The notes below the pieces were generated by a model that saw nothing but the letters and a program-made list of their open reading frames with translations, had not been told where the DNA came from and did no database searches. A DNA stretch of 64,000 nt, taken from the sequence record NC_070650.1; one strand, given 5' to 3'. A program made the position numbers and the translations under genes. How positions within the stretch are numbered: position 1 is the stretch's first letter; each line of letters opens with the position of its first letter. Positions 1 through 64,000 of the stretch are shown here, piece by piece.

Positions 1-654
1 TCAAGCCAACCTTACGTTACTCCGGTCCAACACCGACCATCTGATTTCGGCCTATTTAATCAGGTGCCGTTTGTGCTGCGTTTACCGGCAGATGACCTGA
101 CTGCTGCGCAACAAGCTAACTATGGGCTTCGCCGCGTAGAGACGCATGGCGGTACTCAGTACGTGGCTTATTACGCAAAACGTCTCGATACCAGCACTAC
201 CGCGGTTACGCTACACAAAACCGTTATTGTTGACGGGGTGTCTACGACCACGACGTTTGTCCCAGATGAGTCGAATCTAAACCCAACGAAACCTGTGGTT
301 ACCAGCACCACCACCACTACGGCGAACGGTACTTATTTGTCCGCATCGGCGCCACTGACTATTACCTTCAGTGAATTTGATGCAACTGAGTTCTTAAATG
401 TCGCCAAAATCCTTTATGGCGATGAAAATACCGCAGCCATTTCTGAAATTGCTTTAGTGACTGGTATCGATTTATCGGTGCCATTAACTAACTCCAGCTC
501 CACGGCAAGCACTTTCAACGAAATCATCATGGCACAAATCTATACGCATTTTAGTGCTTATTATGCGGTCGCTTTCGCTGAGCAGGGCTTTGAATTCACC
601 GTGGATGTTGGTCACACCGAACCATTGGCTGCTGAGGGTAATGTGAGTGCCTAA
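1..654 (+). CDS. Conserved phiKZ-like virion structural protein, 5'-truncated by window edge
   Basis: Frame of ORF 64..654 is open back to base 1 (SSQPYVTPVQHRPSDFGLFNQVPFVLR...), so the gene starts upstream; Thr-rich, beta-rich; precedes ruvC as in phiKZ-like genomes (recalled). Confidence 0.65.
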   Translation, partial: SSQPYVTPVQHRPSDFGLFNQVPFVLRLPADDLTAAQQANYGLRRVETHGGTQYVAYYAKRLDTSTTAVTLHKTVIVDGVSTTTTFVPDESNLNPTKPVVTSTTTTTANGTYLSASAPLTITFSEFDATEFLNVAKILYGDENTAAISEIALVTGIDLSVPLTNSSSTASTFNEIIMAQIYTHFSAYYAVAFAEQGFEFTVDVGHTEPLAAEGNVSA

Positions 655-1252
655 CTATATTCCTTATCACGTTATCGTGAAAGAGGAATGGGCATCCACA
701 TACCGCATCGCGGCAATCGACCCAGGGAGCGATACCCTGGGTTTTACTATTATTGATATTGACCTTCGTACTGGGAAAATCATCGTAGTTTATTCGGATA
801 CGTATGAAGCCTCACGCCAGTTGCGTTACCTCAATCCGCAGTACGTCGAATCCGTAGGTAATATGCGCGCACGGTTTGAATGCCACGAGCGTACGTTAGT
901 CAATCTCTTCAATCAGTTTAAACCGCATAGCGTTATCGCAGAATCCGCATTCCTGAAAAAGAGGTTTCCGCATAGCTTTGAATCTTTGACCATTGGTCTT
1001 GAGATGATACGTCGTGCACTTTATCAATATAACCCAACGCTTAAGTTAAAAACAGTAGAACCTACCGCAGCGAAAAAAGTCGTTATATTAAAAGGCGATC
1101 CTTTTAATGATAAAGCATCTGTGCGTCGTGGCGTTTTAGCTTACCCTGAACTCCATTGGGAAATCGACTCATCCCAGTTAGATGAGCATGCTTTTGACTC
1201 TGTTGCTATTGGTATTTATGAAGCGTTATCCGTTATCGGAGAGTTTGTATGA
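647..1252 (+). CDS. ruvC: RuvC-like Holliday junction resolvase
   Basis: RNase H-fold acidic motifs IAAIDPGS, VIAESAF, DEHAFDSVAIG; GTG start overlaps upstream stop. Confidence 0.85.
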   Translation: MPNYIPYHVIVKEEWASTYRIAAIDPGSDTLGFTIIDIDLRTGKIIVVYSDTYEASRQLRYLNPQYVESVGNMRARFECHERTLVNLFNQFKPHSVIAESAFLKKRFPHSFESLTIGLEMIRRALYQYNPTLKLKTVEPTAAKKVVILKGDPFNDKASVRRGVLAYPELHWEIDSSQLDEHAFDSVAIGIYEALSVIGEFV

Positions 1253-1851
1253 AGGGTAAGTATTACGTCATTGAAGGTTTGGATGGCACGGGGAAAAGCA
1301 CCCTGATTGAGAAGCTTAAAGCGGCCCATCCCGAATGGGTTTTTGTGGCTGAACCTGGAGGGACACCGATAGGGCAAATGCTGCGCGCTTTAGTGAAGGA
1401 AGGTTTGGGTGAAGAAGTAATTACTCCCATTTCCGAACTACTCATGTTCTCGGCCGCCAGGACACAACTGTTGTCTCAAATTATCGCACCTGCGTTAGCC
1501 GAAGGGAAAACAGTCATCAGCGACCGTAATTGGGTATCCACACTGATGTATCAGGGTCATGGGTTTGGTACTTCCGCGATTAATACCGTGCTGGATTTGC
1601 ATAAGCTCATCTTAAAAGACCTCCCAGTACCGACCGGTTATTTATATCTATCACTCTCTATGGAACAAAGGGCGTTGCGTTTACGTCACCGTGGGGAAGC
1701 CCCAGATCGTTTAGAATCGCGAAATAGTGATTATTATGTGCGGGTACACGCTGGATACGAAGCCTGGGCGAAAGCCAACTCCAATGTGTTTAAATTGGAC
1801 GCGTCAAAATCTTCTGATGATGTATTCACATCCGCACTAACATTCATTTAG
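1249..1851 (+). CDS. tmk: Thymidylate (dTMP) kinase
   Basis: P-loop VIEGLDGTGKST, AEPGGTPIG, LLMFSAAR, VISDR, YQG, DRLE motifs; 200 aa. Confidence 0.95.
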   Translation: MKGKYYVIEGLDGTGKSTLIEKLKAAHPEWVFVAEPGGTPIGQMLRALVKEGLGEEVITPISELLMFSAARTQLLSQIIAPALAEGKTVISDRNWVSTLMYQGHGFGTSAINTVLDLHKLILKDLPVPTGYLYLSLSMEQRALRLRHRGEAPDRLESRNSDYYVRVHAGYEAWAKANSNVFKLDASKSSDDVFTSALTFI

Positions 1852-1877
1852 AGGGCTTTGGCCCTCTTCTTTTTTTG
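1851..1877 (+). terminator. Intrinsic terminator
   Basis: AGAGGGC-TTTG-GCCCTCT followed by T-run. Confidence 0.75.
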
Positions 1878-1896
1878 ATCATTTAAGGAATCTTCC

Positions 1897-4023
1897 ATGC
1901 ACGCCGATCGCATACAAAAAGTGCTGGACCTGGTTGCTACCGCAGAGCCCTCACTTCCAATCCCTATAGCCACTGGAAATATCAGCATATCTAATATCAC
2001 CCCGGTGACTGGAAAGGATTATAATACTGATGCAACTTTCGGGGCCATCGACCAAGATACGCCAGTACAATATCGCGGTTCTACGGTATTGAATTATGGT
2101 CGAATTGACATCAGTCATTATTTTCCCAACAATGTGGTTTATGAATCACCTAATTTGGTGACCTACGCCGATTTACTGGCCGAACTAAATGCCAAACAAC
2201 AGTTAGATGTTTATGCCGATGAGATTCACGGGGCAGATACACTCCTACCGCAAGATGGCCAAATCACCATCGCAATTAATGACGCTAACTCACCGGCGTA
2301 TTGCGGAACCATCTCTCTATTGTTCAGTAAAGATACCGGGTTATTGTACCAGCGGGGGATTGAATACACGTTTATTACTCAAGCTGCACTACCCATACTG
2401 GGGTATGTGGAGACGCAAGTTTCTGGATTACAATACTCCATTAACGGCTCATCATGGAGTAATGAATTAACCCTCACCAAAACAGACAATGGTAGATATG
2501 CCATCCGACCAGTATCTCAGGTGGCAATTAATGCCCTGACTACTATTCGTTTGCGTGGGGCTAATATTTATCTGCAGGATGTAGGTAATATTAACGCCAT
2601 TCAAATTAAAACGTTATTAAAATATCGTAGTACTACTAATGGTCGTAATTTTTGTGCTGGTATTACCACCCTAACTTCGGTGGCCGATGATTGCTTTATT
2701 TATGCAACTGATTTGACTTCGGCCGACAATTTCTTTTATGGGTGTGTGGGTTTAACGGCGATACCTAGTAAGTTATTTGGTTACTGTGAATCTTTAACTT
2801 CAGCAAAGGGATGTTTTAGCGGTACTGGAATTACAGCCGTCCCAGCACAACCTTTCGGTGGTGCAACTAATTTAAAATATCTTGATAACGTGTATGCAAA
2901 TTGCCTCTCTTTAGCCAGTGTATCTGGAGATGCTTTTTTGGGGCTCTATAACGTCCTATCCGCGTCGCGGGCATTTGCGGGATGTATTTCCCTTACTAGC
3001 ATTCCAAATTCAATATTAGCGCCATTGACTGCGGTTCAAGACGTTAGTTATTTTATCGCCTCTACTGGGATTACCGTTGTAGATAAAACCTTCTTCAATC
3101 AGTCAACGACCATCCGGGATATATCGGGTATTTTTTATCGTTTGGGTTTAACTAGCCTACCGCAAACGTTATTGACTGGAATGACCGCATTAAATCGGAT
3201 GGATTATTTCTGCTATGGATGTTCTGGGATTACTGTTATCCCCTATGCTTTTTTAGACGGACTTAATCAACTCGAATACGCCGATTATGCTTTTTCTAAA
3301 ACAGGAATTATTCAGTTACCGGATAACTTCTTTACTAACTGCCGTCGTCTTTTAAGTATCGATTACTTATTCGATGGATGTGTTTCTCTACTAAGTATTC
3401 CTACTGGATTCTTATCGCCGCTTCAGCGACTGGTTTCAGCGGTAGGCATTTGGCATAACTGCACCTCTATTACGTCTTTACCTGCAGACATCTTGACGGG
3501 CAATCCAAATTTAGTTACAATACAGTGGTTGTTCTATAATACCAACATCACTAGTATTCCGGCAGGTTCATTGAATGGACTTACTGGAGCTAAAGATATT
3601 ACTGGGTTATTTGCGGGTACTCGTATTTCTTCAGTACCTGCGGGTCTACTAGCAACGGCAACAAACCTTCAAGTAGTCGCACAGCTATTTTGGAAGTGTT
3701 CTTTATTGACTAATCTGCCGGCGACGACTTTCTCGACAAATAGTGCGCTCACTTCGGCGTATGGTGCACTAGCTGGTTGTGGGTTACTTACTGGAGCCAT
3801 TACGACTTGGTTCGGTAATAATAGTTCACTCAAACAAATTTCTGGTATGCTGCAAGGCTGCACTAGCATCACTGGAAGTTTAGATGCTCTTCGCACGCAG
3901 TTGACCTCAGTGGATTGGCTGAATAACGATTATGTCGAAGGGGTAGTTGCACTGGATACGCAATTAACGGATTATACTTCGATAGGTATTGCCTATAAAA
4001 CCGTGGTTGCTGATTTAATTTAA
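1897..4023 (+). CDS. Leucine-rich-repeat (BspA/TpLRR-like) protein with N-terminal phage virion-anchor-type domain
   Basis: About 15-16 tandem 26-27-aa repeats, consensus [L/I]TxxPxxxFxxxxxLxxxxxxFxx[C/T]; N-terminal ~140 aa resembles the next ORF. Confidence 0.8.
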   Translation: MHADRIQKVLDLVATAEPSLPIPIATGNISISNITPVTGKDYNTDATFGAIDQDTPVQYRGSTVLNYGRIDISHYFPNNVVYESPNLVTYADLLAELNAKQQLDVYADEIHGADTLLPQDGQITIAINDANSPAYCGTISLLFSKDTGLLYQRGIEYTFITQAALPILGYVETQVSGLQYSINGSSWSNELTLTKTDNGRYAIRPVSQVAINALTTIRLRGANIYLQDVGNINAIQIKTLLKYRSTTNGRNFCAGITTLTSVADDCFIYATDLTSADNFFYGCVGLTAIPSKLFGYCESLTSAKGCFSGTGITAVPAQPFGGATNLKYLDNVYANCLSLASVSGDAFLGLYNVLSASRAFAGCISLTSIPNSILAPLTAVQDVSYFIASTGITVVDKTFFNQSTTIRDISGIFYRLGLTSLPQTLLTGMTALNRMDYFCYGCSGITVIPYAFLDGLNQLEYADYAFSKTGIIQLPDNFFTNCRRLLSIDYLFDGCVSLLSIPTGFLSPLQRLVSAVGIWHNCTSITSLPADILTGNPNLVTIQWLFYNTNITSIPAGSLNGLTGAKDITGLFAGTRISSVPAGLLATATNLQVVAQLFWKCSLLTNLPATTFSTNSALTSAYGALAGCGLLTGAITTWFGNNSSLKQISGMLQGCTSITGSLDALRTQLTSVDWLNNDYVEGVVALDTQLTDYTSIGIAYKTVVADLI

Positions 4024-4037
4024 TATCGGAGGTCCAC

Positions 4038-4487
4038 GTGGCAGTAACAACTATACTAACAAAACAAACCGCAACGTTAATTTATGATTTAATTAACGAA
4101 GCCAATGAAATCAATATTAACGCAACCATTCTTTCGCTCAGTGCGCCTACTGCGCTGAGTGGGGATGCTACAGGTAAAAATACTTCAGTTGTTGGAACTC
4201 CCATACCTGGCTCCGGTTATAAGAACACCGTGAGGTTGACTTATGACCGATTAGACATGGCGGTATTATTAGAAAAATTAGTTAAGCAGGTAGTTGTACC
4301 TAACCTCACTCAAACCACGGATGTGTTGAGTGCATTTAACGAAAAATATGGGTTTCTCTTGGCAGCCAGTGATGTAGTTAACCAATCAATCACCTCCACT
4401 GGCGGAACACAATCCATTACCGTAACAATGGCAGAGTCATGTCCTGCATTTATTGGTACCTTTGAACTCACTGTTTCTCCTTCTTAA
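4038..4487 (+). CDS. Small virion structural protein (jumbo-phage tail-associated domain)
   Basis: GTG start with GGAGG RBS; motifs LIYDLINEAN, NTSV, YKNTVRLTYDRLD, FNEKYG, AFIGT seen in phiKZ-like virion paralogue families (recalled). Confidence 0.7.
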   Translation: MAVTTILTKQTATLIYDLINEANEININATILSLSAPTALSGDATGKNTSVVGTPIPGSGYKNTVRLTYDRLDMAVLLEKLVKQVVVPNLTQTTDVLSAFNEKYGFLLAASDVVNQSITSTGGTQSITVTMAESCPAFIGTFELTVSPS

Positions 4488-4499
4488 CCGAGGTGTGGT

Positions 4500-5111
4500 A
4501 TGATTACGGTAGATATTCTTAAATTGATTGGTGCAGCGCAAGTAGCTGCAGCCCATCCGCAAGGAAGCTTATTTGTTGAAACATTTAACGGCATTACGGG
4601 AACCACGACATTGGCAGCAACCGTATCGGGTACGGAAGCTCTTGCAGCATTCGAAAAATTGGATGTAACAAATCAGGTTAAAGTCAATGCTATTTTTGAC
4701 CAGTATCGCAAAATAATAACAGGTTGTGGTACAACTACGGTATTTGCTAATGGCGTACATCGTCAACGTAACTACCGTAGTTTCATGGCACTGATGATGG
4801 CGGTTGCTTTAACGATCATGGCGGTCACTATCGTCGCCATTGAATGTTATATCGGCATCATGACTAAGACTCAATTGGAAAGCGGTCAGTTTACGGTTCC
4901 GTTGATGTGCCTTGCATTGGTGGTGTGGAGTTATAATGGACTGCTGACAAAAGAAAACCGGGAGGCCATCGCTGCTGGATTGGCTCGAGCACCCAGTGGT
5001 TTTGTTAACAGTTTTCTGGATTCTATTCGCGGACGTAATCAGTACCAAACCACGATGCAACAACAACCCGCGCCTCAGCCGGACGACCCACAAAATCCAA
5101 GACCACAATAA
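4500..5111 (+). CDS. Membrane protein with two predicted TM segments (holin-like candidate)
   Basis: Hydrophobic FMALMMAVALTIMAVTIVAI and FTVPLMCLALVVWSY; Gln/Pro-rich C-tail. Confidence 0.55.
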   Translation: MITVDILKLIGAAQVAAAHPQGSLFVETFNGITGTTTLAATVSGTEALAAFEKLDVTNQVKVNAIFDQYRKIITGCGTTTVFANGVHRQRNYRSFMALMMAVALTIMAVTIVAIECYIGIMTKTQLESGQFTVPLMCLALVVWSYNGLLTKENREAIAAGLARAPSGFVNSFLDSIRGRNQYQTTMQQQPAPQPDDPQNPRPQ

Positions 5112-5112
5112 C

Positions 5113-5149
5113 GGCATAGGAGGAGGCTTTCGCCTCCTCCTTTTATGCG
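5113..5149. terminator. Bidirectional terminator between convergent genes; variant of dispersed hairpin element
   Basis: GGCATA-GGAGGAGGC-TTTC-GCCTCCTCC-TTTTATGC; contains the stop codon of 5143..6393. Confidence 0.85.
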
Positions 5150-6393
5150 GTCACTAATTCAATTCTTTTAATATCCATTCTTCTTACTTCGGCATAGGTT
5201 CTTGGTTGCGGACCAACTAAACTGTTGTTAACAATCCCAGAACTACTAGCAGATACGGTATGTCGGGTCGATTGGTCAACAAGATAACCGTCAATAACGA
5301 CGACATAATCATCGATTTCTTTTTCTACTACGTATTCAGCTAATCTACCCATATTAACGCGCATGGGCTCGGTGGGGGGCGTATCAGACTGAATATAAAC
5401 CCCAGGTAACCCAGTGGGTTGCATCGCAGCATATTCCACAACAACGTTTGTTGCGTCCACTACGATTAAAAAAGTTTGGGGTGAATTCAACATTTTTGTA
5501 ATAGTGTCGTCAGATAAGAAAATATCGAGGTTAACGCGATCTGGGTTATGGTCTGATTCGTAAGGCACATAAACATCGGACCAGTCGATATAGTTTCTAG
5601 AATCAAAATAGCGTGAAACCAAATCCATATTTCGGGTATTGATTTTCAACATTCGATTACCGACAACATCATAATTGTTATCCAGGGCAAACAAATATCC
5701 CATCCAGGATAACAACACCGTTTTTCCGAATAAATCAACGTTTGTTTTGACGTACACTGATTCATAACTCGGCACGTCTGGCTCGGGGTCAACCACCATG
5801 TCTGAGGTGATGTCCACTTGGGTAATTGAACCGATACCCGAAAAATCAAGAAAACCCACTAATGGCTTATTTGCTTTACGTGCTGAAATGACACCATCAA
5901 GGACGTAGACACCATCTGAGGTGCTGGATATCCGATGACAAAACCCATTGACGGTCGCAATACAATTTTGCTCTACATTGCTGTAGTTTACTCCGGCCTT
6001 AGATAAAAGAATATCTACCTGTTGGTCGTAATCTAAAACGGCATCTGGGGATTTGGTGTGGTCACTTGGTTTTGATTTGAATCCCCAATAAAATGCGTCT
6101 ACATGGCGGACGGTCGTAGTACCCTCAACCAGAACGCTATAGGTTACTGGAAGTGACGTATTGCCGATTTGACCTAGCCACGTAACAAAAGTAATTGTCA
6201 ATACTCTGAGATAATCTGGCAAATCATCGAAGTCAACCGTAGCCGCGGAACTGTACGCCGGATTCGTAACGGTCGCTTTTATCTCCGAGTAAGTATTGTA
6301 CACTTGATACAGGGGAATGGTGGATAAATCGATGGACTTCCATTCGACACCACCCCCCTTGACACGGGCGATAGCGCTAACGTATGTATACAT
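5143..6393 (-). CDS. Conserved virion structural protein
   Basis: 416-aa ORF, beta-rich, in tail module; MYTYVSAIAR start typical of phiKZ-like structural family (recalled). Confidence 0.6.
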   Translation of the reverse strand: MYTYVSAIARVKGGGVEWKSIDLSTIPLYQVYNTYSEIKATVTNPAYSSAATVDFDDLPDYLRVLTITFVTWLGQIGNTSLPVTYSVLVEGTTTVRHVDAFYWGFKSKPSDHTKSPDAVLDYDQQVDILLSKAGVNYSNVEQNCIATVNGFCHRISSTSDGVYVLDGVISARKANKPLVGFLDFSGIGSITQVDITSDMVVDPEPDVPSYESVYVKTNVDLFGKTVLLSWMGYLFALDNNYDVVGNRMLKINTRNMDLVSRYFDSRNYIDWSDVYVPYESDHNPDRVNLDIFLSDDTITKMLNSPQTFLIVVDATNVVVEYAAMQPTGLPGVYIQSDTPPTEPMRVNMGRLAEYVVEKEIDDYVVVIDGYLVDQSTRHTVSASSSGIVNNSLVGPQPRTYAEVRRMDIKRIELVTA

Positions 6394-6476
6394 GGGGTTC
6401 TTCCTGTATTTTATTTAAAAATAGTATGCATGCCACCCTTTCATTGGGGGGGTAACTCCAACGAGGATTAGCAAAT

Positions 6477-7901
6477 ATGGCAACGACCTATGCTTACCCC
6501 TACAACCCAAATGCAAATTTATCCGCTGCATTTATCACCGGGGAAACGCACACAATTACGACGGACCCATCCAGAACTTATAACTGGTTTGTTCCGTTTG
6601 CAGCCCCTTTTTTCTCAAAGGGTTTGGTATTAACACACGTTACTTCGGGGCGGGTTCTCACCCCTGGAGTGGATTTTAATTTTGGTTTGGAATATCATAT
6701 TTTCAATAGTACTGTTGCTTTTTATCCAGTCTACGGCGCTATTGTTATTATGGACAGTACTTTGATTGGTACTTTTTCCATCAGCTATTATACCCTGGGT
6801 GACCGGTACGCAATCAACGAAGCCAAAGCGCTGGCTTTGGTTGCTAATACCGCGATTGACCCAAGACAAACGTATTGGGAATCCGTTACTGATATCCCTT
6901 CTCAGTTTCCGGCATCAGACCATCAGCATGATGTATCTGATTTAACTGGCATGGCTGATGTGGTTGCCTCGATTAACGCGCTGACAGCATCACTGACCAA
7001 TGAGGGCGGTAAATGGTGGCAGGCACTCAATGAGCACCTGACCGACTATAATGACCCCCACCATGTGTTGGACATGATTCCTAGCGGTGGAACATCGATT
7101 GCTAAGGCAACACAACAGCAGGCCGAGCAGGGCACTGATAACACCGCCTATGCTACCTCTTTGCGCGTAGCGCAATATGCTGCCGCAAATATCTTACCTA
7201 CTTTGAACAATCACATCAACGCCACGGGTAACGTCCACAACCTTACGGCTGCGGACCTTAATCTTGGTAATGTTCCAAATTATGCAGCGGCCACCCAAAG
7301 CGATGTGGACAACAACATTACTCCGGATAGCTTAATTACCACGGTAAGTATTGTCCAGTACATCGTAAATACTGCCCTTCAGAACGCATCTTTGGACCAA
7401 TACCAAACCAGTACCGATGTTACAAATGCCATTCAGTCGGCGATGGGTTCAATTTCTAATTATCCACTAGCGACGGATGAATTAGCTACATTGGGTCAAG
7501 ATGCTGCTACTCTGATGACACCATACGCAACCACACTGACCATTGATGGTTATCAGATGAATACTACTCTCGGTGTGTGCGTGTTAGCTACCGAAGTTAC
7601 GGCCTATCTGGCGCAAGGTAGTATTACCGATACCTGTTTGGATATGGTTAACAGCGTGGTGTATACCTATAACACCAATACCTCGGCATGGGAGCTGAAT
7701 AGCGGGGTTCTTCCAACCACTTATCTGAATAATGGAAGAACTTATTATAATCGGGTTTCCGGAAAAGGCTTTTTGTACCGTAATAACGCGCTGGTTAACG
7801 TTACCGGAAATGCGATTAATAATGTCACGGTATCAACTAGCGCACCGCCAGTTTCCACCACGGGATATGCCGATGGGTATGTTTGGTACCAAGTGGTATA
7901 A
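6477..7901 (+). CDS. Tail fibre/baseplate-associated protein (phiKZ gp130/131-like family)
   Basis: N-terminal ~200 aa paralogous to 7915..9336 (GETHTI/NEVHTV, LTPGVDF/LTKGIDY, WESVTDIPSQFP/WENILNKPTTFP, HQHD/HIHD); H-x-NPH fibre repeats. Confidence 0.75.
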   Translation: MATTYAYPYNPNANLSAAFITGETHTITTDPSRTYNWFVPFAAPFFSKGLVLTHVTSGRVLTPGVDFNFGLEYHIFNSTVAFYPVYGAIVIMDSTLIGTFSISYYTLGDRYAINEAKALALVANTAIDPRQTYWESVTDIPSQFPASDHQHDVSDLTGMADVVASINALTASLTNEGGKWWQALNEHLTDYNDPHHVLDMIPSGGTSIAKATQQQAEQGTDNTAYATSLRVAQYAAANILPTLNNHINATGNVHNLTAADLNLGNVPNYAAATQSDVDNNITPDSLITTVSIVQYIVNTALQNASLDQYQTSTDVTNAIQSAMGSISNYPLATDELATLGQDAATLMTPYATTLTIDGYQMNTTLGVCVLATEVTAYLAQGSITDTCLDMVNSVVYTYNTNTSAWELNSGVLPTTYLNNGRTYYNRVSGKGFLYRNNALVNVTGNAINNVTVSTSAPPVSTTGYADGYVWYQVV

Positions 7902-7914
7902 TTGAGGAAGAATC

Positions 7915-9336
7915 ATGTCAACGATTACCTGGACGTACCCTGAAGACTTAACGGGGGAGGCTTCCTCTAATTTAGTCTCCAATGAAGTACATACGGTTCC
8001 ATATGAGAACACGTACGCCTTTGTAATGAACTACGGCCCCTTCTATGGGGATTCCGTAGTGATCACCAAATCTTCTGATGGAAGCATACTGACAAAAGGC
8101 ATTGACTATAAGTGTCTTTACCTGTACCCTGAGGCCGTAGCTAAATCAGGTATGCCGGTATATTCTGTTATCCAGATTCTGGATAGAACCATTGCAGAAG
8201 ACCTGAACGTAACCTATCAAGTTGTCGGTGGTATCTTTTCATCCTACGCGTATGCCCTGGATGAAATTATTGCATTGCTGCAAATCGATAACCGCAGCAT
8301 TTCTTGGGAAAATATCCTCAATAAGCCCACTACATTTCCGCCGGCACCGCACATCCATGATGCCAGCGACCTGTATGGGTTGCAGTCACTAAATGATGCC
8401 ATCAATGATCTGAAGCAGGCTATTCTTTATGGTGACGTGGCGAGCCACGACCAGATTTATGACCGCATTGCCACGGTTAAAACTCAGGTCACCACCGGAT
8501 ATACTGATGCCGATACTGCGCTACAAACGCAGATCACTCAGAATACAACCGATATTGCGACCTTAAACACCAATTTATCCGCGCAATTGACGGCCTTGTC
8601 ACAAACGCTGACATCACATACGACGAATCAGAATAACCCACACAACACTACATATGCTCAAGTAGGTGCCCCATCGATTACTTGGACCATTAACGGGGTA
8701 ACATTTAACAAGAGTATCACTTTAACGCCAGCCAACATCGGGGCGCTATCCACTTCTGCCGGTGGTACGGTCGCTGGTGCGACAACATTTAACGCCGCGC
8801 TGACTGTTGCTGGTCAGGGTAGTTGGTTGACTAAAACGGGGGTATACCAGCCTTCCGGCACCTCCGATTATAAAGTCGACGGGATTCGATTCCAAGCCAA
8901 CAGTAACCAGTATACCGACATATTCTGGTACAATACTACTGGCGGCCCACACACGGCATTTTACGTCAAAGATGGGTCTACTGTCTCTATCTTTAGAATG
9001 TGGGCGACTGGCGGGATGACCATCCCCGGGAATATGGGTGTTGGCTCTGCAGTCTATCAAACTGATGGTAACCTCACGGGTACTGCTTGGGGTGGCTTCT
9101 TATCGGATTATTTGAATAACCGATTTAACACCGTCTCCAATACCTCTGCTAGCACTTATGTCCGAGGTATCCGGTTTGGTGCTCAGCAGTCTTTCCATAA
9201 ACGTGATGGTACGGAATACGTGGCGGGTGGGGTAATGACTGCATGGGCTGACTTCGGTAACTCCGACTACTGGGTATACCTGCGCCCACTGCAATATAAC
9301 ATCAATGGCACTTGGACGACTGCGCCGTACACTTAA
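7915..9336 (+). CDS. Tail fibre (receptor-binding) protein
   Basis: phiKZ-type N-terminus, INGVTFNKSITLTPANIGAL knuckle motif, C-terminal YVRGIRFG...YLRPLQYNINGTW domain like enterobacterial P2/Mu-type fibres. Confidence 0.85.
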   Translation: MSTITWTYPEDLTGEASSNLVSNEVHTVPYENTYAFVMNYGPFYGDSVVITKSSDGSILTKGIDYKCLYLYPEAVAKSGMPVYSVIQILDRTIAEDLNVTYQVVGGIFSSYAYALDEIIALLQIDNRSISWENILNKPTTFPPAPHIHDASDLYGLQSLNDAINDLKQAILYGDVASHDQIYDRIATVKTQVTTGYTDADTALQTQITQNTTDIATLNTNLSAQLTALSQTLTSHTTNQNNPHNTTYAQVGAPSITWTINGVTFNKSITLTPANIGALSTSAGGTVAGATTFNAALTVAGQGSWLTKTGVYQPSGTSDYKVDGIRFQANSNQYTDIFWYNTTGGPHTAFYVKDGSTVSIFRMWATGGMTIPGNMGVGSAVYQTDGNLTGTAWGGFLSDYLNNRFNTVSNTSASTYVRGIRFGAQQSFHKRDGTEYVAGGVMTAWADFGNSDYWVYLRPLQYNINGTWTTAPYT

Positions 9337-9354
9337 TTAAGTCAGGATAGTTCC

Positions 9355-9885
9355 ATGATTAAACTCAAAAACTTATCTATTAAACACCACGCCATAATCA
9401 ATTTGGGTACCGACATAAAAAAGGTGCCTATATACCAGGATGATTTAGGTCGGCTGGTTACCGATATGTTTAAGCGTATGTCTCCCATTACGCTTAAACT
9501 ACTGGTGGTGGATGATGGTTTTATCCGGGGGTGGGACCAGGATGTCACCATGTTAACCTTATATGAAAAATGCAGTATCATTGAGGTTGACCCGAAAACC
9601 CTACCCCCTGGATTTTTTAATGAGTCTAATCGCCCGTATTGGATGTGGACTGAGGAATTGGGCGTTAGTCGACGCCCATTAACCTCCGAAGAACTGATTT
9701 ACAACAATACCGCCGAAAGGGATAAACGATTAACTGCTGCCCTGACTCGATATCAAACGCTACAAATAGTATCAGGTGTTAGGGCATTGTCTCAAAGTGA
9801 GAGGCAGGACCTGGATGATGTCAAACATAAAGTCGTTGTTTTAAACGATCTTGATTTGACAAAAGAAATCACCGATTGGCCTTAG
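9355..9885 (+). CDS. Tail fibre assembly chaperone (Tfa-like)
   Basis: Directly follows fibre; C-terminal ERDKRL...L...VVLNDLDL...ITDWP pattern typical of Tfa/Caudo_TAP chaperones. Confidence 0.65.
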   Translation: MIKLKNLSIKHHAIINLGTDIKKVPIYQDDLGRLVTDMFKRMSPITLKLLVVDDGFIRGWDQDVTMLTLYEKCSIIEVDPKTLPPGFFNESNRPYWMWTEELGVSRRPLTSEELIYNNTAERDKRLTAALTRYQTLQIVSGVRALSQSERQDLDDVKHKVVVLNDLDLTKEITDWP

Positions 9886-9893
9886 GAGGTATC

Positions 9894-10532
9894 ATGGCAC
9901 TCGATTTAACCAAACTCACCACCGCGAGTTTTACCCAACAGTTTATTATCACCAATCGGGTAAATGTGGAAGCGGGATATACCAACAACCCGGATGATTT
10001 GGGTGGTGAGACTAACCATGGCATTACAAAGGCGACCTCCCTGGAATGGAAATCTCTGTGGGCGAAATACAATTGGAATGGCGATATGAAAACCATGCCG
10101 TATGCGTTAGCTTACGACATTTACGTTCAAGGTTGGTGGAATAAAATGCTGCTTGACCAGGTGAGTGCGGTACACCCGGTATTAGCTGACCGTCTGTTTG
10201 ATTGGGGGATTAATTCCGGTCGTCAAAAAGGCGTGCTTGCTCTGCAACGCATTTTGAATGTCTGCAATCGCAACGGTAAGGATTATGCGGACATCACAAC
10301 GGATGGGGCTATGGGGCCTGGCACCATGACTGCTTTAAAAGCATTTATGGGTGTGCGCGGAAAACCAGGTCTGCGATATCTCATCACCACACATAGCGGC
10401 ATGCAGAATTCCTATTACGTGGACATCTCTGAACAACGCGCCGCGAATGAAACGTTCACCAATGGTTGGTTGAGCCGCGGATATTTTAACGACTCAATGT
10501 ATGCTGCATTGATTATGAACGGTACGCTCTAA
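9894..10532 (+). CDS. Endolysin, glycoside hydrolase family 108 with peptidoglycan-binding domain
   Basis: EAGYTNNPDDLGGETNHGIT catalytic motif; FDWGINSG; LQRILN...DGAMGPGT; GWLSR. Start moved to ATG 9894 (AGGAGG RBS) from track 9876. Confidence 0.92.
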   Translation: MALDLTKLTTASFTQQFIITNRVNVEAGYTNNPDDLGGETNHGITKATSLEWKSLWAKYNWNGDMKTMPYALAYDIYVQGWWNKMLLDQVSAVHPVLADRLFDWGINSGRQKGVLALQRILNVCNRNGKDYADITTDGAMGPGTMTALKAFMGVRGKPGLRYLITTHSGMQNSYYVDISEQRAANETFTNGWLSRGYFNDSMYAALIMNGTL

Positions 10533-10545
10533 AAATAACAGGGAT

Positions 10546-10595
10546 ATAGTTGGTGATTGGAGGGGTTATCCTTCGGTCACCAACTATGTTTTATG
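10546..10595 (+). terminator. Long hairpin between endolysin and spanins
   Basis: ATAGTTGGTGA (10546-10556) / TCACCAACTAT (10577-10587) perfect 11-bp stem, then GTTTTATG. Confidence 0.6.
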
Positions 10596-10612
10596 TCGCC
10601 TTAGGAGGCGTT

Positions 10613-11023
10613 ATGTCAAGTATAGAGTCAGCACTCAACACTTATGGGGTTTGGATTAAAGGGATTTTGTGGGTTGCCAGTATTGTTCTGGCGGGTTGGC
10701 TTGGCCATCACATGACAGCACTCAGTTATGAGTTGGACCAAACCAAATCTCAACTATCTACCGTATCTAATAATTATACCGAATATCAGCAGTTGGTAAA
10801 AGAACGTGATGACCTTAAAGATAAGTACATCAACGCCAAAGCCGATTTAGACAAACTACAGCAGGATAAACAAAATGACCTTACTAATAAAACTCAGCAG
10901 CTTCTTGATACTTTGCGCAGCCCTAACAGCGTGTACGCAAAAGCAGATTGTGGAGAAGCCGGTAGTTATCCAACAGTCTTTGGAACCAGTTTCGGCGCAA
11001 CTGATGCAGCCCCATCCAAATAA
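10613..11023 (+). CDS. i-spanin (Rz-like)
   Basis: N-terminal TM (GILWVASIVLAGWLG) then coiled coil; AGGAGG RBS before ATG 10613 (track start 10550). Confidence 0.85.
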   Translation: MSSIESALNTYGVWIKGILWVASIVLAGWLGHHMTALSYELDQTKSQLSTVSNNYTEYQQLVKERDDLKDKYINAKADLDKLQQDKQNDLTNKTQQLLDTLRSPNSVYAKADCGEAGSYPTVFGTSFGATDAAPSK

Positions 11024-11201
11024 CTTCAATGACCGGATGCAAATCTTTTTACGTAATAAAGACGGACAAATCCGGTTCTCCCAAAAGGATGCTACATGGC
11101 TGACTTTATTCGCAGGGGAAGCCGATAGCGTAACGCAACAAATGTCCGGATTGCAGGAACAAACTACACTGGACCGTAACCTCATCAATCAGAAAAAATA
11201 A
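10875..11201 (+). CDS. o-spanin (Rz1-like lipoprotein), overlapped with i-spanin
   Basis: Signal peptide with lipobox LTA-C20; overlaps 3' 149 nt of i-spanin in another frame. Confidence 0.85.
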   Translation: MTLLIKLSSFLILCAALTACTQKQIVEKPVVIQQSLEPVSAQLMQPHPNNFNDRMQIFLRNKDGQIRFSQKDATWLTLFAGEADSVTQQMSGLQEQTTLDRNLINQKK

Positions 11202-11238
11202 CAACATAACTGGAGGAGGCTTTCGCCTCCTCCTATGC
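11200..11238. terminator. Terminator; variant of dispersed hairpin element
   Basis: AACAACATAAC-T-GGAGGAGGC-TTTC-GCCTCCTCC-TATGC between convergent genes. Confidence 0.8.
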
Positions 11239-11328
11239 TGCGTGTAATCTATTTTAAGAAGACCAAAAATACTTTGATGTAACCGCCCAACTCTATTATA
11301 ATAACGTCGTATAATTGTTCGTAGGCAG

Positions 11329-12276
11329 TTATACGTTAGGTGCGTCGATGTTTGTTTGAGACACGACTTTATTGGCGGTAAGGGTTTTCGTAACGGTAAC
11401 ATCTTGTTCCATGACGACATCCTGTTTCATGGTCACTTCGCCATCGATAACTGCTTTACCGTCATAGCCATTTTCGGTGGTTGTCGACAGTGAACCCACT
11501 TTTACCAATCCTGTAAATTCGCTCAACGGACACTCGACTTTCATGTTGTCTGCTTTAACTTTGAAGTTTTTGCAGGTGAAGTCAATAATTTTAGCTTCCA
11601 CCGATAATGTTTCAGGCGCAACCATCGCTAGGTTGTTTTTATTCAACTCTACTTTGGTGCCAGTACTCAATTGAGCCAACATCGCTAAAGCCACGGCGTC
11701 TAAACTAAATTCGTGGCCGTTATCCGTAACAACATTCAATACCCCTTCTTTGGTATTCACCTGTATTGTCCAGGCTACAGGCTCACCATTACTTTTATTA
11801 GTTGCTAAGGTAACCTGTCCGGTATGTGTAGATACCTCTGTGTAATATGAATTTTCTGGTGATGGTTCTGGGTTATCTCCGTCGGGATTGGGGTTGTTGT
11901 TATAAACATGTGTCACTGTTTCTTGCCTACGCAAGTTATTGTCCAAACCCGATTCACGCCAGTAATACTTATCTTGGTTAGCAAATTGATATAGCTTTAC
12001 ACGTTCACCACGACGTACGTTTGGTGGAGTTATTCGGTTACCTGTTTCTGGGTACCAGGTTGCGGTAAGAGTAATGTCAGTCATGGTGGAGACTTCATAA
12101 TTCTTACCTTCTGCATCGGTACCTTTGGCCTGAATAATGGACGGGTTAGATCTAAACTCCCCATCCATGTGTGGGACCCACTCTATCGGAGTAACCAGGA
12201 TATCTTTCGAACCTATCTCTTTATGTTGGGTTACCCGACCTATTCCGATTTCACGTAAACCACCTTCATACGTCAT
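11329..12276 (-). CDS. Baseplate central spike (gp5/gpV/VgrG-like; phiKZ gp164-like)
   Basis: N-terminal OB-fold-like (PPNVRRGERVKLYQF) and C-terminal short beta-helix repeats (IDGEVTMKQDVVMEQDVTVTKTL). Confidence 0.75.
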   Translation of the reverse strand: MTYEGGLREIGIGRVTQHKEIGSKDILVTPIEWVPHMDGEFRSNPSIIQAKGTDAEGKNYEVSTMTDITLTATWYPETGNRITPPNVRRGERVKLYQFANQDKYYWRESGLDNNLRRQETVTHVYNNNPNPDGDNPEPSPENSYYTEVSTHTGQVTLATNKSNGEPVAWTIQVNTKEGVLNVVTDNGHEFSLDAVALAMLAQLSTGTKVELNKNNLAMVAPETLSVEAKIIDFTCKNFKVKADNMKVECPLSEFTGLVKVGSLSTTTENGYDGKAVIDGEVTMKQDVVMEQDVTVTKTLTANKVVSQTNIDAPNV

Positions 12277-12370
12277 GGTAATTCCTCTTTTACTGGAGTA
12301 AATACAAATAATGTAAAAAAATACTGGCTTGACTAATTCAATGCCCTATTACTTAGGTTTGGACCTTCCT

Positions 12371-12475
12371 GCCACGTAGTGGCGTTTATGATCTTAATAT
12401 AAAAGAGAGATCATAGAAATAAGTATATTAAGATCAGATCCGGGGATATACCTCCATGGGTATATCCCTTATATG
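12371..12475. promoter_or_regulatory. Structured divergent intergenic region with nested inverted repeats and GATC cluster
   Basis: GCCAC/GTGGC hairpin; TGATCTTAATATA (12389-12401) / TATATTAAGATCA (12424-12436); GGGATATACC/GGTATATCCC hairpin (12443-12468); four GATC within 12390-12440. Confidence 0.55.
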
Positions 12476-12577
12476 CCGTCTAAACCTAAAAGATAGGATA
12501 CTGTCAGATAATGTCCAAGCTAAAATTATATCGATGAGAAACATATTTTAGTAGCCCATCACGGTGAGTAATTAACC

Positions 12578-15028
12578 ATGGAATTAGATTCTCTTTTATT
12601 GGTGGGGTATAGACCCTTCCTGTTGAACAACATCAATGAATTACTCTATACCCCACAGAGTGCGTATCAAATCATCTTAGGGATGAACGGGTGTGGTAAA
12701 TCTTCACTGATGCGTGAATTGAGTCCTTTGCCTGCGACTCCCGGGGATTTTACTGAAGGTGGGGTAAAGAAATGGATTGGTCGTCACGAAGGGAACCAAT
12801 ACGAACTGAATAGTGAAATCGGTAAACGAAGTGCGAAGCACTCTTTTATTTGTAACGGGGAAGAATTAAACCCTGGCGGTACCGGCACCGTACAGAAAGA
12901 ATTAGTACAACAACATTTTAAATTAACCCCCGAAATACACCAGGTACTGCTTGGTAAAACCCGGGTTAAATTCACTAACATGGCGCCGGCTAAACGCCAA
13001 GAGTGGTTTCAACTCATTGCTCCAGTCGACATCAGTATTGCTCGCAAACAGTATCAATACTTTCTTAGTAAGGGACGTTCTCTTACAGAAGTCGAAAAAC
13101 ACCAAAAGCAAGAGCTGGTAGAGGCCAGTAAACGTTTAGGTGATGGGGTTGCGGTTCGATTACTTGAAGAAGAAATCCAAAAGTTAAGAGAACAAGCCCA
13201 GATTTATATGGAGGCCAAAGTTCCCGTCACCACGACGCAAGCAATCAGTTTATCCGAACTGGAGAAAGCCAGTCGGGACGTACTTAATTTTATTCCGGAT
13301 ACAGACTACCCAACTACCGATAGCGTCATGTTGGGAATTGCAGCCATTGAGCAGAAAATTGATGGCCTGGAGCGTCGCTACAAAGAACACGTTGACGCGT
13401 GCGTTAGAATTGAAAAACAGATTGCAGAAATTGGTGACATTGGTCATTTAGATATTTCATTGCTGATGGAACAATTAGGTCAATTAGCCGCTGAATTAGC
13501 AGTGTGCTCAGTCAGGGAACATGTTGTTCCAGAATCTCAGGTCAATTCTGTTATTGATATGGTTTCTGCTAGAATGACGGAAATTACCCAAGTACTCGGA
13601 ACCATGCCGGTTAAACGAGATGATTTTACTAAGGAGCAGTGGACCTCTCGCGGCGATATTTTAAATCGGTTAATGACGACTATTCAGAGCGACGAATACA
13701 AATTAACCAATCTTCAAAATCAGTTATATCAAGTAGAGTCGGCGCAATCGGTTAAATGCCCAGCATGCGACCATCAATTTAAACCCGGTATCGAGCACAA
13801 TGCAGCAGACCACATTAAATCACTTATAGAAAGCACCAATTTAAGCATACTCACCAATAAGGCTCAAGCAGATAAACAGCGAGAATACCTGGATGAGTTT
13901 GAGGCATGGTACGGACCAGCCAAACAACTTGCAAGTTTGTTGAATAGCGAAAGCATGCATTACGTTAAAGAGATGCTGTATGGGTTGGATGATTTATGGA
14001 CTGCCCCCCGAAAGGCTATTCCTGAGTTGATGTCTTGGCTCAATACCTTGAAAGAATATCAGCACTATTTATCTTTACGTGATGCCCATGCAACTACCCA
14101 AAAAACCTACAGCATGGCAGTAGATGCTACCGCCAAAGCAAAACGCCAACAGGTGGATGCGTATAAACAACAATACGCAGATGAAGAACTTGCATTATCT
14201 AAAGTGCAGTCAAACCTATTAGGCTGTCGGGAAACCTTAACCCGGTTAATTCAAATTAAACGTAGATACGTGGAGTTTGAACAGAACCAAGCCGTCCTGT
14301 TACAGCAATACAATAAAACCATCGATGCTGAGATTGCCTACGCAAATCGTGGTTTTAATGCCATTCTTGATAATTACATTGGGGAGATACATAGTCGATT
14401 GGGTCTGTTGGAAAATCAACGGATTGCTTTGATACAGGCCGCAAGTCACGTAGAAAGATTGAATGCGTCTTTAAAAGTATTGTCGCAAGATATAGAGGCA
14501 TGTCAGGTATTGGCCTCTATTCTTTCCCCTAAGGATGGTTTTATCGCAGAACAATTATCAACCTCAGTAAATGCACTGTGCGATGCCATGAACGCAGTTA
14601 TTCGAAACGTTTGGACTTACGACCTAGAAATATTGCCGTGTGGAGTAGATTCCGGAGAGCTTAATTATAAATTCCCCTTACGAGTCTACGGTAATGATGA
14701 ATTGCCTCTTGACGATATTTGTGAAGGGAGTGAGTCTCAATGTGAGATGGTCAATTTAGCATTTAGATTGATTGTAATGGCCTATTTATCGCTTGCCGGA
14801 TATCCGCTTTATTTGGATGAACTTGGTAGGGAATTTGATGAAACCCATGGAAGTCGGGTGATGCAATATTTGAAATTATTGGTTGACTCCCAACAAGTGA
14901 GCCAGGTATTTCTTATCTCACATAACCCGGCGTTACATAGCGTATTTACATTAGCGGATGTAAACATCATCAACACAACCAATATCACCCTCCCGGCGGA
15001 GTATAATACCTGCATGACGATACAATAA
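12578..15028 (+). CDS. sbcC: SbcC/Rad50-like SMC ATPase (phiKZ gp165-like)
   Basis: Walker A GMNGCGKSS, central coiled coils with CPAC zinc hook, signature CEGSESQ, Walker B LYLDELG, H-loop LISHN. Confidence 0.95.
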   Translation: MELDSLLLVGYRPFLLNNINELLYTPQSAYQIILGMNGCGKSSLMRELSPLPATPGDFTEGGVKKWIGRHEGNQYELNSEIGKRSAKHSFICNGEELNPGGTGTVQKELVQQHFKLTPEIHQVLLGKTRVKFTNMAPAKRQEWFQLIAPVDISIARKQYQYFLSKGRSLTEVEKHQKQELVEASKRLGDGVAVRLLEEEIQKLREQAQIYMEAKVPVTTTQAISLSELEKASRDVLNFIPDTDYPTTDSVMLGIAAIEQKIDGLERRYKEHVDACVRIEKQIAEIGDIGHLDISLLMEQLGQLAAELAVCSVREHVVPESQVNSVIDMVSARMTEITQVLGTMPVKRDDFTKEQWTSRGDILNRLMTTIQSDEYKLTNLQNQLYQVESAQSVKCPACDHQFKPGIEHNAADHIKSLIESTNLSILTNKAQADKQREYLDEFEAWYGPAKQLASLLNSESMHYVKEMLYGLDDLWTAPRKAIPELMSWLNTLKEYQHYLSLRDAHATTQKTYSMAVDATAKAKRQQVDAYKQQYADEELALSKVQSNLLGCRETLTRLIQIKRRYVEFEQNQAVLLQQYNKTIDAEIAYANRGFNAILDNYIGEIHSRLGLLENQRIALIQAASHVERLNASLKVLSQDIEACQVLASILSPKDGFIAEQLSTSVNALCDAMNAVIRNVWTYDLEILPCGVDSGELNYKFPLRVYGNDELPLDDICEGSESQCEMVNLAFRLIVMAYLSLAGYPLYLDELGREFDETHGSRVMQYLKLLVDSQQVSQVFLISHNPALHSVFTLADVNIINTTNITLPAEYNTCMTIQ

Positions 15029-15071
15029 TCATATGGCTACTGCTATCCTTACTTACTCATTTGATTGAATT

Positions 15072-15111
15072 AACAACATATTTGGGAGGGCGAAAGCCCT
15101 CCCATTTTTTT
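15072..15111. terminator. Terminator; copy of dispersed hairpin element
   Basis: AACAACATATT-T-GGGAGGGC-GAAA-GCCCTCCC-A-T7. Confidence 0.85.
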
Positions 15112-15112
15112 G

Positions 15113-15739
15113 TCAAGTTAATAAACCGTGGTCCCTAAGGATTTGCGCCATCCTAGCGTTTGTCGCCTTGGAAGCTGCCAACTGATTTTCTAAATCAACG
15201 ATTCTGCTAGATAGTGTCGTATTGTTAGTGATTGCAGCCTGCCTGTTTGCCTCGGCTATTTCATGCTGCTCGGCTGTCACGGTAGTAACTAAAGTAGCCG
15301 TGTTAACCGTAACTGGGGCAACTACACCGAGTACACTCACCGCAAGTTCACCCACCTGCTCAACAAAATTCGATAGATCCACGCCAGAATACAATGCCCC
15401 CAAATTAACACCTACCACAGTGTATTTATATTCCACCGTAGATTGGTTTGGATATTGGGCGATATACGTGCTAGGTACGTACATCGTAGCGACACCAGTA
15501 TTTGCCCCGGCCAGAGTCACCAACATCGCCCCGGTATTTAAATCCTCCAGGTAGTTCTGCTGGGTTAAACCTTTAGGTGAATAATATTCACTATATACAT
15601 CCACCCCCGCAGTGGCTAAATCCTCGAAGCGTCGAACGGCAATGCACGTGTACTCGTGTGTCAGGTCGGACACCCACGGCGTCCTCAGGGTATAAATACC
15701 CTTTGCATTCAGTGGTGGTACGATGCTGATGTTTGCCAT
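15113..15739 (-). CDS. Conserved phage protein, probable virion component
   Basis: 208-aa ORF with C-terminal coiled coil; co-directional with 15752..17080. Confidence 0.6.
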   Translation of the reverse strand: MANISIVPPLNAKGIYTLRTPWVSDLTHEYTCIAVRRFEDLATAGVDVYSEYYSPKGLTQQNYLEDLNTGAMLVTLAGANTGVATMYVPSTYIAQYPNQSTVEYKYTVVGVNLGALYSGVDLSNFVEQVGELAVSVLGVVAPVTVNTATLVTTVTAEQHEIAEANRQAAITNNTTLSSRIVDLENQLAASKATNARMAQILRDHGLLT

Positions 15740-15751
15740 GGGATGGTCCTA

Positions 15752-17080
15752 TTACGAATTAAAGAAGGCTTTGGTCAATACCAAATAGTCGGCGTCATTA
15801 TAAGTGGCTGACACGTATGTAATTCCCCCGCGAACTACGCGCAGCATGCCTTGAGGTACGTCGCTGGTTGGGGTCATACTCTCAGCAGCATAGAGCAGAC
15901 TATTTAATAGGATACAAAATCCTTGAGTGTTGGTTGACATTCTGTCAAAATCAGCGGATGTGGTGGACACAGCCAAATAGTCAGGATATTGCGCCGTTAG
16001 TGTAGTCTCAGCCAATCTGTTTTCTTGACTGCCGATGGCTAAAAACATAACTGACTTATACGGGCTTGCATGAATCGAACAGCCCTGAGCTATCCAGGTT
16101 GGACTATAACCATACATCGCAGATTGTGCTGTTGTTAACAGACCTGGAATTTGGACACCAGAACCATAGACCCCACTTAATACCGTTTGGAATTCTATTG
16201 CAATGTTGTTCCATAGTGGAACAATGTAGAATTCAGTGGGAATAAAAAGGTCTGGAAAGTGCACCCTCCAGATGCTTTCACTGTAACTGGTATTCGACAA
16301 GATATAATTTTTAATGGCGTCACGAATGGCATCATCATTATTTCCTGCCTCACCCCAAATGGTGACTAAGAAAGTTACTTTGGTGTGCTGAGTGCTATCC
16401 GTGCTATCGTACCAAATATAATCGCGAGCAACGAGATGGGTATATGCAGTACCCCCATACGTCTGGTTTGCTTTGTTAACCATATCCATGGTATCGATGC
16501 TGGCAATTAATGGGATAAAGGTTTCGGCGCTTTGATGCATCAAATCAACACTATCAGTCGGGATGGTAATACCAATCTCGAAGAAACTGTATTGGTTTTC
16601 AAAAGCGCTATTTGCAAACCACATTTTAACACTACTGCCGTCGGTATCAGATACCAACGATAACGTAATGTATTGCGGCAAATAACGTCCATGGGCATCT
16701 ACCACCATGGCACCGATATCTTCGATATTGAAGATGGTGGAAAACTCAGAATTAAACACCTGAGCACATGCAGTAGCATCACTGGTAAATACCAAATTGA
16801 TGCATTGGGTGTAAAACCACTGTGCTGCATGAAGTAATGGGGTTTGATATCCGGTCGGCATCACGATGTTATTGGTGACCGTCGAACCCGAAGATTCCGT
16901 AATCGTTTCTACAGAACGAAAACATAATAAAATGGCATCGGGATATGTATCGCTACCATAAATTCCCATATCGCGGGAATAGGTTTTCGATTTACGGGAC
17001 AGCTCGCCTAGCGTGGCAACTGCCCCGTAAGTATTATCGATCAGTCCCTTCATGCCGACGAAACAATGAGCACTGTACAT
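15752..17080 (-). CDS. Virion structural protein
   Basis: 442-aa ORF; LGELS..S.TYS and FPDLFIPTEFYIVPLW motifs recalled from phiKZ-like structural proteins. Confidence 0.6.
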   Translation of the reverse strand: MYSAHCFVGMKGLIDNTYGAVATLGELSRKSKTYSRDMGIYGSDTYPDAILLCFRSVETITESSGSTVTNNIVMPTGYQTPLLHAAQWFYTQCINLVFTSDATACAQVFNSEFSTIFNIEDIGAMVVDAHGRYLPQYITLSLVSDTDGSSVKMWFANSAFENQYSFFEIGITIPTDSVDLMHQSAETFIPLIASIDTMDMVNKANQTYGGTAYTHLVARDYIWYDSTDSTQHTKVTFLVTIWGEAGNNDDAIRDAIKNYILSNTSYSESIWRVHFPDLFIPTEFYIVPLWNNIAIEFQTVLSGVYGSGVQIPGLLTTAQSAMYGYSPTWIAQGCSIHASPYKSVMFLAIGSQENRLAETTLTAQYPDYLAVSTTSADFDRMSTNTQGFCILLNSLLYAAESMTPTSDVPQGMLRVVRGGITYVSATYNDADYLVLTKAFFNS

Positions 17081-17109
17081 TTGCTGCCCCTTGGGTTATG
17101 ATTTGGCAA

Positions 17110-17126
17110 TAATAAGATGATAAAAT
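17110..17126 (+). promoter_or_regulatory. Repeated 17-mer TAATAAGATGATAAAAT (candidate promoter/operator)
   Basis: 16/17 identical to 17733-17749; both lie just upstream of consecutive + genes. Confidence 0.45.
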
Positions 17127-17163
17127 GACACTTAACTGGGTCATATCTTAACGGAGAAAACCT

Positions 17164-17715
17164 ATGTTCTCAACTTTTTTTAAAATTTTGCCGGCATTGT
17201 GGCCGTTTTTCGTCGAAATTATTACCGGCGGTAAGAAAGACGATTTTTACGATACACCCAGCAAATTAAAATCACTCTTTATTATTTTCGCGGTGCTAGT
17301 TGCACTGCTTGGTTACGGGTCATATCAGTTATATAGCGCTTGGGTTGAAATCCAAGAAAGCCGGCAGACCATTAATCAATTACAATCAAAGTTAGGTGCC
17401 TTGACTCCGCAATTGGACGAAAAGAGTTCTCAGATTGTAGAATTGAAACGAGAACTCGCGGAAAGTAAGTCGGAAGCTCAAGGCTTGCGTTATGACAAGG
17501 ATGAATGGCGCTCGAAATATGAAGAAGAACACCACGATGCTCAACTTCATGAATTCGAATCGACACAGTTAAGGTTGTTGTTAAATCAATGTTTAGTGCT
17601 AACCCCCACGCTACAAAAATTCAAAGAAACTAAACATACACCTGAGAAATTGCGTGAACATAATCGCGCAATTGATAAATTAAATGGAATCAAACATCAG
17701 GCGTTATCTGAGTGA
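17164..17715 (+). CDS. Membrane-anchored coiled-coil protein
   Basis: N-terminal amphipathic helix, TM LFIIFAVLVALLGYGSY, long coiled coil. Confidence 0.65.
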   Translation: MFSTFFKILPALWPFFVEIITGGKKDDFYDTPSKLKSLFIIFAVLVALLGYGSYQLYSAWVEIQESRQTINQLQSKLGALTPQLDEKSSQIVELKRELAESKSEAQGLRYDKDEWRSKYEEEHHDAQLHEFESTQLRLLLNQCLVLTPTLQKFKETKHTPEKLREHNRAIDKLNGIKHQALSE

Positions 17716-17732
17716 AAAGTTACGTGGGGGAT

Positions 17733-17749
17733 TAATAACATGATAAAAT
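17733..17749 (+). promoter_or_regulatory. Repeated 17-mer TAATAACATGATAAAAT (candidate promoter/operator)
   Basis: Second copy, 27 nt upstream of RNase H start. Confidence 0.45.
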
Positions 17750-17776
17750 TTGGACGATTAATTTAAGGGTATCGCG

Positions 17777-19336
17777 ATGAGCAAACTTGAAATGGTCATT
17801 TATACGGATGGTGGTTGTAACCCAAATCCCGGAGGTCCGTGTGGGTGGGGATTTCATGGATACGTTTATTCTAGCGATACGCTAGTAGACGCAGTCCCAA
17901 AAAAGATAGACACTCCCACGAACTTAGGCTACCTCAATGGTAATAACCTAAAGGAAGCCCAGTCAGAAATTTCGGCTTCCGCACATACCTCCAACCTTCC
18001 GAAAATCATGGGTTGCAAACCCGAGAGTACTGTGGATGGGTGGGGAGCAATTTATGCGGATACTCTCGGCGTAGATAAAACCACCAATAATGTCGCAGAA
18101 CTTATGGCGGCAACACGCGGTGTGCAACTGGCCATTAAAAAAGAAGTATCTCGCGTACATCTTATTCTGGATTCTGAATATGCGCTTGGTATTACTAAAG
18201 CGGCACAGTCATGGAAACGCAACGGTTGGTTACGTCCGGACATGACCCCACCCAAAAATCTGGAGTTATGGAAAACATTAGATGCCGTCGTGGAAGAGGC
18301 AAAATCCAGAGGGATTCAGATATCGTGGCAATGGACCAAAGGTCATTCAGATAACCTCGGCAATAAACGTGCAGATTTAAATGCCAACCGCGGTATTAAA
18401 CTGTACAAGCTCGATCGAATGTCTGAAATATTCGAAGAATTCCCATTCAACAAATATGTTACTGGGGATTCCAGACCAAGTCGTTTCTTCGGTCACGGCG
18501 CTTGGTATTTTTATACCCATCTCGGTGAAGTACCAAAAACAGAAGATGGTCGATTCATCTATTATTGTGGGGTGCATGATAAGCAATCCACAAAACAGGG
18601 TACTCCAAAAATAACGGCTAGCCGCCGCAAAAATGAGCTTTTCGGCAAAGCTTCTGGGGACTCTCGTTACTCAATATTGTTTACTAAGGAAAGTGACCCG
18701 GTGTTGGAAGTTATTCGCCAGCACCAAGATGTGGTTTGTGAAAACCCGTATAGTAACGTGGTGGTGGCTGATTTAGATGCCATATTTAAAGCACAAAACT
18801 ATGCGGATATTAGTCGACATGGTCCGGATTATCTGAACGTGATTTATCCGAATAATGATCTATGGACATTATCTGACGACATGCTGACCTTTGAAGCCAA
18901 TCCACCACGCCTAGCTTTAAATGCGATGGAAGACCTCGAATTCTTATCTCGGGTCCTGAAATCACATGTCGGATTGGAATCGTCAGTATCGTTGACAAAG
19001 ACCGATGTGACCTCAGCATTTTTTGATGTTGAGGAGAAGAAAGGCAAGTCTGTGAAGAAAATCAAAGCCCATCTCAAACCTGGGGTCAAGTCTATTGACC
19101 TCGAGGTAAAATACAATTTGGGGGGCGATATCAGGACAATGCCTACCACACTTGCTTTTGGAATACATTGTCCAGATCGCAATGTGCTTTCTTCACAGGC
19201 TGAGCGGGATGCTTCTGTTTATTTAGTAACCTGGCCTGAATCGGTATTATCATTTCGGTACGCCTTTGTCTTTGAAGCAGGTGGTGACAGTAGTTTGTAT
19301 TGTGCTGTTGATGCCAACCACGTATTCACGAAATAA
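17777..19336 (+). CDS. rnhA: Ribonuclease HI with long C-terminal extension (phiKZ gp155-like)
   Basis: IYTDGGC..NPG, TNNVAELMA, LILDSEY, NLELWK, WQWTKGHS..GNKRAD..A motifs. Confidence 0.92.
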   Translation: MSKLEMVIYTDGGCNPNPGGPCGWGFHGYVYSSDTLVDAVPKKIDTPTNLGYLNGNNLKEAQSEISASAHTSNLPKIMGCKPESTVDGWGAIYADTLGVDKTTNNVAELMAATRGVQLAIKKEVSRVHLILDSEYALGITKAAQSWKRNGWLRPDMTPPKNLELWKTLDAVVEEAKSRGIQISWQWTKGHSDNLGNKRADLNANRGIKLYKLDRMSEIFEEFPFNKYVTGDSRPSRFFGHGAWYFYTHLGEVPKTEDGRFIYYCGVHDKQSTKQGTPKITASRRKNELFGKASGDSRYSILFTKESDPVLEVIRQHQDVVCENPYSNVVVADLDAIFKAQNYADISRHGPDYLNVIYPNNDLWTLSDDMLTFEANPPRLALNAMEDLEFLSRVLKSHVGLESSVSLTKTDVTSAFFDVEEKKGKSVKKIKAHLKPGVKSIDLEVKYNLGGDIRTMPTTLAFGIHCPDRNVLSSQAERDASVYLVTWPESVLSFRYAFVFEAGGDSSLYCAVDANHVFTK

Positions 19337-19348
19337 AGGAGAAACCGC

Positions 19349-19756
19349 ATGTGGTTACGAAAACTCTTCATCCGGTTACTGCCCGCCCGCATTAAGCGGG
19401 CTTTTGTATTAACCGGACTATATTCTATCTTGACGAAACAGACCCAAATCAATCCTGAGGTTCTGGCGTCATTAAATGAAAGTTTACGGTTAGTATCCAA
19501 TCCCAGTAGTTTACAATTTCCAGCGATGATGGCCTATTGGCTAGACATGCCTGGATTAGCTGGATTAGACAACCCCGTTCAATTGATTGAAGAAGTAACC
19601 AATAAACTCCCTACGTATTGGAAATACGGTATCGAGTTGGATTTTAAACATGATTTGCAGGAATTAGTAAAATATATTAGGCCTGGCACTTACTTCTCAA
19701 ATATGGTGGTGCAGCCCAACGTATTCCCACATTCCGCATCATGGCATCGGACATAA
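19349..19756 (+). CDS. Hypothetical protein
   Basis: AAGGAG RBS; amphipathic N-terminus; conserved position after RNase H (recalled). Confidence 0.6.
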   Translation: MWLRKLFIRLLPARIKRAFVLTGLYSILTKQTQINPEVLASLNESLRLVSNPSSLQFPAMMAYWLDMPGLAGLDNPVQLIEEVTNKLPTYWKYGIELDFKHDLQELVKYIRPGTYFSNMVVQPNVFPHSASWHRT

Positions 19757-19795
19757 TCAACATATTGGGAGGGCTTTCGCCCTCCCTTTTATGCC
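19755..19795. terminator. Bidirectional terminator; copy of dispersed hairpin element
   Basis: AATCAACATATT-GGGAGGGC-TTTC-GCCCTCCC-TTTTATGCC. Confidence 0.85.
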
Positions 19796-19796
19796 G

Positions 19797-20669
19797 TTAA
19801 TGTTTACTAACGTATTTCTTACCAGCTTCTTCCACGGCGACCGCCAGTGCTTCGGCCGATGCACATACCAGGCCGTAGAATTCCAACATCTTCGCCAAAT
19901 TGGCTACGTGTCTAGCCAAAGCATCGATATTGCGTGGCGCAGCAATATAGGTTTTATCGGGGTCCACCAGACCGTCGATTAATTCGCCGAGCATGGTATC
20001 CAGATTACGAACAGTTTCGCTTACTGCCTGTGGTGAATGCTCACCCGACATTTTACCGAGCAGTTCATTCAGTTTGGTTTCCAGCAGTTCCCAATCACTG
20101 TTGCGCTTAATCACCTGGCGGTATTTAACTTCAACCGCATGTCCTTTAAATGATTTTGCGTGCAAATCGATGAACTGGGTTGGGTCAAATGTTTTTAGAT
20201 AATTTCCAGGGGCGATAGTGGAAATTTTCTCCGGATTATTCAATACCGAACCAACCCAGGTTTTAAACGGAATCAACCCCGAATCGTAAAACTCATCCAC
20301 AGCGTCAGCCATGCCGATAAGCAGTTCCACATATTCAAGGTAACTGACTTGCAGCCCTTCCGGTACCGGCATCTTTAATTCGACATCGTTAAGGTAGGGG
20401 CTGTTTTGTGCAGCCCGAATCACCCCACCCAAAGTTACTGCGGCGCGAAGTTGCTTTGGGGTGCTATCAAATAGAGTAGAAATATATTCGGTAGTGGTGC
20501 CCCAGAGTTTTTTCAACTGCTCTGCCAACTTCTTATGAACGAAGTTGACTTTGAGTGCTTCCGTGGAAATATTGCGTCCCACGGTAGGGAGTTGAAGGTA
20601 GGCGTTACTACCAATCACTTTAGAATCCCGGATGATATCCGGTAGCGTAGAACGAAATTGATAAGCCAT
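19797..20669 (-). CDS. Probable internal head (ejection) protein
   Basis: 290 aa, helical; N-terminal ISTEAL putative prohead-protease site; VPEGLQVSYLEY motif. Confidence 0.55.
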   Translation of the reverse strand: MAYQFRSTLPDIIRDSKVIGSNAYLQLPTVGRNISTEALKVNFVHKKLAEQLKKLWGTTTEYISTLFDSTPKQLRAAVTLGGVIRAAQNSPYLNDVELKMPVPEGLQVSYLEYVELLIGMADAVDEFYDSGLIPFKTWVGSVLNNPEKISTIAPGNYLKTFDPTQFIDLHAKSFKGHAVEVKYRQVIKRNSDWELLETKLNELLGKMSGEHSPQAVSETVRNLDTMLGELIDGLVDPDKTYIAAPRNIDALARHVANLAKMLEFYGLVCASAEALAVAVEEAGKKYVSKH

Positions 20670-20680
20670 TACGAATTCCT

Positions 20681-22357
20681 TTATTTTACTGCCGCATTTG
20701 ATTTGAGTGTCATCTTAGCGGATGTGCTAAGATAATCAATCAAACTTGGAATGAACTTAGTCATGTACCGGGCAGTGGTTTGACCGGAGCTAGTTGCATA
20801 CACCGGCATCCAGATAGCGTATTGTTTCATTGCCTTCAGGATGTGCAGTAGTGCTGCATTTGGATCGGCTACGTTAATACCGTTAGGGTCTTTGATGTAT
20901 TTTGCTAACATAGCACCCAACGTTGCCCCAGCAATGGCCGCCGGAAGCATCCAAGCCCCAGATACTCTCCCCGCCGTATTGATAAATGTCAGGATTTTAT
21001 AACCGGTAGGCGCGCCCATTTTAGCCGCGGCATTGACGGTGTATAAGCCATAGCCGAGAGAAGCATACCTCACCACCTTATTCGCTACTTCGACCCCTTT
21101 CGCCGCGCCGTCCAGTACGTTCATTTTGCCCGGGTCTAAATCCACTGCTCTGATTTCGCTGAATAAGTCAACCATCTTTTCAAAAGCTGGCAGAGTATCA
21201 TCATACTTGTCACCGATTTTACGGTACCCAGCAACTAATGCATGATAATTTTGCACCGCCTCGATACTGGCATCCAATAAGGCAATTGCTTGCTGTTTAT
21301 TCGCAACCGGCATACTGGCTGGGGTCTTACCTAATTTAGGTGCTTTAACCAAATCAAAAGTACAGTCCCCGATATGGGCCAGAATGGCACCACCGTCTTC
21401 ATCATCCTTATCCCCGGACATGTCCATTTGAGTGGACTCAAATACAACGCCCCCGGGAAGGATGCCAGAAGATTTAGTGATGAAGTCAGCATACTGGCTT
21501 TTACCGCCTTGGCCGTATCCAATTTTTAAAAGCGTATCGCGGCGGGCCGATTCTTCCGATACCCATTGGCGTACATCGTCAGGGGTAACTGTAGGAAGCC
21601 CATCCTGAAGGTTACTAAACGCCGCCAAGCGATTTTCCAGGTCAGTAATACCCTTAGACCCGTACTGTTTAGCAAACTCACCCAAAGCTTTTAATACGCT
21701 CAGATAGACCTGATCGCAGCGGGCATAGTTAGGTTCGCCGTAATATAAAGCAGATACGTTGAAGTCCATACTGGAGATAGTTCCGACATCACCTGAAGTC
21801 TCCACCGCCATCCATTGGGATTTTAGTTTTTTCAGTTTGTCTAAAACTTTTTCCTGGACTTTTTCTGAATTAGAGAAGAAGTCTCTCAGGTGACGCCCCA
21901 TTTTGGTAACGGCGTTAGTTACACCGTTTTCAATTTTAGCAAGTGCACCCTGCAGAGCCTCTAAAGAAACGCACGTTTTTTCTAGATCGGTAATGGAGTT
22001 ATCTTCCAATGACGGACACATCACAAGATCTAGGGACGCACGTTTCAGTTGGTCCTGGACCCCATACTCTACAGCCATCAGGGTTTGTGCGTTCAGGCCA
22101 GTGCCCGCTTCCAGACTCTCCATGATGAGCATGCCGGTACGCATCAGTGAGGTGCCGACATCAGTCAGGTCAGCCACATCACCGGCCGCTTGACCAAACC
22201 CAACAATATCATCATTGGCTTGGTCGATTAACATGCTGAGACTATGGTCAACCCCCACTTCGAGAGTATCCGCGCCTACGTTTTCAGCGGGTAAGGTAAT
22301 ATCAATCGGGTCTTTTGGTGTAATGTAATCGTTTACGCGACGTTGTGTGGTAGACAT
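20681..22357 (-). CDS. Internal head protein with propeptide (phiKZ gp93/162/163-like family)
   Basis: Acidic N-terminal region with three S-L-E sites (MESLEA, CPSLED, CVSLEA); start moved to ATG 22357 (AAGGA RBS) from track 22411. Confidence 0.65.
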   Translation of the reverse strand: MSTTQRRVNDYITPKDPIDITLPAENVGADTLEVGVDHSLSMLIDQANDDIVGFGQAAGDVADLTDVGTSLMRTGMLIMESLEAGTGLNAQTLMAVEYGVQDQLKRASLDLVMCPSLEDNSITDLEKTCVSLEALQGALAKIENGVTNAVTKMGRHLRDFFSNSEKVQEKVLDKLKKLKSQWMAVETSGDVGTISSMDFNVSALYYGEPNYARCDQVYLSVLKALGEFAKQYGSKGITDLENRLAAFSNLQDGLPTVTPDDVRQWVSEESARRDTLLKIGYGQGGKSQYADFITKSSGILPGGVVFESTQMDMSGDKDDEDGGAILAHIGDCTFDLVKAPKLGKTPASMPVANKQQAIALLDASIEAVQNYHALVAGYRKIGDKYDDTLPAFEKMVDLFSEIRAVDLDPGKMNVLDGAAKGVEVANKVVRYASLGYGLYTVNAAAKMGAPTGYKILTFINTAGRVSGAWMLPAAIAGATLGAMLAKYIKDPNGINVADPNAALLHILKAMKQYAIWMPVYATSSGQTTARYMTKFIPSLIDYLSTSAKMTLKSNAAVK

Positions 22358-22469
22358 AATTGGGTCCTTTACGGGTTGCGGGATTATAGGAGTGGAAAAA
22401 ATGAGCGTCATATTTTACGGATGCTAGGCATTACATGTACAGAATGACATCTTTTATTGAGGAAGCCTC

Positions 22470-23909
22470 ATGCGCGCGAATTTGGTAAACATGAATAATT
22501 ATTTTCAAAAGAGTGAAGAGGTTAGACCTATTTGGAACCTGGGGTATCCGTTTGATTGCATGTCTGGGGAATATACCCAAGGCAAGCATGGTGAATCCAT
22601 TTCCCTTGGCGGGCTATGGCCGACAGTAGGTATTGGTGGCCCAGGCAATACTAACAAATCCACATTATCACATCATTTTGTCCTGACGGTGATGGCCCGC
22701 TATATGGCTCAGGCCCTCAACTACGATACCGAAGCCAGCGCGTCGCGTAATCGTTGGTATGGCCTAGCACAGCGTTTTCCTGAACTCTGCGGCGTAGATC
22801 TCATCGAAGAGAATCAGCTGATGCTGACGGACTCAACGATGATGTACGGTAATGAATTTTTCGAAATGTACAAGAAGATGTCGGATGATAAAATAGCCGC
22901 TAAGAAAGACCTGCTATTAACGACACCAATTGTAGATAGTAAAGGTAAACAAATTACTATTCCGGCACCAACTGCCGTAGAGATTGATTCATTATCGATG
23001 TTTGGTGTGAAGTCAGTCGAAGAAATGGCCGATAAATCTGAGCTGGGTGATTCCGGGCGCAACACCATGGCTATGCGTTCCGCCGGGGTTAAAGCGCAGA
23101 TGCTCCAAGAAATACCGGTGATTGTTAACCGAGCATCCATGCCGACCATTTTTACGGCACACATCGGTAAAGAAATAAAAATTGACCCTTATGCTCCGTC
23201 TGCTAAAAACCTGACGTATCTCAAAAATGGGATGAAATTTAAACACATCCCAGAAAACTTTACTTTCGTAGTCAATACTTGCTGGTACATTTTTGCTGTT
23301 GATATTCTCAAACATAAGGATGGTGGTCCGGAATATCCTTCTGACAGCAAAGATAAATTTAAAGGTGACACTGATTTACAAGAAATCTTTGTTACAACCT
23401 TACGTAACAAAGGCATGATTTCCGGTATTCCTTTCAGTGTTGTCATTTCACAACGCGAAGGTGTTTTGCCTGAGCTTACTGCGCTTGTCGCATTGAAAGC
23501 AGGCGGTCGTTTTGGTCTCTGTAGTGATACTAAAAAACTGGATTTGGATCTATACCCAGAGGTGTCATTGGACCGCGTAACCGTGCGCAGCAAAATCGAT
23601 ACCGATCATCGTTTGCGTCGTGCTTTTGAAATCACTGGCGAAATGCAGCAGATTTTTAACTTCCATGATAAACTCAATGCCAAATATCGTTGCACTCCAA
23701 AACAACTCCGCAAAGAGCTGGAAGAAAAAGGGTACGATTGGCAGCGCCTGCTGAACACTCGGGGTTATTGGATTCCGGATGAACACGCGAGCGAATATGA
23801 ATTCTTATCAACCATGGATTTACTCAAAATGCGAGTTGGTGAATATCATCCATGGTGGTACGGTGATTTAAACAAAAAGACAGAATCAGAGCCCACTCTG
23901 AAAGTCTAG
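22470..23909 (+). CDS. uvsX: RecA/UvsX-like recombinase (phiKZ gp152-like)
   Basis: Walker A-like GGPGNTNKST, NYDTE, Walker B VEIDSLS, IFTAH; 479 aa. Confidence 0.85.
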   Translation: MRANLVNMNNYFQKSEEVRPIWNLGYPFDCMSGEYTQGKHGESISLGGLWPTVGIGGPGNTNKSTLSHHFVLTVMARYMAQALNYDTEASASRNRWYGLAQRFPELCGVDLIEENQLMLTDSTMMYGNEFFEMYKKMSDDKIAAKKDLLLTTPIVDSKGKQITIPAPTAVEIDSLSMFGVKSVEEMADKSELGDSGRNTMAMRSAGVKAQMLQEIPVIVNRASMPTIFTAHIGKEIKIDPYAPSAKNLTYLKNGMKFKHIPENFTFVVNTCWYIFAVDILKHKDGGPEYPSDSKDKFKGDTDLQEIFVTTLRNKGMISGIPFSVVISQREGVLPELTALVALKAGGRFGLCSDTKKLDLDLYPEVSLDRVTVRSKIDTDHRLRRAFEITGEMQQIFNFHDKLNAKYRCTPKQLRKELEEKGYDWQRLLNTRGYWIPDEHASEYEFLSTMDLLKMRVGEYHPWWYGDLNKKTESEPTLKV

Positions 23910-23926
23910 ATTAAGGTATAATCATA

Positions 23927-24325
23927 ATGTCGAATACACTGGTCCCAGAAAGTTTGAGCCGGTACTTTATTAAGGCGACCCCCGCATCGTGGGGGGCTTT
24001 GCCCCTTAATCAAACGTACTATTTTGTATCATCCAGTTTAGATGCCTATTTGACCGAGTTGGAGTTGATGGCCACTGAGCCAGATAACCACCCAACAACG
24101 CATGCGTCCATGGTGGTATTAAAAGATTGGATCGGTAATGTGACTCTCACTGAATTACAAAACCGTCTTGCTACACTGGAAACTAACTACGCCGAACTTC
24201 AGGTCACTCGCCCTGAAGCGGCCATCCGTCAAACGGTCGCAACCAGTATGCGACTAGCTGACCTGCAAAACCTTGGAGTGCGCCTTTATGGAAGCGGAAC
24301 TGAACTGGGACTGTATTTGTCCTAA
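23927..24325 (+). CDS. Hypothetical protein
   Basis: 132-aa ORF in tight operon after uvsX. Confidence 0.6.
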   Translation: MSNTLVPESLSRYFIKATPASWGALPLNQTYYFVSSSLDAYLTELELMATEPDNHPTTHASMVVLKDWIGNVTLTELQNRLATLETNYAELQVTRPEAAIRQTVATSMRLADLQNLGVRLYGSGTELGLYLS

Positions 24326-24329
24326 ACCC

Positions 24330-24611
24330 ATGGGTCAACCATCGAGCGTAGATTTGGTGGCAACGGCTCTATTCGACGTCAATCCCGGCTTGGCTTACCA
24401 ATGGGTGCGTGAATACCCAAAAACGATAGCTTCTGGTTCTTTGTCTAGTTTGGCACGATTGACGACATATTGGAAGCGCGTATTAGAATCAGCTGGTGAG
24501 TCCTCAGCCAGTGAATCCCTACGTCCAGACATGAAAGATGAAGAATGGTTATCATCATTTCACAACCACGTCATTCCGGTTTTGAAAAACAATCATCGGA
24601 TTGTTCTGTAA
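24330..24611 (+). CDS. Conserved hypothetical protein
   Basis: Start likely ATG 24330, 4 nt after upstream stop, instead of overlapping track start 24273. Confidence 0.55.
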   Translation: MGQPSSVDLVATALFDVNPGLAYQWVREYPKTIASGSLSSLARLTTYWKRVLESAGESSASESLRPDMKDEEWLSSFHNHVIPVLKNNHRIVL

Positions 24612-24666
24612 TGGTTTGCTAGCGACGATTCAATAGAGTCGTCGCATCATCCATTGCGAGGTTATC

Positions 24667-25332
24667 ATGTCAAACAGAAAAGCAGCAGAAACCCTCATCC
24701 TTGATACTTTGGCTAAAATCGATAATAACGGACCTAATCGAGGTATTTGGGCCAAGAAATTTTCAACTATGTCCGATGAAGCCTTTGAGGCTTTTATTGA
24801 CGCCCTAGATTCCGGCGAACAAACATTACATATGTTTGTACCAAATAAATCGGAACACGGCGTAGACGCACTGCGCAATATTAAAATAGCCAAGGAATTG
24901 GGGCATGATTTCTTTGAACGTCTGTGGTTAACCGATGAACGTACGGGGAAAACATTTTTGACTCCCAAGAAGTACATGGTTATCGACATGATCGTTCGTC
25001 GACAAGAACAAACATTAGAAAAGAAAATCAGCATTCCAGATCACAATCGTACTATCGACGATATGACTGGCCAACCCACCGGGGATTCTAAAGGCAGCGC
25101 AATCTCGTTCCCAGAATTTCAAATTTTAACTTCAAAAGACCTGGATAGATCAATCGAAGAATTATTTAAAGTTCGCGGGGGAGATGAAAAAGCATTCCGT
25201 GAACAAAATAGACTTATTCTTCAAACTGGCGAGGGGCCTTTAGATACCCTAAAACAAACCCCTACTCGCGTAAGGTCTACTGAATCACTTAAGTGCATTT
25301 TACTGGCTATGCACATGGGTAACTCATTATGA
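24667..25332 (+). CDS. Virion RNA polymerase beta subunit, C-terminal fragment (phiKZ gp149-like)
   Basis: RRQEQTLEKKISIP..IDDMTGQPTGDSKGSAISFPE..L, corresponds to RpoB C-terminal region; ELFKVRGGD. Confidence 0.8.
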   Translation: MSNRKAAETLILDTLAKIDNNGPNRGIWAKKFSTMSDEAFEAFIDALDSGEQTLHMFVPNKSEHGVDALRNIKIAKELGHDFFERLWLTDERTGKTFLTPKKYMVIDMIVRRQEQTLEKKISIPDHNRTIDDMTGQPTGDSKGSAISFPEFQILTSKDLDRSIEELFKVRGGDEKAFREQNRLILQTGEGPLDTLKQTPTRVRSTESLKCILLAMHMGNSL

Positions 25333-25859
25333 TAACTGATGCACTTTCTTCCGAACACACTCGTCTAATGAGTGAGGCAATTGGCATTGCCACGCAATAT
25401 TTTCATGAAGCCCTATCACAAGAGTTACTGGGTGAATACACCGCCGACCAACAACAAAAAATTATACGTGATTGTCTTGGATTAGTCACTAATCCTACAT
25501 GGTTTCAGGCGTTGAATGAAACTAACCTTAAGTCTTTATGGACGGCAATACGTAGCAGTCCACACACTGAGGCGGTAACATTATCTACGGCCCAAAGACT
25601 CAGGGTGTTTTATAACGAACAGACTTGGGGAGAAATTATATCCAGGTTAGCTTCCTCGACAAAAATCTTTACCCCGGCAAATAAAAAGTATAGTGTTTTC
25701 ACCGAGGAAGAACTGGGGCGCATGGGTTGCGTCAATGCATTGGATTATCTAGCTAATAATACCTGGGTAGTTCCACTCATGCTATTGAATCAAATCGAAT
25801 ACAGCGCACTGCTGTCAGATAAGACGCGGGTAATTTACAATAAATCCGTTAAGGGGTAA
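25329..25859 (+). CDS. Conserved hypothetical protein
   Basis: ATGA overlap with upstream gene; 176 aa. Confidence 0.6.
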   Translation: MITDALSSEHTRLMSEAIGIATQYFHEALSQELLGEYTADQQQKIIRDCLGLVTNPTWFQALNETNLKSLWTAIRSSPHTEAVTLSTAQRLRVFYNEQTWGEIISRLASSTKIFTPANKKYSVFTEEELGRMGCVNALDYLANNTWVVPLMLLNQIEYSALLSDKTRVIYNKSVKG

Positions 25860-25862
25860 ATC

Positions 25863-26609
25863 ATGGCCGGAGATCGTTTACTGGTTGATTTAGATTCTAT
25901 CTTGGATTTTAGATTATCCACCCTGGCCATTCTCAATGACGAGTACGCCAGTACTTTAATTGGAAATCCGAAATACATTGATAGAACCAGAGATGATGAG
26001 TTCTATTTGGCTGGAGGTATTTCACATACCGAATACCTTATGACGTATGGTAATCGAGGGATTGATTTCAAACACCACGTGGCCAAACCCACCGGTATTT
26101 TTATGTTGTTGGGTAAAATCATTTCTGAGCGTTTGGTTCGTTCTGAAGCACCTTTATCAGAACGAAAATTTTATATTGAAATAAACGTTTATCCATTTAG
26201 ACTCAATGAGGATGCTTGCAGGTCTATCGCAAATGCAGTAGCCATTTATCTGGATACACAACTCTACATCGAGACGGTATCCTATTCCCCAACCCAACTT
26301 ACCCCCAACTTAATTCGCGATACTTATAGTGACGTTGTGCTCTATGATTTCAATGAGTGGTATGTCGCTAATCACTTAACCGTCCCGGGTATCTTCATGC
26401 CGGAAGTTAGGTTTCATACTCCGGCAATTGCCAGAGGTAAGCGAGTTAATGAAATGGACCAGGATATTTTGCGGGAAGTTGTCGATACCACGGGTTCACT
26501 GAACCCATTTGAAGTGACCATGTACGAGTTATCAGATAACTTGTCGCTTCGGTATGAAGACACCCGTTTCTTTACAATAGAAACTGCTTCCAAACCGGTT
26601 GGGGCATAA
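25863..26609 (+). CDS. Conserved protein, possible HAD-superfamily fold
   Basis: N-terminal RLLVDLDSILD resembles HAD motif I (hhhDxDxxh). Confidence 0.45.
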   Translation: MAGDRLLVDLDSILDFRLSTLAILNDEYASTLIGNPKYIDRTRDDEFYLAGGISHTEYLMTYGNRGIDFKHHVAKPTGIFMLLGKIISERLVRSEAPLSERKFYIEINVYPFRLNEDACRSIANAVAIYLDTQLYIETVSYSPTQLTPNLIRDTYSDVVLYDFNEWYVANHLTVPGIFMPEVRFHTPAIARGKRVNEMDQDILREVVDTTGSLNPFEVTMYELSDNLSLRYEDTRFFTIETASKPVGA

Positions 26610-26630
26610 GAGAGGGCAATTGCCCTCTCT
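26604..26630. terminator. Bidirectional terminator, loopless palindrome
   Basis: GCATA followed by perfect 22-bp palindrome AGAGAGGGCAATTGCCCTCTCT (26609-26630). Confidence 0.75.
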
Positions 26631-26631
26631 A

Positions 26632-27039
26632 TTAGGAACGTGGGGTAAGGTCCATTTCGCCATCAGGAATATCGATTGCTGGAAGTTGTGATAAATCGGG
26701 AGTCGGAGCTTTTTCTGCTGTCGGCCTTGCTGATTTATCCTCGAACGGATTAACACCACCTAATCCGGCTGCAAATCTAGCAATCTCACGTGCCAATTGT
26801 TCATTCGCACTGACGCCCTGCTTATCAATGTCAAGCCGCATTTTGGTCAGCTCTTGTTTGCTCATATCACCGAGCAGTTTGATGAGCAAAGCTTGTTCTT
26901 TTGTATCCTGAGGCATCTTACCAGTAAACAGATAACTGGTGATTAATTGCCTTTGAATATTCTCAGCAAAAGCCAGCCCGTTGGTGGTTTCCGGGATGGT
27001 TATTGTCATGTTCGGGTGGATCGATTCTTGTTCGGCCAT
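26632..27039 (-). CDS. Conserved hypothetical helical protein
   Basis: 135 aa; AGGAG RBS on minus strand. Confidence 0.6.
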   Translation of the reverse strand: MAEQESIHPNMTITIPETTNGLAFAENIQRQLITSYLFTGKMPQDTKEQALLIKLLGDMSKQELTKMRLDIDKQGVSANEQLAREIARFAAGLGGVNPFEDKSARPTAEKAPTPDLSQLPAIDIPDGEMDLTPRS

Positions 27040-27110
27040 AATGGAGGAACTCCTTGTAGAAAATAGGGTCTCTACACTATTACCTGCAACATACTAAAAT
27101 AATTAACATC

Positions 27111-27118
27111 TATATTAC
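27111..27118 (+). promoter_or_regulatory. Early promoter core TATATTAC
   Basis: Exact match to phiKZ early (virion RNAP) promoter consensus, 36 nt upstream of ATG 27155. Confidence 0.7.
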
Positions 27119-27154
27119 TATTGAGACTGATTCATAGCGTATTGGGACAACATC

Positions 27155-27670
27155 ATGTTACGTTGGATATGCCGATATAAACTGCGGAACATTCGTAATA
27201 AATACCAACGATTGGATGTCTTGGAGCGAACCTGGGCTACCGCAGAAGAGTATAACCGCTGGATAAAAATGCCTAATATTATCCAGGCATTTCCAAAGGG
27301 AGCCATTGTCCGCAATGAAATTACTACGGCCTTTTTAAATGCCGTACATTACCACGATGCATTACTTCGCTGCGCCGCCCGCATCCGCGCTCGAGAATAC
27401 ATCGATATGGACGACAAGGTTTCAAAAACGAACAAGTATATTTTTGATGATTGGATTGTGGATAATCGGGGATACGATGTGGATGTTGAACAACTCATCC
27501 GCATTATTTTCCCTACCATCCGCGAAGTCATTATAAACGTGGAGGCGTGTAGATTATCTCGACAAGACCTCTATGAATACTATCGAAACCAGCTCCGGTC
27601 TTATTTAGAGACCTATATTCACCTTGTCGATTTGGGGATGGAGTTGTATCTTACTGGAGTACAGCGATGA
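27155..27670 (+). CDS. Conserved hypothetical protein (early)
   Basis: 171-aa ORF downstream of TATATTAC. Confidence 0.6.
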   Translation: MLRWICRYKLRNIRNKYQRLDVLERTWATAEEYNRWIKMPNIIQAFPKGAIVRNEITTAFLNAVHYHDALLRCAARIRAREYIDMDDKVSKTNKYIFDDWIVDNRGYDVDVEQLIRIIFPTIREVIINVEACRLSRQDLYEYYRNQLRSYLETYIHLVDLGMELYLTGVQR

Positions 27671-28194
27671 CTCAGAATAAAAAATCTTCTGATGCAGAAA
27701 TACAAAATGTGTTAAATACCGTTAATAGCGGATTTGAAACCAGCGGTAAACAAGTCGGCGTATTGGCTGGATTATTCCGCCAACTATGTAACGTCATGTC
27801 GGTCAGGGCTTTTGCCTGGGCATCTTTGATGGAAATGTACCTGAGCAACCCCGCTAACGGTATCCCTCAAAACTCCAAAGACCGGGCTACTGCTCGAGGT
27901 AATCTCACCAAAGAACTTTTGCGGGAACACATGAGCTGGAAGGTGTTTCTAAAAGCGGTAAGATTTTTGGGTGCCATACGAGCTGAGTTTACTATTAAAA
28001 TCTGGGTTACGCCAACCAAAGTTCATGAAGCTACGGTAACCATTGTGGAACGCATGCCGCGAGAACGAATTAAGCAGCATGAGGAAGCTCAACGTAACAT
28101 TGAAGAAAATCATTCTGGGCTGAATGTTCCATTATTCGATGATAACCAGCGTAGAGTATTAAGGCGCAAACAGCGTAATAATCAAACAGAATGA
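27667..28194 (+). CDS. Conserved hypothetical protein (early)
   Basis: ATGA overlap; GVLAGLFR..ARGNLTKEL..MSWKVFLKAVRFL motif recalled as conserved in phiKZ-like phages. Confidence 0.65.
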   Translation: MTQNKKSSDAEIQNVLNTVNSGFETSGKQVGVLAGLFRQLCNVMSVRAFAWASLMEMYLSNPANGIPQNSKDRATARGNLTKELLREHMSWKVFLKAVRFLGAIRAEFTIKIWVTPTKVHEATVTIVERMPRERIKQHEEAQRNIEENHSGLNVPLFDDNQRRVLRRKQRNNQTE

Positions 28195-28201
28195 TGTGGA
28201 A

Positions 28202-28223
28202 TGTGGGTGCCTAGGCACCCACA
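28202..28223 (+). terminator. Terminator-like loopless palindrome
   Basis: Perfect 22-bp palindrome TGTGGGTGCCTAGGCACCCACA with T-rich tract shortly downstream. Confidence 0.65.
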
Positions 28224-28257
28224 ACACATTACTCTTTTTATTTTTTTGAGGTCTACC

Positions 28258-29352
28258 ATGGCGCAAAAAATAGCTTCCAGCGTATTCGCCGGCGCACCAA
28301 CAGATAACTTGAATGTTGCTGATATCTATCTCACCCCGACCGTAGATTTGTTAACCAGTTTAGCAAGCACTTTGAGTAGTGTGTTGGATAGCGTTTTTAA
28401 TTCCATCCGTACGGCGGGATTAGATTTATCGGAACTTGCCGAGCTATTGAAGTCGCTGATACCCACATCAAGTAGCTCATCCGGATCTTCATCTAGCTCG
28501 TCTCTGGCGTCTTCGACCACCACCACTACTGAAGCGGTGTCTCGTTTAAGTTCAGCCCTCGGGATTAATGTGTCGGCAATTAGCGATCTGCCGGACGAGG
28601 TTAAAAATCAAGCGGTCGCCAACCTTATTTCATTATCGGGAATCAATGTATCTACTTTAGGTACAATCACTGGCGATAGAATCAATGTTACTCCCGGGAC
28701 CAGTGCTCAGAATGCTAATGGCGTGATTAATGGGATTAATGCTGTTCTGGGAGACACCACTACTTCTGTACCCACCGTTGTCGATGGTGTGGCTCTACAG
28801 GCGTTTTTATTATCCCTTTACAACTATGCCGTTGATTACGGGTTATCCGATGCAGCCGGCACTGCGGCTTCAGCACTGAATCAATCTGCCGTGGATACCG
28901 ATACAGCATCGGATATTGTCACTGCGATGGTATCCAAGTTTCCAACTGCTGTAGGAAACAGCGATCTTGATACCATGCAAACCATTTTAAATAACACCAC
29001 CCCCGGTGCGGTAGTTGCAAAATACCCGAGTGCTGTAAACGACATTATCTCAACATACACCTTAGACTCAACTATCCCGGTTAGTGATTATCCGACGGTA
29101 TTGACTAAAATGACCGACGTATTGGGAACCATTGATTCTACCTGGGCTACGGATACTCGAGATGGCGTAACGGTAAATTCACTATCCCCATTCGATGGTT
29201 TATCTGACGGTGCCGCGGCATTATTCGCCACATCAGAAGAGCATCAGGCCACCGCATTGTTAGCACAAACTTATTCTTCGGCTAATACCGTGGAACTACT
29301 GCGAGATTTTTATCCAAACATCGCATTACTGAGTTCAACAGTACGCGCATAA
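28258..29352 (+). CDS. Virion structural protein, Ser/Thr-rich
   Basis: GAGG RBS before ATG 28258 (track 28201 runs through a hairpin); SVFAGAPTD..ADIY motif; poly-Ser/Thr linker. Confidence 0.6.
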   Translation: MAQKIASSVFAGAPTDNLNVADIYLTPTVDLLTSLASTLSSVLDSVFNSIRTAGLDLSELAELLKSLIPTSSSSSGSSSSSSLASSTTTTTEAVSRLSSALGINVSAISDLPDEVKNQAVANLISLSGINVSTLGTITGDRINVTPGTSAQNANGVINGINAVLGDTTTSVPTVVDGVALQAFLLSLYNYAVDYGLSDAAGTAASALNQSAVDTDTASDIVTAMVSKFPTAVGNSDLDTMQTILNNTTPGAVVAKYPSAVNDIISTYTLDSTIPVSDYPTVLTKMTDVLGTIDSTWATDTRDGVTVNSLSPFDGLSDGAAALFATSEEHQATALLAQTYSSANTVELLRDFYPNIALLSSTVRA

Positions 29353-29385
29353 AAGGGAGGGCGAAAGCCCTCCCAATATGTTGTT
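29347..29385. terminator. Bidirectional terminator; copy of dispersed hairpin element (reverse orientation)
   Basis: GCATAAAA-GGGAGGGC-GAAA-GCCCTCCC-AATATGTTGTT; both flanking genes' stop codons touch the element. Confidence 0.85.
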
Positions 29386-31510
29386 AATTTTTATTTGATT
29401 GTCTGGACAGGGCCTGTATAAAACGACCAGGTATATTGTTAAATGCCGCCGTGGCAAAATGAGCTACAGAGAAATAACTATCGAAATCCAACTGCGCATT
29501 TTTCCATCTGCGGGATAGGGTTTCAAATTTATACGTCCGGTCAGCCAACGATACTGATGACAGTGTGGCTAAATAATCAGAATAAGTGGTGTCATCCCCA
29601 AAGAAATACCGAAGAGTATTATCCAGCGTTTCTAAAGGGTTCAGTGATGCTGCCGACATCAAACCTTGAACTATAGGCATGTGCATGATGCTAGATAAAT
29701 CAGCAACAGAAAAACTGACATCAATGCCCAAGGGTTCGCCATTCTGAGTCCACCCAACATTACCAACGCCTCGTGTAATCTCTAAAGAATCAATTACGCC
29801 GTAACGTACCTGTTGCCGTCCCTGATAAAACAACTCACACATGAATGGTCGGTCATAAGACGATGGACCTGTGGAACGAGGTAACGCCCCACATAACAGA
29901 CCGGCGAGAGGAACAAATAAATTCTGAAATCTAGAATATTTATCTCCCGACCACGAACGCAATTGAATTTGAAAATTCGCTTTAGGCAAATTGACGATCG
30001 TTGATTCCCAATCCTTAGGCAAGTCAGCTAAGCCGTTACCAATCAGCACCCCCAACCCACCAACACCTATCGCTGAAGCACCACCCTGGATGAAATCACC
30101 TACTGCCCCGACTATCCCTTCTACGGTGTTTGCGATTGCCCCGTCACCTAAGTTACCCCCGGCAACGTTGAATTGGAATTTCCGCTTAGCAGAAGAAGCT
30201 GAGTTAATAGCGGAAGCCAAACCCGATTCAGATACGGAAGTCGATATCGATTCTGAAATGGTGCCGATATTCTCCACTCGATAGGTAATCCATGCAGAAC
30301 CTTCCCGAGCTTCAGCTTGTAAGTGTTCAAATACCCCACGTACCCCAGAACCCACATCGGGATCTGCAGTGGTCGTTGATTGACCCCCCCACCACGAACC
30401 GGCCTGTTCTGGCGCCTCATTAGTGGCAGTATTCTGTTCCCCAGGTTTGGTACCCGTAGTAGCAACAGTCGTTCCGGCAGAATCAGTGGAGAAGTCCGCA
30501 CCGGATGTGGAGGTACTGCTGGTTGAGAGGTTAGCCGTTTCAGCACCCTCAGCACCCATGTTAGTACTTAAGTAATCTTCAACATAAGCCTGAAGAGTTC
30601 TCGAACTACCCACGCCGTCGGTTAAATCAATCTTGGTTCTTCCTTCATCAATTGCTTTTAACTTGTTACTTAAATCAGAGGCCGATGATGCGGCATCCAG
30701 TACTTCACCCATTTTGCGATAATACCGGTCGGCGTACATCTGTGCTCTGCGTGATACCGCGTAAATGTTAACCCCGGCATAACCTTCATTGGTTGATGTC
30801 CAGTTTTGAGGTAACATTCTTTTGACAATATCATTTTGGGAGGTTGGAATATAGCTGGTATTTTGAGCGCTCTGAGCGGCTGATAAGTTATCGTAACGGT
30901 CCATCTGTGGGGCCAAAGCGATACCTATGTTTGCCGCCAACGTGTTTAGCATCGCCTGATATGCGTTCCAATATAGTGGCATGGTTGGTTTTAAATACGC
31001 AAAACGAGATGCTGGCGCACCAACCCAATAGCGAATTAATCCCGCCGCAGTGTTGATCAATTGGACGGGTAATGATAATACAGACCCAGTAAAATAACCG
31101 AGTTTCCACATCAGCCCTTTATCACGCCCTTTCCTTACAAGTGAGCTGAGGTTGGCATCGTAGAAAGAGCCGAAAAAACCAGTTAACGAGTTATATTCAG
31201 GAACTCCGAATCGCAAATGGACTCGTTGTTGGTTATCATCGAATACTTCAGAATAAAACCTTCCCTGCCCATTACCTATGCCGAACAGATTTTTTACTTT
31301 ACGGTCAGCATAGCGAGTAAATTGTGGAAGCGGGTTAATGACCAACGCCTCCCCAAGTCCTGTGGCTGTATATTTCCATTTTGCGGTGGTGTAAAAACGC
31401 CGCTTTGCGTCTTCCTCATCTATGGCTTTTTTAGGGAGCATGAAGCTCTGACGAATCCAGTCGGAATCAGAATAATTAAGCAAAGACGACGCGCTGCTGG
31501 TACTTGCCAT
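29384..31510 (-). CDS. Baseplate hub/tail-tube-initiator-like protein (phiKZ gp182-like)
   Basis: KYTATGLG...INPLPQFTRYAD, GQGRFYSEVFDDN, FGVPEYNSL, ITRGVGNVGW motifs; follows tape-measure gene. Confidence 0.7.
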   Translation of the reverse strand: MASTSSASSLLNYSDSDWIRQSFMLPKKAIDEEDAKRRFYTTAKWKYTATGLGEALVINPLPQFTRYADRKVKNLFGIGNGQGRFYSEVFDDNQQRVHLRFGVPEYNSLTGFFGSFYDANLSSLVRKGRDKGLMWKLGYFTGSVLSLPVQLINTAAGLIRYWVGAPASRFAYLKPTMPLYWNAYQAMLNTLAANIGIALAPQMDRYDNLSAAQSAQNTSYIPTSQNDIVKRMLPQNWTSTNEGYAGVNIYAVSRRAQMYADRYYRKMGEVLDAASSASDLSNKLKAIDEGRTKIDLTDGVGSSRTLQAYVEDYLSTNMGAEGAETANLSTSSTSTSGADFSTDSAGTTVATTGTKPGEQNTATNEAPEQAGSWWGGQSTTTADPDVGSGVRGVFEHLQAEAREGSAWITYRVENIGTISESISTSVSESGLASAINSASSAKRKFQFNVAGGNLGDGAIANTVEGIVGAVGDFIQGGASAIGVGGLGVLIGNGLADLPKDWESTIVNLPKANFQIQLRSWSGDKYSRFQNLFVPLAGLLCGALPRSTGPSSYDRPFMCELFYQGRQQVRYGVIDSLEITRGVGNVGWTQNGEPLGIDVSFSVADLSSIMHMPIVQGLMSAASLNPLETLDNTLRYFFGDDTTYSDYLATLSSVSLADRTYKFETLSRRWKNAQLDFDSYFSVAHFATAAFNNIPGRFIQALSRQSNKN

Positions 31511-31529
31511 GATTGAGCCTCACGTTAAT

Positions 31530-31553
31530 TGGAGGGCGGATACCCGCCCTCCA
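31530..31553 (-). terminator. Hairpin terminator after tape-measure gene
   Basis: TGGAGGGCGG-ATAC-CCGCCCTCCA. Confidence 0.65.
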
Positions 31554-31555
31554 GG

Positions 31556-34500
31556 TTATTTATTTACTGTTCTTTTCATTGAAACTGGAAACGATAGCTT
31601 GCCAACCCCAGGGTCGCTTTGTCGTGCTGCTTGACTTTGCGCCTCCGCCGGGTTGTTAGAATCATTCCCACTACCACCACCTAACCCACCCGGATTATCG
31701 GCGAACATTTTCAGCAATTGCTTTAATGATGCCGACATTTCCTGCTGAACCGCTAACTGTTGTTTGCTAACGTCCAACAGATCGTTAGATGCAGTCATCC
31801 GAGAAGTAGTGGCATCGTCATTTGCTTTGGCTTGTACTGCCGCCGCTGCAGGTTGAGATGGCGCACCACTAGGTGCCGGGATTGGTGTAGTGGTTCCCGC
31901 AGATGTTTGGGTTTTCGGTTGAGTCGCTGGGGTACCCATATCCCCCACATTACTGACTCCAGCCGCCGCAGCTTGGTCCAGGGTATTCTGATAAGCTGCT
32001 GACCCATCATCCGGAGACGCCCGACTACCGCTAGGAGCGGCCATCGACGTAACTCCGCCACTAGGAGTCGTTGTGGTTCCAGGTCCGCCATTCTGAGTTG
32101 CGCCATCAGGGTCATTAGCCGCTGCTGGGGTGGAAGAACCACCGGCTATTGTTTTAGCCTCAGAAATGTATTTACCGTTATCTACCTCTATCCGTTTGTT
32201 GGCCCAAGAAACAATTTCACCTACAGTCCTAGGCCTACCCCCAGCATAAAACACCGTAGCATTTGCTTTGGCTTGGGCTGGAGTTACATGCATGATTGCA
32301 GAATCACCTGATGGTGCGGACAGTAATTTCACAGCACCGCCACTCCCTAAGAAGTGAGCTAAATACAAATCCGTTGCCGTGACTTTACGGCCAAGCTTAC
32401 CTTCCAGATAGGCCTGGTTTTCTTTCATGTATTCCGCTGCCATCAACGCGTTAGCGCGAGGGTCATTTGGTGATGCATTAGCCGGTATCCCGTACTTCGA
32501 ACCATATTTGGATACCATTGCTTTCCATGTAGAGGAGATAAACTGATATAGACCTTGAGCGGAACTAGTCCCAGGAGTAGCAACTGGATTGAAGTTAGAT
32601 TCCACCCCAGCCATTGCAGCCATTAGTCCTGGGTCGACCCCAGTCATTTTAGCCGCAGCGACAATGGTTGCCTTCATGGCATCCCACCCTTTGCCTGACG
32701 GCGCAGGAATGTCATTTACGCTACCACCAGTACCTTTACCGTACTCAATTGCAGAACCCATCCCACCGACTGGGCTACCACCACCCAAACGACCCCCAGG
32801 ATACATCCCAGATCGATCGATTCCACCGGGTAGATCGTTCCCACCACCCATTCCGTAAGTGATCGGCGCACCATTGCGGTTATTGCTACCACCATTGTAA
32901 CCAGCGGCGGCCAAATTACTACCACTGGTACCACTCCCAGCCCCATTACGACCAGTAACCTGATTTTCCTTATAAACGTCGTCACGGATTTGGTTACGCA
33001 ACGATAACAGGTTTTGATCGATGGTGGAGACATCGGTGTTAGCTTCAATGCCGATAAACGGCGATATTTTAACTAACCAAACTGAGATGGGTCGTTCGCT
33101 GGAATCTTTGTACGTTACCCCTTTCAACAGTTCACATATACCCAGCATGTCCGATGCTTTCAAATATTTCCAGGCCATGCCAGGAGCCATGGCTCGGTTG
33201 ACCGCAAAGCACGCAGATACGAACTGGGAATAAACTGGTAAGAAACGTTGATTAAACCAAACCAACCAGTCTTGTTTCTGTTGTTGGTCCGCAGGATTTC
33301 GCCCAAATATACCGGCATTCGCTGCGTAGATTTCTTCTGGTGATACGGAAAGAGTAACTTCACCCTTACCACTCACTTTTAGATAATCATAAACGTGCAT
33401 TTCTAGCGTGGTCAAGGCGTTAACCATGTTGACGTCAAGCGTATTTAGCCCGTATACTTTCATACGAACCGCAGTCAAGTCATCAATCATTCGGTTATTT
33501 TGCGGAGACCAATCTTTCACCGTAATTCTGGAATCAAAACTTCCGCCAGCAGTGCCCGGGGAAAGATAAACATCAGTTGATTTTTCAAATTTACCTGCGG
33601 GTTGTGGTTCTGGTCCTTTGGGTTTTGCTGCTTCCGGTGTCTTCATCCAAGGTGGTGCTGCAGCATTAATCATATTCTGCGCCGCCGCCGATTGCGGGGT
33701 TTTATATTCGTCCGCATTGTATTTGGGAATAACCCGTTTCCATTTGAATCGAATATCTGCAATCTCAGCATCGATGATTTTGGTCCCCGTCATCAGTGGA
33801 TTATCTCCCCACGGTTGACGACTATACCCATAAGGGTTGTTAGGGTCACCATCATTAAACCGACTCGCCTCGGCGAAATCTACCCGTTTGCCTTTCTCCA
33901 ATTTATCGTCGACTTCTAATAAATTGACGCTAGGCTCGAGCTGATTCAAAACACCCACATTGCGTAAAAATACTGGCCGGAAACGTGCCATGTACCATTC
34001 TGAGAACTTACGTTGTTCCGCAGGGTCACCGCTAACTTCCGCGCGTTTCAATAATTCCTCAGGATTGAATTTACCAATAGAAGCTTTACCGGCAGATGCA
34101 GTGGTGTATTGTAGTAAGAATCCTTCTATTTCCAAAACACGTTTTAAATCACTTGCGCTACTTGGGTCAAAACCATATTCCGCAAGACGCAATCTCTGCA
34201 GTGGTTGTGGGCGTTCCTTGAAATATTTGTAGGCAAAATACCCGGCAGCACCGATGGCCGCAACTCCAGCCACCACGGCAACCACTGGCGCACTAATCGC
34301 AGCGCCAATCGCAGCAATCCCCTCTCCAATAAATGGAAGTAGTGTAGTGCCGCCATATTTAGCTGCCGTAAGTGCACCGCGCCCAAGAAGCTTACCACCT
34401 TTCACCGCCACTCTAGCAGCTTTGCGTAATAAACCCCCTTTCCCTCTACCACCACCCGCTGCATCGCCTAGAGCATCAGCCACATCCAATGCAGCGCCCG

Positions 34501-37500
34501 CCGCTTTATTCGCAAACAGCGATGTTAATTTCCCTTTAAGCCATGCGAACCCAGACATGACAGCACCACCAAACATCATCATGTATTTCAATAATGGATT
34601 GCTATCGGATGCTTTCTCAATGTCTTTTTTGACTTCTTTAGGTGATTTACGGCGGTTGGCAAATTGTTCCTGCCAAGAGCCTCTACGGAATGATTTTGCT
34701 CCAGGAAGCCTATCATCCAGTAAATGATAAATGGCTTCCAACCCCGACATAATCGTTGCGGTACCATTATCTTTCATCCCCATGGATGAGGAGAAGTTAA
34801 TCCCTCTGGTGACAGCATTCCATCCCGCAGAAAGCAGGCGCTTAACGCCACGTCCAGCAGACTTTGTTTTCTCCCAAACATAGCTACCCGCTTTACGTGC
34901 CAGGTTTAATGCACCCCCCACAAGACCAAATGCAGATCCAGCCATCCGGAGAAGCTTACCACCCAACCCGGTAATTTGCCTACCGCGGTTGTCGACCAAT
35001 CCCTTATTGATGTCGTCACTGGATAAAATCAAGTTCCCCTGATTGTCAATGACTTCACCATCAATATCTCCGGGTTTGTTGATAGTCCGTAAGGTAGCTT
35101 TGGAGCGATAGCCCCCCCGCCGCATGATAACCGCTAAAAGTCTCGGGGTATCTTCTCCTTTAACATAAACGTCTTCGGGTCCGGCGATGATATTGGCTGC
35201 AAGGCCCAATGCCCCACCAACCAGAGATTTTGTTGCCCTGGCAATGTGTAATGGCATTTCAATGTAGGCTTTTATTCCTTTACCTACCGCACCGAGGACC
35301 GTTCTTAAAAGTCCAGTCGGTATGGACCTGCCGCCAGTGGTCAATAAACCATTTTTGATGTCTTCAAGAGTCAGTACTACTTTGCCAGAAGAATCAATAA
35401 CCGCACCTTTAATGTCCGAGAATTTTCTAATGACTTCACCGGTAGCAAAATCACGATATTCCCCGGCCCGCATTTTAGCCGCTGTCAGTGCTGGTTCCAA
35501 TTGCCCCTTAACATAAACATCAAAAAGTTCTTTGGTTTTACCAAACAAAGACGAACCCAGACCCAACACACCTCGACCCATTGACCCGATGAGCCCAGCG
35601 TAGCCTCGCATAGTGCGCTTACCTAAATTCCACGCACCACTTAGCCCTCGCCGTAATAACCCACCAAAGCCGGATCTAGAACCCCCACCACCACTCTCGT
35701 CAGAACCCCCACCACCCGTCGCACCATTTTCTACTGCGATTGCGATTCTCGTCAGTAGTTCGGTTTGATGGGTATCAACATCAGACGCAGGTCTGTTTCT
35801 TAACAGTAGATCGATGTTGGAGAATTGTTCTTTCAGAAAATCAATTAATCGGTCAGTGTTATTAGTTCCGTTATCGGCACCCCCACCTCCAGTAGGAGGG
35901 GTAGGGATAGGGGGTATGCCATTGGTCCAGCCGGGCGGTTTTGAACCACCACCAGGGGCATTTTTGCGGATACGGTCAATAGTCGGATTCCATCCACCAC
36001 CAGATAAATGTTGTTGGATGAAATCGTAGTTAATGATGTCTTTGGTTGGGTCTTTGGGGTCTCTGACAATAACCCCTAAAGATCTTAAATCCTCTATATT
36101 GCCAGAAGCAATCATTCGATGGATGGTACCATAAACATCAGGCATGCTATCACGTAAAGCACTGAAGCTAGACCGGTCCAAAGTCATTCGGTTATAATGC
36201 TGAGCCTCGGAAATACGATTGCCCGCAGCATCAAACCCATACCGAGAACCCATAAACGTAGCCAGTTCCCGATGCACTTCAGGAGTGCTATTAAAGTTAA
36301 CCCGACCTGTCGCCAGTCTTTCCGGGTTAAAACTTTTACCAGTATCGGCTTCACGAATAAGCGTCGTTCGTAATGCCTGCCTTGCTTCTGGGCTTAACTT
36401 GCCTTCTGGGTCCATTCGATCAATCATGGCATCGGCCGTTGAATTAATCGATTTTACTTTATCCCTATTCAGTATCTGGTACCCGGTTTCTCTTATCCTT
36501 GTGGATTGGGTTTGAAAAGTTTTCCGGTCACTGTTCCAAACCAGTCTCCCAACTTCCCTACCGGTACGGGACGACTCCATCGATTGCAGCATCCGAGATA
36601 GATAACCCAAAACCCCTTCCTGGTATGATGCAGTCCTGGTGGATTCGCCGCCAAGACCAATACCCAGCTGAGCAAGCGGGTCATCATTCATGCTGAGTTT
36701 TTTATCTCGTTCAAACGGGTTGGGTAGCACGGCTCGAAGCAACTGCTTCATTGTGCCTACGGGACCCGTTTCGAAACTGCGGTCATTCTTCAGATCCGCT
36801 AATGTCTCGGCGAGGTTGCCGGCATAATACCCCGACTTAGCTGCGGCATTGGCGACACGGCGGTTGCTGTTCAGGCGACGATTAATAAACCCACCCAACT
36901 TCCTTCCAACTGCTTGAGCACCAAAACGTCCAGCTAATCCAGCCACGCCCAGGTCTTCCTGACCCAACAGTTCATTCATTTCCTGCTGACTAGCATAGGC
37001 GTCCAAACCCATGGTCGCGGTAGACAAGCCAGTAATGAATTGGTCTTTAGCGTTGTTTACTATTTTACCGATATTATCAAAAGTATTATCGATGTAGCTT
37101 CGGAAATAATTCCCAACACCTTGCTGAATGCGACCAAATGTTCTTTGACGGGCCATGTTAATAAATTGTTCACTGGCCTGCATTTTTATGATATCTGGCA
37201 GTCCGGTATTTTTAACGATGGCGTCAAGTTGAGTGTGGGTATCTTTAGCGTAAGCTTCGATCGCTGCTAAAGTGTCACGCTGAGTAAAGTACTGGCGATA
37301 TTGAATCTCCAGCATTTTACGTTGATATTTATTGGTGATGTACCGTTGATATCCCGCCATGGAAGAAACGGCATCAGCAATCACCGCTGTCTGAGACATA
37401 CTGTCTTGGTGACGACGTTCTTCAGTGCGGTCTTTTAGTTGTTCTTTTGCAGCATCCTGGTCCTGGACTCGCGCTTTGTCATAAGCCTCGGCACGGAACG

Positions 37501-37972
37501 TTTCCAAAAGAGCCTGATTAATATCCAATTCCCGAAAATTCGGTTGATTTGGACTAGGCATTCCTTTGGTTTTACCCAGAATTTTATCAATGTTATCGGC
37601 GAGGGTATTATGTCCTTTTTTACGTACATACGGCAGTACTTGGCGAGTAGCGCGATCGAGGTCTCTAACAGCTGGAGCCACGTCTTGCTGAACGCCATTG
37701 TATAGCTCCCGACCCTTTGTGGCCACACGTTTGGACGTGTCGTACGCATCAACAAACCCTTTAGGCATCGCCAATCGCATTAAATGCGAAATAAAGCTTC
37801 TATTGGCTACGGTATTGCGAACACCTTTCAATGCATTCGTAGTTGCCTTTACTACGGGGTTGCGATCTTTTCCGTTTATTTCCGGGTTACTTGTTCTTTG
37901 ACTAGTGTTATCAAAATCGAGATCTAAGTCATCGAATGACAAGTCATCCAGACTCGTTTTCTTTTTTGCCAT
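31556..37972 (-). CDS. Tape-measure protein with C-terminal lytic transglycosylase (phiKZ gp181-like)
   Basis: >2100 aa; SLT motifs MAGVESNFNP and AQGLYQFISSTW, LYLAHFLG near C-terminus; hydrophobic Gly/Ala segments; probable start MAKKK at 37972 (track 37987). Confidence 0.9.
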   Translation of the reverse strand: MAKKKTSLDDLSFDDLDLDFDNTSQRTSNPEINGKDRNPVVKATTNALKGVRNTVANRSFISHLMRLAMPKGFVDAYDTSKRVATKGRELYNGVQQDVAPAVRDLDRATRQVLPYVRKKGHNTLADNIDKILGKTKGMPSPNQPNFRELDINQALLETFRAEAYDKARVQDQDAAKEQLKDRTEERRHQDSMSQTAVIADAVSSMAGYQRYITNKYQRKMLEIQYRQYFTQRDTLAAIEAYAKDTHTQLDAIVKNTGLPDIIKMQASEQFINMARQRTFGRIQQGVGNYFRSYIDNTFDNIGKIVNNAKDQFITGLSTATMGLDAYASQQEMNELLGQEDLGVAGLAGRFGAQAVGRKLGGFINRRLNSNRRVANAAAKSGYYAGNLAETLADLKNDRSFETGPVGTMKQLLRAVLPNPFERDKKLSMNDDPLAQLGIGLGGESTRTASYQEGVLGYLSRMLQSMESSRTGREVGRLVWNSDRKTFQTQSTRIRETGYQILNRDKVKSINSTADAMIDRMDPEGKLSPEARQALRTTLIREADTGKSFNPERLATGRVNFNSTPEVHRELATFMGSRYGFDAAGNRISEAQHYNRMTLDRSSFSALRDSMPDVYGTIHRMIASGNIEDLRSLGVIVRDPKDPTKDIINYDFIQQHLSGGGWNPTIDRIRKNAPGGGSKPPGWTNGIPPIPTPPTGGGGADNGTNNTDRLIDFLKEQFSNIDLLLRNRPASDVDTHQTELLTRIAIAVENGATGGGGSDESGGGGSRSGFGGLLRRGLSGAWNLGKRTMRGYAGLIGSMGRGVLGLGSSLFGKTKELFDVYVKGQLEPALTAAKMRAGEYRDFATGEVIRKFSDIKGAVIDSSGKVVLTLEDIKNGLLTTGGRSIPTGLLRTVLGAVGKGIKAYIEMPLHIARATKSLVGGALGLAANIIAGPEDVYVKGEDTPRLLAVIMRRGGYRSKATLRTINKPGDIDGEVIDNQGNLILSSDDINKGLVDNRGRQITGLGGKLLRMAGSAFGLVGGALNLARKAGSYVWEKTKSAGRGVKRLLSAGWNAVTRGINFSSSMGMKDNGTATIMSGLEAIYHLLDDRLPGAKSFRRGSWQEQFANRRKSPKEVKKDIEKASDSNPLLKYMMMFGGAVMSGFAWLKGKLTSLFANKAAGAALDVADALGDAAGGGRGKGGLLRKAARVAVKGGKLLGRGALTAAKYGGTTLLPFIGEGIAAIGAAISAPVVAVVAGVAAIGAAGYFAYKYFKERPQPLQRLRLAEYGFDPSSASDLKRVLEIEGFLLQYTTASAGKASIGKFNPEELLKRAEVSGDPAEQRKFSEWYMARFRPVFLRNVGVLNQLEPSVNLLEVDDKLEKGKRVDFAEASRFNDGDPNNPYGYSRQPWGDNPLMTGTKIIDAEIADIRFKWKRVIPKYNADEYKTPQSAAAQNMINAAAPPWMKTPEAAKPKGPEPQPAGKFEKSTDVYLSPGTAGGSFDSRITVKDWSPQNNRMIDDLTAVRMKVYGLNTLDVNMVNALTTLEMHVYDYLKVSGKGEVTLSVSPEEIYAANAGIFGRNPADQQQKQDWLVWFNQRFLPVYSQFVSACFAVNRAMAPGMAWKYLKASDMLGICELLKGVTYKDSSERPISVWLVKISPFIGIEANTDVSTIDQNLLSLRNQIRDDVYKENQVTGRNGAGSGTSGSNLAAAGYNGGSNNRNGAPITYGMGGGNDLPGGIDRSGMYPGGRLGGGSPVGGMGSAIEYGKGTGGSVNDIPAPSGKGWDAMKATIVAAAKMTGVDPGLMAAMAGVESNFNPVATPGTSSAQGLYQFISSTWKAMVSKYGSKYGIPANASPNDPRANALMAAEYMKENQAYLEGKLGRKVTATDLYLAHFLGSGGAVKLLSAPSGDSAIMHVTPAQAKANATVFYAGGRPRTVGEIVSWANKRIEVDNGKYISEAKTIAGGSSTPAAANDPDGATQNGGPGTTTTPSGGVTSMAAPSGSRASPDDGSAAYQNTLDQAAAAGVSNVGDMGTPATQPKTQTSAGTTTPIPAPSGAPSQPAAAAVQAKANDDATTSRMTASNDLLDVSKQQLAVQQEMSASLKQLLKMFADNPGGLGGGSGNDSNNPAEAQSQAARQSDPGVGKLSFPVSMKRTVNK

Positions 37973-38015
37973 TTTCGGCTTCCCCACGGTTTATTACTAC
38001 AGGAGATTGACGTCG

Positions 38016-39638
38016 ATGTCCGCTGCGATGCAACCCTTCAACGTCTGGATTCTTACGCCGGACAAAACCACGGTCCGGATGATGAAACCGACTACCTCTC
38101 TCGATATATTCGACGGTAGTACGCAAAACCCTCATCCGGAAGGATTATTCAGCACGGAGATTTACGGTAGGATCGGGGAGGACTCCCGCGATACGCATTT
38201 CTCCTACATCCATTTAGGCGCTCAAATTTTACATCCCCTCGTATTTCGTACATTGGGTAGATTGAAATCGCTATATCGCGACATCTTATTGGGCACACGA
38301 TTTGCCACGTGGGATGATAATGAAAAAGATTTCGTAGTCAGTAACGCCATCCAAGGGCAAACTGGGTATTCTTTTTTCATGTCCCACTACCGCGATTTGG
38401 TATTTAAAACCAATCGTTCTGATTCAAGAAATCAGCGCGTAGAGCTACTGAATAAATTTAGAGAGAAGGCACTCACTGAATACATTCTAGTACTTCCCGC
38501 AGGCATGCGCGATATTGAAGTTGTTGATGGCCGCATCTCCCAGGATGAGATCAATGATTACTACCGAGCCCTCATTCAGGCCTCTAACGTATTTCGTGGC
38601 GTGACTGGAACCAATGAAGACCCGGTGTTTGATAATACCCGCAAATCAGCACAGTTGGCGTTTAACGCCATCTACGATTACCTTGAAAATATGATTCAAG
38701 GCAAAAAAGGATTAATCCAAGCTAAATGGGCACGCCGGTCCGTATTCAATGGTACTCGTAACGTTCTATCCGCAATGGATACCACCGTCGATGTGTTGGG
38801 TAGCACTCGTGCGGTTAAAGCGGTAAATACACAAATCGGATTATATCAATTTATTAAAGCCGTATTGCCCGTAACTCAGTACCAACTGAAAACTGGATTT
38901 TTATCCGAAGTATTTATCGACCAAGAATCACAAGCACGTCTTGTCAATCCGGATACCCTGATGTCTGAGATGGTTGATATTTCGGTAGATTCTCTGGATA
39001 GGTGGAATACGGCGGAAGGTCTGGAAAAAGTAATCAGTAGCTTTGCTAAGCCCTCCATCAGACATAAGCCAATCAAAATAGATGGTTATTATCTCGGATT
39101 AATATACGTAGATAAATACCATTTTAAATTATTCCATGACATCCGCGATTTACCCGAGCATCTTAATAAAGAGAATGTGCGGCCCGTTAGTCTTGCCGAA
39201 CTTATTTATATTAGCTGCCACCAAAGATTCAAAAAAGTGTACGGCTTTATTACCCGCTACCCTATTACTGGTGCTGGTTCTATATATCCTTCATTATTAT
39301 ACTGTTTAACCACAGCCAATGCAACCCGCAAATTACCGTTGGATGAAAACTGGGAAGTCATGCCTACCGAATATGAGGCACTAGAATTCCCCAGCAACAA
39401 TCCAGCAGATACGTGGAACGACACCATGAGCCCCAACCTTCCATTTCTTGCTGGATTGGGCGCGGACTTTGATGGTGATACCGGTTCGGTTACTGCGGTG
39501 TATAGTCCAGAAGCTACGGCAGAATGTGAAAGATATTTAAAAACCAAACAAGCATGGGTAGATGGGAACGGACGTTTATTGATTAACTTGGACTTGCCTG
39601 CCGTTGAGCTGGTATTCCACAACATCACGGGACATTAA
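38016..39638 (+). CDS. Virion RNA polymerase beta' subunit (phiKZ gp180-like)
   Basis: Catalytic GADFDGD motif; HPEGLFSTEIYG, LPAGMRD, KKGLIQAKWARR; AGGAGA RBS before ATG 38016 (track start 37905 overlaps the divergent gene). Confidence 0.92.
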   Translation: MSAAMQPFNVWILTPDKTTVRMMKPTTSLDIFDGSTQNPHPEGLFSTEIYGRIGEDSRDTHFSYIHLGAQILHPLVFRTLGRLKSLYRDILLGTRFATWDDNEKDFVVSNAIQGQTGYSFFMSHYRDLVFKTNRSDSRNQRVELLNKFREKALTEYILVLPAGMRDIEVVDGRISQDEINDYYRALIQASNVFRGVTGTNEDPVFDNTRKSAQLAFNAIYDYLENMIQGKKGLIQAKWARRSVFNGTRNVLSAMDTTVDVLGSTRAVKAVNTQIGLYQFIKAVLPVTQYQLKTGFLSEVFIDQESQARLVNPDTLMSEMVDISVDSLDRWNTAEGLEKVISSFAKPSIRHKPIKIDGYYLGLIYVDKYHFKLFHDIRDLPEHLNKENVRPVSLAELIYISCHQRFKKVYGFITRYPITGAGSIYPSLLYCLTTANATRKLPLDENWEVMPTEYEALEFPSNNPADTWNDTMSPNLPFLAGLGADFDGDTGSVTAVYSPEATAECERYLKTKQAWVDGNGRLLINLDLPAVELVFHNITGH

Positions 39639-39640
39639 GT

Positions 39641-42600
39641 ATGTTTGGTGACAATCTCTCCATTTCCATGGAAGCACTACTGTACCCGCAGTTCTATTTG
39701 GCTAAAGGGGTTCGCCTTTATTCTCAATTAAAGGCTCCTCGTTTGTTTGCACTGTCTCTTTTTGAATTCCCAAAAGGCAGTATTGTGCACTATTGGCCCA
39801 CTGCGGATTACCTGTACGGCCCGTCGACTGATGAATTTTGGGTTCAAAGGGTTAACACCCCGATATTTATCGACCACGTCAGTGAGCTGGTTGCTCACGA
39901 TGGCAGTCCTATTCGTTCGGGTGCATTCATAAACCAACTGATTACTAGTTATAGAAAAACCCATCGTAAATTTAGACCGCTGATTAATCTGGATACTGCC
40001 ACCAGAGACCCAAAAACACTGATTGTTCGCAACTATGCCATGTTGCCACATATGTGGAAATATCGGCAGAACATGATGACTAGTTGGTATCGTTGGGCCA
40101 ACTTACGTAAAACGTTTTGGGATGGGGTCGAAGAATACGGACAACGAAGCGACCGGGAACAATACGTATTTATTACGCTACCTCAACGTATCCCGACAAA
40201 AGCAGAGATGATGAAAGCCCAGACGGCAATTACCGGCCAGATATTGAAAATATTCAATACTCCGGAATCATTGAATCTGCTGGACCTGTGGGAGTGGTTA
40301 GGCGTTGAACGAAATAAATCACTGATGTCTTCATTAAGTGAAAAGACATTAGAGAAATTAAATTTCGTATTTGTGGAATCTGGGAAATTTTCGGTATTGA
40401 GTGCCGCCATTATCGACCGGTGGCGTAAAATGTCGGATGAAGAACTTATGGCGATGGACCCGGCCGCCAGAGAAGCACGAGAAGCAAAAACAGTATCTGA
40501 AGTGAGTGATAGTCAAATCCAACTACACTTCATGGCTTATTGTAATGCGTTAGTGCAAACTCGGTCTCTGGCGGCGGTAGGCGGTGCAGTAGAAGATACG
40601 TCGGTTGTTCAACAAACCCCGGATGAAAATGCTAAGGTTATTGCCGTAAGCGATGTCGCGGATACTAGCGTCATCCCTCCGGTCGTTGGTGCAACCGTAG
40701 TGAGTGCAAAATCTAAAGATGCAGTAGCGGGTAAACCAGAAACAGTAAAAATGTCTCCGGCAGCAAGCGAACTCATCGATGCACCGCGCACTAACCCACT
40801 GTCGGATTCAAGTGTAGTCAACCCACTAGATGATGATAAAGCCACGGTTTATGACGATATCGATCCAATGGATGAAGTTCCGGAATTAGAGCTTACGGAA
40901 CTGGATATTGACGAACCGTCGGAAGAACAATCATTATCGGTATCTGAACAAGCCTGGTCAAAAATTGGGGTTGTTCCTGACCCGCGATACATCGAGCCCA
41001 AAAATATCCACGAAGAGCATAAGGAAGCCGTTTTAGAACGCGCTAGATCCTTGGCTGACGCCGGCTTAATTTCAGGGCCTGAATATCGTCGGTTTGAGAA
41101 ATTAGCAAGTAGCTTTGAACGAATCCCCAATCCGGTCGGTACAGGAACCCTGAAAGATCTGACCACCATTTCACCAAATGAAATCCAGGATGTTAATGAG
41201 CATGAATTTCCTGATGCCGATACCATCCTAGATAAATCGATGTTAAAATCGACCTTGGTGGATTATGACGCCAAATACATCAACAACCTACTGCAGAAAA
41301 ATATCGCGACTATGGTTTTACATACCCAGAAGATGGGGATTGCCGTAGCAGATTACAAAGTACAGCGTGTATCTGATGCGATGGGTGAGACAGACCAATA
41401 CGCAGTTAAATTAGCACCCGTTACCGGTTCTAGCACCACGTTAAAATTCACCTTACCGGTGGTGAAACCAAATGGGGTGTATGTGTCGGGCGGGGTTAAA
41501 TATCGCCTGCGCAGACAACGTGGTGACTTGCCTATTCGCAAGATTAAATCTAACCAGGTGGCATTGACTTCTTTCTATGGGAAGTTATTTGTTACCCGCG
41601 GTGAGCGCGTTTCTCAGAACTATGGGAAATGGTTACGTGAACGGGTTCAAGAATCCATTGTTACGGTTGAGGGTGCGTTTACCGATGTCCAGTATGGTAA
41701 CCACATCCATACTCAGCGTAAGCTCCCCAGAGTCTATACCGCGTTATCCACGCAGTATGGTGGATTTACTTATCACCCCAACCAGGACGTACGTTGGGTA
41801 TTTAATTTTGATTACGGTAAACATGAAACCGTATTTAATAAAGACATGTTAACCGAGTACGAGGTTGATGACCTGGTATTAGTGGGTCAGGAAGTTTCTA
41901 CCGACAATAAAATTACTGGGCTTATCACGATGGATTTTGGTGGGGTTCTTTACATGAACCGTAAACGCCAAACTACAGAAGTGTTAGGGACCATGGAAGA
42001 TATTTTTGGGTATGACTCCCAAAAAGCACCCATTGAATTCCCTGAATTGAAAGTGTTGGGTAAACCCATCATGGTGGGTTTTATTTTAGCATACTACTAC
42101 GGGTTGGGTAAACTTTGTCGGCTGCTCAATGTGGAACCTCGCCGCGTACCGAGAGGAAGCACTCTAAATCTTAAAAAGGATGAATGGGTTCTTAGGTTCT
42201 CTGATGAAACCTTGGTATTTGACCGGGATAATCCATTGGCGGTATTGGTGCTTGGTGGGTTGCGCTGGTATCAGCGTTACCTGGTCAATTATTCGGTTCT
42301 GGGGTTTGATAATAAAGAAATCTACAGCGGCGTGCTCGCGCAGATGGGTTTGGGTCAACGTTACATACGCGAATTAGATTTATTGCGTTCGATGTTTGTC
42401 GACCACATTACCCGCGATTTACTTATTATGCAAAAAGAACCCACGAATTTTGATGGGTTACTGATGCGGTCGTGTGAGTTACTGCTTACCGATCAAACTC
42501 CCGATGAGACTGACCTACAGTGGCAGTTGTTCCGCGGCTACGAGAGATTTGCTGGTGCTGTTTATAAAGAACTGGTAAATGGGGTTCGTGCTTACTACGC

Positions 42601-44122
42601 TAACCCAGCTACTTCTAAAGCGGCGGTTGCTATCCCACATAGTGCGGTATTCCAAGCCATTCAAAACGATTCAGCGCAAATCATCGTAGAAGAATCCAAC
42701 CCGATCCATAACCTGAAAGAAAAAGAAGCGGTAACGTTCAATGGCACTGGCGGTCGTACCGGTAGGACTATGTCCAAACGCACTCGCGTGTTCCATCCGA
42801 ATGACCGTGGGATTATCTCGGAATCTACCGTGGATAACTCGGATGTTGCGGTTAATACCTACATGTCCGCCAATCCCAAATTAACCAGCCTGTATGGTAC
42901 TACCGGGCTGTTTGATAAAGATTCCGATGGAATGGCTAGACAGCTGTCTACGTCAGCCATGGTGAGTCCTGGGGCGACTAATGACGATCCAAAACGAGTC
43001 AACTTTATTGCCATACAGCACAGCTCGGGTATTTCGGCCCACGGGTACGGTATCGCCCCACTGTTGACTGGGTATGAACAAATCATCCCACATCGAGTGG
43101 ATGATATTTTCTGCCATACGGCTAAGGCTGACGGTAAAGTCATTAAACGTGATCGGGATACCGTCCACGTGACGTATCCTGGAACACAACTACCCGATGA
43201 AGTCGTTCGAATCGGTACGGAATATGGTGTTTCGAAAGGGTCTATTGTTCCCCATCGAATTGCTACGGATTTACGTACCGGGGACACTTTTAAAGTTGGT
43301 GATGCGATTGCATACAACACGGGCTTCTTCGCCCCGGATTTCTTAAACCCTGGAAGGGTGATGTGGAAGTCCGGTGTTAATGCTAAAGTTGCCCTGATGG
43401 AAACCGCCGATACTACGGATGACTCCAGTGCCATATCTCAATGGCTGTCTGAGATGTTAACCACCTCCACCTGTAAGGTCAGAACCATCATGGTTGGGTT
43501 CGACCAAGCTATTCGAAACTTAGTCGAATTGGGGGATAAAGTGGATGCGGACGATATTTTATGCAATATAGAAGACCCCCTGACCACTAACTATGACTTG
43601 TTTAATGACGAATCTATTTCATCATTACGCGTATTGTCAGCTAACTCACCCCGGGTTAAATATCCAGGGATTGTCAGTAAAATAGAAGTGGTATATAACG
43701 GCGTATTGGAAGACATGTCGCCAACACTCAAAGCCCTGGCTGAAGAATCCGATGCGGTTAGAAAAAGACTAGCAACGAAACTTCAACGAGGCGACCCGAC
43801 TACCGGACAGATTGTTGGGTTTGGTCGTATAGAAGGAACTACGCTTGAAATTAAGCAAATGGCCATTCGAGTGTACATCGTAGGCGACCTCCCAGCGGGG
43901 GCCGGCGATAAAGGTGTCTTCGGTAACCAGCTTAAATCTGTGTTCCGTCGTGTGATGACTGGCGTGAATAAAACGGAAAGCGGTGAAGATATTGATGCTA
44001 TCTTTGGGTACACCAGTATCGATAACCGTATCGTCACAGCGCCGGTAGCTACCGGTACAACCCAAACACTGTTGCGTGTTTTAGGCAAAGCTGCCGTAAA
44101 AGTGTTTAGGGGCAAAAAATAG
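39641..44122 (+). CDS. Virion RNA polymerase beta subunit (phiKZ gp178-like)
   Basis: 1493 aa; GGTGGRTGR, HPNDRGIISE, DDPKRVNFIAIQ, TDDSSAIS, GDKGVFGNQLKS motifs matching RpoB regions. Confidence 0.92.
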   Translation: MFGDNLSISMEALLYPQFYLAKGVRLYSQLKAPRLFALSLFEFPKGSIVHYWPTADYLYGPSTDEFWVQRVNTPIFIDHVSELVAHDGSPIRSGAFINQLITSYRKTHRKFRPLINLDTATRDPKTLIVRNYAMLPHMWKYRQNMMTSWYRWANLRKTFWDGVEEYGQRSDREQYVFITLPQRIPTKAEMMKAQTAITGQILKIFNTPESLNLLDLWEWLGVERNKSLMSSLSEKTLEKLNFVFVESGKFSVLSAAIIDRWRKMSDEELMAMDPAAREAREAKTVSEVSDSQIQLHFMAYCNALVQTRSLAAVGGAVEDTSVVQQTPDENAKVIAVSDVADTSVIPPVVGATVVSAKSKDAVAGKPETVKMSPAASELIDAPRTNPLSDSSVVNPLDDDKATVYDDIDPMDEVPELELTELDIDEPSEEQSLSVSEQAWSKIGVVPDPRYIEPKNIHEEHKEAVLERARSLADAGLISGPEYRRFEKLASSFERIPNPVGTGTLKDLTTISPNEIQDVNEHEFPDADTILDKSMLKSTLVDYDAKYINNLLQKNIATMVLHTQKMGIAVADYKVQRVSDAMGETDQYAVKLAPVTGSSTTLKFTLPVVKPNGVYVSGGVKYRLRRQRGDLPIRKIKSNQVALTSFYGKLFVTRGERVSQNYGKWLRERVQESIVTVEGAFTDVQYGNHIHTQRKLPRVYTALSTQYGGFTYHPNQDVRWVFNFDYGKHETVFNKDMLTEYEVDDLVLVGQEVSTDNKITGLITMDFGGVLYMNRKRQTTEVLGTMEDIFGYDSQKAPIEFPELKVLGKPIMVGFILAYYYGLGKLCRLLNVEPRRVPRGSTLNLKKDEWVLRFSDETLVFDRDNPLAVLVLGGLRWYQRYLVNYSVLGFDNKEIYSGVLAQMGLGQRYIRELDLLRSMFVDHITRDLLIMQKEPTNFDGLLMRSCELLLTDQTPDETDLQWQLFRGYERFAGAVYKELVNGVRAYYANPATSKAAVAIPHSAVFQAIQNDSAQIIVEESNPIHNLKEKEAVTFNGTGGRTGRTMSKRTRVFHPNDRGIISESTVDNSDVAVNTYMSANPKLTSLYGTTGLFDKDSDGMARQLSTSAMVSPGATNDDPKRVNFIAIQHSSGISAHGYGIAPLLTGYEQIIPHRVDDIFCHTAKADGKVIKRDRDTVHVTYPGTQLPDEVVRIGTEYGVSKGSIVPHRIATDLRTGDTFKVGDAIAYNTGFFAPDFLNPGRVMWKSGVNAKVALMETADTTDDSSAISQWLSEMLTTSTCKVRTIMVGFDQAIRNLVELGDKVDADDILCNIEDPLTTNYDLFNDESISSLRVLSANSPRVKYPGIVSKIEVVYNGVLEDMSPTLKALAEESDAVRKRLATKLQRGDPTTGQIVGFGRIEGTTLEIKQMAIRVYIVGDLPAGAGDKGVFGNQLKSVFRRVMTGVNKTESGEDIDAIFGYTSIDNRIVTAPVATGTTQTLLRVLGKAAVKVFRGKK

Positions 44123-44130
44123 TGTCTTTC

Positions 44131-44150
44131 TGGGGGTGTCACCACCCCCA
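44131..44150 (+). terminator. Hairpin after RNAP operon
   Basis: TGGGGGTG-TCAC-CACCCCCA then T-rich tract. Confidence 0.6.
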
Positions 44151-44173
44151 TTATCTTTATTGAGGAAACCGTA

Positions 44174-44344
44174 ATGACTCAGGATACCGGCAATATTATT
44201 GCTAATGGCGTAGAACTGGTTGCGACCATTATGGAACGGGTAGCCGACCAAGACATCGTACGCCCGGCGGACCACGCAAACAACGAACGTGAAACCATCG
44301 CTGCACGCATTGTTAGCGAACTGACTGCACGGGAAGGTGTATAA
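44174..44344 (+). CDS. Small 56-aa protein missing from ORF track
   Basis: GAGGA RBS; MTQDTGNIIANGVELVATIMERVADQDIVRPADHANNERETIAARIVSELTAREGV; TAATG overlap with next gene. Confidence 0.7.
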   Translation: MTQDTGNIIANGVELVATIMERVADQDIVRPADHANNERETIAARIVSELTAREGV

Positions 44345-45822
44345 TGATTAAGAACAGCACAATCCAGGCCAGCATCCCGGCAATTCAACGCCTGAGTGCA
44401 AAGGGCATCAGCCTGGAAACCATTGAGGGTTCTCCGTTAGACCAGTTAGCGGACACAACCAAATCCCCATTCCCTCAAACTGATGGCGATACGATTTCCG
44501 TTGAATCGATGGTCGAAGAAGTTCGTGAACTATCACTCAACCCAACTCTCGTCGACGGGTCGGCCCATGACATGGTTATGGAAGAGGTCGTACCTGGGAT
44601 TGTTCAACGTCTTTCCCGCAGTAAGCAAGTGGCACGCGAAGTACTAACTCCAGCGACCAAACGCGTTGATGCGCTGGTAAAAGATGCGCTGCAGAACTTC
44701 ACCCCGATTCGTTTCTGGGTAGATGAATATCGCCCGCACCCCATTTATCAGGCTGACGAACTTATTACCTCGGTTGATCGTTTCGAAAACGCACCGTGGT
44801 TACCGGGAGAACTGAAACTTCCTGTTATCGCACCTCTCGACGAACCAGCATTGATTGAAATGCTGCAGACCGGCATGCAATCATTCGATACTTTAGTAGC
44901 GGATTGGTTGGGTCGCAAACCTGAGGGATGGTTATCCGCCGCCTTTAATAGTTTCTTTGGTACCGGGCTCGATACCGATCTGATTCCTCTGGCGCAGCAG
45001 GGATTCTATTATAAGGGTCTTGAGCGCGTACCTACTTTTGAAATCCGTCTGGGTAGCGAAGACCAAATCCTTGCCGGGTATCTGCTAGCCTCGGTACTGA
45101 TCGACAAACCTCAGGGCGGTACGGGTATTTCTTTATCCGAGTGGAAATCCCAGTTAGGCAAACTGATGGAACTGTGCGGCTCGGCTCTGATTACTTTCCG
45201 CCGCATCCTGACCAATTACCTGGCCACAAAAACTGTCATCCTGCAGCTGCCTGCGGTTTCTCCGATTTGGAAAACCAAAGCCGAAGATGCCCGGATCGTC
45301 GTATTTGGTCCGGCATACGCCCAGTTCCTTGAAGCTGGCGGCACCCCAGAGATGGTGATCGGTTCAGTCGTGGGTCGCATGAATCTGGTTACTATAGACC
45401 AGGTACTTGCTGAAAAAGACAACTGTCTGGGTAACTACGGTGCATATGAAAATATGCTGGCTATGGAAGTTGAGCAGCACAGCACCGAAGCTATTCGGAA
45501 TGCGTTCCTGGTAGGTATGGCGACCGTGGTCAATGAAATTCCAGAAGAGGAATTGAAAGGGCCGAAAGAAACCATCCACGAAGCAGTCCGTCAGGCAACT
45601 GAAAATACGGATTGGGCAAATATCGATATCTACAATTGCGCGCGCGATATCCTGGCTGGCGTTGTGTTTAAATGCCCACTGGCGCTGGATATCGTTAAAC
45701 GTATTGATGTCCTGATGGAAGGCAGTGACTATACCCCGCAAGAGGCGGCCTATATCGCTTATCGTGATGTGGCGGCCAATTACGTTGCCAACCAAATCAG
45801 AACAGTGCGTGGAGTGGAATAA
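44344..45822 (+). CDS. Head/ejection protein (phiKZ gp177-like)
   Basis: Position between gp178- and gp176-like genes; N-terminal GISLE and ISVES putative processing sites; strong codon bias. Confidence 0.65.
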   Translation: MIKNSTIQASIPAIQRLSAKGISLETIEGSPLDQLADTTKSPFPQTDGDTISVESMVEEVRELSLNPTLVDGSAHDMVMEEVVPGIVQRLSRSKQVAREVLTPATKRVDALVKDALQNFTPIRFWVDEYRPHPIYQADELITSVDRFENAPWLPGELKLPVIAPLDEPALIEMLQTGMQSFDTLVADWLGRKPEGWLSAAFNSFFGTGLDTDLIPLAQQGFYYKGLERVPTFEIRLGSEDQILAGYLLASVLIDKPQGGTGISLSEWKSQLGKLMELCGSALITFRRILTNYLATKTVILQLPAVSPIWKTKAEDARIVVFGPAYAQFLEAGGTPEMVIGSVVGRMNLVTIDQVLAEKDNCLGNYGAYENMLAMEVEQHSTEAIRNAFLVGMATVVNEIPEEELKGPKETIHEAVRQATENTDWANIDIYNCARDILAGVVFKCPLALDIVKRIDVLMEGSDYTPQEAAYIAYRDVAANYVANQIRTVRGVE

Positions 45823-46550
45823 TGGACATTAGCCGTTTTCGCCGAGACGCGGACGCAGTTAAAAGCGTTATTGTGGCAACCCCCGATAACCGGTTGGTGG
45901 TGAAAAAGGCGTGTAATCTTTATATCCCTGAACGGTATGTTGAAAAAGGGCTTGCCCACGTCAGCAATGAAACTTACGTGGTGGGGATATACGGCCTGGT
46001 GTTGGAAGAAACTGGCCAGTATGCTACATCACTTGCTAACGCCATGATGGGGATAGACCCATCATGGTCCAACACCGTAACCATTGATAACGTGGATTAC
46101 ATCGAGTTCCACTTTGAGCCTGGCGCTACGTTGTGTACGAACACCGAACTGGTCAAGAACGATATCCTGGTCTACCACATCTACAATGAAGTCATTGCTA
46201 AGGGGAACATCCCATGGTACATGAACTATTTAGATGTGGGGCGGTTATTTGATTCCGCGCAACATCATGGCGGACTTAACTTAAGGGCCTCCCCGGCAAC
46301 ATTGCAAATGATCGCGGCAGTTATTTCCCGCGATAACAATGACCGTGTGAAATACTACCGCCAAACCGTAAATTCTCTAAAAGACGCGATTGAGATTCGT
46401 CCTGCATTTATCCCATTCCGAAACATCGCTTACGGTGCAACAAACACCACTGCGAAGCTTATCGGTGCTTATTTTGAAGAAGGGATGATATCCGCAGTGA
46501 TTAACCCCAGTAAGCGCGTAGAGAAAGTAGAATCCCTCTTGCGCATGTAA
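45822..46550 (+). CDS. phiKZ gp176-like protein (candidate virion RNAP-associated subunit)
   Basis: IYIPERY-like NLYIPERY, YIEFHFEPG, KGNIPWYMNY, ATNTTAKLIGAYF, SKRVEKVESLLR motifs; synteny. Confidence 0.7.
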   Translation: MDISRFRRDADAVKSVIVATPDNRLVVKKACNLYIPERYVEKGLAHVSNETYVVGIYGLVLEETGQYATSLANAMMGIDPSWSNTVTIDNVDYIEFHFEPGATLCTNTELVKNDILVYHIYNEVIAKGNIPWYMNYLDVGRLFDSAQHHGGLNLRASPATLQMIAAVISRDNNDRVKYYRQTVNSLKDAIEIRPAFIPFRNIAYGATNTTAKLIGAYFEEGMISAVINPSKRVEKVESLLRM

Positions 46551-47272
46551 TGGAGCGAGCCATGACTACTGGTGAGGATATCAAGCGTTGGCTCTCTATG
46601 TTACCTGAGCATAAGCGGAAATTATTTACATTACGCACCAAAACTGAGGTGGGTACCCCCCACCTCTACCACATCTCTCGAAATCATGATATTGAAACGT
46701 TTTCTCCGATCGTGTCAACCAGAACACTGTTGGACGAGGATAGATCAATTCCGCGAATCTGTACTGCAACTTCACTGGCTGGTTGCCTGTTAGGGTACCA
46801 GTCGCAGCGGTATGATTTTGAAACATCCGAATATAAAGGGTGGTATATTTACGGCATCCCATACCGGTACGCCATCCGACCAAATGTTGACTTGCTTCCT
46901 GACGTAGACGTTTCTGATGAACATTGGTTAGTCACCTTCGATCCTACTACCGTGGAGTATTCCCCAGTGGTAGTGGGTAAATTCTTTTTTAATAAGAAAG
47001 AAAGCGTTCATCGGTTTCGTCGATTAATTTCGGAGTATCACGGTTATTTAGACGTGATTGCCCCGGAAGGTTTGCAATTAGCAGATGGTGTTCATGCCCC
47101 TCGCGGAATCTATGATTTGCGGTATATGCCGTCTGAACTTTCGACGTATAAAAGCACCGGTGGTTTGAAAATTGGGGAGGTTTCTCGCGGTGAGTATATC
47201 GCGGTTAGAAATACCTCCGTGGAATTGTTATCTCGCCGGAATCGCCCCCTGCGAGGAAGTGAATTGTGGTGA
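46550..47272 (+). CDS. Hypothetical protein, possible ADP-ribosyltransferase-like fold
   Basis: LYHIS...FSP...ED..IPRICTATSLAGCL pattern; TAATG coupling to upstream gene. Confidence 0.45.
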   Translation: MERAMTTGEDIKRWLSMLPEHKRKLFTLRTKTEVGTPHLYHISRNHDIETFSPIVSTRTLLDEDRSIPRICTATSLAGCLLGYQSQRYDFETSEYKGWYIYGIPYRYAIRPNVDLLPDVDVSDEHWLVTFDPTTVEYSPVVVGKFFFNKKESVHRFRRLISEYHGYLDVIAPEGLQLADGVHAPRGIYDLRYMPSELSTYKSTGGLKIGEVSRGEYIAVRNTSVELLSRRNRPLRGSELW

Positions 47273-47289
47273 TAAGGAGCGGGTGTGGG

Positions 47290-48051
47290 ATGTATAACGA
47301 CAAGATTGTATTTTCTGGCGGCACCCTAATTGGTGCAAACCAAGGCGGTACCCTCAAGAAAAATGAGCACGGGTATTACGAAGTGGTATTGGGTGCATTG
47401 GATGTATTTAACAGTAATGGACAATACTATCCTTTAGGTCCAGCCAAAGCGTTATTCGAAGCATCAAGCGTGTTCATGCGCAGACTGAAAAACAAAGCAC
47501 TCCGCGCTGAGTACGGCCATCCCAAACGGGATGGAATGCCGCTGATGGAGTATGCTGACCGATTGACTCGGATTGATGAGCGCATGGTCTGCTGCCATAT
47601 CCACGATGTTTGGTTAGAAACGTCCAAAGTTAAAAACTCTGAAGGGCGCACAGTGATTGCCATCATGGGGCTGATCTGTCCCACCGGTCCCTACGGTGAA
47701 GTTCTCAAACAGCAGTTAGAAAATCCGAATGAAAACGTATGTTTCTCTATTCGTGCCGTTACTCACGATGAATACGTGCGTGGACGCTATGAGAAACAAA
47801 TCCGCGAGATCATTAGCTGGGATTATGTTAATGAGCCAGGGATTTCCGTAGCCAATAAATTCTCTTCTCCGAGTCTGGAATCTATTGATACGGTGGTTCC
47901 TTTGGAGTTGATGGGTTCCTACCTGTCGGCTAAACGCCATGAATTAGTTGCCATGGAAGCGGCGGGCGATGTGACCTTATCCGGGATTTATGAAAAAGCA
48001 AAATCCTCGATTGTGCTGCCAACGCGCACCATTGGTAGTCAGTTGTGGTAA
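47290..48051 (+). CDS. Prohead protease (phiKZ gp175-like)
   Basis: EYGHP (catalytic His), FSIRA (catalytic Ser), WDYVNEPGI; C-terminal SPSLE putative autocleavage; AAGGAG RBS before ATG 47290. Confidence 0.9.
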   Translation: MYNDKIVFSGGTLIGANQGGTLKKNEHGYYEVVLGALDVFNSNGQYYPLGPAKALFEASSVFMRRLKNKALRAEYGHPKRDGMPLMEYADRLTRIDERMVCCHIHDVWLETSKVKNSEGRTVIAIMGLICPTGPYGEVLKQQLENPNENVCFSIRAVTHDEYVRGRYEKQIREIISWDYVNEPGISVANKFSSPSLESIDTVVPLELMGSYLSAKRHELVAMEAAGDVTLSGIYEKAKSSIVLPTRTIGSQLW

Positions 48052-48055
48052 GGTA

Positions 48056-48095
48056 GTCAACATATCGGGAGGGCGAAAGCCCTCCCTTTTATGTC
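48056..48095 (+). terminator. Terminator; copy of dispersed hairpin element
   Basis: GTCAACATATC-GGGAGGGC-GAAA-GCCCTCCC-TTTTATGTC. Confidence 0.85.
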
Positions 48096-48103
48096 GTGAG
48101 ACT

Positions 48104-48126
48104 AAAAAAATATAAGCGTATATTAC
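48104..48126 (+). promoter_or_regulatory. Early promoter (A-tract + CG-TATATTAC)
   Basis: AAAAAAA-TATAAGCG-TATATTAC upstream of ATG 48177. Confidence 0.75.
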
Positions 48127-48176
48127 TATGTGGAGTATTGCGTGCTTCATTCTTTTGTATAGCGAGGATTATCTTT

Positions 48177-48953
48177 ATGCTCAACCGTGAACAAATACTG
48201 GCCAAGGTAGAAACTGAATTATTAACCAGCAATAAAACCATTCGCCAAATCTGTGCTGACGCCCAGTCCGTGGACCAGCGGGTGATATATAAATATTTCA
48301 GTGATAAATACGGGATGACCCCACACCAGTTCCGCAAACAACACCTCAGAATTGAAGGGCGAGAAACACTCGACATGGACGATAAGGCTCGGGCTATTTT
48401 TGATAAAACTCTTGATCTATGCCAATACTCTAATTTGTCTACGCTCGCTGTAGCGGCCCGCTGCGGGGTTAGCATCACCGCGATAAATAAAACGTATCTA
48501 TCGGTGTATGGTTGTACCTATGACGAGCTACAACGCAAATTCTCCAGCGAACAACGAATCTATCCGGGAGAAGGCATCCCGTGGGAAAATGAAATATTTT
48601 CTTCGTTGGAACTGCTACGGCCAAAAGCATATATATCTTCGTATCTTGAATCCGTGGCCGAAGTGCGCAATCTGATTATCGATTCGTACGAACTAAACGA
48701 GGTGCAGATACAGCCTCGGGGCTCATTTATACCCGGCCCAAAATATCCTATCGTAAAGGTATCGGAACTCCCTGATTCTAAATCAGCAAAAATGCCAATG
48801 AAAGGTATTGGGGTTTATCGGGTACCTGATAAAGAGTTCGAATTTAAATTATTTCTTGACATCACAAATGATCGCCTGCACGTAATCTGTGATGACCGCG
48901 CATTTCGCGTTTACCTGATCGGGACCCTTAAAGGCCACGTCATTAATCAATAA
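48177..48953 (+). CDS. Protein with two tandem AraC-like helix-turn-helix repeats
   Basis: TIRQICADAQSVDQRVIYKYFSDKYGMTPHQFR and STLAVAARCGVSITAINKTYLSVYGCTYDELQR; GAGG RBS before ATG 48177 (track 48096 runs through promoter). Confidence 0.6.
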   Translation: MLNREQILAKVETELLTSNKTIRQICADAQSVDQRVIYKYFSDKYGMTPHQFRKQHLRIEGRETLDMDDKARAIFDKTLDLCQYSNLSTLAVAARCGVSITAINKTYLSVYGCTYDELQRKFSSEQRIYPGEGIPWENEIFSSLELLRPKAYISSYLESVAEVRNLIIDSYELNEVQIQPRGSFIPGPKYPIVKVSELPDSKSAKMPMKGIGVYRVPDKEFEFKLFLDITNDRLHVICDDRAFRVYLIGTLKGHVINQ

Positions 48954-48962
48954 GGATTCAAC

Positions 48963-49727
48963 ATGAGCGGATATACATACGTAGCCCCTGAGGGTTATCT
49001 TGGCTATATTGAAACCAAAGTCAGCCCATGGCGCACCGGGTGGTTAACCACCCCCACTAAAGATGACATTCTTGGGGTTGACCAGTCGGCGGTACCATTA
49101 CCGGTAATTAATTTCGATATCAGTAACACCGAAGAAAGCCACCGTAACCGCGTCATCGCCATGGGTTATAACCGTGGGCTAAATCTGGCCACGTTGGTTC
49201 AAGACCTTCCGGAAAATTACCTTACCGAACATTTGAACAACATCGTCTTTAGTCGCCCCCTGGTAACTTTAGACGACATGCCTGTTCGCATCAACGACGT
49301 ATTCCAAGTTAACCCCTACGTCCTGGCACCCTGCTATTTTATTCGTTACCTATTACTGTCGATGTCACAAGAACTTTTAAACAACGACATGTATAGTTAT
49401 CAGCAACGCGGCACTGCGCTGGGTACTTTGGCATCCCAGGTCCAGTACACCATCGACCTCATTTTGTCGAAATACGATATCGACACGTTGGGGGACAATA
49501 TCGTTCTTGGGGCCAAGGTAATTTCAATCACCAATGACTCTGGCGCAGTCACCAACAAAAAGACCACGGTATTCCTCGCTGAAACGGCCTACAACGCGTG
49601 GTTAGCCGCCGGCGGTACAGATGAGCTGGTTGTGGCAAACTACGTTGTAAACGCCACTGATGCAACTGACGCCACGATCACCAATAGCGATTCTATTTTG
49701 GCCAGTTGGCACGACATGCAAGGGTAA
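48963..49727 (+). CDS. Hypothetical protein
   Basis: 254-aa ORF, AAGGA RBS. Confidence 0.65.
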   Translation: MSGYTYVAPEGYLGYIETKVSPWRTGWLTTPTKDDILGVDQSAVPLPVINFDISNTEESHRNRVIAMGYNRGLNLATLVQDLPENYLTEHLNNIVFSRPLVTLDDMPVRINDVFQVNPYVLAPCYFIRYLLLSMSQELLNNDMYSYQQRGTALGTLASQVQYTIDLILSKYDIDTLGDNIVLGAKVISITNDSGAVTNKKTTVFLAETAYNAWLAAGGTDELVVANYVVNATDATDATITNSDSILASWHDMQG

Positions 49728-49736
49728 GGCAGTATT

Positions 49737-50408
49737 ATGGTTAATGTCATTCTTTGTGAAATAGACCACGTATGGACCTCCAGAGATATTCGCGCAGCCA
49801 TACGTGATTGCGTTAAGCAGGAATATCGGGAAGTAGTGCGCACCCCACTAAAGGCAATGACGGCTGGCGAGTTATTTGCCCTACTGGAGAAACCTTACGA
49901 CTCCCCGCTGTCTGTGGTTAAATATGGATATCGTTCACACAAGAACCATGTCTATAAACTGTATTCCTCGTTTTTCTTACGAGACCCTACGGCCACCCAT
50001 GACTGCACGTTAAGCCGTAACCCTACAACCATAACGGTGACTCAGGATACCTACACTGCCGACGCAGCCTTATTGCTATTTGTTATTGCAGATAGGCTGA
50101 TTAAAGTAAGTGGTTTGTATGCTGATGAAAGTAAGGAGATTTTTTACTTACGTTCACTAAGACATATGTTGGCATGCGCTATTAACAACTACCTTGGATT
50201 TCTAACGAAGCTGCATGTGGAGAAGACCCGCGTAATGGGGGTTGAATCCATCGGTGGGATTCCTACGGTGTTTGTTATTGGTCATTCCCCAACAGATGCG
50301 GTAAGGTCTATAGTAGCCGCCATATTCCCCAATGATGAAATCACTTATTTCACCCATCTGCCGGGACTGCGTGGACTGCGTTACCTTCCCGTGAAACAAA
50401 AAAGTTAA
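49737..50408 (+). CDS. Hypothetical protein
   Basis: 223-aa ORF in same operon. Confidence 0.6.
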   Translation: MVNVILCEIDHVWTSRDIRAAIRDCVKQEYREVVRTPLKAMTAGELFALLEKPYDSPLSVVKYGYRSHKNHVYKLYSSFFLRDPTATHDCTLSRNPTTITVTQDTYTADAALLLFVIADRLIKVSGLYADESKEIFYLRSLRHMLACAINNYLGFLTKLHVEKTRVMGVESIGGIPTVFVIGHSPTDAVRSIVAAIFPNDEITYFTHLPGLRGLRYLPVKQKS

Positions 50409-50421
50409 ACACGTATATTAC
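50398..50421 (+). promoter_or_regulatory. Early promoter (A-tract + CG-TATATTAC)
   Basis: AAAAAA-GTTAAACACG-TATATTAC (core 50414-50421). Confidence 0.75.
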
Positions 50422-50522
50422 TAACTGGCATGTAGGGTAGTAAAATAATACCCACCGCATACGTAATGTGCGGAAACACCAATTTACTTGTTCATGATAT
50501 CAACCCACCTGGAGATTTAACA

Positions 50523-50972
50523 ATGGCTAAACTTGCCTACGACCTGGACCAATCTGCCGCCGACTTCCAGAAAAAACTGACCGTCGGTGACAATGGTTCC
50601 ATCAAAGCCGAAGATGGCGCTATCGAATCACTGCTACCCGAAGGCAAAACGATGGCCGACCTGGTTGAAGCACAAAACATCATCAGTAAAATCGTGACCG
50701 TCGGCAGCCTGGCTGCTGGCCGCGCATCGATCGAAGCATTCAAAGGCAACAAAGAGCTGGCCGAAACCGAATTCAAAGTGAAGGTCGGTCACGATACTCT
50801 GAAAATCAACGTAGCGCGTGAAGGCGAAACTTCAGATGGCAAAGGCGGCCGCAAGAAAGTCTACGGTCAAGAACGCATCGCATACCTGGTATCCGGCGGC
50901 CCGAGCGTAGGGACCCTGAAAAAGGTACGTGAAACGATCAAATCTGAAGCGGCTTCGGCGCTGGCTGATTAA
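50523..50972 (+). CDS. Conserved, probably highly expressed early protein
   Basis: GGAGA RBS before ATG 50523 (track 50466); strong CTG/GGC/ATC/AAA codon bias; own promoter and terminator. Confidence 0.75.
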   Translation: MAKLAYDLDQSAADFQKKLTVGDNGSIKAEDGAIESLLPEGKTMADLVEAQNIISKIVTVGSLAAGRASIEAFKGNKELAETEFKVKVGHDTLKINVAREGETSDGKGGRKKVYGQERIAYLVSGGPSVGTLKKVRETIKSEAASALAD

Positions 50973-50995
50973 TTCAGCGGCCTGGCGAAATACCG

Positions 50996-51042
50996 GCATG
51001 GGGTCTTCGGGCCCCATGCATGGCTGACTGGTTTCTTTTTTT
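50996..51042 (+). terminator. cUUCGg hairpin with downstream U-tract
   Basis: GCATGGGGTC-TTCG-GGCCCCATGC then GTTTCTTTTTTT. Confidence 0.7.
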
Positions 51043-51066
51043 ATTTAACGACAATGGAATTCAATC

Positions 51067-51786
51067 ATGAGTGCAGATGAACAAAATGTAACCGTATCTG
51101 GTACTGATGTGAACGTTGATACTGCAGGCCGACTTGAGGTATCCGGCGACCACCTTGAGGTGGCGTCCCAAGGCGTGGATGTCGGCATCGCTCCGCAAAG
51201 TGATGACAAGTCACTGACCATCGATGTAGACCCCTTCGATACCGACCCGGTTGGGACAGTGAATGCAATCACTGACGCTTTCCGTGCTGTGAACTCTGAC
51301 GCAGGGGTGGACGCGAGCGCAAATGCGACCAATGATGCCACCGCCGACCCCACATCCGGGGAAGACGGTTTGACCGACGAAGACAAAGAAATGGTCTCTC
51401 TCGAACTGACCCCGCTGGACTTCATGATCCGCATGCTCGGCATCGACCTGGCTATGGCGCAGATTTATCCTGAGCCGATCTACCTGGCCACGGATGCGGA
51501 TGCTTCCGACCTCCTGGCCCGCGAAGGACTGCAATACAGTTTCGACGCCAACCGAAGCCTATATCTGTGCGGCATGGCCGATTCTTCTATTGAAGCCACA
51601 CTCAAAGACCCCGATCTGCGGGTACTGGCACTGCGCGCCATCAAATTCAAATACCGCCGCTTTGACCAGCCGGTTGATGATGCAGTAAAAGCAGTTACTG
51701 CGGCATTACGTAAACAACAACACGATATCGCCGCCGCTCAGGCTGCCGAAGCAGCAGCTCATAATTCCGTGGCCGGTCCACAATAA
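51067..51786 (+). CDS. Acidic hypothetical protein
   Basis: Asp/Val/Thr-rich N-terminal ~125 aa, globular C-terminal half; GC-rich codon usage. Confidence 0.65.
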   Translation: MSADEQNVTVSGTDVNVDTAGRLEVSGDHLEVASQGVDVGIAPQSDDKSLTIDVDPFDTDPVGTVNAITDAFRAVNSDAGVDASANATNDATADPTSGEDGLTDEDKEMVSLELTPLDFMIRMLGIDLAMAQIYPEPIYLATDADASDLLAREGLQYSFDANRSLYLCGMADSSIEATLKDPDLRVLALRAIKFKYRRFDQPVDDAVKAVTAALRKQQHDIAAAQAAEAAAHNSVAGPQ

Positions 51787-51789
51787 TCG

Positions 51790-51817
51790 AGTGGAGGGCG
51801 TTGTCCCTCCACTTATG
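51790..51817 (+). terminator. Hairpin terminator
   Basis: AGTGGAGGG-CGTTGT-CCCTCCACT-TATG. Confidence 0.6.
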
Positions 51818-51836
51818 TCATTTAGGGGATAATCTC

Positions 51837-52265
51837 ATGATTTTGTATACTGCACAAATATCGCAATATCGTGGGTTAAAGGAAGCAAACATCCCGTACA
51901 TAGATACCACCATTAAGTCGGGAGATAAATATCTCGCCCCTTCTTGGGAAATGGTTTCTAGACATAAAGCAGGAACCTTGACGGACCAAGGATACATGGA
52001 TTTGTATTTACCGATGATGCGTGCAAGTTATAAACGTCACGATTCTCATTGGCGAAAAATAGCCTTGATGGACAAAGTAGCACTACTCTGTTACTGCCCC
52101 CATGGCGTACACGGCCCTGACGAGAAACCAAATTTTTGCCATCGTTTTTCGCTAGTTGGAATATTTGAACGCATCTGCAAACATAACGGTATTCCATTCA
52201 CATATGCAGGTGAGTGGGTACGTGGTGAAACGATAATGGTGAGGTTGCCGAATTGGTTAACCTAG
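51837..52265 (+). CDS. DUF488/YeaO-like protein
   Basis: MILYT start, LAPSWEMV, ALLCYC and FCHR motifs typical of DUF488 family (recalled); start ATG 51837 (track 51801 inside hairpin). Confidence 0.65.
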   Translation: MILYTAQISQYRGLKEANIPYIDTTIKSGDKYLAPSWEMVSRHKAGTLTDQGYMDLYLPMMRASYKRHDSHWRKIALMDKVALLCYCPHGVHGPDEKPNFCHRFSLVGIFERICKHNGIPFTYAGEWVRGETIMVRLPNWLT

Positions 52266-52281
52266 AAAGAGGTATGTAGGA

Positions 52282-52659
52282 ATGGATGAGCTTTTAACGG
52301 CGCTGGCTGGATTAACTGGAAATGATCCTACCACAGTTCTTGCCACTCCAGGTTGGGCTCTGCGAGATGACCTGCGCAACATTCATGCGCTGGCAGTAAA
52401 GCACTGCACCCAAATTGATGTGGATAAAGTGATAGTACCCCCACAGGCTTTTCAGTTGCTGCGTAAAAATGGATACGATATTAGGATAGCACGAGAAGCA
52501 AACATTGTCATGTCGGCAACTCTGTACACGTCTGCTGGAGTATTTGTGCTGTATCAAAACACAAATATACTTCATAATTTCGTAAATATCCACAACCCCC
52601 AGACAACCATGAAAAAACCATCATGGGTACGGCGGTGGCTTGGTGGGATTACCGCATAA
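52282..52659 (+). CDS. Hypothetical protein with C-terminal amphipathic tail
   Basis: 125 aa; ends KKPSWVRRWLGGITA. Confidence 0.6.
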   Translation: MDELLTALAGLTGNDPTTVLATPGWALRDDLRNIHALAVKHCTQIDVDKVIVPPQAFQLLRKNGYDIRIAREANIVMSATLYTSAGVFVLYQNTNILHNFVNIHNPQTTMKKPSWVRRWLGGITA

Positions 52660-52693
52660 AAGGGAGGGCGAAAGCCCTCCCCAATATGTTGTT
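52654..52693. terminator. Terminator; copy of dispersed hairpin element (reverse orientation)
   Basis: GCATAAAA-GGGAGGGC-GAAA-GCCCTCCC-C-AATATGTTGTT; differs from 29347-29385 by one inserted C. Confidence 0.85.
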
Positions 52694-52720
52694 TCTTTTA
52701 TTTTTGTAAAAACGTGAAAC

Positions 52721-52744
52721 AAAAAAATTATAAACGTATATAAC
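52721..52744 (+). promoter_or_regulatory. Early promoter variant (A-tract + CG-TATATAAC)
   Basis: AAAAAAA-TTATAAACG-TATATAAC; same architecture as 48104 and 50398 promoters with one core mismatch. Confidence 0.65.
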
Positions 52745-52812
52745 TTTCGGGACTAGGTGAGTAGATAATCTTCTACGACTATTAATTCAATCAACAATCT
52801 GGAGTATAGCTC

Positions 52813-53007
52813 ATGTTTAATTCAATCAAAACTTTCGTTAAAAACAACAAAACTGCAATTGCTGTCGTAGGTGCCGTTGCCGTGGTGGGTGGCGTAGGCG
52901 CAGCAGTTTATTTCCAAAAGCTCCACACGGGTAAAGTGTTGGAACAAGTTGGTGATGTGGTAGACGGTGCCACTGAAGCTGCGGCTGAAGCAGTAAAAGA
53001 AGCGTAA
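52813..53007 (+). CDS. Small single-pass membrane protein (basic N-term, Gly-rich TM, acidic tail)
   Basis: GGAG RBS; TM AIAVVGAVAVVGGVGAAVYF. Confidence 0.75.
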   Translation: MFNSIKTFVKNNKTAIAVVGAVAVVGGVGAAVYFQKLHTGKVLEQVGDVVDGATEAAAEAVKEA

Positions 53008-53040
53008 CATAAAACGGGGGGTGGTAATACCATCCCCCTT
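53008..53040 (+). terminator. Hairpin between microprotein genes
   Basis: CATAAAAC-GGGGGGTGGT-AAT-ACCATCCCCC-TT. Confidence 0.5.
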
Positions 53041-53084
53041 CTGAGATACCCGGTTATCATTACCCTCTTTCTTAGGATAGTATC

Positions 53085-53300
53085 ATGAACAAATTCATTC
53101 GCGTGGTTGCTGCGGGGGTTGCTGGGCACGTTGTAGGTAGCCTTACCGGTGCTGGGGTAGCTATTGGGGTTGATGCCATAGCATCACAAACCACGAACAA
53201 TCCGGATAAACGTACCACCGCGGCTATGGTCGGGGGTACATTAACATACTGGATTGCCGGAGTAAAGACGGCAATCCATGTTTATAAGCATTTTGAATAA
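53085..53300 (+). CDS. Small glycine-zipper membrane protein
   Basis: AGGA RBS; GxxGxxxGxxxG helix then second hydrophobic helix. Confidence 0.7.
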   Translation: MNKFIRVVAAGVAGHVVGSLTGAGVAIGVDAIASQTTNNPDKRTTAAMVGGTLTYWIAGVKTAIHVYKHFE

Positions 53301-53332
53301 TTTAATAAATTGAAGATACGAGGGTAAAGACC

Positions 53333-53539
53333 ATGGGTATTAAGAAAATAATTGTGGGCGGCATTGTAGGCGGTATTGCCGGAGGAGAAGCCGGAAAATA
53401 CGTTCATAAAACCGCCATCGAGTTGGGCTGCAGCGAACGTAAAGCGGCGTGGGCTGGTATTCTTACCTCGGTAGTGGTAGGTACGATTACGGGCGATGTC
53501 GTGCGCAATAAACTTTTAAAGAACTGGGATAACCAGTAA
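53333..53539 (+). CDS. Small glycine-zipper membrane protein
   Basis: GGIVGGIAGGEAG zipper and AAWAGILTSVVVGTITG helix. Confidence 0.7.
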   Translation: MGIKKIIVGGIVGGIAGGEAGKYVHKTAIELGCSERKAAWAGILTSVVVGTITGDVVRNKLLKNWDNQ

Positions 53540-53572
53540 TTTTTTAAACCATCAAAAAGTGAGGAAAACCTT

Positions 53573-53827
53573 ATGGAAGTATTAGTATTCGCATTAATTC
53601 TCGATATCATCATCGGCGTAGTTTCCTACACCTGGAAAGGACGCAACGGTTTTGCCTTTTTCCTCTGGGCCTTTTTGCTGAGTCCGGTAATCGGATTCAT
53701 CATTCTGCTCTGCGTGAAAAACCTCAAAGCCGAAGCCGAAAAAGAACGGCTTCGCAAAGAAGAAAAAGAAGCCGCGGATCGTCGGCATCTGGAAACCCTG
53801 GCGATTCTATCCAATCGTCGGGACTAA
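53573..53827 (+). CDS. Small two-TM membrane protein with charged C-terminal helix
   Basis: GAGGA RBS; VLVFALILDIIIGVVSY / KGRNG / FAFFLWAFLLSPVIGFIILLCV. Confidence 0.75.
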   Translation: MEVLVFALILDIIIGVVSYTWKGRNGFAFFLWAFLLSPVIGFIILLCVKNLKAEAEKERLRKEEKEAADRRHLETLAILSNRRD

Positions 53828-53838
53828 CGCCACGCTAA

Positions 53839-53870
53839 AAAAGCCCTCTTAGAGAGAGGGCTTTTATGCC
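53839..53870. terminator. Bidirectional-type hairpin
   Basis: AAAAGCCCTCT-TAGAG-AGAGGGCTTTT-ATGCC. Confidence 0.7.
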
Positions 53871-53893
53871 CTTAATCTAAGAGAGAACCCATC

Positions 53894-54319
53894 ATGAAAA
53901 CTATTTTCAATTACATCAAAAACCACAAAATCATTTCAACCATCGCCGCAGTATTGTTGGGTGTGAGTGGTTATTTGTACGCTTCAGGCAGCGATAATAA
54001 TCAGGCCGCTATGCCGCCGGCGCCATTCCAAATCATGGCTTATTCTCAGCGTGATTTATTAAACCAGCCGTATGTGCGTTTACAGGTCACCAGTACTGCC
54101 GACGTCATCACGATTAATAACATCACTGTTAACCGCGGTAATTGCCTTTTCGAAAACCATACCCTGCCTGGGTACAATTCACCCCCAGCATTACCGACAA
54201 CCATGCGGTATGGTCAGAACAACCGCTTTGTCTTTTTCCGCTGCGATAAAGCATTAGAAGCGACCATCAGTACCAACGTCGGTACTTGGACCGTACAGTT
54301 TAACTATCCGTCACAATAA
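53894..54319 (+). CDS. Exported/membrane-anchored beta-rich protein with two Cys
   Basis: N-terminal signal/anchor; NRGNC...LPTTMRYGQ...RC...TNVGTWTVQF. Confidence 0.75.
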   Translation: MKTIFNYIKNHKIISTIAAVLLGVSGYLYASGSDNNQAAMPPAPFQIMAYSQRDLLNQPYVRLQVTSTADVITINNITVNRGNCLFENHTLPGYNSPPALPTTMRYGQNNRFVFFRCDKALEATISTNVGTWTVQFNYPSQ

Positions 54320-54330
54320 GGAACGACTCC

Positions 54331-54663
54331 ATGAGAACTATTATCATTTTTATGTTGGTGACTTTTGCATTGTTGCCCTATGTGAAGGCCACCGCAGAAC
54401 CGGGTAATATGACAATTACCCCTCGCGTTGTTTCTGACGGCCCCCGACCCATTGTTGATTACGAGATTCAGTCTTACGTCGATGGGTTGGTGGTCCAGGA
54501 TTTTTTGATGACTATTGATGGTGACTGTTGGATTCCAGCTCAGCTCCCACTCAAGCTCAATCAGGGAAGTATCGGCAAAGTACGCATTATCGGCTGCCCA
54601 ATCCAACCACTGCACGTCATTACTAATTTGGGTAGTTACGACTTCTATTTTAACAAACTGTAG
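54331..54663 (+). CDS. Exported beta-rich protein, paralogue of 53894..54319
   Basis: Signal peptide MRTIIIFMLVTFALLPYVKA; DGDC...LPLKLNQG...GC...TNLGSYDFYF. Confidence 0.7.
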   Translation: MRTIIIFMLVTFALLPYVKATAEPGNMTITPRVVSDGPRPIVDYEIQSYVDGLVVQDFLMTIDGDCWIPAQLPLKLNQGSIGKVRIIGCPIQPLHVITNLGSYDFYFNKL

Positions 54664-54689
54664 TATAGCGTCCATTCGAGGAGTGAACC

Positions 54690-54917
54690 ATGTTAATTTT
54701 TATACAAGCATATGTAAATAGTTTTTCTGTAGTACCTCCTCGACATATGGAACCCGTACCTACTGTCGAAGTTAAAATAGATGGTCATGTGGTTTATGAA
54801 TCGCATGACCTGAATGACATCATCGAGCAAGTATACGTAGAACCAAAACCAAAAACCAAATCTGGTTTCGATTTCTTTGCACAAACCACGGCACGAGCCA
54901 AACAACGTAGGGGGTAA
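54690..54917 (+). CDS. Small hypothetical protein
   Basis: GAGGAG RBS; 75 aa. Confidence 0.65.
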   Translation: MLIFIQAYVNSFSVVPPRHMEPVPTVEVKIDGHVVYESHDLNDIIEQVYVEPKPKTKSGFDFFAQTTARAKQRRG

Positions 54918-54922
54918 CAGCT

Positions 54923-55084
54923 ATGAACACATCACGTGACTGGATTTCTTTTGATACATTTGGCAAAGTTGTTGCTCTCTATTACGGCATTAAAGTCGGG
55001 CGTTTCTGCTGGCGAGTAATGAAAGAGAACATGGACTTGCGCGATGAGCTAGAAGCTCAGAAACAAAAAACCGCAACAAAATAA
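54923..55084 (+). CDS. Small 53-aa protein missing from ORF track
   Basis: AGGGGG upstream; MNTSRDWISFDTFGKVVALYYGIKVGRFCWRVMKENMDLRDELEAQKQKTATK fills the gap between neighbours. Confidence 0.6.
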   Translation: MNTSRDWISFDTFGKVVALYYGIKVGRFCWRVMKENMDLRDELEAQKQKTATK

Positions 55085-55117
55085 ATTAACCCAACATTCA
55101 ATTAAAAAGGTACTATC

Positions 55118-55321
55118 ATGTTTACTAAACTGCAAACCGTTCTGTCTACCGTATCCAACAAACAACTGATTGCTGCCGGCATCGGTGCCGCGGCATTTGG
55201 TGGCTTTGGTCTGGGGTATATTTCTGGCCGGATTCACGGCCGTAAAAAAGCGGCGGTGGTCGCCGTTGACGAAGCAGTAGTGGAGGCAGAAACTCCCGAT
55301 GCTGAAACTGTTAAAGAGTAA
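55118..55321 (+). CDS. Small single-pass membrane protein, same architecture as 52813..53007
   Basis: AAGG RBS; TM LIAAGIGAAAFGGFGLGYI; acidic tail. Confidence 0.75.
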   Translation: MFTKLQTVLSTVSNKQLIAAGIGAAAFGGFGLGYISGRIHGRKKAAVVAVDEAVVEAETPDAETVKE

Positions 55322-55436
55322 AGAGCTGGTGTGGTTCTTGGCTGGGGTTGCTGTCGGAGGGTGGGCGGTTGTAATAACTTACGATATCGCCAACAAACGA
55401 ACCAAACCCCCAGCTGAGGAAGAACCCGCAGAGTAA
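55299..55436 (+). CDS. Small 45-aa single-pass membrane protein missing from ORF track
   Basis: MLKLLKSKELVWFLAGVAVGGWAVVITYDIANKRTKPPAEEEPAE; GGAGG upstream; ends right before a palindromic terminator. Confidence 0.6.
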   Translation: MLKLLKSKELVWFLAGVAVGGWAVVITYDIANKRTKPPAEEEPAE

Positions 55437-55438
55437 TT

Positions 55439-55490
55439 GAGCTAGAGGCGTACGCCTCTAGCTCTTCTCATTTCGTTTATTTTTTTTATT
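55439..55490 (+). terminator. Terminator, loopless palindrome
   Basis: Perfect 26-bp palindrome GAGCTAGAGGCGTACGCCTCTAGCTC (55439-55464) followed by T-rich tract. Confidence 0.7.
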
Positions 55491-55492
55491 TC

Positions 55493-55519
55493 GGCATAAA
55501 AGGGAGGCCGAAGCCTCCC
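55493..55519 (-). terminator. Terminator of tube/sheath operon; variant of dispersed element
   Basis: On minus strand GGGAGGC-TTCG-GCCTCCC-TTTTATGCC. Confidence 0.8.
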
Positions 55520-55527
55520 CTTAGGGT

Positions 55528-56394
55528 TTAGATTGAAGTGCTCGGCATGTTTGCAACAGATTCCGCATAACCGGAAGTGATGGCCGATACGTCCGCTGCA
55601 ATAGAGCTGATGAAAGCTTCTTGCAGATTCGGGTTGGTACCTTCCATGTTCATGCTGTTCAGTACTTTCTGTGCCATGGACATGACACCGAAACCATGCT
55701 GAGTAACCGCGGTGAATCGAACCTGGATTTCCTGGTTCTGACCGGCAGCGGTCAGGTCACGACGACCAACAACATCACCGGTACCTTCAGGGAACATGTT
55801 GGTACACAGCCACGCTTCGTTTACGGTGGTAAACGTCGGGTCGGCTTCGAAGAACAGCATAGTCGCGCCAGTTACGTCGCCCAGCATGTCCGTAGGTTTG
55901 CTGGAAGCATTCAGTGCAACGACGTTCGGGATTTTAGTAATCGGGTCCATACCCAGACCAGTAATCCAAGCTTCCAGGAACCAACGAATTGGTTTGCCCG
56001 GTTTTTCAAGCCAGGTAAAGGTCGGGGTTGACCGATCGCGAGTGGTGTTGCTGATATCTTCCTGAATCTGCCCGGAACCATCGATTTGGTTTTCAACAAA
56101 TTCAGCTTTAACGCCGGCCTGCAGCCCTTCAATCTGACGGGCGTGCATTTCTACCAGAACTTTTAAAGCTCCGATATATTTAGACGAGTCTGGGAAGTAA
56201 GAGAAACCTCGCGGCGCCTGCACCAGGATACATACGACGTTACGACTCACATAAGTCGTATTTGCAAACATGTTTGCAAAGATCGTATGGTGACCCATTT
56301 GACCTTCTACTTGGAGGTCAATGGCCGGTGCCTGGGTATTCGTCGTGTAGGCTGTGTTATTCAAAAATACATCTTTCGTACGTGGGATAGCCAT
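55528..56394 (-). CDS. Tail tube protein (phiKZ gp30-like)
   Basis: 288 aa directly downstream of sheath; ATMLFFEADP, AWLCTNMFP, GRRDLT motifs. Confidence 0.85.
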   Translation of the reverse strand: MAIPRTKDVFLNNTAYTTNTQAPAIDLQVEGQMGHHTIFANMFANTTYVSRNVVCILVQAPRGFSYFPDSSKYIGALKVLVEMHARQIEGLQAGVKAEFVENQIDGSGQIQEDISNTTRDRSTPTFTWLEKPGKPIRWFLEAWITGLGMDPITKIPNVVALNASSKPTDMLGDVTGATMLFFEADPTFTTVNEAWLCTNMFPEGTGDVVGRRDLTAAGQNQEIQVRFTAVTQHGFGVMSMAQKVLNSMNMEGTNPNLQEAFISSIAADVSAITSGYAESVANMPSTSI

Positions 56395-56443
56395 TGTTTA
56401 TCTCCTGGATTGGGGGTAGTTGCCCACCCCCAACGGAAGGTCA

Positions 56444-58504
56444 TTAGGAAGTCGTTTGCAGGTCTTCCAGACGGCGGGTAATCAGTGTGTAAGTACCCAC
56501 AGTTTTCATGACGTTGGCGTAGATGTAAATATAGCACGACCAGCTATATCCGCGCGCAACATCATTGGTGTCAAAGAACGTTTCCGGGACAATGGTCACG
56601 CGATTATCGAAACGACCTTTAACGGCATCAGAGATCAATGCGTTAGATTGTTCGATGAACTGCGCCTGAGTCAGGTCACTGCGACCAGTCAACTGCTTCC
56701 AGGTCTGTTCAACGATTTTTTCGCAGTACGCAACAATACAGGTGACCAGGAAACTATTCAGCACCGAAGTATCGTCGTCGTATACGGTTTGGATTGCCGG
56801 ATAGAACAGCTGACGTTGGTCAAACTGTTGAACCCAAGTCAAACCCAGTGCCCAGTTAGACTGACGCACTTTTGTAGCTTTGTAGGTCAGGTTCACATCA
56901 CGGACTTTTGTTACCACGTTGTTCGGGTAGATATCAAAAGCCTTCCCAGGAGTCAGTACAGCGGTCTGAGCCCCCATATACGCCGCTACTTTATCCGCAA
57001 GGTCGATGGTCATCGGCACAAGAGGCGCAGCATTGTCGTCAATCAAAGTACCACCGTGGCCAATGATGGCCGCACGGCAAGTTTTGGTGTTGTAGTACTC
57101 GGATTCAGGGAACTGCAGTGCTGCAGTACGCAGCGCCGTTGCGATGGAAGTTTCTGCGTTGTTGTTGTTCAGAGTGGTGTTTACGTCCTGAGTAGACAGA
57201 ACGGTAACAATATCTTTACGCAGAGACATCGGCAGCAGCAGCGTTTTCTTCGTGGCGATATCAAACCCGGTATCCCAAATATGGGTAATCGGATATTTAG
57301 CCATATCCATCAGATGGTAATCTGAGGTTTCGAAGTTATTCATGACATCCGTGACCAGCGCTGCATATGCGGCGTCATCCATGGTGCCATCATCACCACC
57401 TACGGAGTAATGCGTGGTAGACGAGTTAAGGGTGTCCGCACCATCAAGTGCACCCTGCACAAGAATAGTTTCGTACGGGTTACCATTAACATCCAGGCCG
57501 TCAAAGAAGTTGATCAGGTATTCATCGCCGTCCACCATTGTTGCGCCAGTATATGCGCATTCAGCGGCATAAAGCTGTTGCAGAATGTTAGCAACATTGC
57601 TGTGGTAAACATTGATGGTTTCTACCGGACCGTAGATCGGAGTGTTCGAGGTGGAGCTATCGACATCACGATACTTTTTGAGTACCAGATTGTCGACATA
57701 CAGGTTTTGTTCAATTTTGGTATTGATGGCGCCTTTCTTGAAACTGAATTCGACGTAGGCGTCGCCATCGATGGTTTGGGTTACTGTCGCAGTAGAAGTC
57801 GCTGAACTGCGTTCAACGTACTGAATGCGATAAAGTGCGGTACCCTGCTCTTCAACGATATCGCTATCGACAGGCTCACTGGATTTTGCTGTAGCGCACC
57901 ACAGACGGCGGCCGATGTTATTACCGTACGACCCAAAATCAGAAACCTGGTCTTCGAAGATAGGATAACGCATTGAGGTAGTGCTACCGGATACCAGGGT
58001 ACCCGTGGTCGTGGTGCCACCACCAATGCCGTTAGTTGCTTCGCCTGCTACCCATTTCAGGATATGCCCGGCGACGGTTTCCCCAGTCGGGATTGGATTA
58101 CCGGAACTGTCGGTAATGTATGCGCCATCAGCATCACGTTCATAGAGCGGGACCTGGGCCGCAACGATTTCGAGAGATAAACGACATGTAGCCGGATCGG
58201 CCGCGTCTGTAGGTTTCAGGCGCAGAATAAACTGCGGGTTAGACTGGGTTACCAGTACATTCGATAGAACCGTACCATGGTTAGCCCACTTGCTCAGAAG
58301 ATTGAAACTGTCAGAACCATACAGGTTGATTCGATCAGTGCTACTCGCCACCTGCGTAGGTACTGTCGGACCACGCTGAGTGAACAGGGGCACCAACGCC
58401 ATATGGATTGGGGTAAAATTAATCCCCACGCTAGTGGAACGGGCACTTTGGTCCAATACCCCTAGCTTGATGGCCATTGGAGCGGCATTAACGATGGTAG
58501 CCAT
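56444..58504 (-). CDS. Tail sheath protein (phiKZ gp29-like)
   Basis: 686 aa; IVNAAPM start, LYGSDSF, WDTGFD..TKK, ESEYYNT.TCRA, LFYPAIQTVYDDDTSVL, GYSW motifs. Confidence 0.9.
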   Translation of the reverse strand: MATIVNAAPMAIKLGVLDQSARSTSVGINFTPIHMALVPLFTQRGPTVPTQVASSTDRINLYGSDSFNLLSKWANHGTVLSNVLVTQSNPQFILRLKPTDAADPATCRLSLEIVAAQVPLYERDADGAYITDSSGNPIPTGETVAGHILKWVAGEATNGIGGGTTTTGTLVSGSTTSMRYPIFEDQVSDFGSYGNNIGRRLWCATAKSSEPVDSDIVEEQGTALYRIQYVERSSATSTATVTQTIDGDAYVEFSFKKGAINTKIEQNLYVDNLVLKKYRDVDSSTSNTPIYGPVETINVYHSNVANILQQLYAAECAYTGATMVDGDEYLINFFDGLDVNGNPYETILVQGALDGADTLNSSTTHYSVGGDDGTMDDAAYAALVTDVMNNFETSDYHLMDMAKYPITHIWDTGFDIATKKTLLLPMSLRKDIVTVLSTQDVNTTLNNNNAETSIATALRTAALQFPESEYYNTKTCRAAIIGHGGTLIDDNAAPLVPMTIDLADKVAAYMGAQTAVLTPGKAFDIYPNNVVTKVRDVNLTYKATKVRQSNWALGLTWVQQFDQRQLFYPAIQTVYDDDTSVLNSFLVTCIVAYCEKIVEQTWKQLTGRSDLTQAQFIEQSNALISDAVKGRFDNRVTIVPETFFDTNDVARGYSWSCYIYIYANVMKTVGTYTLITRRLEDLQTTS

Positions 58505-58561
58505 TAATAACTCCTTCCTCGGCCCCTCCGACGATGAAGGGGTTTTCTTTAATTGTATAGA

Positions 58562-58628
58562 CTAGGTTTTTTCCGTGTGGGTGCTGGTAAAAAGCCACAC
58601 GCGCACATAATTACGACATTTGTGCCTA
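58562..58628. promoter_or_regulatory. Predicted branched RNA/DNA structure in divergent intergenic region
   Basis: CGTGTGG/CCACACG and GCACA/TGTGC stems enclosed by CTAG/CTAG. Confidence 0.35.
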
Positions 58629-58674
58629 GCCCGTATTTTTTCAGATAACGCAACGCATATATAAGGAAAACATC

Positions 58675-59589
58675 ATGTTCCGGTCGCCGTACGACACCTC
58701 CATCGGGAAGGCCTTCAATCTCCCGCGCGTTGAACAAGCACTGCATATGGCCAACATCAAAAAAGAATTAAAAACGATTCATCCCGATATGCCCTGGTTG
58801 TTGGCGGTCGTTGGTGATGAACCGACTGAAATTCCGGTGTTTCCACACCCCGTTACTTTGGAAGATAGCGTGCGCGGCAAACAAGTTGTCGTAGATTTAC
58901 GCGGACCTTACAAAAGATACCTAACTATTACGGATACTGGGATTAACGTCGACCCATATGGCGGCGCAGGAATCACTGTAAACAGAGCTATCCTACAGTA
59001 TTATTGGTCGCCGGATAGCGCCGATGCATTTTTTGCACTATCAGATGTACCGTTGATTGCATTCAGCCGGTGGCTGGCCGACCAGATTAGCCGCGCCCTG
59101 GGATTAGACCCGGCTGCACAGTTGGCGCTACCAGTGGTGTTAGCGTATTACTTTACTTCTTTATATATGGAAAAACCAATTGCGGAAGAAGAAGCAACCC
59201 GCATCGCTAACAAAATTTCTAGAGTGCTGAGAATTAATCTACAGCAAGTTTTGGATTCCATCCCGAATCCAATCCCATCAAATTTACGTGAATTGGTTGC
59301 CGTTCTGGGAAGTGGTAATTATGGCCCTAAATTAGAACGACTGAATAATGTCGGTCTTTTTTACTCCATGACCACTAATGGATTTTTTGGTGTGATGAAC
59401 CCCAAAGAAGTCCTGGCCTGCGCCATCGAATACCCACCTACATTCTTGGCCGTTCTTGCCGGCGCCCTGAATGATACCAGTTTCAATAAAATCCCACTGA
59501 TTACGTCTATTAAACATTACGTCAAACAGGACGCAGTCAAGGGATTCAATCTGGCATTTAATCAATTCCTCGCTCGTGGAGATAACTAA
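58675..59589 (+). CDS. Virion structural protein (phiKZ gp28-like)
   Basis: AAGGA RBS; MFRSPYDT start, FPHP, VVDLR, AIEYPPTF; synteny divergent from sheath. Confidence 0.7.
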   Translation: MFRSPYDTSIGKAFNLPRVEQALHMANIKKELKTIHPDMPWLLAVVGDEPTEIPVFPHPVTLEDSVRGKQVVVDLRGPYKRYLTITDTGINVDPYGGAGITVNRAILQYYWSPDSADAFFALSDVPLIAFSRWLADQISRALGLDPAAQLALPVVLAYYFTSLYMEKPIAEEEATRIANKISRVLRINLQQVLDSIPNPIPSNLRELVAVLGSGNYGPKLERLNNVGLFYSMTTNGFFGVMNPKEVLACAIEYPPTFLAVLAGALNDTSFNKIPLITSIKHYVKQDAVKGFNLAFNQFLARGDN

Positions 59590-62138
59590 TGATCGACTAC
59601 CTGTTGGACCATGCCAGACAACACGTCTGGTGTAATCCCAGTATTGACCGACAGGTAGTGTTGGAGATGAGTCGATTGACCCCGATTGGTGGGGTCAAAG
59701 ATAAAATGAGTTTGATGTGGGATAAAATTGCATTGCCGGTGGCCTCCACTAGTTTCCACGTGTATCAGATCGGCAGCAACTTCCCGCCACAACTCAATCT
59801 CCCCACTACTATTAATACGTGGATAAATTTTGCCGATGTGTGCATGCAGCAAAATCAGATTGCCGATTTCTTTTTAGTTGACGGTCGGCAATATCCACGC
59901 AGTTGCTGTTGGTTGGCGCGTACGGTAGACCGCAACTATATTGTCGCCGTACAGATTCTTAAAAAAATCGATAGCCTAGATACGCAGCCAATTAACCTCA
60001 GACTGTATTCCAATGCGTATTTTAATAGCGACCGTTCAAACGAGTCCATTAAAATAGAAGTGCAAGGCGGTGTGATGGCGACCACCAGTGCTATCGCTGC
60101 TTTAACCACCGCATTTAATACCGCCAGGTCTAGAGGTTATGGATACACATACGCTTTCCATAATGGTGAGTATGTGGCTTCATTTAGTCCAGCGACCGTA
60201 TCGGTTGGTGATATCGTTGAATTCGTATTTGACGCATCCGTTTATCGGGTGGTGGATTTCGATGTAGGTTCACTCCCAACGTTCACCTCCACTTTGGATT
60301 CTTTGGCGAAGTACATCTTACATCCAACCAAAGCCGATGACCTGAATGACATCCAATATCGTGATGATATCGATATCTTCCTGTACAAAACTACTTCTAC
60401 CGGAGAAGTAAAAGGTATTTATTATTACCGCTACATGGATACCGCGGTAAGGATGTTAACTCACGCCGACTATGCCATTCCTCAGAGTTTGGTGCAAACA
60501 TTCGTGCAGAATCATAAATACTGGGGGAATGCAACAAATCTGAAACTCCGGGTGCAGATGCGAGAACCTAGTTTTGATCGCACGTTGGTTTTCGATGCCA
60601 ATAGAATCATGGAGCTTTATAAACTCACTGATTCGCAAATCATGCAGGCTATGAGTGGAGTGAACTCACTGGTTCCTGAATGGCAGGCAGCTACTTTGGA
60701 AGCCAGCTACTACACGAAAATCATGCGGAGCAGTTGGACAGGCATTACCATCAACGACGTCGAGCAGGCATATGGCTATAATGCCATGAGTAAGTTAATC
60801 GGCGATACTCCGCAGAAGATGTCAGTCGACGCGTCCAGTGGAAATTATGTTCAGCTACCTCCAGGTCTACGTACCCTATCCACCGTATTTGAATTTGATA
60901 GTGCTGGATTGCTATTAGGATACTACACCCATACAGAGGGTGTGCGTTATTATCCAAAAAATAATGCAACTGCATTGGTCGAAGTCATTTCCGGTACGGG
61001 TTCAAAATTGTTATCGATTACCCAGGGGAATGATCCCGTTACCTTAGGCGCGGATAATGGTTACCGCCTGTATGTTTCACCAAAACAGAACCGGGTGTCC
61101 ACCAATCAATGGGTAGAAGTTGACCCCAGTGACAGCACCCATGTTAATGTGACCAACGGCGTAGTCACTTGGACGCATAACACGTATGACTGGCAGGGCG
61201 CGGTTAAGCAAGATGACAGGTTCTTAGTGCAGCAATACACTTTGAATTCGTCGTATGACTTACTACAATTCACATTAACCTACGGTTCAACCGCAGGCGT
61301 TGCTCTGACCATCCCGCCAGGTAGAATTGATATTTGGTTAAATAAACATCGGTTGGTAAAAGGCATCGATTACTACATGGTGTTCCCAACCATTGTTATC
61401 GTTAATAAGGAATACTTAAACACAACTACAGGCATTCAAGATGTGGTTGTCAGGGCCTATGGTTTCTGTACTCCGGCGATGACCATTGAAGAGAATAATC
61501 AATACGGTTTTGTTCAAAATGGGGTATTGAGTTACAACAACCAATACAACTTACGGGACGACCGCGTTATTCAAATCACCATTGATGGTGGGGCGTATCA
61601 TCGGGATGGGTTGCATTTCGGTGAGGACGGTCTGGTTACCGTGGTGGAGGAGGCTTATGAGGGGAGACCTTATGAGATTTCAGACATTGTGGTGCCTATC
61701 CGTGGAGTGACGGATTATTCTGTTTACCTTTATCGGGAACAGGCTCAGGCTACGGATGCCAGAGTATCTGCTTACCTGAACACGCTTTTGCCGGAACATG
61801 AATTCCCAACGGCACCAGATATTGAAAGAAAATACCAAGTGTTCAGTCCGTTCTTGAATTACATTATCGGTGAAATTGCAAACGGAGTGCTGGTCGTACC
61901 TACCACACCAATGACTGATAAACAGGTAATCGATTCTACCTCGACATATCAGTACTTATTGGCCTACGACCCGTGCATCGTAGGGGTGGTCAGTAAGCAG
62001 TACGAGGTGATTCACCCAATCATCGGTGATGGTCCTGTTTCAGTGACTTCGGTGGAGTATGCCTACGTAGACCGCATCATTAGTTTGATGTTGGGCTCTC
62101 AGGTGGATATTACCACATTCTTGACTATCGAGGATTGA
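59589..62138 (+). CDS. Virion structural/baseplate protein (phiKZ gp27-like)
   Basis: 849 aa; YLLDHARQHVWCNP, LRLYSNAYFNS, FEFDSAGLLLG, WLNKHRLVKGIDY motifs. Confidence 0.75.
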   Translation: MIDYLLDHARQHVWCNPSIDRQVVLEMSRLTPIGGVKDKMSLMWDKIALPVASTSFHVYQIGSNFPPQLNLPTTINTWINFADVCMQQNQIADFFLVDGRQYPRSCCWLARTVDRNYIVAVQILKKIDSLDTQPINLRLYSNAYFNSDRSNESIKIEVQGGVMATTSAIAALTTAFNTARSRGYGYTYAFHNGEYVASFSPATVSVGDIVEFVFDASVYRVVDFDVGSLPTFTSTLDSLAKYILHPTKADDLNDIQYRDDIDIFLYKTTSTGEVKGIYYYRYMDTAVRMLTHADYAIPQSLVQTFVQNHKYWGNATNLKLRVQMREPSFDRTLVFDANRIMELYKLTDSQIMQAMSGVNSLVPEWQAATLEASYYTKIMRSSWTGITINDVEQAYGYNAMSKLIGDTPQKMSVDASSGNYVQLPPGLRTLSTVFEFDSAGLLLGYYTHTEGVRYYPKNNATALVEVISGTGSKLLSITQGNDPVTLGADNGYRLYVSPKQNRVSTNQWVEVDPSDSTHVNVTNGVVTWTHNTYDWQGAVKQDDRFLVQQYTLNSSYDLLQFTLTYGSTAGVALTIPPGRIDIWLNKHRLVKGIDYYMVFPTIVIVNKEYLNTTTGIQDVVVRAYGFCTPAMTIEENNQYGFVQNGVLSYNNQYNLRDDRVIQITIDGGAYHRDGLHFGEDGLVTVVEEAYEGRPYEISDIVVPIRGVTDYSVYLYREQAQATDARVSAYLNTLLPEHEFPTAPDIERKYQVFSPFLNYIIGEIANGVLVVPTTPMTDKQVIDSTSTYQYLLAYDPCIVGVVSKQYEVIHPIIGDGPVSVTSVEYAYVDRIISLMLGSQVDITTFLTIED

Positions 62139-62139
62139 T

Positions 62140-63816
62140 ATGGCCACGGTACCTAAGTATAAACAAGACGGCATTGGGCTGTTTTGGATGATGAAAGATA
62201 TTTATACCGGGCCGAATGGTACCGGGGAATACGTCCCGAATGTTGGGGATGCTATTCTGGATTGGACGGCTGGATGGTTCAAAGTCATCTCCGTTGTCGA
62301 TAATATCGCCACCTGGGTTTCTTGGGAGGCTCCCAGCAATAACACATCAGAAGAAGATGTCATGTTCGGGACGGTACCTGCCGTCCCAGGGCAATCCTCA
62401 AGGGTGTGGTATAACACTTCTGTAACGCCATATTCGCTGGACTTTGATGCGCGGTTGCGGATATACGGTTCTGGGTTAACCCACTTTAAGATTTTTAAAG
62501 GAACTGATATCTCCGCAACTACCGGTAAAGTTATCGGGTATACCATCGATACTGGTGGTGCAAAAGACAGTGAGAATATCCCGTTCGAATTGGTGGGTAC
62601 GGATAATATCACCAATATCGCTATTTGGGTCGGTGTAACCGCCTATACGTCAGAAGCCTTAACTGACGGGGATACCGTAACTGCGGTGTACTATAAAGGA
62701 GAAATTCCCGCAGGATACCAGACATTTATCATCAAAGATTCTTCTCTGGTACGTACCGGTTCGGCATCCCAGAAAGCCATCCGTAGTCTGGTGTTGAATT
62801 CTGCGTTCCTGTCGGATAGTGCGGATAAGCAGTTTGATGTCCCTATGGGCACCACCATTGATTCTCTGGGTATCACCGGGGTAATCACCTACAGCGATGG
62901 CTCTACCAGAACACTCACCCCGGATGGTTCCAAATTAACTATTGCGGGCTTTGATGATTTCGCTGCAATGGTTATTGGTCAGCGGATTAGCATCGTTGCC
63001 ACGTATTACTTGGATTCCACCGAACAGTCCGACATCGTACAAACTAACGGCACACGTAACTTCATCACAACAACGTACAGTGCAGTAGTCACTGAAGCTG
63101 ACGGTGCGGCTACAGTTAAACTGTTCGTTGTGCCGAAATGGGTTAGTGATTCCGTCGGCTATAGCCTGGATTACTGGCTGTACCGATTGGACCGTCAGGA
63201 TTTCTACTACGTCACTCCGTTTGTGCAAATGGGAACCAACTCAGCTGATTTCCAACCAAAACTGTATGGTACCCGCCAACGACTGACCGTTGTTATTGAT
63301 TTGAATAACGTCAGTACGACATATAAAGAAATCAGACATTCCCAGACCTTTGAGATTACATTGGCTCAAGATGGTCTGAGTGCTGGAGACCCATGGTTCC
63401 TTCGTTGGACTATTGGCCAGAACCCGGCATATGGTCAAGGTGTTTCTGCCAAATTCAAATTTGGTAGTGTCGGTAACTGGGGTCTTAAAGTGGATTGTGG
63501 GGCAACAACCTACAATCAATGGCTTGATGCGCTGTATTATCGTTGCCAACCACTGTACTACCCAGGCACAGAAACCAAAGCACCAGCGCCTACCCACTTT
63601 AACGTGTACATCAGTGATACCTATCAGGTGGAATATCCGATTTCCCAATGGAACCAGGAACTCACCTTCCAGTCTGGCGGCGTAGAAGGGCAAAGCGCAG
63701 TCATTCAATGGATCTATCGCGATGGCACTACGGGCAATGCACTGTACCTTGGCGCAAGCCCGATGGTTATTCGTCACGTAACGGATTATAGTGATGGCAC
63801 AAGTCTGACCAGTTAA
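62140..63816 (+). CDS. Virion structural/baseplate protein (phiKZ gp26-like)
   Basis: 558 aa; IYTGPNGTGEYVPNVGD, KLFVVPKW, APAPTHF motifs; precedes terminase. Confidence 0.75.
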   Translation: MATVPKYKQDGIGLFWMMKDIYTGPNGTGEYVPNVGDAILDWTAGWFKVISVVDNIATWVSWEAPSNNTSEEDVMFGTVPAVPGQSSRVWYNTSVTPYSLDFDARLRIYGSGLTHFKIFKGTDISATTGKVIGYTIDTGGAKDSENIPFELVGTDNITNIAIWVGVTAYTSEALTDGDTVTAVYYKGEIPAGYQTFIIKDSSLVRTGSASQKAIRSLVLNSAFLSDSADKQFDVPMGTTIDSLGITGVITYSDGSTRTLTPDGSKLTIAGFDDFAAMVIGQRISIVATYYLDSTEQSDIVQTNGTRNFITTTYSAVVTEADGAATVKLFVVPKWVSDSVGYSLDYWLYRLDRQDFYYVTPFVQMGTNSADFQPKLYGTRQRLTVVIDLNNVSTTYKEIRHSQTFEITLAQDGLSAGDPWFLRWTIGQNPAYGQGVSAKFKFGSVGNWGLKVDCGATTYNQWLDALYYRCQPLYYPGTETKAPAPTHFNVYISDTYQVEYPISQWNQELTFQSGGVEGQSAVIQWIYRDGTTGNALYLGASPMVIRHVTDYSDGTSLTS

Positions 63817-63829
63817 TGATAATGTGGTG

Positions 63830-63859
63830 GGTATGCTATCCATTAGTGGGTGGCATACC
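63830..63859 (+). terminator. Long hairpin before terminase gene
   Basis: GGTATGCTATCCA-TTAG-TGGGTGGCATACC (13 bp with two G-U), T-rich tract downstream. Confidence 0.65.
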
Positions 63860-63908
63860 TGCCCATTATGTATGCTCTTTTCTTTTTTCGGACGCTGAGG
63901 AAGTCATT

Positions 63909-64000
63909 ATGTCTATTTTGTTTGCCAGTGACTGGAGTAAATTCCCCAGAGCCATCCCCGACTATAAAACAAAAAATGAAAGTTTTTTGAAGATGGCTAT
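63909..64000 (+). CDS. terL: Terminase large subunit, N-terminus only (phiKZ gp25-like), truncated by window end
   Basis: GAGGA RBS; MSILFASDWSKFPRAIPDYKTKNESFLKMA matches recalled N-terminus of phiKZ-like TerL and its position after gp26. Confidence 0.75.
   Translation, partial: MSILFASDWSKFPRAIPDYKTKNESFLKMA

Follow-up and report, generated by a model that had tools for sequence, protein, structure and literature searches.

TATG-tailed hairpins at gene ends of the Klebsiella jumbo phage vB_KvM-Eowyn as probable phiKZ-type intrinsic terminators

Introduction

The closest described counterparts of the element reported here are the intrinsic terminators of phiKZ. ONT-cappable-seq, which places transcript ends within a couple of bases, mapped 61 terminators in this phage with the motif 5´-BCCYCCCCHWWDGGGRRGGBYTTATKYYGT-3´, and bidirectional terminators were found at convergent genes (Putzeys et al., 2024, Microlife; PMC10914365). 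For 201phi2-1, a terminator motif A (n = 59), which by its authors' description strongly resembles the phiKZ motif, and 15 bidirectional terminators have been reported. Eight strong mapped terminators, selected to cover the different motifs, were confirmed with a reporter terminator trap, and the authors treat antitermination, not the tail (PMC11512511). The tetranucleotide TATG is also the core of the phiKZ late promoter. At promoters it is located on the non-template strand with its G at +1, and all four bases are needed in vitro; TATG alone is insufficient for promoter activity.

The window analyzed here, a stretch of 64,000 nucleotides, corresponds to positions 124001–188000 of Klebsiella phage vB_KvM-Eowyn (NC_070650.1), a phiKZ-like jumbo phage. 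The annotation of Eowyn includes a nuclear shell protein, PhuZ and several split RNAP β/β´-like genes, which together identify a phiKZ-like phage with its own multisubunit RNAPs; a search with the Eowyn major head protein matched phiKZ-like phages. A preliminary description of the window had proposed a dispersed ~40-bp element, composed of a hairpin with conserved asymmetric flanks and outward-facing TATG motifs. The terminator design of this element is already known from phiKZ, and Eowyn is added here as a further carrier.

Results

Anatomy of the repeated element

The exact sequence GGGAGGGC-N4-GCCCTCCC occurs five times in the window (15084, 19767, 29355, 48067 and 52662), compared with a chance expectation of 0.01. 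A copy with two mismatches is located at 26610, and none of 100 shuffles gave six matches. Variant stems were observed at 5119 and 11212 (GGAGGAGGC) and at 55502 (GGGAGGC). The repeat and its variants are thus real, as is the one-base difference claimed between the copies at 29347 and 52654, which over a ~36-nt core (29343–29386 versus 52650–52693) consists of a single inserted C.

The stems are 7–10 bp long and the loops comprise 4 nt, which is the GC-rich stem-loop with a short loop (3–6 nt) of a phiKZ-type terminator. The loop reads GAAA or TTTC independently of the flank orientation. Predicted free energies of the RNA folds lie between -14 and -28 kcal/mol, and the z-scores against shuffled controls are -3.4 to -8.2, the tail-less strand of the 55490 member excepted. 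Of the loops of one-way members, six are of the GNRA or UUCG type when read in the direction of transcription and two are complements of these, numbers that are too small for an argument.

An outward TATG is present on both flanks in six of the nine copies listed first, as had been proposed for the element as a whole, and on one flank only at 15084, 26610 and 55502. The flanks are conserved, but they are not two different sequences: both are variants of a single tail, (W)(W)TATG-Y-Y-G-T, that serve opposite directions of transcription. The apparent asymmetry is accounted for by one palindromic hairpin being tailed on either side.

All 15 members in the window are listed in Table 1. Six of them (10549–10595, 12370–12393, 12442–12480, 51790–51822, 53003–53038 and 53840–53873) lie beyond the first list. 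An Rfam scan of the whole window returned no family at or above the gathering score.

Table 1. Predicted terminator elements and related hairpins in the window, with strand of action, gene context, hairpin and tail.
Position	Strand	Type	Gene context	Hairpin	Tail
5110..5152	both	bidirectional	convergent gp156 (+, ends 5111) / gp157 (-, ends 5143)	stem GGAGGAGGC, loop TTTC; fold -26 to -28 kcal/mol	TTTTATGCGG (+), TATGCCGTT (-)
10549..10595	+	one-way	between tandem + genes gp161 and gp162	long hairpin, other stem	TATGTTTTATG, directly after hairpin
11200..11242	both	bidirectional	gp162 (+) / gp163 (-)	stem GGAGGAGGC	TATGCTGCG (+), AGTTATGTTGTT (-)
12370..12393	+	possibly a 5´-UTR attenuator	within 301-bp divergent region upstream of gp164	small hairpin	TTTATG
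12442..12480	+		divergent junction, the only one with a hairpin-plus-tail unit	GGGATATACC..GGTATATCCC	TTATATGCCGTC, kept in KpGz_1
15072..15112	both	terminator	gp164 (+) / gp165 (-)	stem GGGAGGGC, loop GAAA	AAATATGTTGTT (-); plain T-tract ATTTTTTTG (+)
19755..19798	both	bidirectional	gp169 (+, ends 19756) / gp170 (-, ends 19797)		TTTTATGCCGTT (+), AATATGTTGAT (-)
26599..26631	-	terminator	gp177 (+) / gp178 (-)	stem GAGAGGGC, palindromic loop AATT	TATG tail TTATGCCCC, - direction only
29343..29386	both	bidirectional	gp181 (+, ends 29352) / gp182 (-, ends 29384)		AATATGTTGTT (+), TTTTATGCGCG (-)
48055..48098	both	two-tailed	tandem + genes, after head maturation protease gp190		TTTTATGTCGT (+), GATATGTTGAC (-)
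51790..51822	+	one-way	after gp195	stem GTGGAGGGC..GTCCCTCCAC	TTATGTCATT
52650..52693	both	two-tailed	between tandem + genes gp197 and gp198		CAATATGTTGTT (+), TTTTATGCGGTA (-)
53003..53038	-		between + genes	imperfect hairpin GGGGGGTGGTAATACCATCCCCC	GTTTTATGTTACG on - strand
53840..53873	+	one-way	after gp201	stem GCCCTCT..AGAGGGC	TTTTATGCCCTT
55490..55522	-	terminator	end of - strand virion gene gp207	stem GGGAGGC, loop CGAA on + (UUCG in - RNA)	TTTTATGCCGAA on -, none on +

Tailed hairpins mark gene ends

Hairpins with stems closed by GC pairs were surveyed across the Eowyn genome, and a TATG was counted when it lay 0–6 nt past the stem. The gene set comprised the annotated minus-strand genes plus the plus-strand ORFs, with annotated junctions used for the convergent and divergent counts; an RNAfold scan applied to all TAT[GAT] sites of the window was too noisy to serve as a census. 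The survey, which had been suggested as a check on the element, identified 84 intergenic GC-rich hairpins. TATG follows the stem on 61 of 106 gene-downstream sides (58%), compared with a background of ~3%, and only 7 of 78 sides of intragenic hairpins carry the tail. The logo of 78 tails, WW-TATG-Y(C47/T26)-Y(C37/T33)-G(64)-T(47), matches the TTATKYYGT of phiKZ-type terminators, and 56 of these tails begin 2–3 nt after the stem.

The placement of the hairpins follows gene orientation. At the 25 annotated convergent junctions, a hairpin was observed at 23, at least one tail at 22 and tails in both directions at 15, whereas a hairpin was found at only 1 of 25 annotated divergent junctions, indicating that the hairpins mark gene ends and not gene starts. 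No recognizable tail is present on 24 of the 106 sense-side hairpins, some of which have plain T-tracts, and the G of the tail is sometimes replaced by A or T. Sixteen tails between tandem plus-strand genes point opposite to the gene direction, which needs antisense read-through or 3´-end pairing as an explanation. TATG occurs 1133 times on the plus strand and 789 times on the minus strand (1230 expected from base composition), with no avoidance of the motif on the coding strand; by itself, TATG therefore cannot signal a stop.

The TATG of the tail is the slowest-changing part of the element

Conservation in relatives, a second suggested check, was measured against KpGz_1. TATG has diverged by 1.5%, stems by 4.1%, neighboring sequence by 13.1% and loops by 26.5%, and the stems contain 12 compensatory double changes. 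TATG is thus under purifying selection and is the slowest-changing part of the element. The orthologous alignment spans 74 of the 84 elements, so their positions are stable. Between orthologues the loops invert and the tail G switches between G and A. In KpGz_1, one terminator repeats exactly, over 44 nt, the terminator after the major head gene, which indicates that cassettes can copy between sites.

The same cassette was found at 86 loci on about 40 uncultivated jumbo-phage contigs, which have no DNA similarity to Eowyn yet encode protein homologues (median 34% identity). Among the other hairpins in these loci, 22% of sides have the tail, compared with a 1.4% background. In relatives with 53% GC, the spacer is TG, TC or CT, which leaves few U residues in the tail (for example, CCC-TG-TATGCCG). 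A chimallivirus-wide distribution of the tail was rejected: it is weak or absent in the sampled Goslar, SPN3US, pEa_SNUABM_54, RSL2 and a Vibrio phage, where mostly T-rich tails of the TTTTAT type were observed. The scanned T4 control region contains no such tail.

Comparison with mapped phiKZ terminators

The phiKZ tables used for comparison comprise 126 of 149 TSS rows and terminators T034–T076 from the supplement of the bioRxiv version. These terminator rows show the same flank-stem-flank layout as the Eowyn element, and the two designs are identical: TTATKYYGT comes directly after a GC-rich homopurine/homopyrimidine hairpin with a 4–5-nt loop, the reverse complement of this tail (AACRRCATAW-) forms the upstream flank, and bidirectional pairs lie between convergent genes. 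The order of major head gene, terminator and early promoter is also common to both phages. In the tables, RNA 3´ ends map 1–2 nt past the tail G, which is 7–9 nt past the stem and corresponds to the classical geometry of intrinsic terminators. Our own scan of phiKZ placed the tail on 19 of 52 hairpin sides versus a 3% background, and within a 42-kb sample a mapped TTS lies 1–2 nt from five of 19 tail Gs.

Certain differences were also observed. The stem polarity is inverted (CCCTCCC...GGGAGGG in phiKZ versus GGGAGGGC...GCCCTCCC in Eowyn), host and GC content differ, and the G of TATG is kept more strictly in Eowyn. The phiKZ terminators were mapped from RNA, whereas those of Eowyn are predicted from the DNA sequence. 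A search of the sequencing-run index for Eowyn gave the source DNA run, relatives and wastewater or metagenome contigs, and no RNA-seq of infection.

Discussion

The phiKZ architecture and tail, together with the placement at gene ends (23/25 convergent versus 1/25 divergent junctions), argue for the phage-RNAP-specific termination cassette as the best supported of the options raised in the preliminary description. The element is very probably the Eowyn-lineage form of a conserved intrinsic (factor-independent) terminator of phiKZ-like nucleus-forming jumbo phages. A GC-rich RNA hairpin, with the tail TATG-Y-Y-G-T 2–3 nt past its stem, would end transcription. One palindromic hairpin with a tail on each side would allow termination from both directions at convergent genes, and the two-tailed form would also serve where antisense read-through must be blocked. 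By analogy with phiKZ, Eowyn's own RNA polymerases would terminate at these elements, and the tail may replace the U-tract partly through sequence-specific contacts or pausing, not through U-richness alone. Bacterial Rho-independent terminators, which can also be bidirectional, resemble the element in their GC-rich hairpin, in an RNA 3´ end 7–9 nt past the stem, and in their location where genes end or converge; plain T-tracts are even present in some Eowyn members. Unlike these terminators, Eowyn-type elements bear a specific sequence in place of the U-tract.

A mainly post-transcriptional role is improbable. The hairpin and a CAUA...UAUG outer helix would in that case shield mRNA 3´ ends, or would serve as a site where an RNA-binding protein or RNase of the phage or the host binds or processes the transcript, and the mapped 3´ ends would come from trimming. 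The flanks are indeed self-complementary, so that the 3´ end of a released RNA could pair with an upstream CAUA; a CATA partner is present upstream in about 38% of the tailed elements between tandem genes, and 3´-end mapping such as ONT-cappable-seq does not by itself separate termination from 3´ processing. However, most one-way elements have no upstream partner, and the eight strong 201phi2-1 terminators chosen for the reporter trap were validated there (PMC11512511). The conserved Y-Y-G-T, moreover, lies at or past the mapped phiKZ RNA 3´ end, which points to a signal in the DNA or the nascent transcript and not to a motif of the mature RNA.

It is very unlikely that the element is a composite of terminator and late promoter, at which the non-virion RNAP (nvRNAP) would, after termination, re-initiate at the G of the tail TATG, restarting in sense between tandem genes and producing antisense transcripts at convergent pairs. 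The preliminary description correctly identified TATG as the phiKZ late-promoter core, in agreement with published work, and this tetranucleotide is the best-conserved part of the element. In phiKZ, two late TSSs (P049 and P075) lie just 5–9 nt beyond a terminator tail, and Eowyn divergent promoter regions do contain plain TATG motifs. These regions nevertheless have no hairpin-plus-tail unit, with one exception among the 25 annotated junctions, and at the 22 tailed convergent junctions the tails run into the opposing gene from its 3´ end and are not positioned upstream of genes to be driven. None of the 126 phiKZ TSS rows starts at a hairpin-adjacent TATG; the TSSs nearby depend on a separate TATG or on an early promoter situated further downstream, and in the 42-kb sample each of the 19 tail Gs is more than 20 nt away from any TSS. 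The substitutions of the tail G in Eowyn and its G-to-A switches between orthologues, as well as the need of promoter activity for more than TATG, also stand against re-initiation. The element has the tetranucleotide and the non-template strand in common with the late promoter but carries it at gene ends, 2–3 nt past a hairpin; the TATG of phiKZ terminators marks RNA 3´ ends, not 5´ ends.

A DNA-level element apart from transcription, either a REP-like mobile palindrome or a site for a dimeric DNA-binding protein, is barely credible: the copies are dispersed, near-identical and palindromic, with a 44-nt copying event in KpGz_1 and loop inversion between orthologues, but many members carry a single tail that points the same way as the upstream gene, compensatory pair changes occur in the stems while loops drift, placement is nearly exclusively at gene ends, and neither the Y1 transposase nor the copy or position variation between close relatives typical of REP/RAYT systems was found in the annotation, where TnpB (OrfB_IS605) is the sole transposase and no Y1/RAYT-type enzyme was noticed, or in the KpGz_1 alignment with its stable positions. 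REP/BIME sequences of enterobacteria are likewise imperfect palindromes scattered through intergenic regions, often at the 3´ ends of genes; the Eowyn tails differ in being directional and tied to gene orientation, and the stems in their compensatory evolution. Short repeated cassettes of a hairpin and a transcription signal are also dispersed between genes of T4-type phages as PeSLs (promoter-early stem-loops), in which a stem-loop accompanies a sigma-70 early promoter and which have been connected with gene shuffling. Unlike PeSLs, the Eowyn cassette carries a terminator tail as its signal, and its copies are positionally stable.

Under the terminator reading, the TATG tail may act on the phage RNA polymerase as a sequence-specific signal for pausing or release. 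We tentatively consider, as a doubtful extension, that the TATG-YYG tail is more than a degenerate U-tract and that a single four-base code specifies starts when alone and stops when 2–3 nt past a hairpin. If so, the terminators of many chimalliviruses would belong to a class that is independent of a U-tract.

The elements provide a predicted map of transcription-unit ends for an unstudied Klebsiella jumbo phage, with 15 elements in the window and about 60 tailed hairpins genome-wide. They widen the range of the phiKZ terminator design, which now includes an enterobacterial lineage and dozens of uncultivated jumbo phages. They also sharpen a question, as the best-conserved part of the terminator is the TATG that is bound by the phage polymerase core at promoters, and it is retained in GC-richer relatives whose tails lack a U-rich tract. 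Should TATG be read by the polymerase in the course of elongation, this would represent a new termination logic for multisubunit RNAPs and would supply orthogonal terminator parts for engineering nucleus-forming phages.

Anatomy and copies of the hairpin element

Klebsiella phage vB_KvM-Eowyn has a genome of 265,389 bp, and the window spans its positions 124001-188000. The annotated nuclear shell protein, tubulin PhuZ and several split RNAP beta/beta'-like genes identify it as a phiKZ-like nucleus-forming jumbo phage. With a 7-kb window piece as the query, its relatives are the Serratia/Klebsiella phages KpHz_2 (97.5% identity) and KpGz_1 (85.5%). A search with the major head protein matched ~220 phiKZ-like nucleus-forming phages, with <60% identity outside its own group.

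Five exact copies of the GGGAGGGC-N4-GCCCTCCC hairpin were found in the window against a chance expectation of 0.01, along with one copy with two mismatches. The three variant copies match the preliminary description, and besides these nine, six more members were identified. The core of the pair it gave as differing by one base differs by a single inserted C. Six of the nine lie no more than ~12 nt from the stop codon of one or both neighbouring genes, and four copies are wedged tightly between two convergent stop codons.

Positions of the hairpin copies and associated features
Feature	Window	Eowyn genome	Remark
Exact copies	15084, 19767, 29355, 48067, 52662		
Copy two mismatches from exact motif	26610		GGGAGGGC-N4-GCCCTCCC
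Variant copies	~5119, 11212, 55502		
Near-identical pair	29343, 52650		
T-tract hairpins	1850-1876, 15104-15112		TCTTTTTTT, ATTTTTTTG
Early-promoter-like motif	27082-27125		AAAATAATTAnnAnCTATATTACT; core CTATATTAC at ~27110; upstream of gp179
gp163/gp164 divergent spacer	12277-12577		301 bp
Hairpin+TATG units in spacer	12370-12393, 12442-12480		+ strand; 100-200 nt upstream of gp164
Loop inversions	15084-15103	77916, 38492	genome sites outside window
Possibly replaced terminator in KpGz_1		191418	KpGz_1 loci L008-L013
TnpB gene		219712-220806	L006:31712-32806; outside window
gp261		231534-231671	outside window
Hairpin inside gp261		231610-231627	
gp232		209367-209501	outside window
Hairpin ~27 nt from gp232		209320-209339	

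A census of perfect GC-closed stems across the whole Eowyn genome yielded 123 hairpins, 84 of them intergenic. The TATG described from the window proved, in this genome-wide scan, to be enriched beside intergenic hairpins on their gene-downstream sides. It starts 0-6 nt past the stem on 61 of 106 such sides, compared with 7 of 78 sides for intragenic hairpins and ~3% of random positions. Alignment of 78 tails on TATG gives WW-TATG-Y(C47/T26)-Y(C37/T33)-G(64/78)-T(47/78), with a stem-to-TATG offset of 2-3 nt in 56. The G is not absolute; A or T replaces it in some Eowyn tails, and G/A flips occur among orthologues. The flanks are conserved, as first described, but they are not two unlike sequences. 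The right flank TTTTATGCCG and the reverse-complemented left flank AATATGTTGTT are flavours of one tail, so that a two-sided copy is a palindromic hairpin with one tail per transcription direction. At some Eowyn hairpins ordinary T-tracts replace the TATG tail; the two tail types thus coexist, sometimes on opposite sides of one hairpin.

Placement at gene ends

The annotated Eowyn genes form 25 convergent and 25 divergent junctions. A GC hairpin is present in 23 of the convergent junctions, with at least one TATG tail in 22 and tails in both directions in 15, and the two junctions counted without a hairpin are overlaps with tiny ORFs on the minus strand. Just one divergent junction carries such a hairpin, which is the opposite of the pattern expected from a promoter cassette. 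At convergent junctions, gp261 and gp232, both annotated as tiny ORFs on the minus strand, may be over-annotations; a terminator-type hairpin lies inside the former and another near the latter. The gp163/gp164 divergent spacer is unusually long and contains two hairpin+TATG units, which, by analogy with phiKZ 5'-UTR terminators, may act as a 5'-UTR attenuator or belong to a short non-coding RNA.

Counterparts in other jumbo phages

The Eowyn element is an already known design, homologous to the mapped terminators of phiKZ. ONT-cappable-seq mapping of phiKZ transcript ends defined 61 intrinsic terminators with the common motif 5'-BCCYCCCCHWWDGGGRRGGBYTTATKYYGT-3', and also six regions between convergent genes that terminate transcription in both directions (Putzeys et al., 2024; PMC10914365). 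Among phiKZ terminator entries T034-T076, the flank-stem-flank layout is as in Eowyn, e.g. AACGACATATT-GCCCTCCC-TTCG-GGGAGGGC-TTTAT. A comparable motif, motif A (n=59), was reported in 201phi2-1 together with 15 bidirectional terminators; eight strong mapped terminators of that phage were validated in a reporter trap (PMC11512511). In 42 kb of phiKZ, the tail is present at 19 of 52 hairpin sides versus a 3% background; in a T4 control region it is present at 2 of 24, near that region's own 3% background.

In IMG/VR, the exact stem plus tail was matched at 86 loci on ~40 contigs, mostly of 220-285 kb, with no detectable DNA similarity to Eowyn. Homologues of Eowyn proteins, including PhuZ, the major head protein and DnaB, are encoded at 65 of 80 analysed loci (median identity 34%). 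Outside the search pattern, TATG also occurs on the second side in 67 of 84 cassettes, and among other hairpins of these loci, which have 53% GC, 97 of 432 sides bear the tail versus a 1.4% background, again with the C-C-G-T extension. The cassette spacers are TG, TC or CT, giving U-poor tails such as CCC-TG-TATGCCG. Goslar, SPN3US, pEa_SNUABM_54, RSL2 and a Vibrio phage show a weak tail or none, which makes the tail a feature of a large subset of chimalliviruses rather than of the whole group.

Evolution of the element

Divergence from KpGz_1 was measured on 74 elements spanned by orthologous alignment. Surrounding sequence (±150 nt) differs by 13.1%, stems by 4.1% (12 compensatory double changes included), loops by 26.5%, the stem-TATG spacer by 23% and YYG by 15% (e.g. 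CC to TT in element e43284). TATG itself differs by 1.5% (4 of 272 positions), so this part of the flank is conserved in KpGz_1. On these alignments, selection is on the hairpin as structure and on TATG as sequence.

Several 4-nt loops are exactly reverse-complemented between orthologues (GAAA to TTTC and TAAT to ATTA, in either direction) with stem and tails unmoved, and within Eowyn loop orientation is independent of flank orientation. Judged from sequence, these flips look like hairpin-mediated template-switch inversions. One KpGz_1 orthologue has 44 nt identical to that phage's major-head-gene terminator, suggesting that the whole cassette was replaced or that terminators underwent gene conversion. 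The annotated 'transposase' is TnpB (OrfB_IS605 plus a Cas12f1-like TNB domain), with a terminator and early-like promoter 5' and a long hairpin 3' of its gene. KpGz_1 BLAST alignments do not span the two flanking hairpins, which may reflect an indel.

Terminator or promoter

At 5 of 19 tail Gs in phiKZ, a mapped 3' end falls 1-2 nt away. The RNA accordingly ends ...stem-NN-UAUGY(Y), with its terminus 7-9 nt beyond the stem as in classical intrinsic terminators. Of the options first proposed, a termination cassette is supported by these ends and by gene-end placement. An added role as a 3'-end stabiliser or protein-binding RNA is possible, since CAUA...UAUG can pair, but it leaves unexplained the conserved bases past the RNA end; Y-G-T lies at or past that end. 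TATG is, as stated in the preliminary description, the phiKZ late-promoter core, with G at +1, necessary but not sufficient. A composite promoter is nevertheless contradicted by gene context and by the phiKZ TSS tables: no hairpin-adjacent TATG is used among 126 of the 149 TSS entries, and our hairpin list, compared with published coordinates, places no TSS within 20 nt of any of the 19 tail Gs. In the entries covered, TSSs near terminators start at a TATG of their own, 5-35 nt beyond (P049, P075, P054, P016, P023, P041), and an early promoter follows other terminators (P017, P028, P099). A REP-like DNA unit, also proposed, is contradicted by the one-sided, gene-oriented tails, compensatory stem changes, positionally stable copies and a sole annotated transposase that is TnpB.

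A motif resembling the phiKZ early promoter has ~12 copies across the Eowyn genome. One lies 3' of the major head gene terminator, in the order head gene, terminator, early promoter of phiKZ T057.

For the terminator, Eowyn RNAPs would release transcripts 1-3 nt past the tail G. A U followed by a G also matches the consensus for elemental pausing by bacterial RNAP, Y(-1)G(+1). In a 2026 structure, the paper on which does not mention termination, non-template TATG is bound in a pocket under the beta-lobe by the core beta-like subunit GP123, not by the sigma-like GP68. This contact could recur in elongation, in which case a TATG emerging right behind the hairpin might hold the enzyme in place or make it pause. 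That a core subunit reads TATG as such a signal in place of the U-tract is a tentative, somewhat doubtful proposal.

Follow-up and report, generated by a model that had tools for sequence, protein, structure and literature searches.

Klebsiella phage vB_KvM-Eowyn carries ten short genes, here o1 to o10, that form one transcription unit running from an early-type promoter to a strong terminator, with two conserved hairpins inside. Comparison with related genomes marks this unit as an accessory, fast-evolving envelope cassette, and indicates that nucleus-forming phages do not have it among their core machinery. It would be expressed early, to judge from its promoter motif. Its most likely purpose is competition or defence at the cell envelope, a reading that we hold at about an even chance.

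The cassette and its genes

The window that we analysed is a stretch of 64,000 nucleotides, positions 124001-188000 of NC_070650.1, and all coordinates below refer to it. The phage is a jumbo phage with a genome of 265 kb that encodes both PhuZ and a nuclear-shell protein. The cassette genes follow one another on the + strand at 52813-55436 and encode proteins of 45-141 aa; all ten reading frames proposed in an earlier note on this DNA were found. RefSeq annotates o1-o9 as gp198-gp206, and has no annotation for o10. Every ORF is preceded by a purine-rich Shine-Dalgarno-like stretch (10/10), and all ten score positive with a codon-usage gene caller. Wherever divergence suffices, o10 included, dN/dS is 0.04-0.3, indicating purifying selection on the cassette genes. 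Independent gene calling on five metagenome contigs from relatives gave the identical ten-gene set. On these grounds we consider o1-o10 to be real genes. No paralogues of the ten were found elsewhere in the vB_KvM-Eowyn genome.

Promoter, hairpins and terminators

The promoter, of the virion RNA polymerase type, lies at 52711..52756 (+ strand), with the core 8-mer TATATAAC at 52737-52744 and an AT-rich stretch upstream. This core is one base off the phiKZ early promoter 8-mer (PMC7058600), and belongs to an AT-rich class with a TATATTAC-like core that recurs genome-wide. AT-rich motifs of this kind mark early promoters in every jumbo phage profiled (PMC7598289; PMC11512511). We found 24 phiKZ-type early-motif sites in the 265-kb genome, every one (24/24) intergenic, on the + strand and upstream of + strand genes. 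With a weight matrix built from 19 other sites, the cassette site being excluded from training, the cassette promoter (52737) ranked first of the 24. Other sites precede the nuclear-shell gene gp088 and the RNA-polymerase subunit gene gp100. Both the motif sequence and the genes that share it thus point to the early-type promoter that the earlier note had proposed. The motif also occurs ahead of the operon with the transglycosylase gene gp134, and ahead of the gene following that of the major head protein, so it may not mean "early only". The cassette promoter is nearly invariant in the isolate KpHz_2 and in KpGz_1, and the same arrangement is seen in the relatives L016 and L017. Together with the 5′ leader (52757..52812, + strand), which is conserved within the genus, it is more conserved than the adjacent coding sequence. 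A conserved stem-loop considered for the leader was dropped, RNAalifold predicting no pairs, and sigma-70-type promoters are no more frequent in the region than in shuffled sequence.

Terminators bound the unit, in support of the single transcription unit that had been proposed. Right after the gp197 stop is a GC-rich hairpin (52655..52688; -24.3 kcal/mol, z = -4.9), a copy of a terminator hairpin of about 30 nt that is present five times in the window. At the far end the cassette's own intrinsic terminator (55439..55487, + strand; -21.7 kcal/mol, z = -6.2) combines a perfect 11-bp stem with a T-rich run 3′ of it, and next to it lies the terminator hairpin of the converging tail-tube gene (55495..55520, - strand), which repeats the element found at 52655, with no change of orientation. 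The internal hairpins that the earlier note placed at 53008 and 53839 are real by folding energy, and both are retained in all relatives with differing stem sequences. The one 3′ of o1 (53016..53038, + strand; -19.2 kcal/mol, z = -3.2) lacks a U-run in every genome and is possibly an attenuator or a 3′-end stabiliser. The one 3′ of o4 (53839..53865; -18.3 kcal/mol, z = -4.4) has an A-run on its 5′ side and a U-run on its 3′ side, and is terminator-like in both directions. An Rfam scan of 50000-57000 found nothing.

Turnover of the slot among relatives

The cassette occupies a slot that is variable and lies upstream of the 3′ end of the tail-tube gene, which converges on it. It had been described as sitting between core head and tail modules; it does adjoin the tail-tube gene, but no head module lies in the 4.6 kb upstream, where gp191-gp197 make up two further early-type transcription units of non-structural hypothetical genes. 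Among relatives with a tail tube that is 100% identical at the protein level, cassette alleles are mosaic, with 38-100% identity per gene, and the viable isolate KpHz_2 has neither o2 nor o3. In L016 and L017 the promoter is kept and the slot holds 11-12 tiny ORFs, most of them of membrane type, with only the o1-type and o2-type families in common. As tail-tube identity falls to 67-71%, the slot still has its promoter and its membrane-protein character. Elsewhere the slot holds one gene (Goslar) or none (L024, L030), and Goslar, LucasX, pEa_SNUABM_54 and most other chimallivirus loci examined lack the cassette. We found no significant match outside the genus when o1, o2, o4, o6 and o7 were compared by tblastn with 50,697 phage records, and word-indexed protein searches with o4, o5 and o6 returned genus-level relatives only; o4 is not conserved outside the genus.

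The slot with its promoter and tiny membrane genes thus recurs in the more distant relatives L016 and L017, but most genes differ there, and most other chimalliviruses examined have no cassette. The accessory, fast-evolving character is supported and fits a role in conflict. The idea of one dedicated system is not supported, since gene content turns over between relatives and a viable isolate does without two members.

Such turnover would also be expected if the junction of converging operons simply tolerated insertions, short hydrophobic ORFs being those most easily gained, with no function in common. The range of slot contents across relatives, from none to about twelve genes, fits this, as do the o5-family genes found at other positions in other jumbo phages and the same-orientation copies of one terminator hairpin that flank the cassette. 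However, every gene is under purifying selection, promoter and membrane character are retained over the tail-tube divergence given above, and the o1-type and o2-type families persist too; a merely permissive slot is for us an unlikely explanation.

Membrane and signal segments

Membrane topology was assigned from hydropathy alone (Kyte-Doolittle, 19-residue window, threshold 1.5). A hydrophobic or signal segment was detected in eight of the ten proteins, in agreement with the earlier count of at least eight, o7 (0.73) and o8 (0.85) falling under the threshold. The cassette is the densest run of hydrophobic-segment genes in the genome. In a permutation test P was 0.014 with the threshold at 1.5 and 0.11 with it at 1.6, so by this crude measure the clustering is real, but no more than moderately significant.

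Three proteins are of a basic-TM-acidic type that had been recognised before. These are o1 (gp198, 64 aa; 52813..53007), with a basic N-terminus, one TM segment and an acidic tail, and with relatives in L016 and L017; its paralogue o9 (gp206, 67 aa; 55118..55321; 31% identical, E = 8e-5), with one TM segment and an acidic tail; and o10 (45 aa; 55299..55436), with one TM segment. Although o10 overlaps o9 by 23 nt and lacks annotation, it has a dN/dS of 0.08 and a positive codon score and was called on the metagenome contigs. The two proteins below the hydropathy threshold are o7 (gp204, 75 aa; 54690..54917), which has no TM segment and a basic C-terminus, and o8 (gp205, 53 aa; 54923..55084), which is weakly hydrophobic and the most conserved member.

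The most variable member, o2 (gp199, 71 aa; 53085..53300), and its neighbour o3 (gp200, 68 aa; 53333..53539) were read earlier as glycine-zipper helical hairpins. Repeated GxxxG is indeed present in o2 and above all in o3, but the Pfam glycine-zipper models stay below their cut-offs: o3 scored 12.9 bits with PF13488 and 12.1 bits with PF05433, for cut-offs of 25 and 24.2 (E = 0.11 and 0.19). The likeness to glycine-zipper peptides (PF13488, PF05433; CDI ionophoric toxins) lies in the repeated GxxxG within a helical hairpin; unlike the CDI ionophoric toxin domains, o2 and o3 are free-standing proteins of 68-71 aa.

This likeness raises host shut-off as a possible function, in which the aim would be to halt host physiology, rather than exclude rivals, by disturbing membrane potential or transport with the glycine-zipper hairpins and micro-TM proteins. 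It gains from the early-type promoter, from the repeated GxxxG, which is found in o9 as well as in o2 and o3, and from the glycine-zipper helices contained in ionophoric toxins (PMC11630599). We think it improbable, however: KpHz_2 dispenses with both hairpin proteins, the Pfam scores are as low as stated, and the two periplasmic Ig-like proteins o5 and o6 are left unaccounted for.

The one two-TM protein of the earlier description holds up as o4 (gp201, 84 aa; 53573..53827), with two TM segments ahead of a C-terminal tail that is highly charged. In these traits o4 resembles class II holins and pinholins, and one could picture a lysis-timing module with o4 as holin or pinholin and the other small membrane proteins as antiholins or regulators, serving a membrane-anchored transglycosylase. 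A hydrophobic segment is found at the N-terminus of the transglycosylase, gp134, whose gene has no obvious holin gene beside it, while o9 weakly matches an Rz-like spanin family (E = 0.026) and, like one half of an Rz/Rz1-like pair, overlaps its neighbour. Yet o10 contains no cysteine, and therefore does not qualify as an outer-membrane lipoprotein; no member, o4 included, has a significant holin or spanin family match; neither a lysin nor a spanin gene adjoins o4, the nearest lysin-like gene being gp134 at 74 kb from the cassette; and conservation of o4 stops at the genus. Moreover, the promoter is the strongest of the early type in the genome, and ten genes far exceed the needs of a lysis cassette. 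We regard a lysis module as quite unlikely.

Scans of Pfam, PHROGs, NCBIfam and PADLOC placed none of the ten proteins in a named family, nor in any exclusion, immunity, holin, spanin, defence or anti-defence family; with the PADLOC anti-phage defence profiles 0/10 matched at E up to 1. The function of the cassette is therefore one that we infer.

The exported two-cysteine domain of o5 and o6

The protein o5 (gp202, 141 aa; 53894..54319) has an N-terminal signal or anchor segment followed by an Ig-like domain with two conserved Cys. It matches phrog_36014 (E = 3e-9), the profile covering the domain of roughly 95 aa, for which the structure model is a high-confidence beta sandwich (pLDDT >90 over residues 41-140). 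A signal peptide and a distant paralogue of the same domain make up o6 (gp203, 110 aa; 54331..54663). By hhalign o6 aligns with the o5 family at 97% probability (E = 1e-10) with both Cys in register, confirming the two exported two-Cys paralogues seen earlier; its HMM score is 21 bits. The o5 family has 113 cluster representatives at E < 1e-3, in which conservation reaches 90% or more at columns N80, R81, G82, C84, G107, C117 and T127 and is complete at G130. Most o5 relatives have signal peptides, many of lipoprotein type. In two of four informative non-jumbo contexts a prophage-type repressor or integrase adjoins the o5 relative, three more contigs being too short; distant homologues are also found in other jumbo phages, away from the cassette slot. 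No solved structure showed a sequence match to the family profile. A fold search with the o5 model gave no specific match in its top 50 PDB and viral hits, PDB yielding generic Ig-like sandwiches (best E = 0.016) and the viral structure library uncharacterised homologues only. This is an exported, unnamed and widespread family, common to prophages and bacteria, that has no Pfam model or solved structure.

Llp of T5 and Cor of phi80 and HK022 are small exported proteins that alter the envelope of the phage's own host, and in this they resemble the o5 relatives, many of lipoprotein type and some next to prophage-type repressor or integrase genes. Llp and Cor are receptor-blocking lipoproteins, whereas the N-terminal segment of o5 and of o6 is free of Cys and so offers no lipoprotein cysteine; PHROGs, the solved-structure profile search and the fold searches gave no Llp/Cor-type similarity in sequence or fold.

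Discussion

We propose that the virion RNA polymerase would transcribe the unit in the first minutes of infection, and that the host Sec/YidC routes would bring its products into the inner membrane or periplasm. Each protein may then hit an envelope target of its own, rather than being part of one machine, with o5 and o6 as putative periplasmic binding modules and the micro-membrane proteins acting on inner-membrane components. The common purpose would be envelope conflict in the newly infected cell, either to exclude competing phages or to blunt envelope-located host responses. Both superinfection exclusion and interference with envelope-located defence are plausible for the cassette.

Phage T4 offers an analogy in Imm and Sp (spackle), which are small, non-essential, immediate-early superinfection-exclusion proteins, one a two-TM inner-membrane protein of about 83 aa and the other a small exported periplasmic protein. 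The former is like o4, with its 84 aa, two hydrophobic segments and early-type promoter, in size and layout, a matter of resemblance only; the latter is like o5 and o6 in location, these two being beta-rich. The setting differs in comprising ten genes in a nucleus-forming jumbo phage, and neither Pfam nor PHROGs linked any cassette protein to the Imm or Sp families at E up to 1. The early operons of phiKZ and 201phi2-1, which the virion RNA polymerase drives, are similar in their AT-rich promoter, with a core 8-mer the same or one base off, and in consisting of short hypothetical genes that end in hairpin terminators, while their gene content is unrelated.

A part in building or anchoring the early infection vesicle or phage nucleus, which the earlier note had offered, would suit the early-type promoter, the membrane targeting and the presence of PhuZ and the nuclear-shell protein, but is very improbable: most chimallivirus loci examined have no cassette, five of the six members searched against the phage collection have no significant match outside the genus (o5 having distant jumbo-phage homologues), o2 and o3 are dispensable, and the vesicle reportedly forms from injected proteins and host lipid despite translation arrest (bioRxiv 10.1101/2024.03.24.586471).

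A bolder form of the envelope-conflict reading, which we put forward as doubtful, is that Eowyn-like chimalliviruses have a position-locked, fast-turnover locus for such conflict, in which the o5/o6 domain represents a new widespread phage and prophage periplasmic binding family that blocks receptors or entry. If this were true, o5 and o6 would stand for a new class of exclusion factor common to jumbo phages, prophages and mobile elements.

Early small membrane proteins are the least understood part of jumbo-phage genomes. The anatomy of this cassette is unusually clear: it has the best early promoter of the genome, its position is fixed, and its genes turn over while under purifying selection, which makes it a well-defined locus at which to study the dealings of nucleus-forming phages with the cell envelope. 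The work also brings to light the exported o5/o6 domain family that prophages and bacteria share. For Klebsiella phage-therapy isolates, alleles of this variable locus could help explain differences between near-identical phages.

Phage and Genomic Setting

The window is 100% identical to positions 124001–188000 of NC_070650.1, the 265,389-bp genome of Klebsiella phage vB_KvM-Eowyn (genus Eowynvirus). Among the genes of this phage are those for a PhuZ tubulin, a nuclear-shell protein and split multisubunit RNA polymerases, and phiKZ-like phages, e.g., Goslar, PCH45, 201phi2-1 and PhiPA3, have homologues of its tail-tube protein. Eowyn thus belongs with the nucleus-forming, phiKZ-like jumbo phages, which is what the earlier note had assumed. 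The cassette of ten small + strand genes (o1–o10; window 52813–55436) is the last of three early-type units in series, since promoters of the same class also drive gp191–193 (48105–48126, site 48119, + strand) and gp194–197 (50391–50421, site 50414, + strand). The three units have the prohead-protease operon on one side and, on the other, the tail-tube and sheath genes, which converge on them, so that the placement of the array between head and tail modules stands for these outer flanks but not for the immediate upstream neighbors, two units in which no structural annotation was found. Weak matches of gp191 to AraC-type helix-turn-helix models fall below Pfam cut-offs; conserved counterparts of gp194 and gp196 occur across the chimalliviruses, Goslar gp214 and gp215 among them.

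Early-Type Promoter

The 8-mer preceding the cassette (window 52737–52744) is the phiKZ early-promoter 8-mer reported in PMC7058600 with one base changed. When all its occurrences were listed, about 20 genome-wide were found to share an AT-rich upstream region and a downstream pattern, every one of them on the + strand, intergenic, and 35–140 nt before a gene. A weight matrix built from 19 sites, excluding that of the cassette, was scanned against both strands of the 265 kb, yielding 23 sites scoring at least 30, one at 20, and everything else at 12 or below. The left-out cassette promoter took the top score of the whole genome, upholding as a motif the single early-type promoter claimed for the array. 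The class also precedes the nuclear-shell gene, an RNA-polymerase subunit gene, the gp134 (transglycosylase) operon and the gene that follows the one for the major head protein. Reviews and transcript maps (PMC7598289; PMC11512511) assign such motifs, in every profiled jumbo phage, to the early promoters on which the virion polymerase acts, and from the motif we infer that the cassette is probably expressed early.

Several features of this class lie elsewhere in the record. Three near-identical 46-nt promoter regions (record 27718, 34400 and 101423; loci L011 and L013) look like a repeated promoter cassette. The gp134 transglycosylase (record 103643–104437, locus L013) has a strong hydrophobic N-terminal segment and is possibly a lysin with a signal anchor; its neighbours include no obvious holin, and two early-type sites lie 2 kb upstream. 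The annotated transposase gp240 (record 219660–220806, locus L014) is directly downstream of another such site.

Genes and Products of the Cassette

Ten consecutive + strand ORFs were confirmed where the earlier note had placed them. Nine are annotated as hypothetical proteins (gp198–gp206); the tenth, o10 (window 55299–55436, + strand), encodes a conserved membrane protein of 45 aa, shares 23 nt with gp206 and has been left out of the RefSeq annotation. All ten have a purine-rich ribosome-binding stretch upstream and a positive codon-usage score from a caller trained on the long genes of the phage. Against the isolates KpHz_2 and KpGz_1, dN/dS was 0.04–0.3 for cassette genes with sufficient divergence, and o10 had 10 non-synonymous vs. 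19 synonymous changes. Third-party gene callers recovered all ten in five metagenome contigs, with order unchanged and lengths nearly equal.

Hydrophobic segments were found in eight of the ten proteins by a 19-residue Kyte–Doolittle scan, in agreement with the earlier count of at least eight with transmembrane or signal segments; the same scan gave no convincing membrane segment for o7 and o8. Most of the proposed protein types were likewise recovered: o1, o9 and o10 are single-pass, their N-termini net-positive and their tails acidic (o1 and o9 being paralogues, 31% identity, E = 8e-5), a charged tail follows two strong hydrophobic segments in o4, and o5 (signal or anchor segment at the N-terminus) and o6 (signal peptide) have exactly two cysteines each. 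The glycine-zipper hairpins stand in part: GxxxG recurs in o2 and o3, both helical hairpins, but their scores are under the cut-offs of the Pfam glycine-zipper models. The cassette is the densest cluster of small hydrophobic-segment genes in the genome (permutation P = 0.014 at threshold 1.5, 0.11 at 1.6). Small predicted membrane proteins cluster once more, though less tightly, in gp039–gp056 (record 22.9–32 kb, locus L011), also behind early-type promoter sites (record 24078 and 27718).

Exhaustive searching with HMMER gave 113 cluster representatives of the o5 family (phrog_36014) at E < 1e-3. Most are ~110–125 aa long and have a signal peptide, in many cases a lipoprotein-type one, and some have tandem double copies of the domain. 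Some bacterial relatives carry C-terminal tandem domains in longer proteins of 437 and 220 aa (loci L043, 5001–6314, and L039, 5001–5663). Seven alignment columns, those of the two cysteines among them, are at least 90% conserved, and a single glycine never varies. We found no Pfam model for the family and, by sequence, no solved relative; AlphaFold2 confidently predicts an eight-strand beta sandwich (pLDDT above 90, residues 41–140), for which fold searches gave no hits beyond Ig-like sandwiches of a generic kind and phage homologues that are uncharacterised. The paralogy of o6 with o5, suggested earlier, is borne out by hhalign (97%, E = 1e-10) as a distant one, with both cysteines aligned. 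Homologues of o5 in pEa_SNUABM_54, RisingSun and CF8 occupy positions unrelated to the slot before the tail-tube gene; among four informative contexts outside jumbo phages, one has a prophage-type repressor and recombination genes alongside, another an integrase.

Hairpins and Terminators

The hairpins after o1 (z = −3.2) and o4 (z = −4.4) fold well and are kept, with differing stem sequences, in all seven genus-level relatives, so that the internal hairpins of the earlier note are real as structures. That after o1 may be an attenuator or 3′-end stabiliser rather than a classic terminator, because in Eowyn and these relatives alike it lacks a U-run. The cassette ends in a hairpin whose 11-bp stem is perfect and is followed by a T-run (window 55439–55487, + strand), separate from the hairpin of the tail-tube gene (55495–55520, − strand); upstream, gp197 is followed by a GC-rich hairpin. 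A GC-rich terminator element of ~30 nt has five copies in the window, their exact core of 13 nt lying at 19781–19793 (−), 29348–29360 (+), 48081–48093 (−), 52655–52667 (+) and 55495–55507 (+), where ~1.7 chance matches are expected at two or fewer mismatches. Its copies are located at operon ends in either orientation. The two that flank the cassette have the same orientation and a 25-nt stretch in common (88% identity), and could be a trace of its insertion.

Evolution and Function

Within the genus, cassette gene order is fixed and alleles are mosaic, with identity to Eowyn ranging from 38% (o2) to 100% (o9 and o10 of KpGz_1); KpHz_2 has neither o2 nor o3. The tail-tube protein is 100% identical in all three isolates, and the promoter region is more conserved than adjacent coding sequences. 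Two more distant metagenomic relatives, L016 and L017 (tail-tube identity 71% and 67%), have the same hairpin and promoter layout in the slot, followed by 11–12 tiny ORFs, nearly all with hydrophobic segments, which profile searches tie to the cassette only through o1-type and o2-type families. Still more distant relatives keep gp194 and gp196 homologues, and in our chimallivirus survey the cassette is not conserved: the slot holds one gene in Goslar, none in L024 and L030, and unrelated genes in LucasX and pEa_SNUABM_54.

Lesser rival explanations are a lysis role for o4, with its two hydrophobic segments, a general membrane shut-off by the cassette, and a slot that is a permissive, function-less site. 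The vesicle-biogenesis role in the earlier note was not borne out and is disfavoured, because the cassette lacks conservation among chimalliviruses and because the early infection vesicle is reported to arise, under translation arrest, out of host lipid and injected proteins (bioRxiv 10.1101/2024.03.24.586471). Taken together, the data point to a cassette that is accessory, early-type and directed at the envelope, is under purifying selection and turns over rapidly. Since this pattern is expected of conflict genes, its most likely purpose is to compete with other phages or with host responses located in the envelope, a reading to which we give about an even chance.
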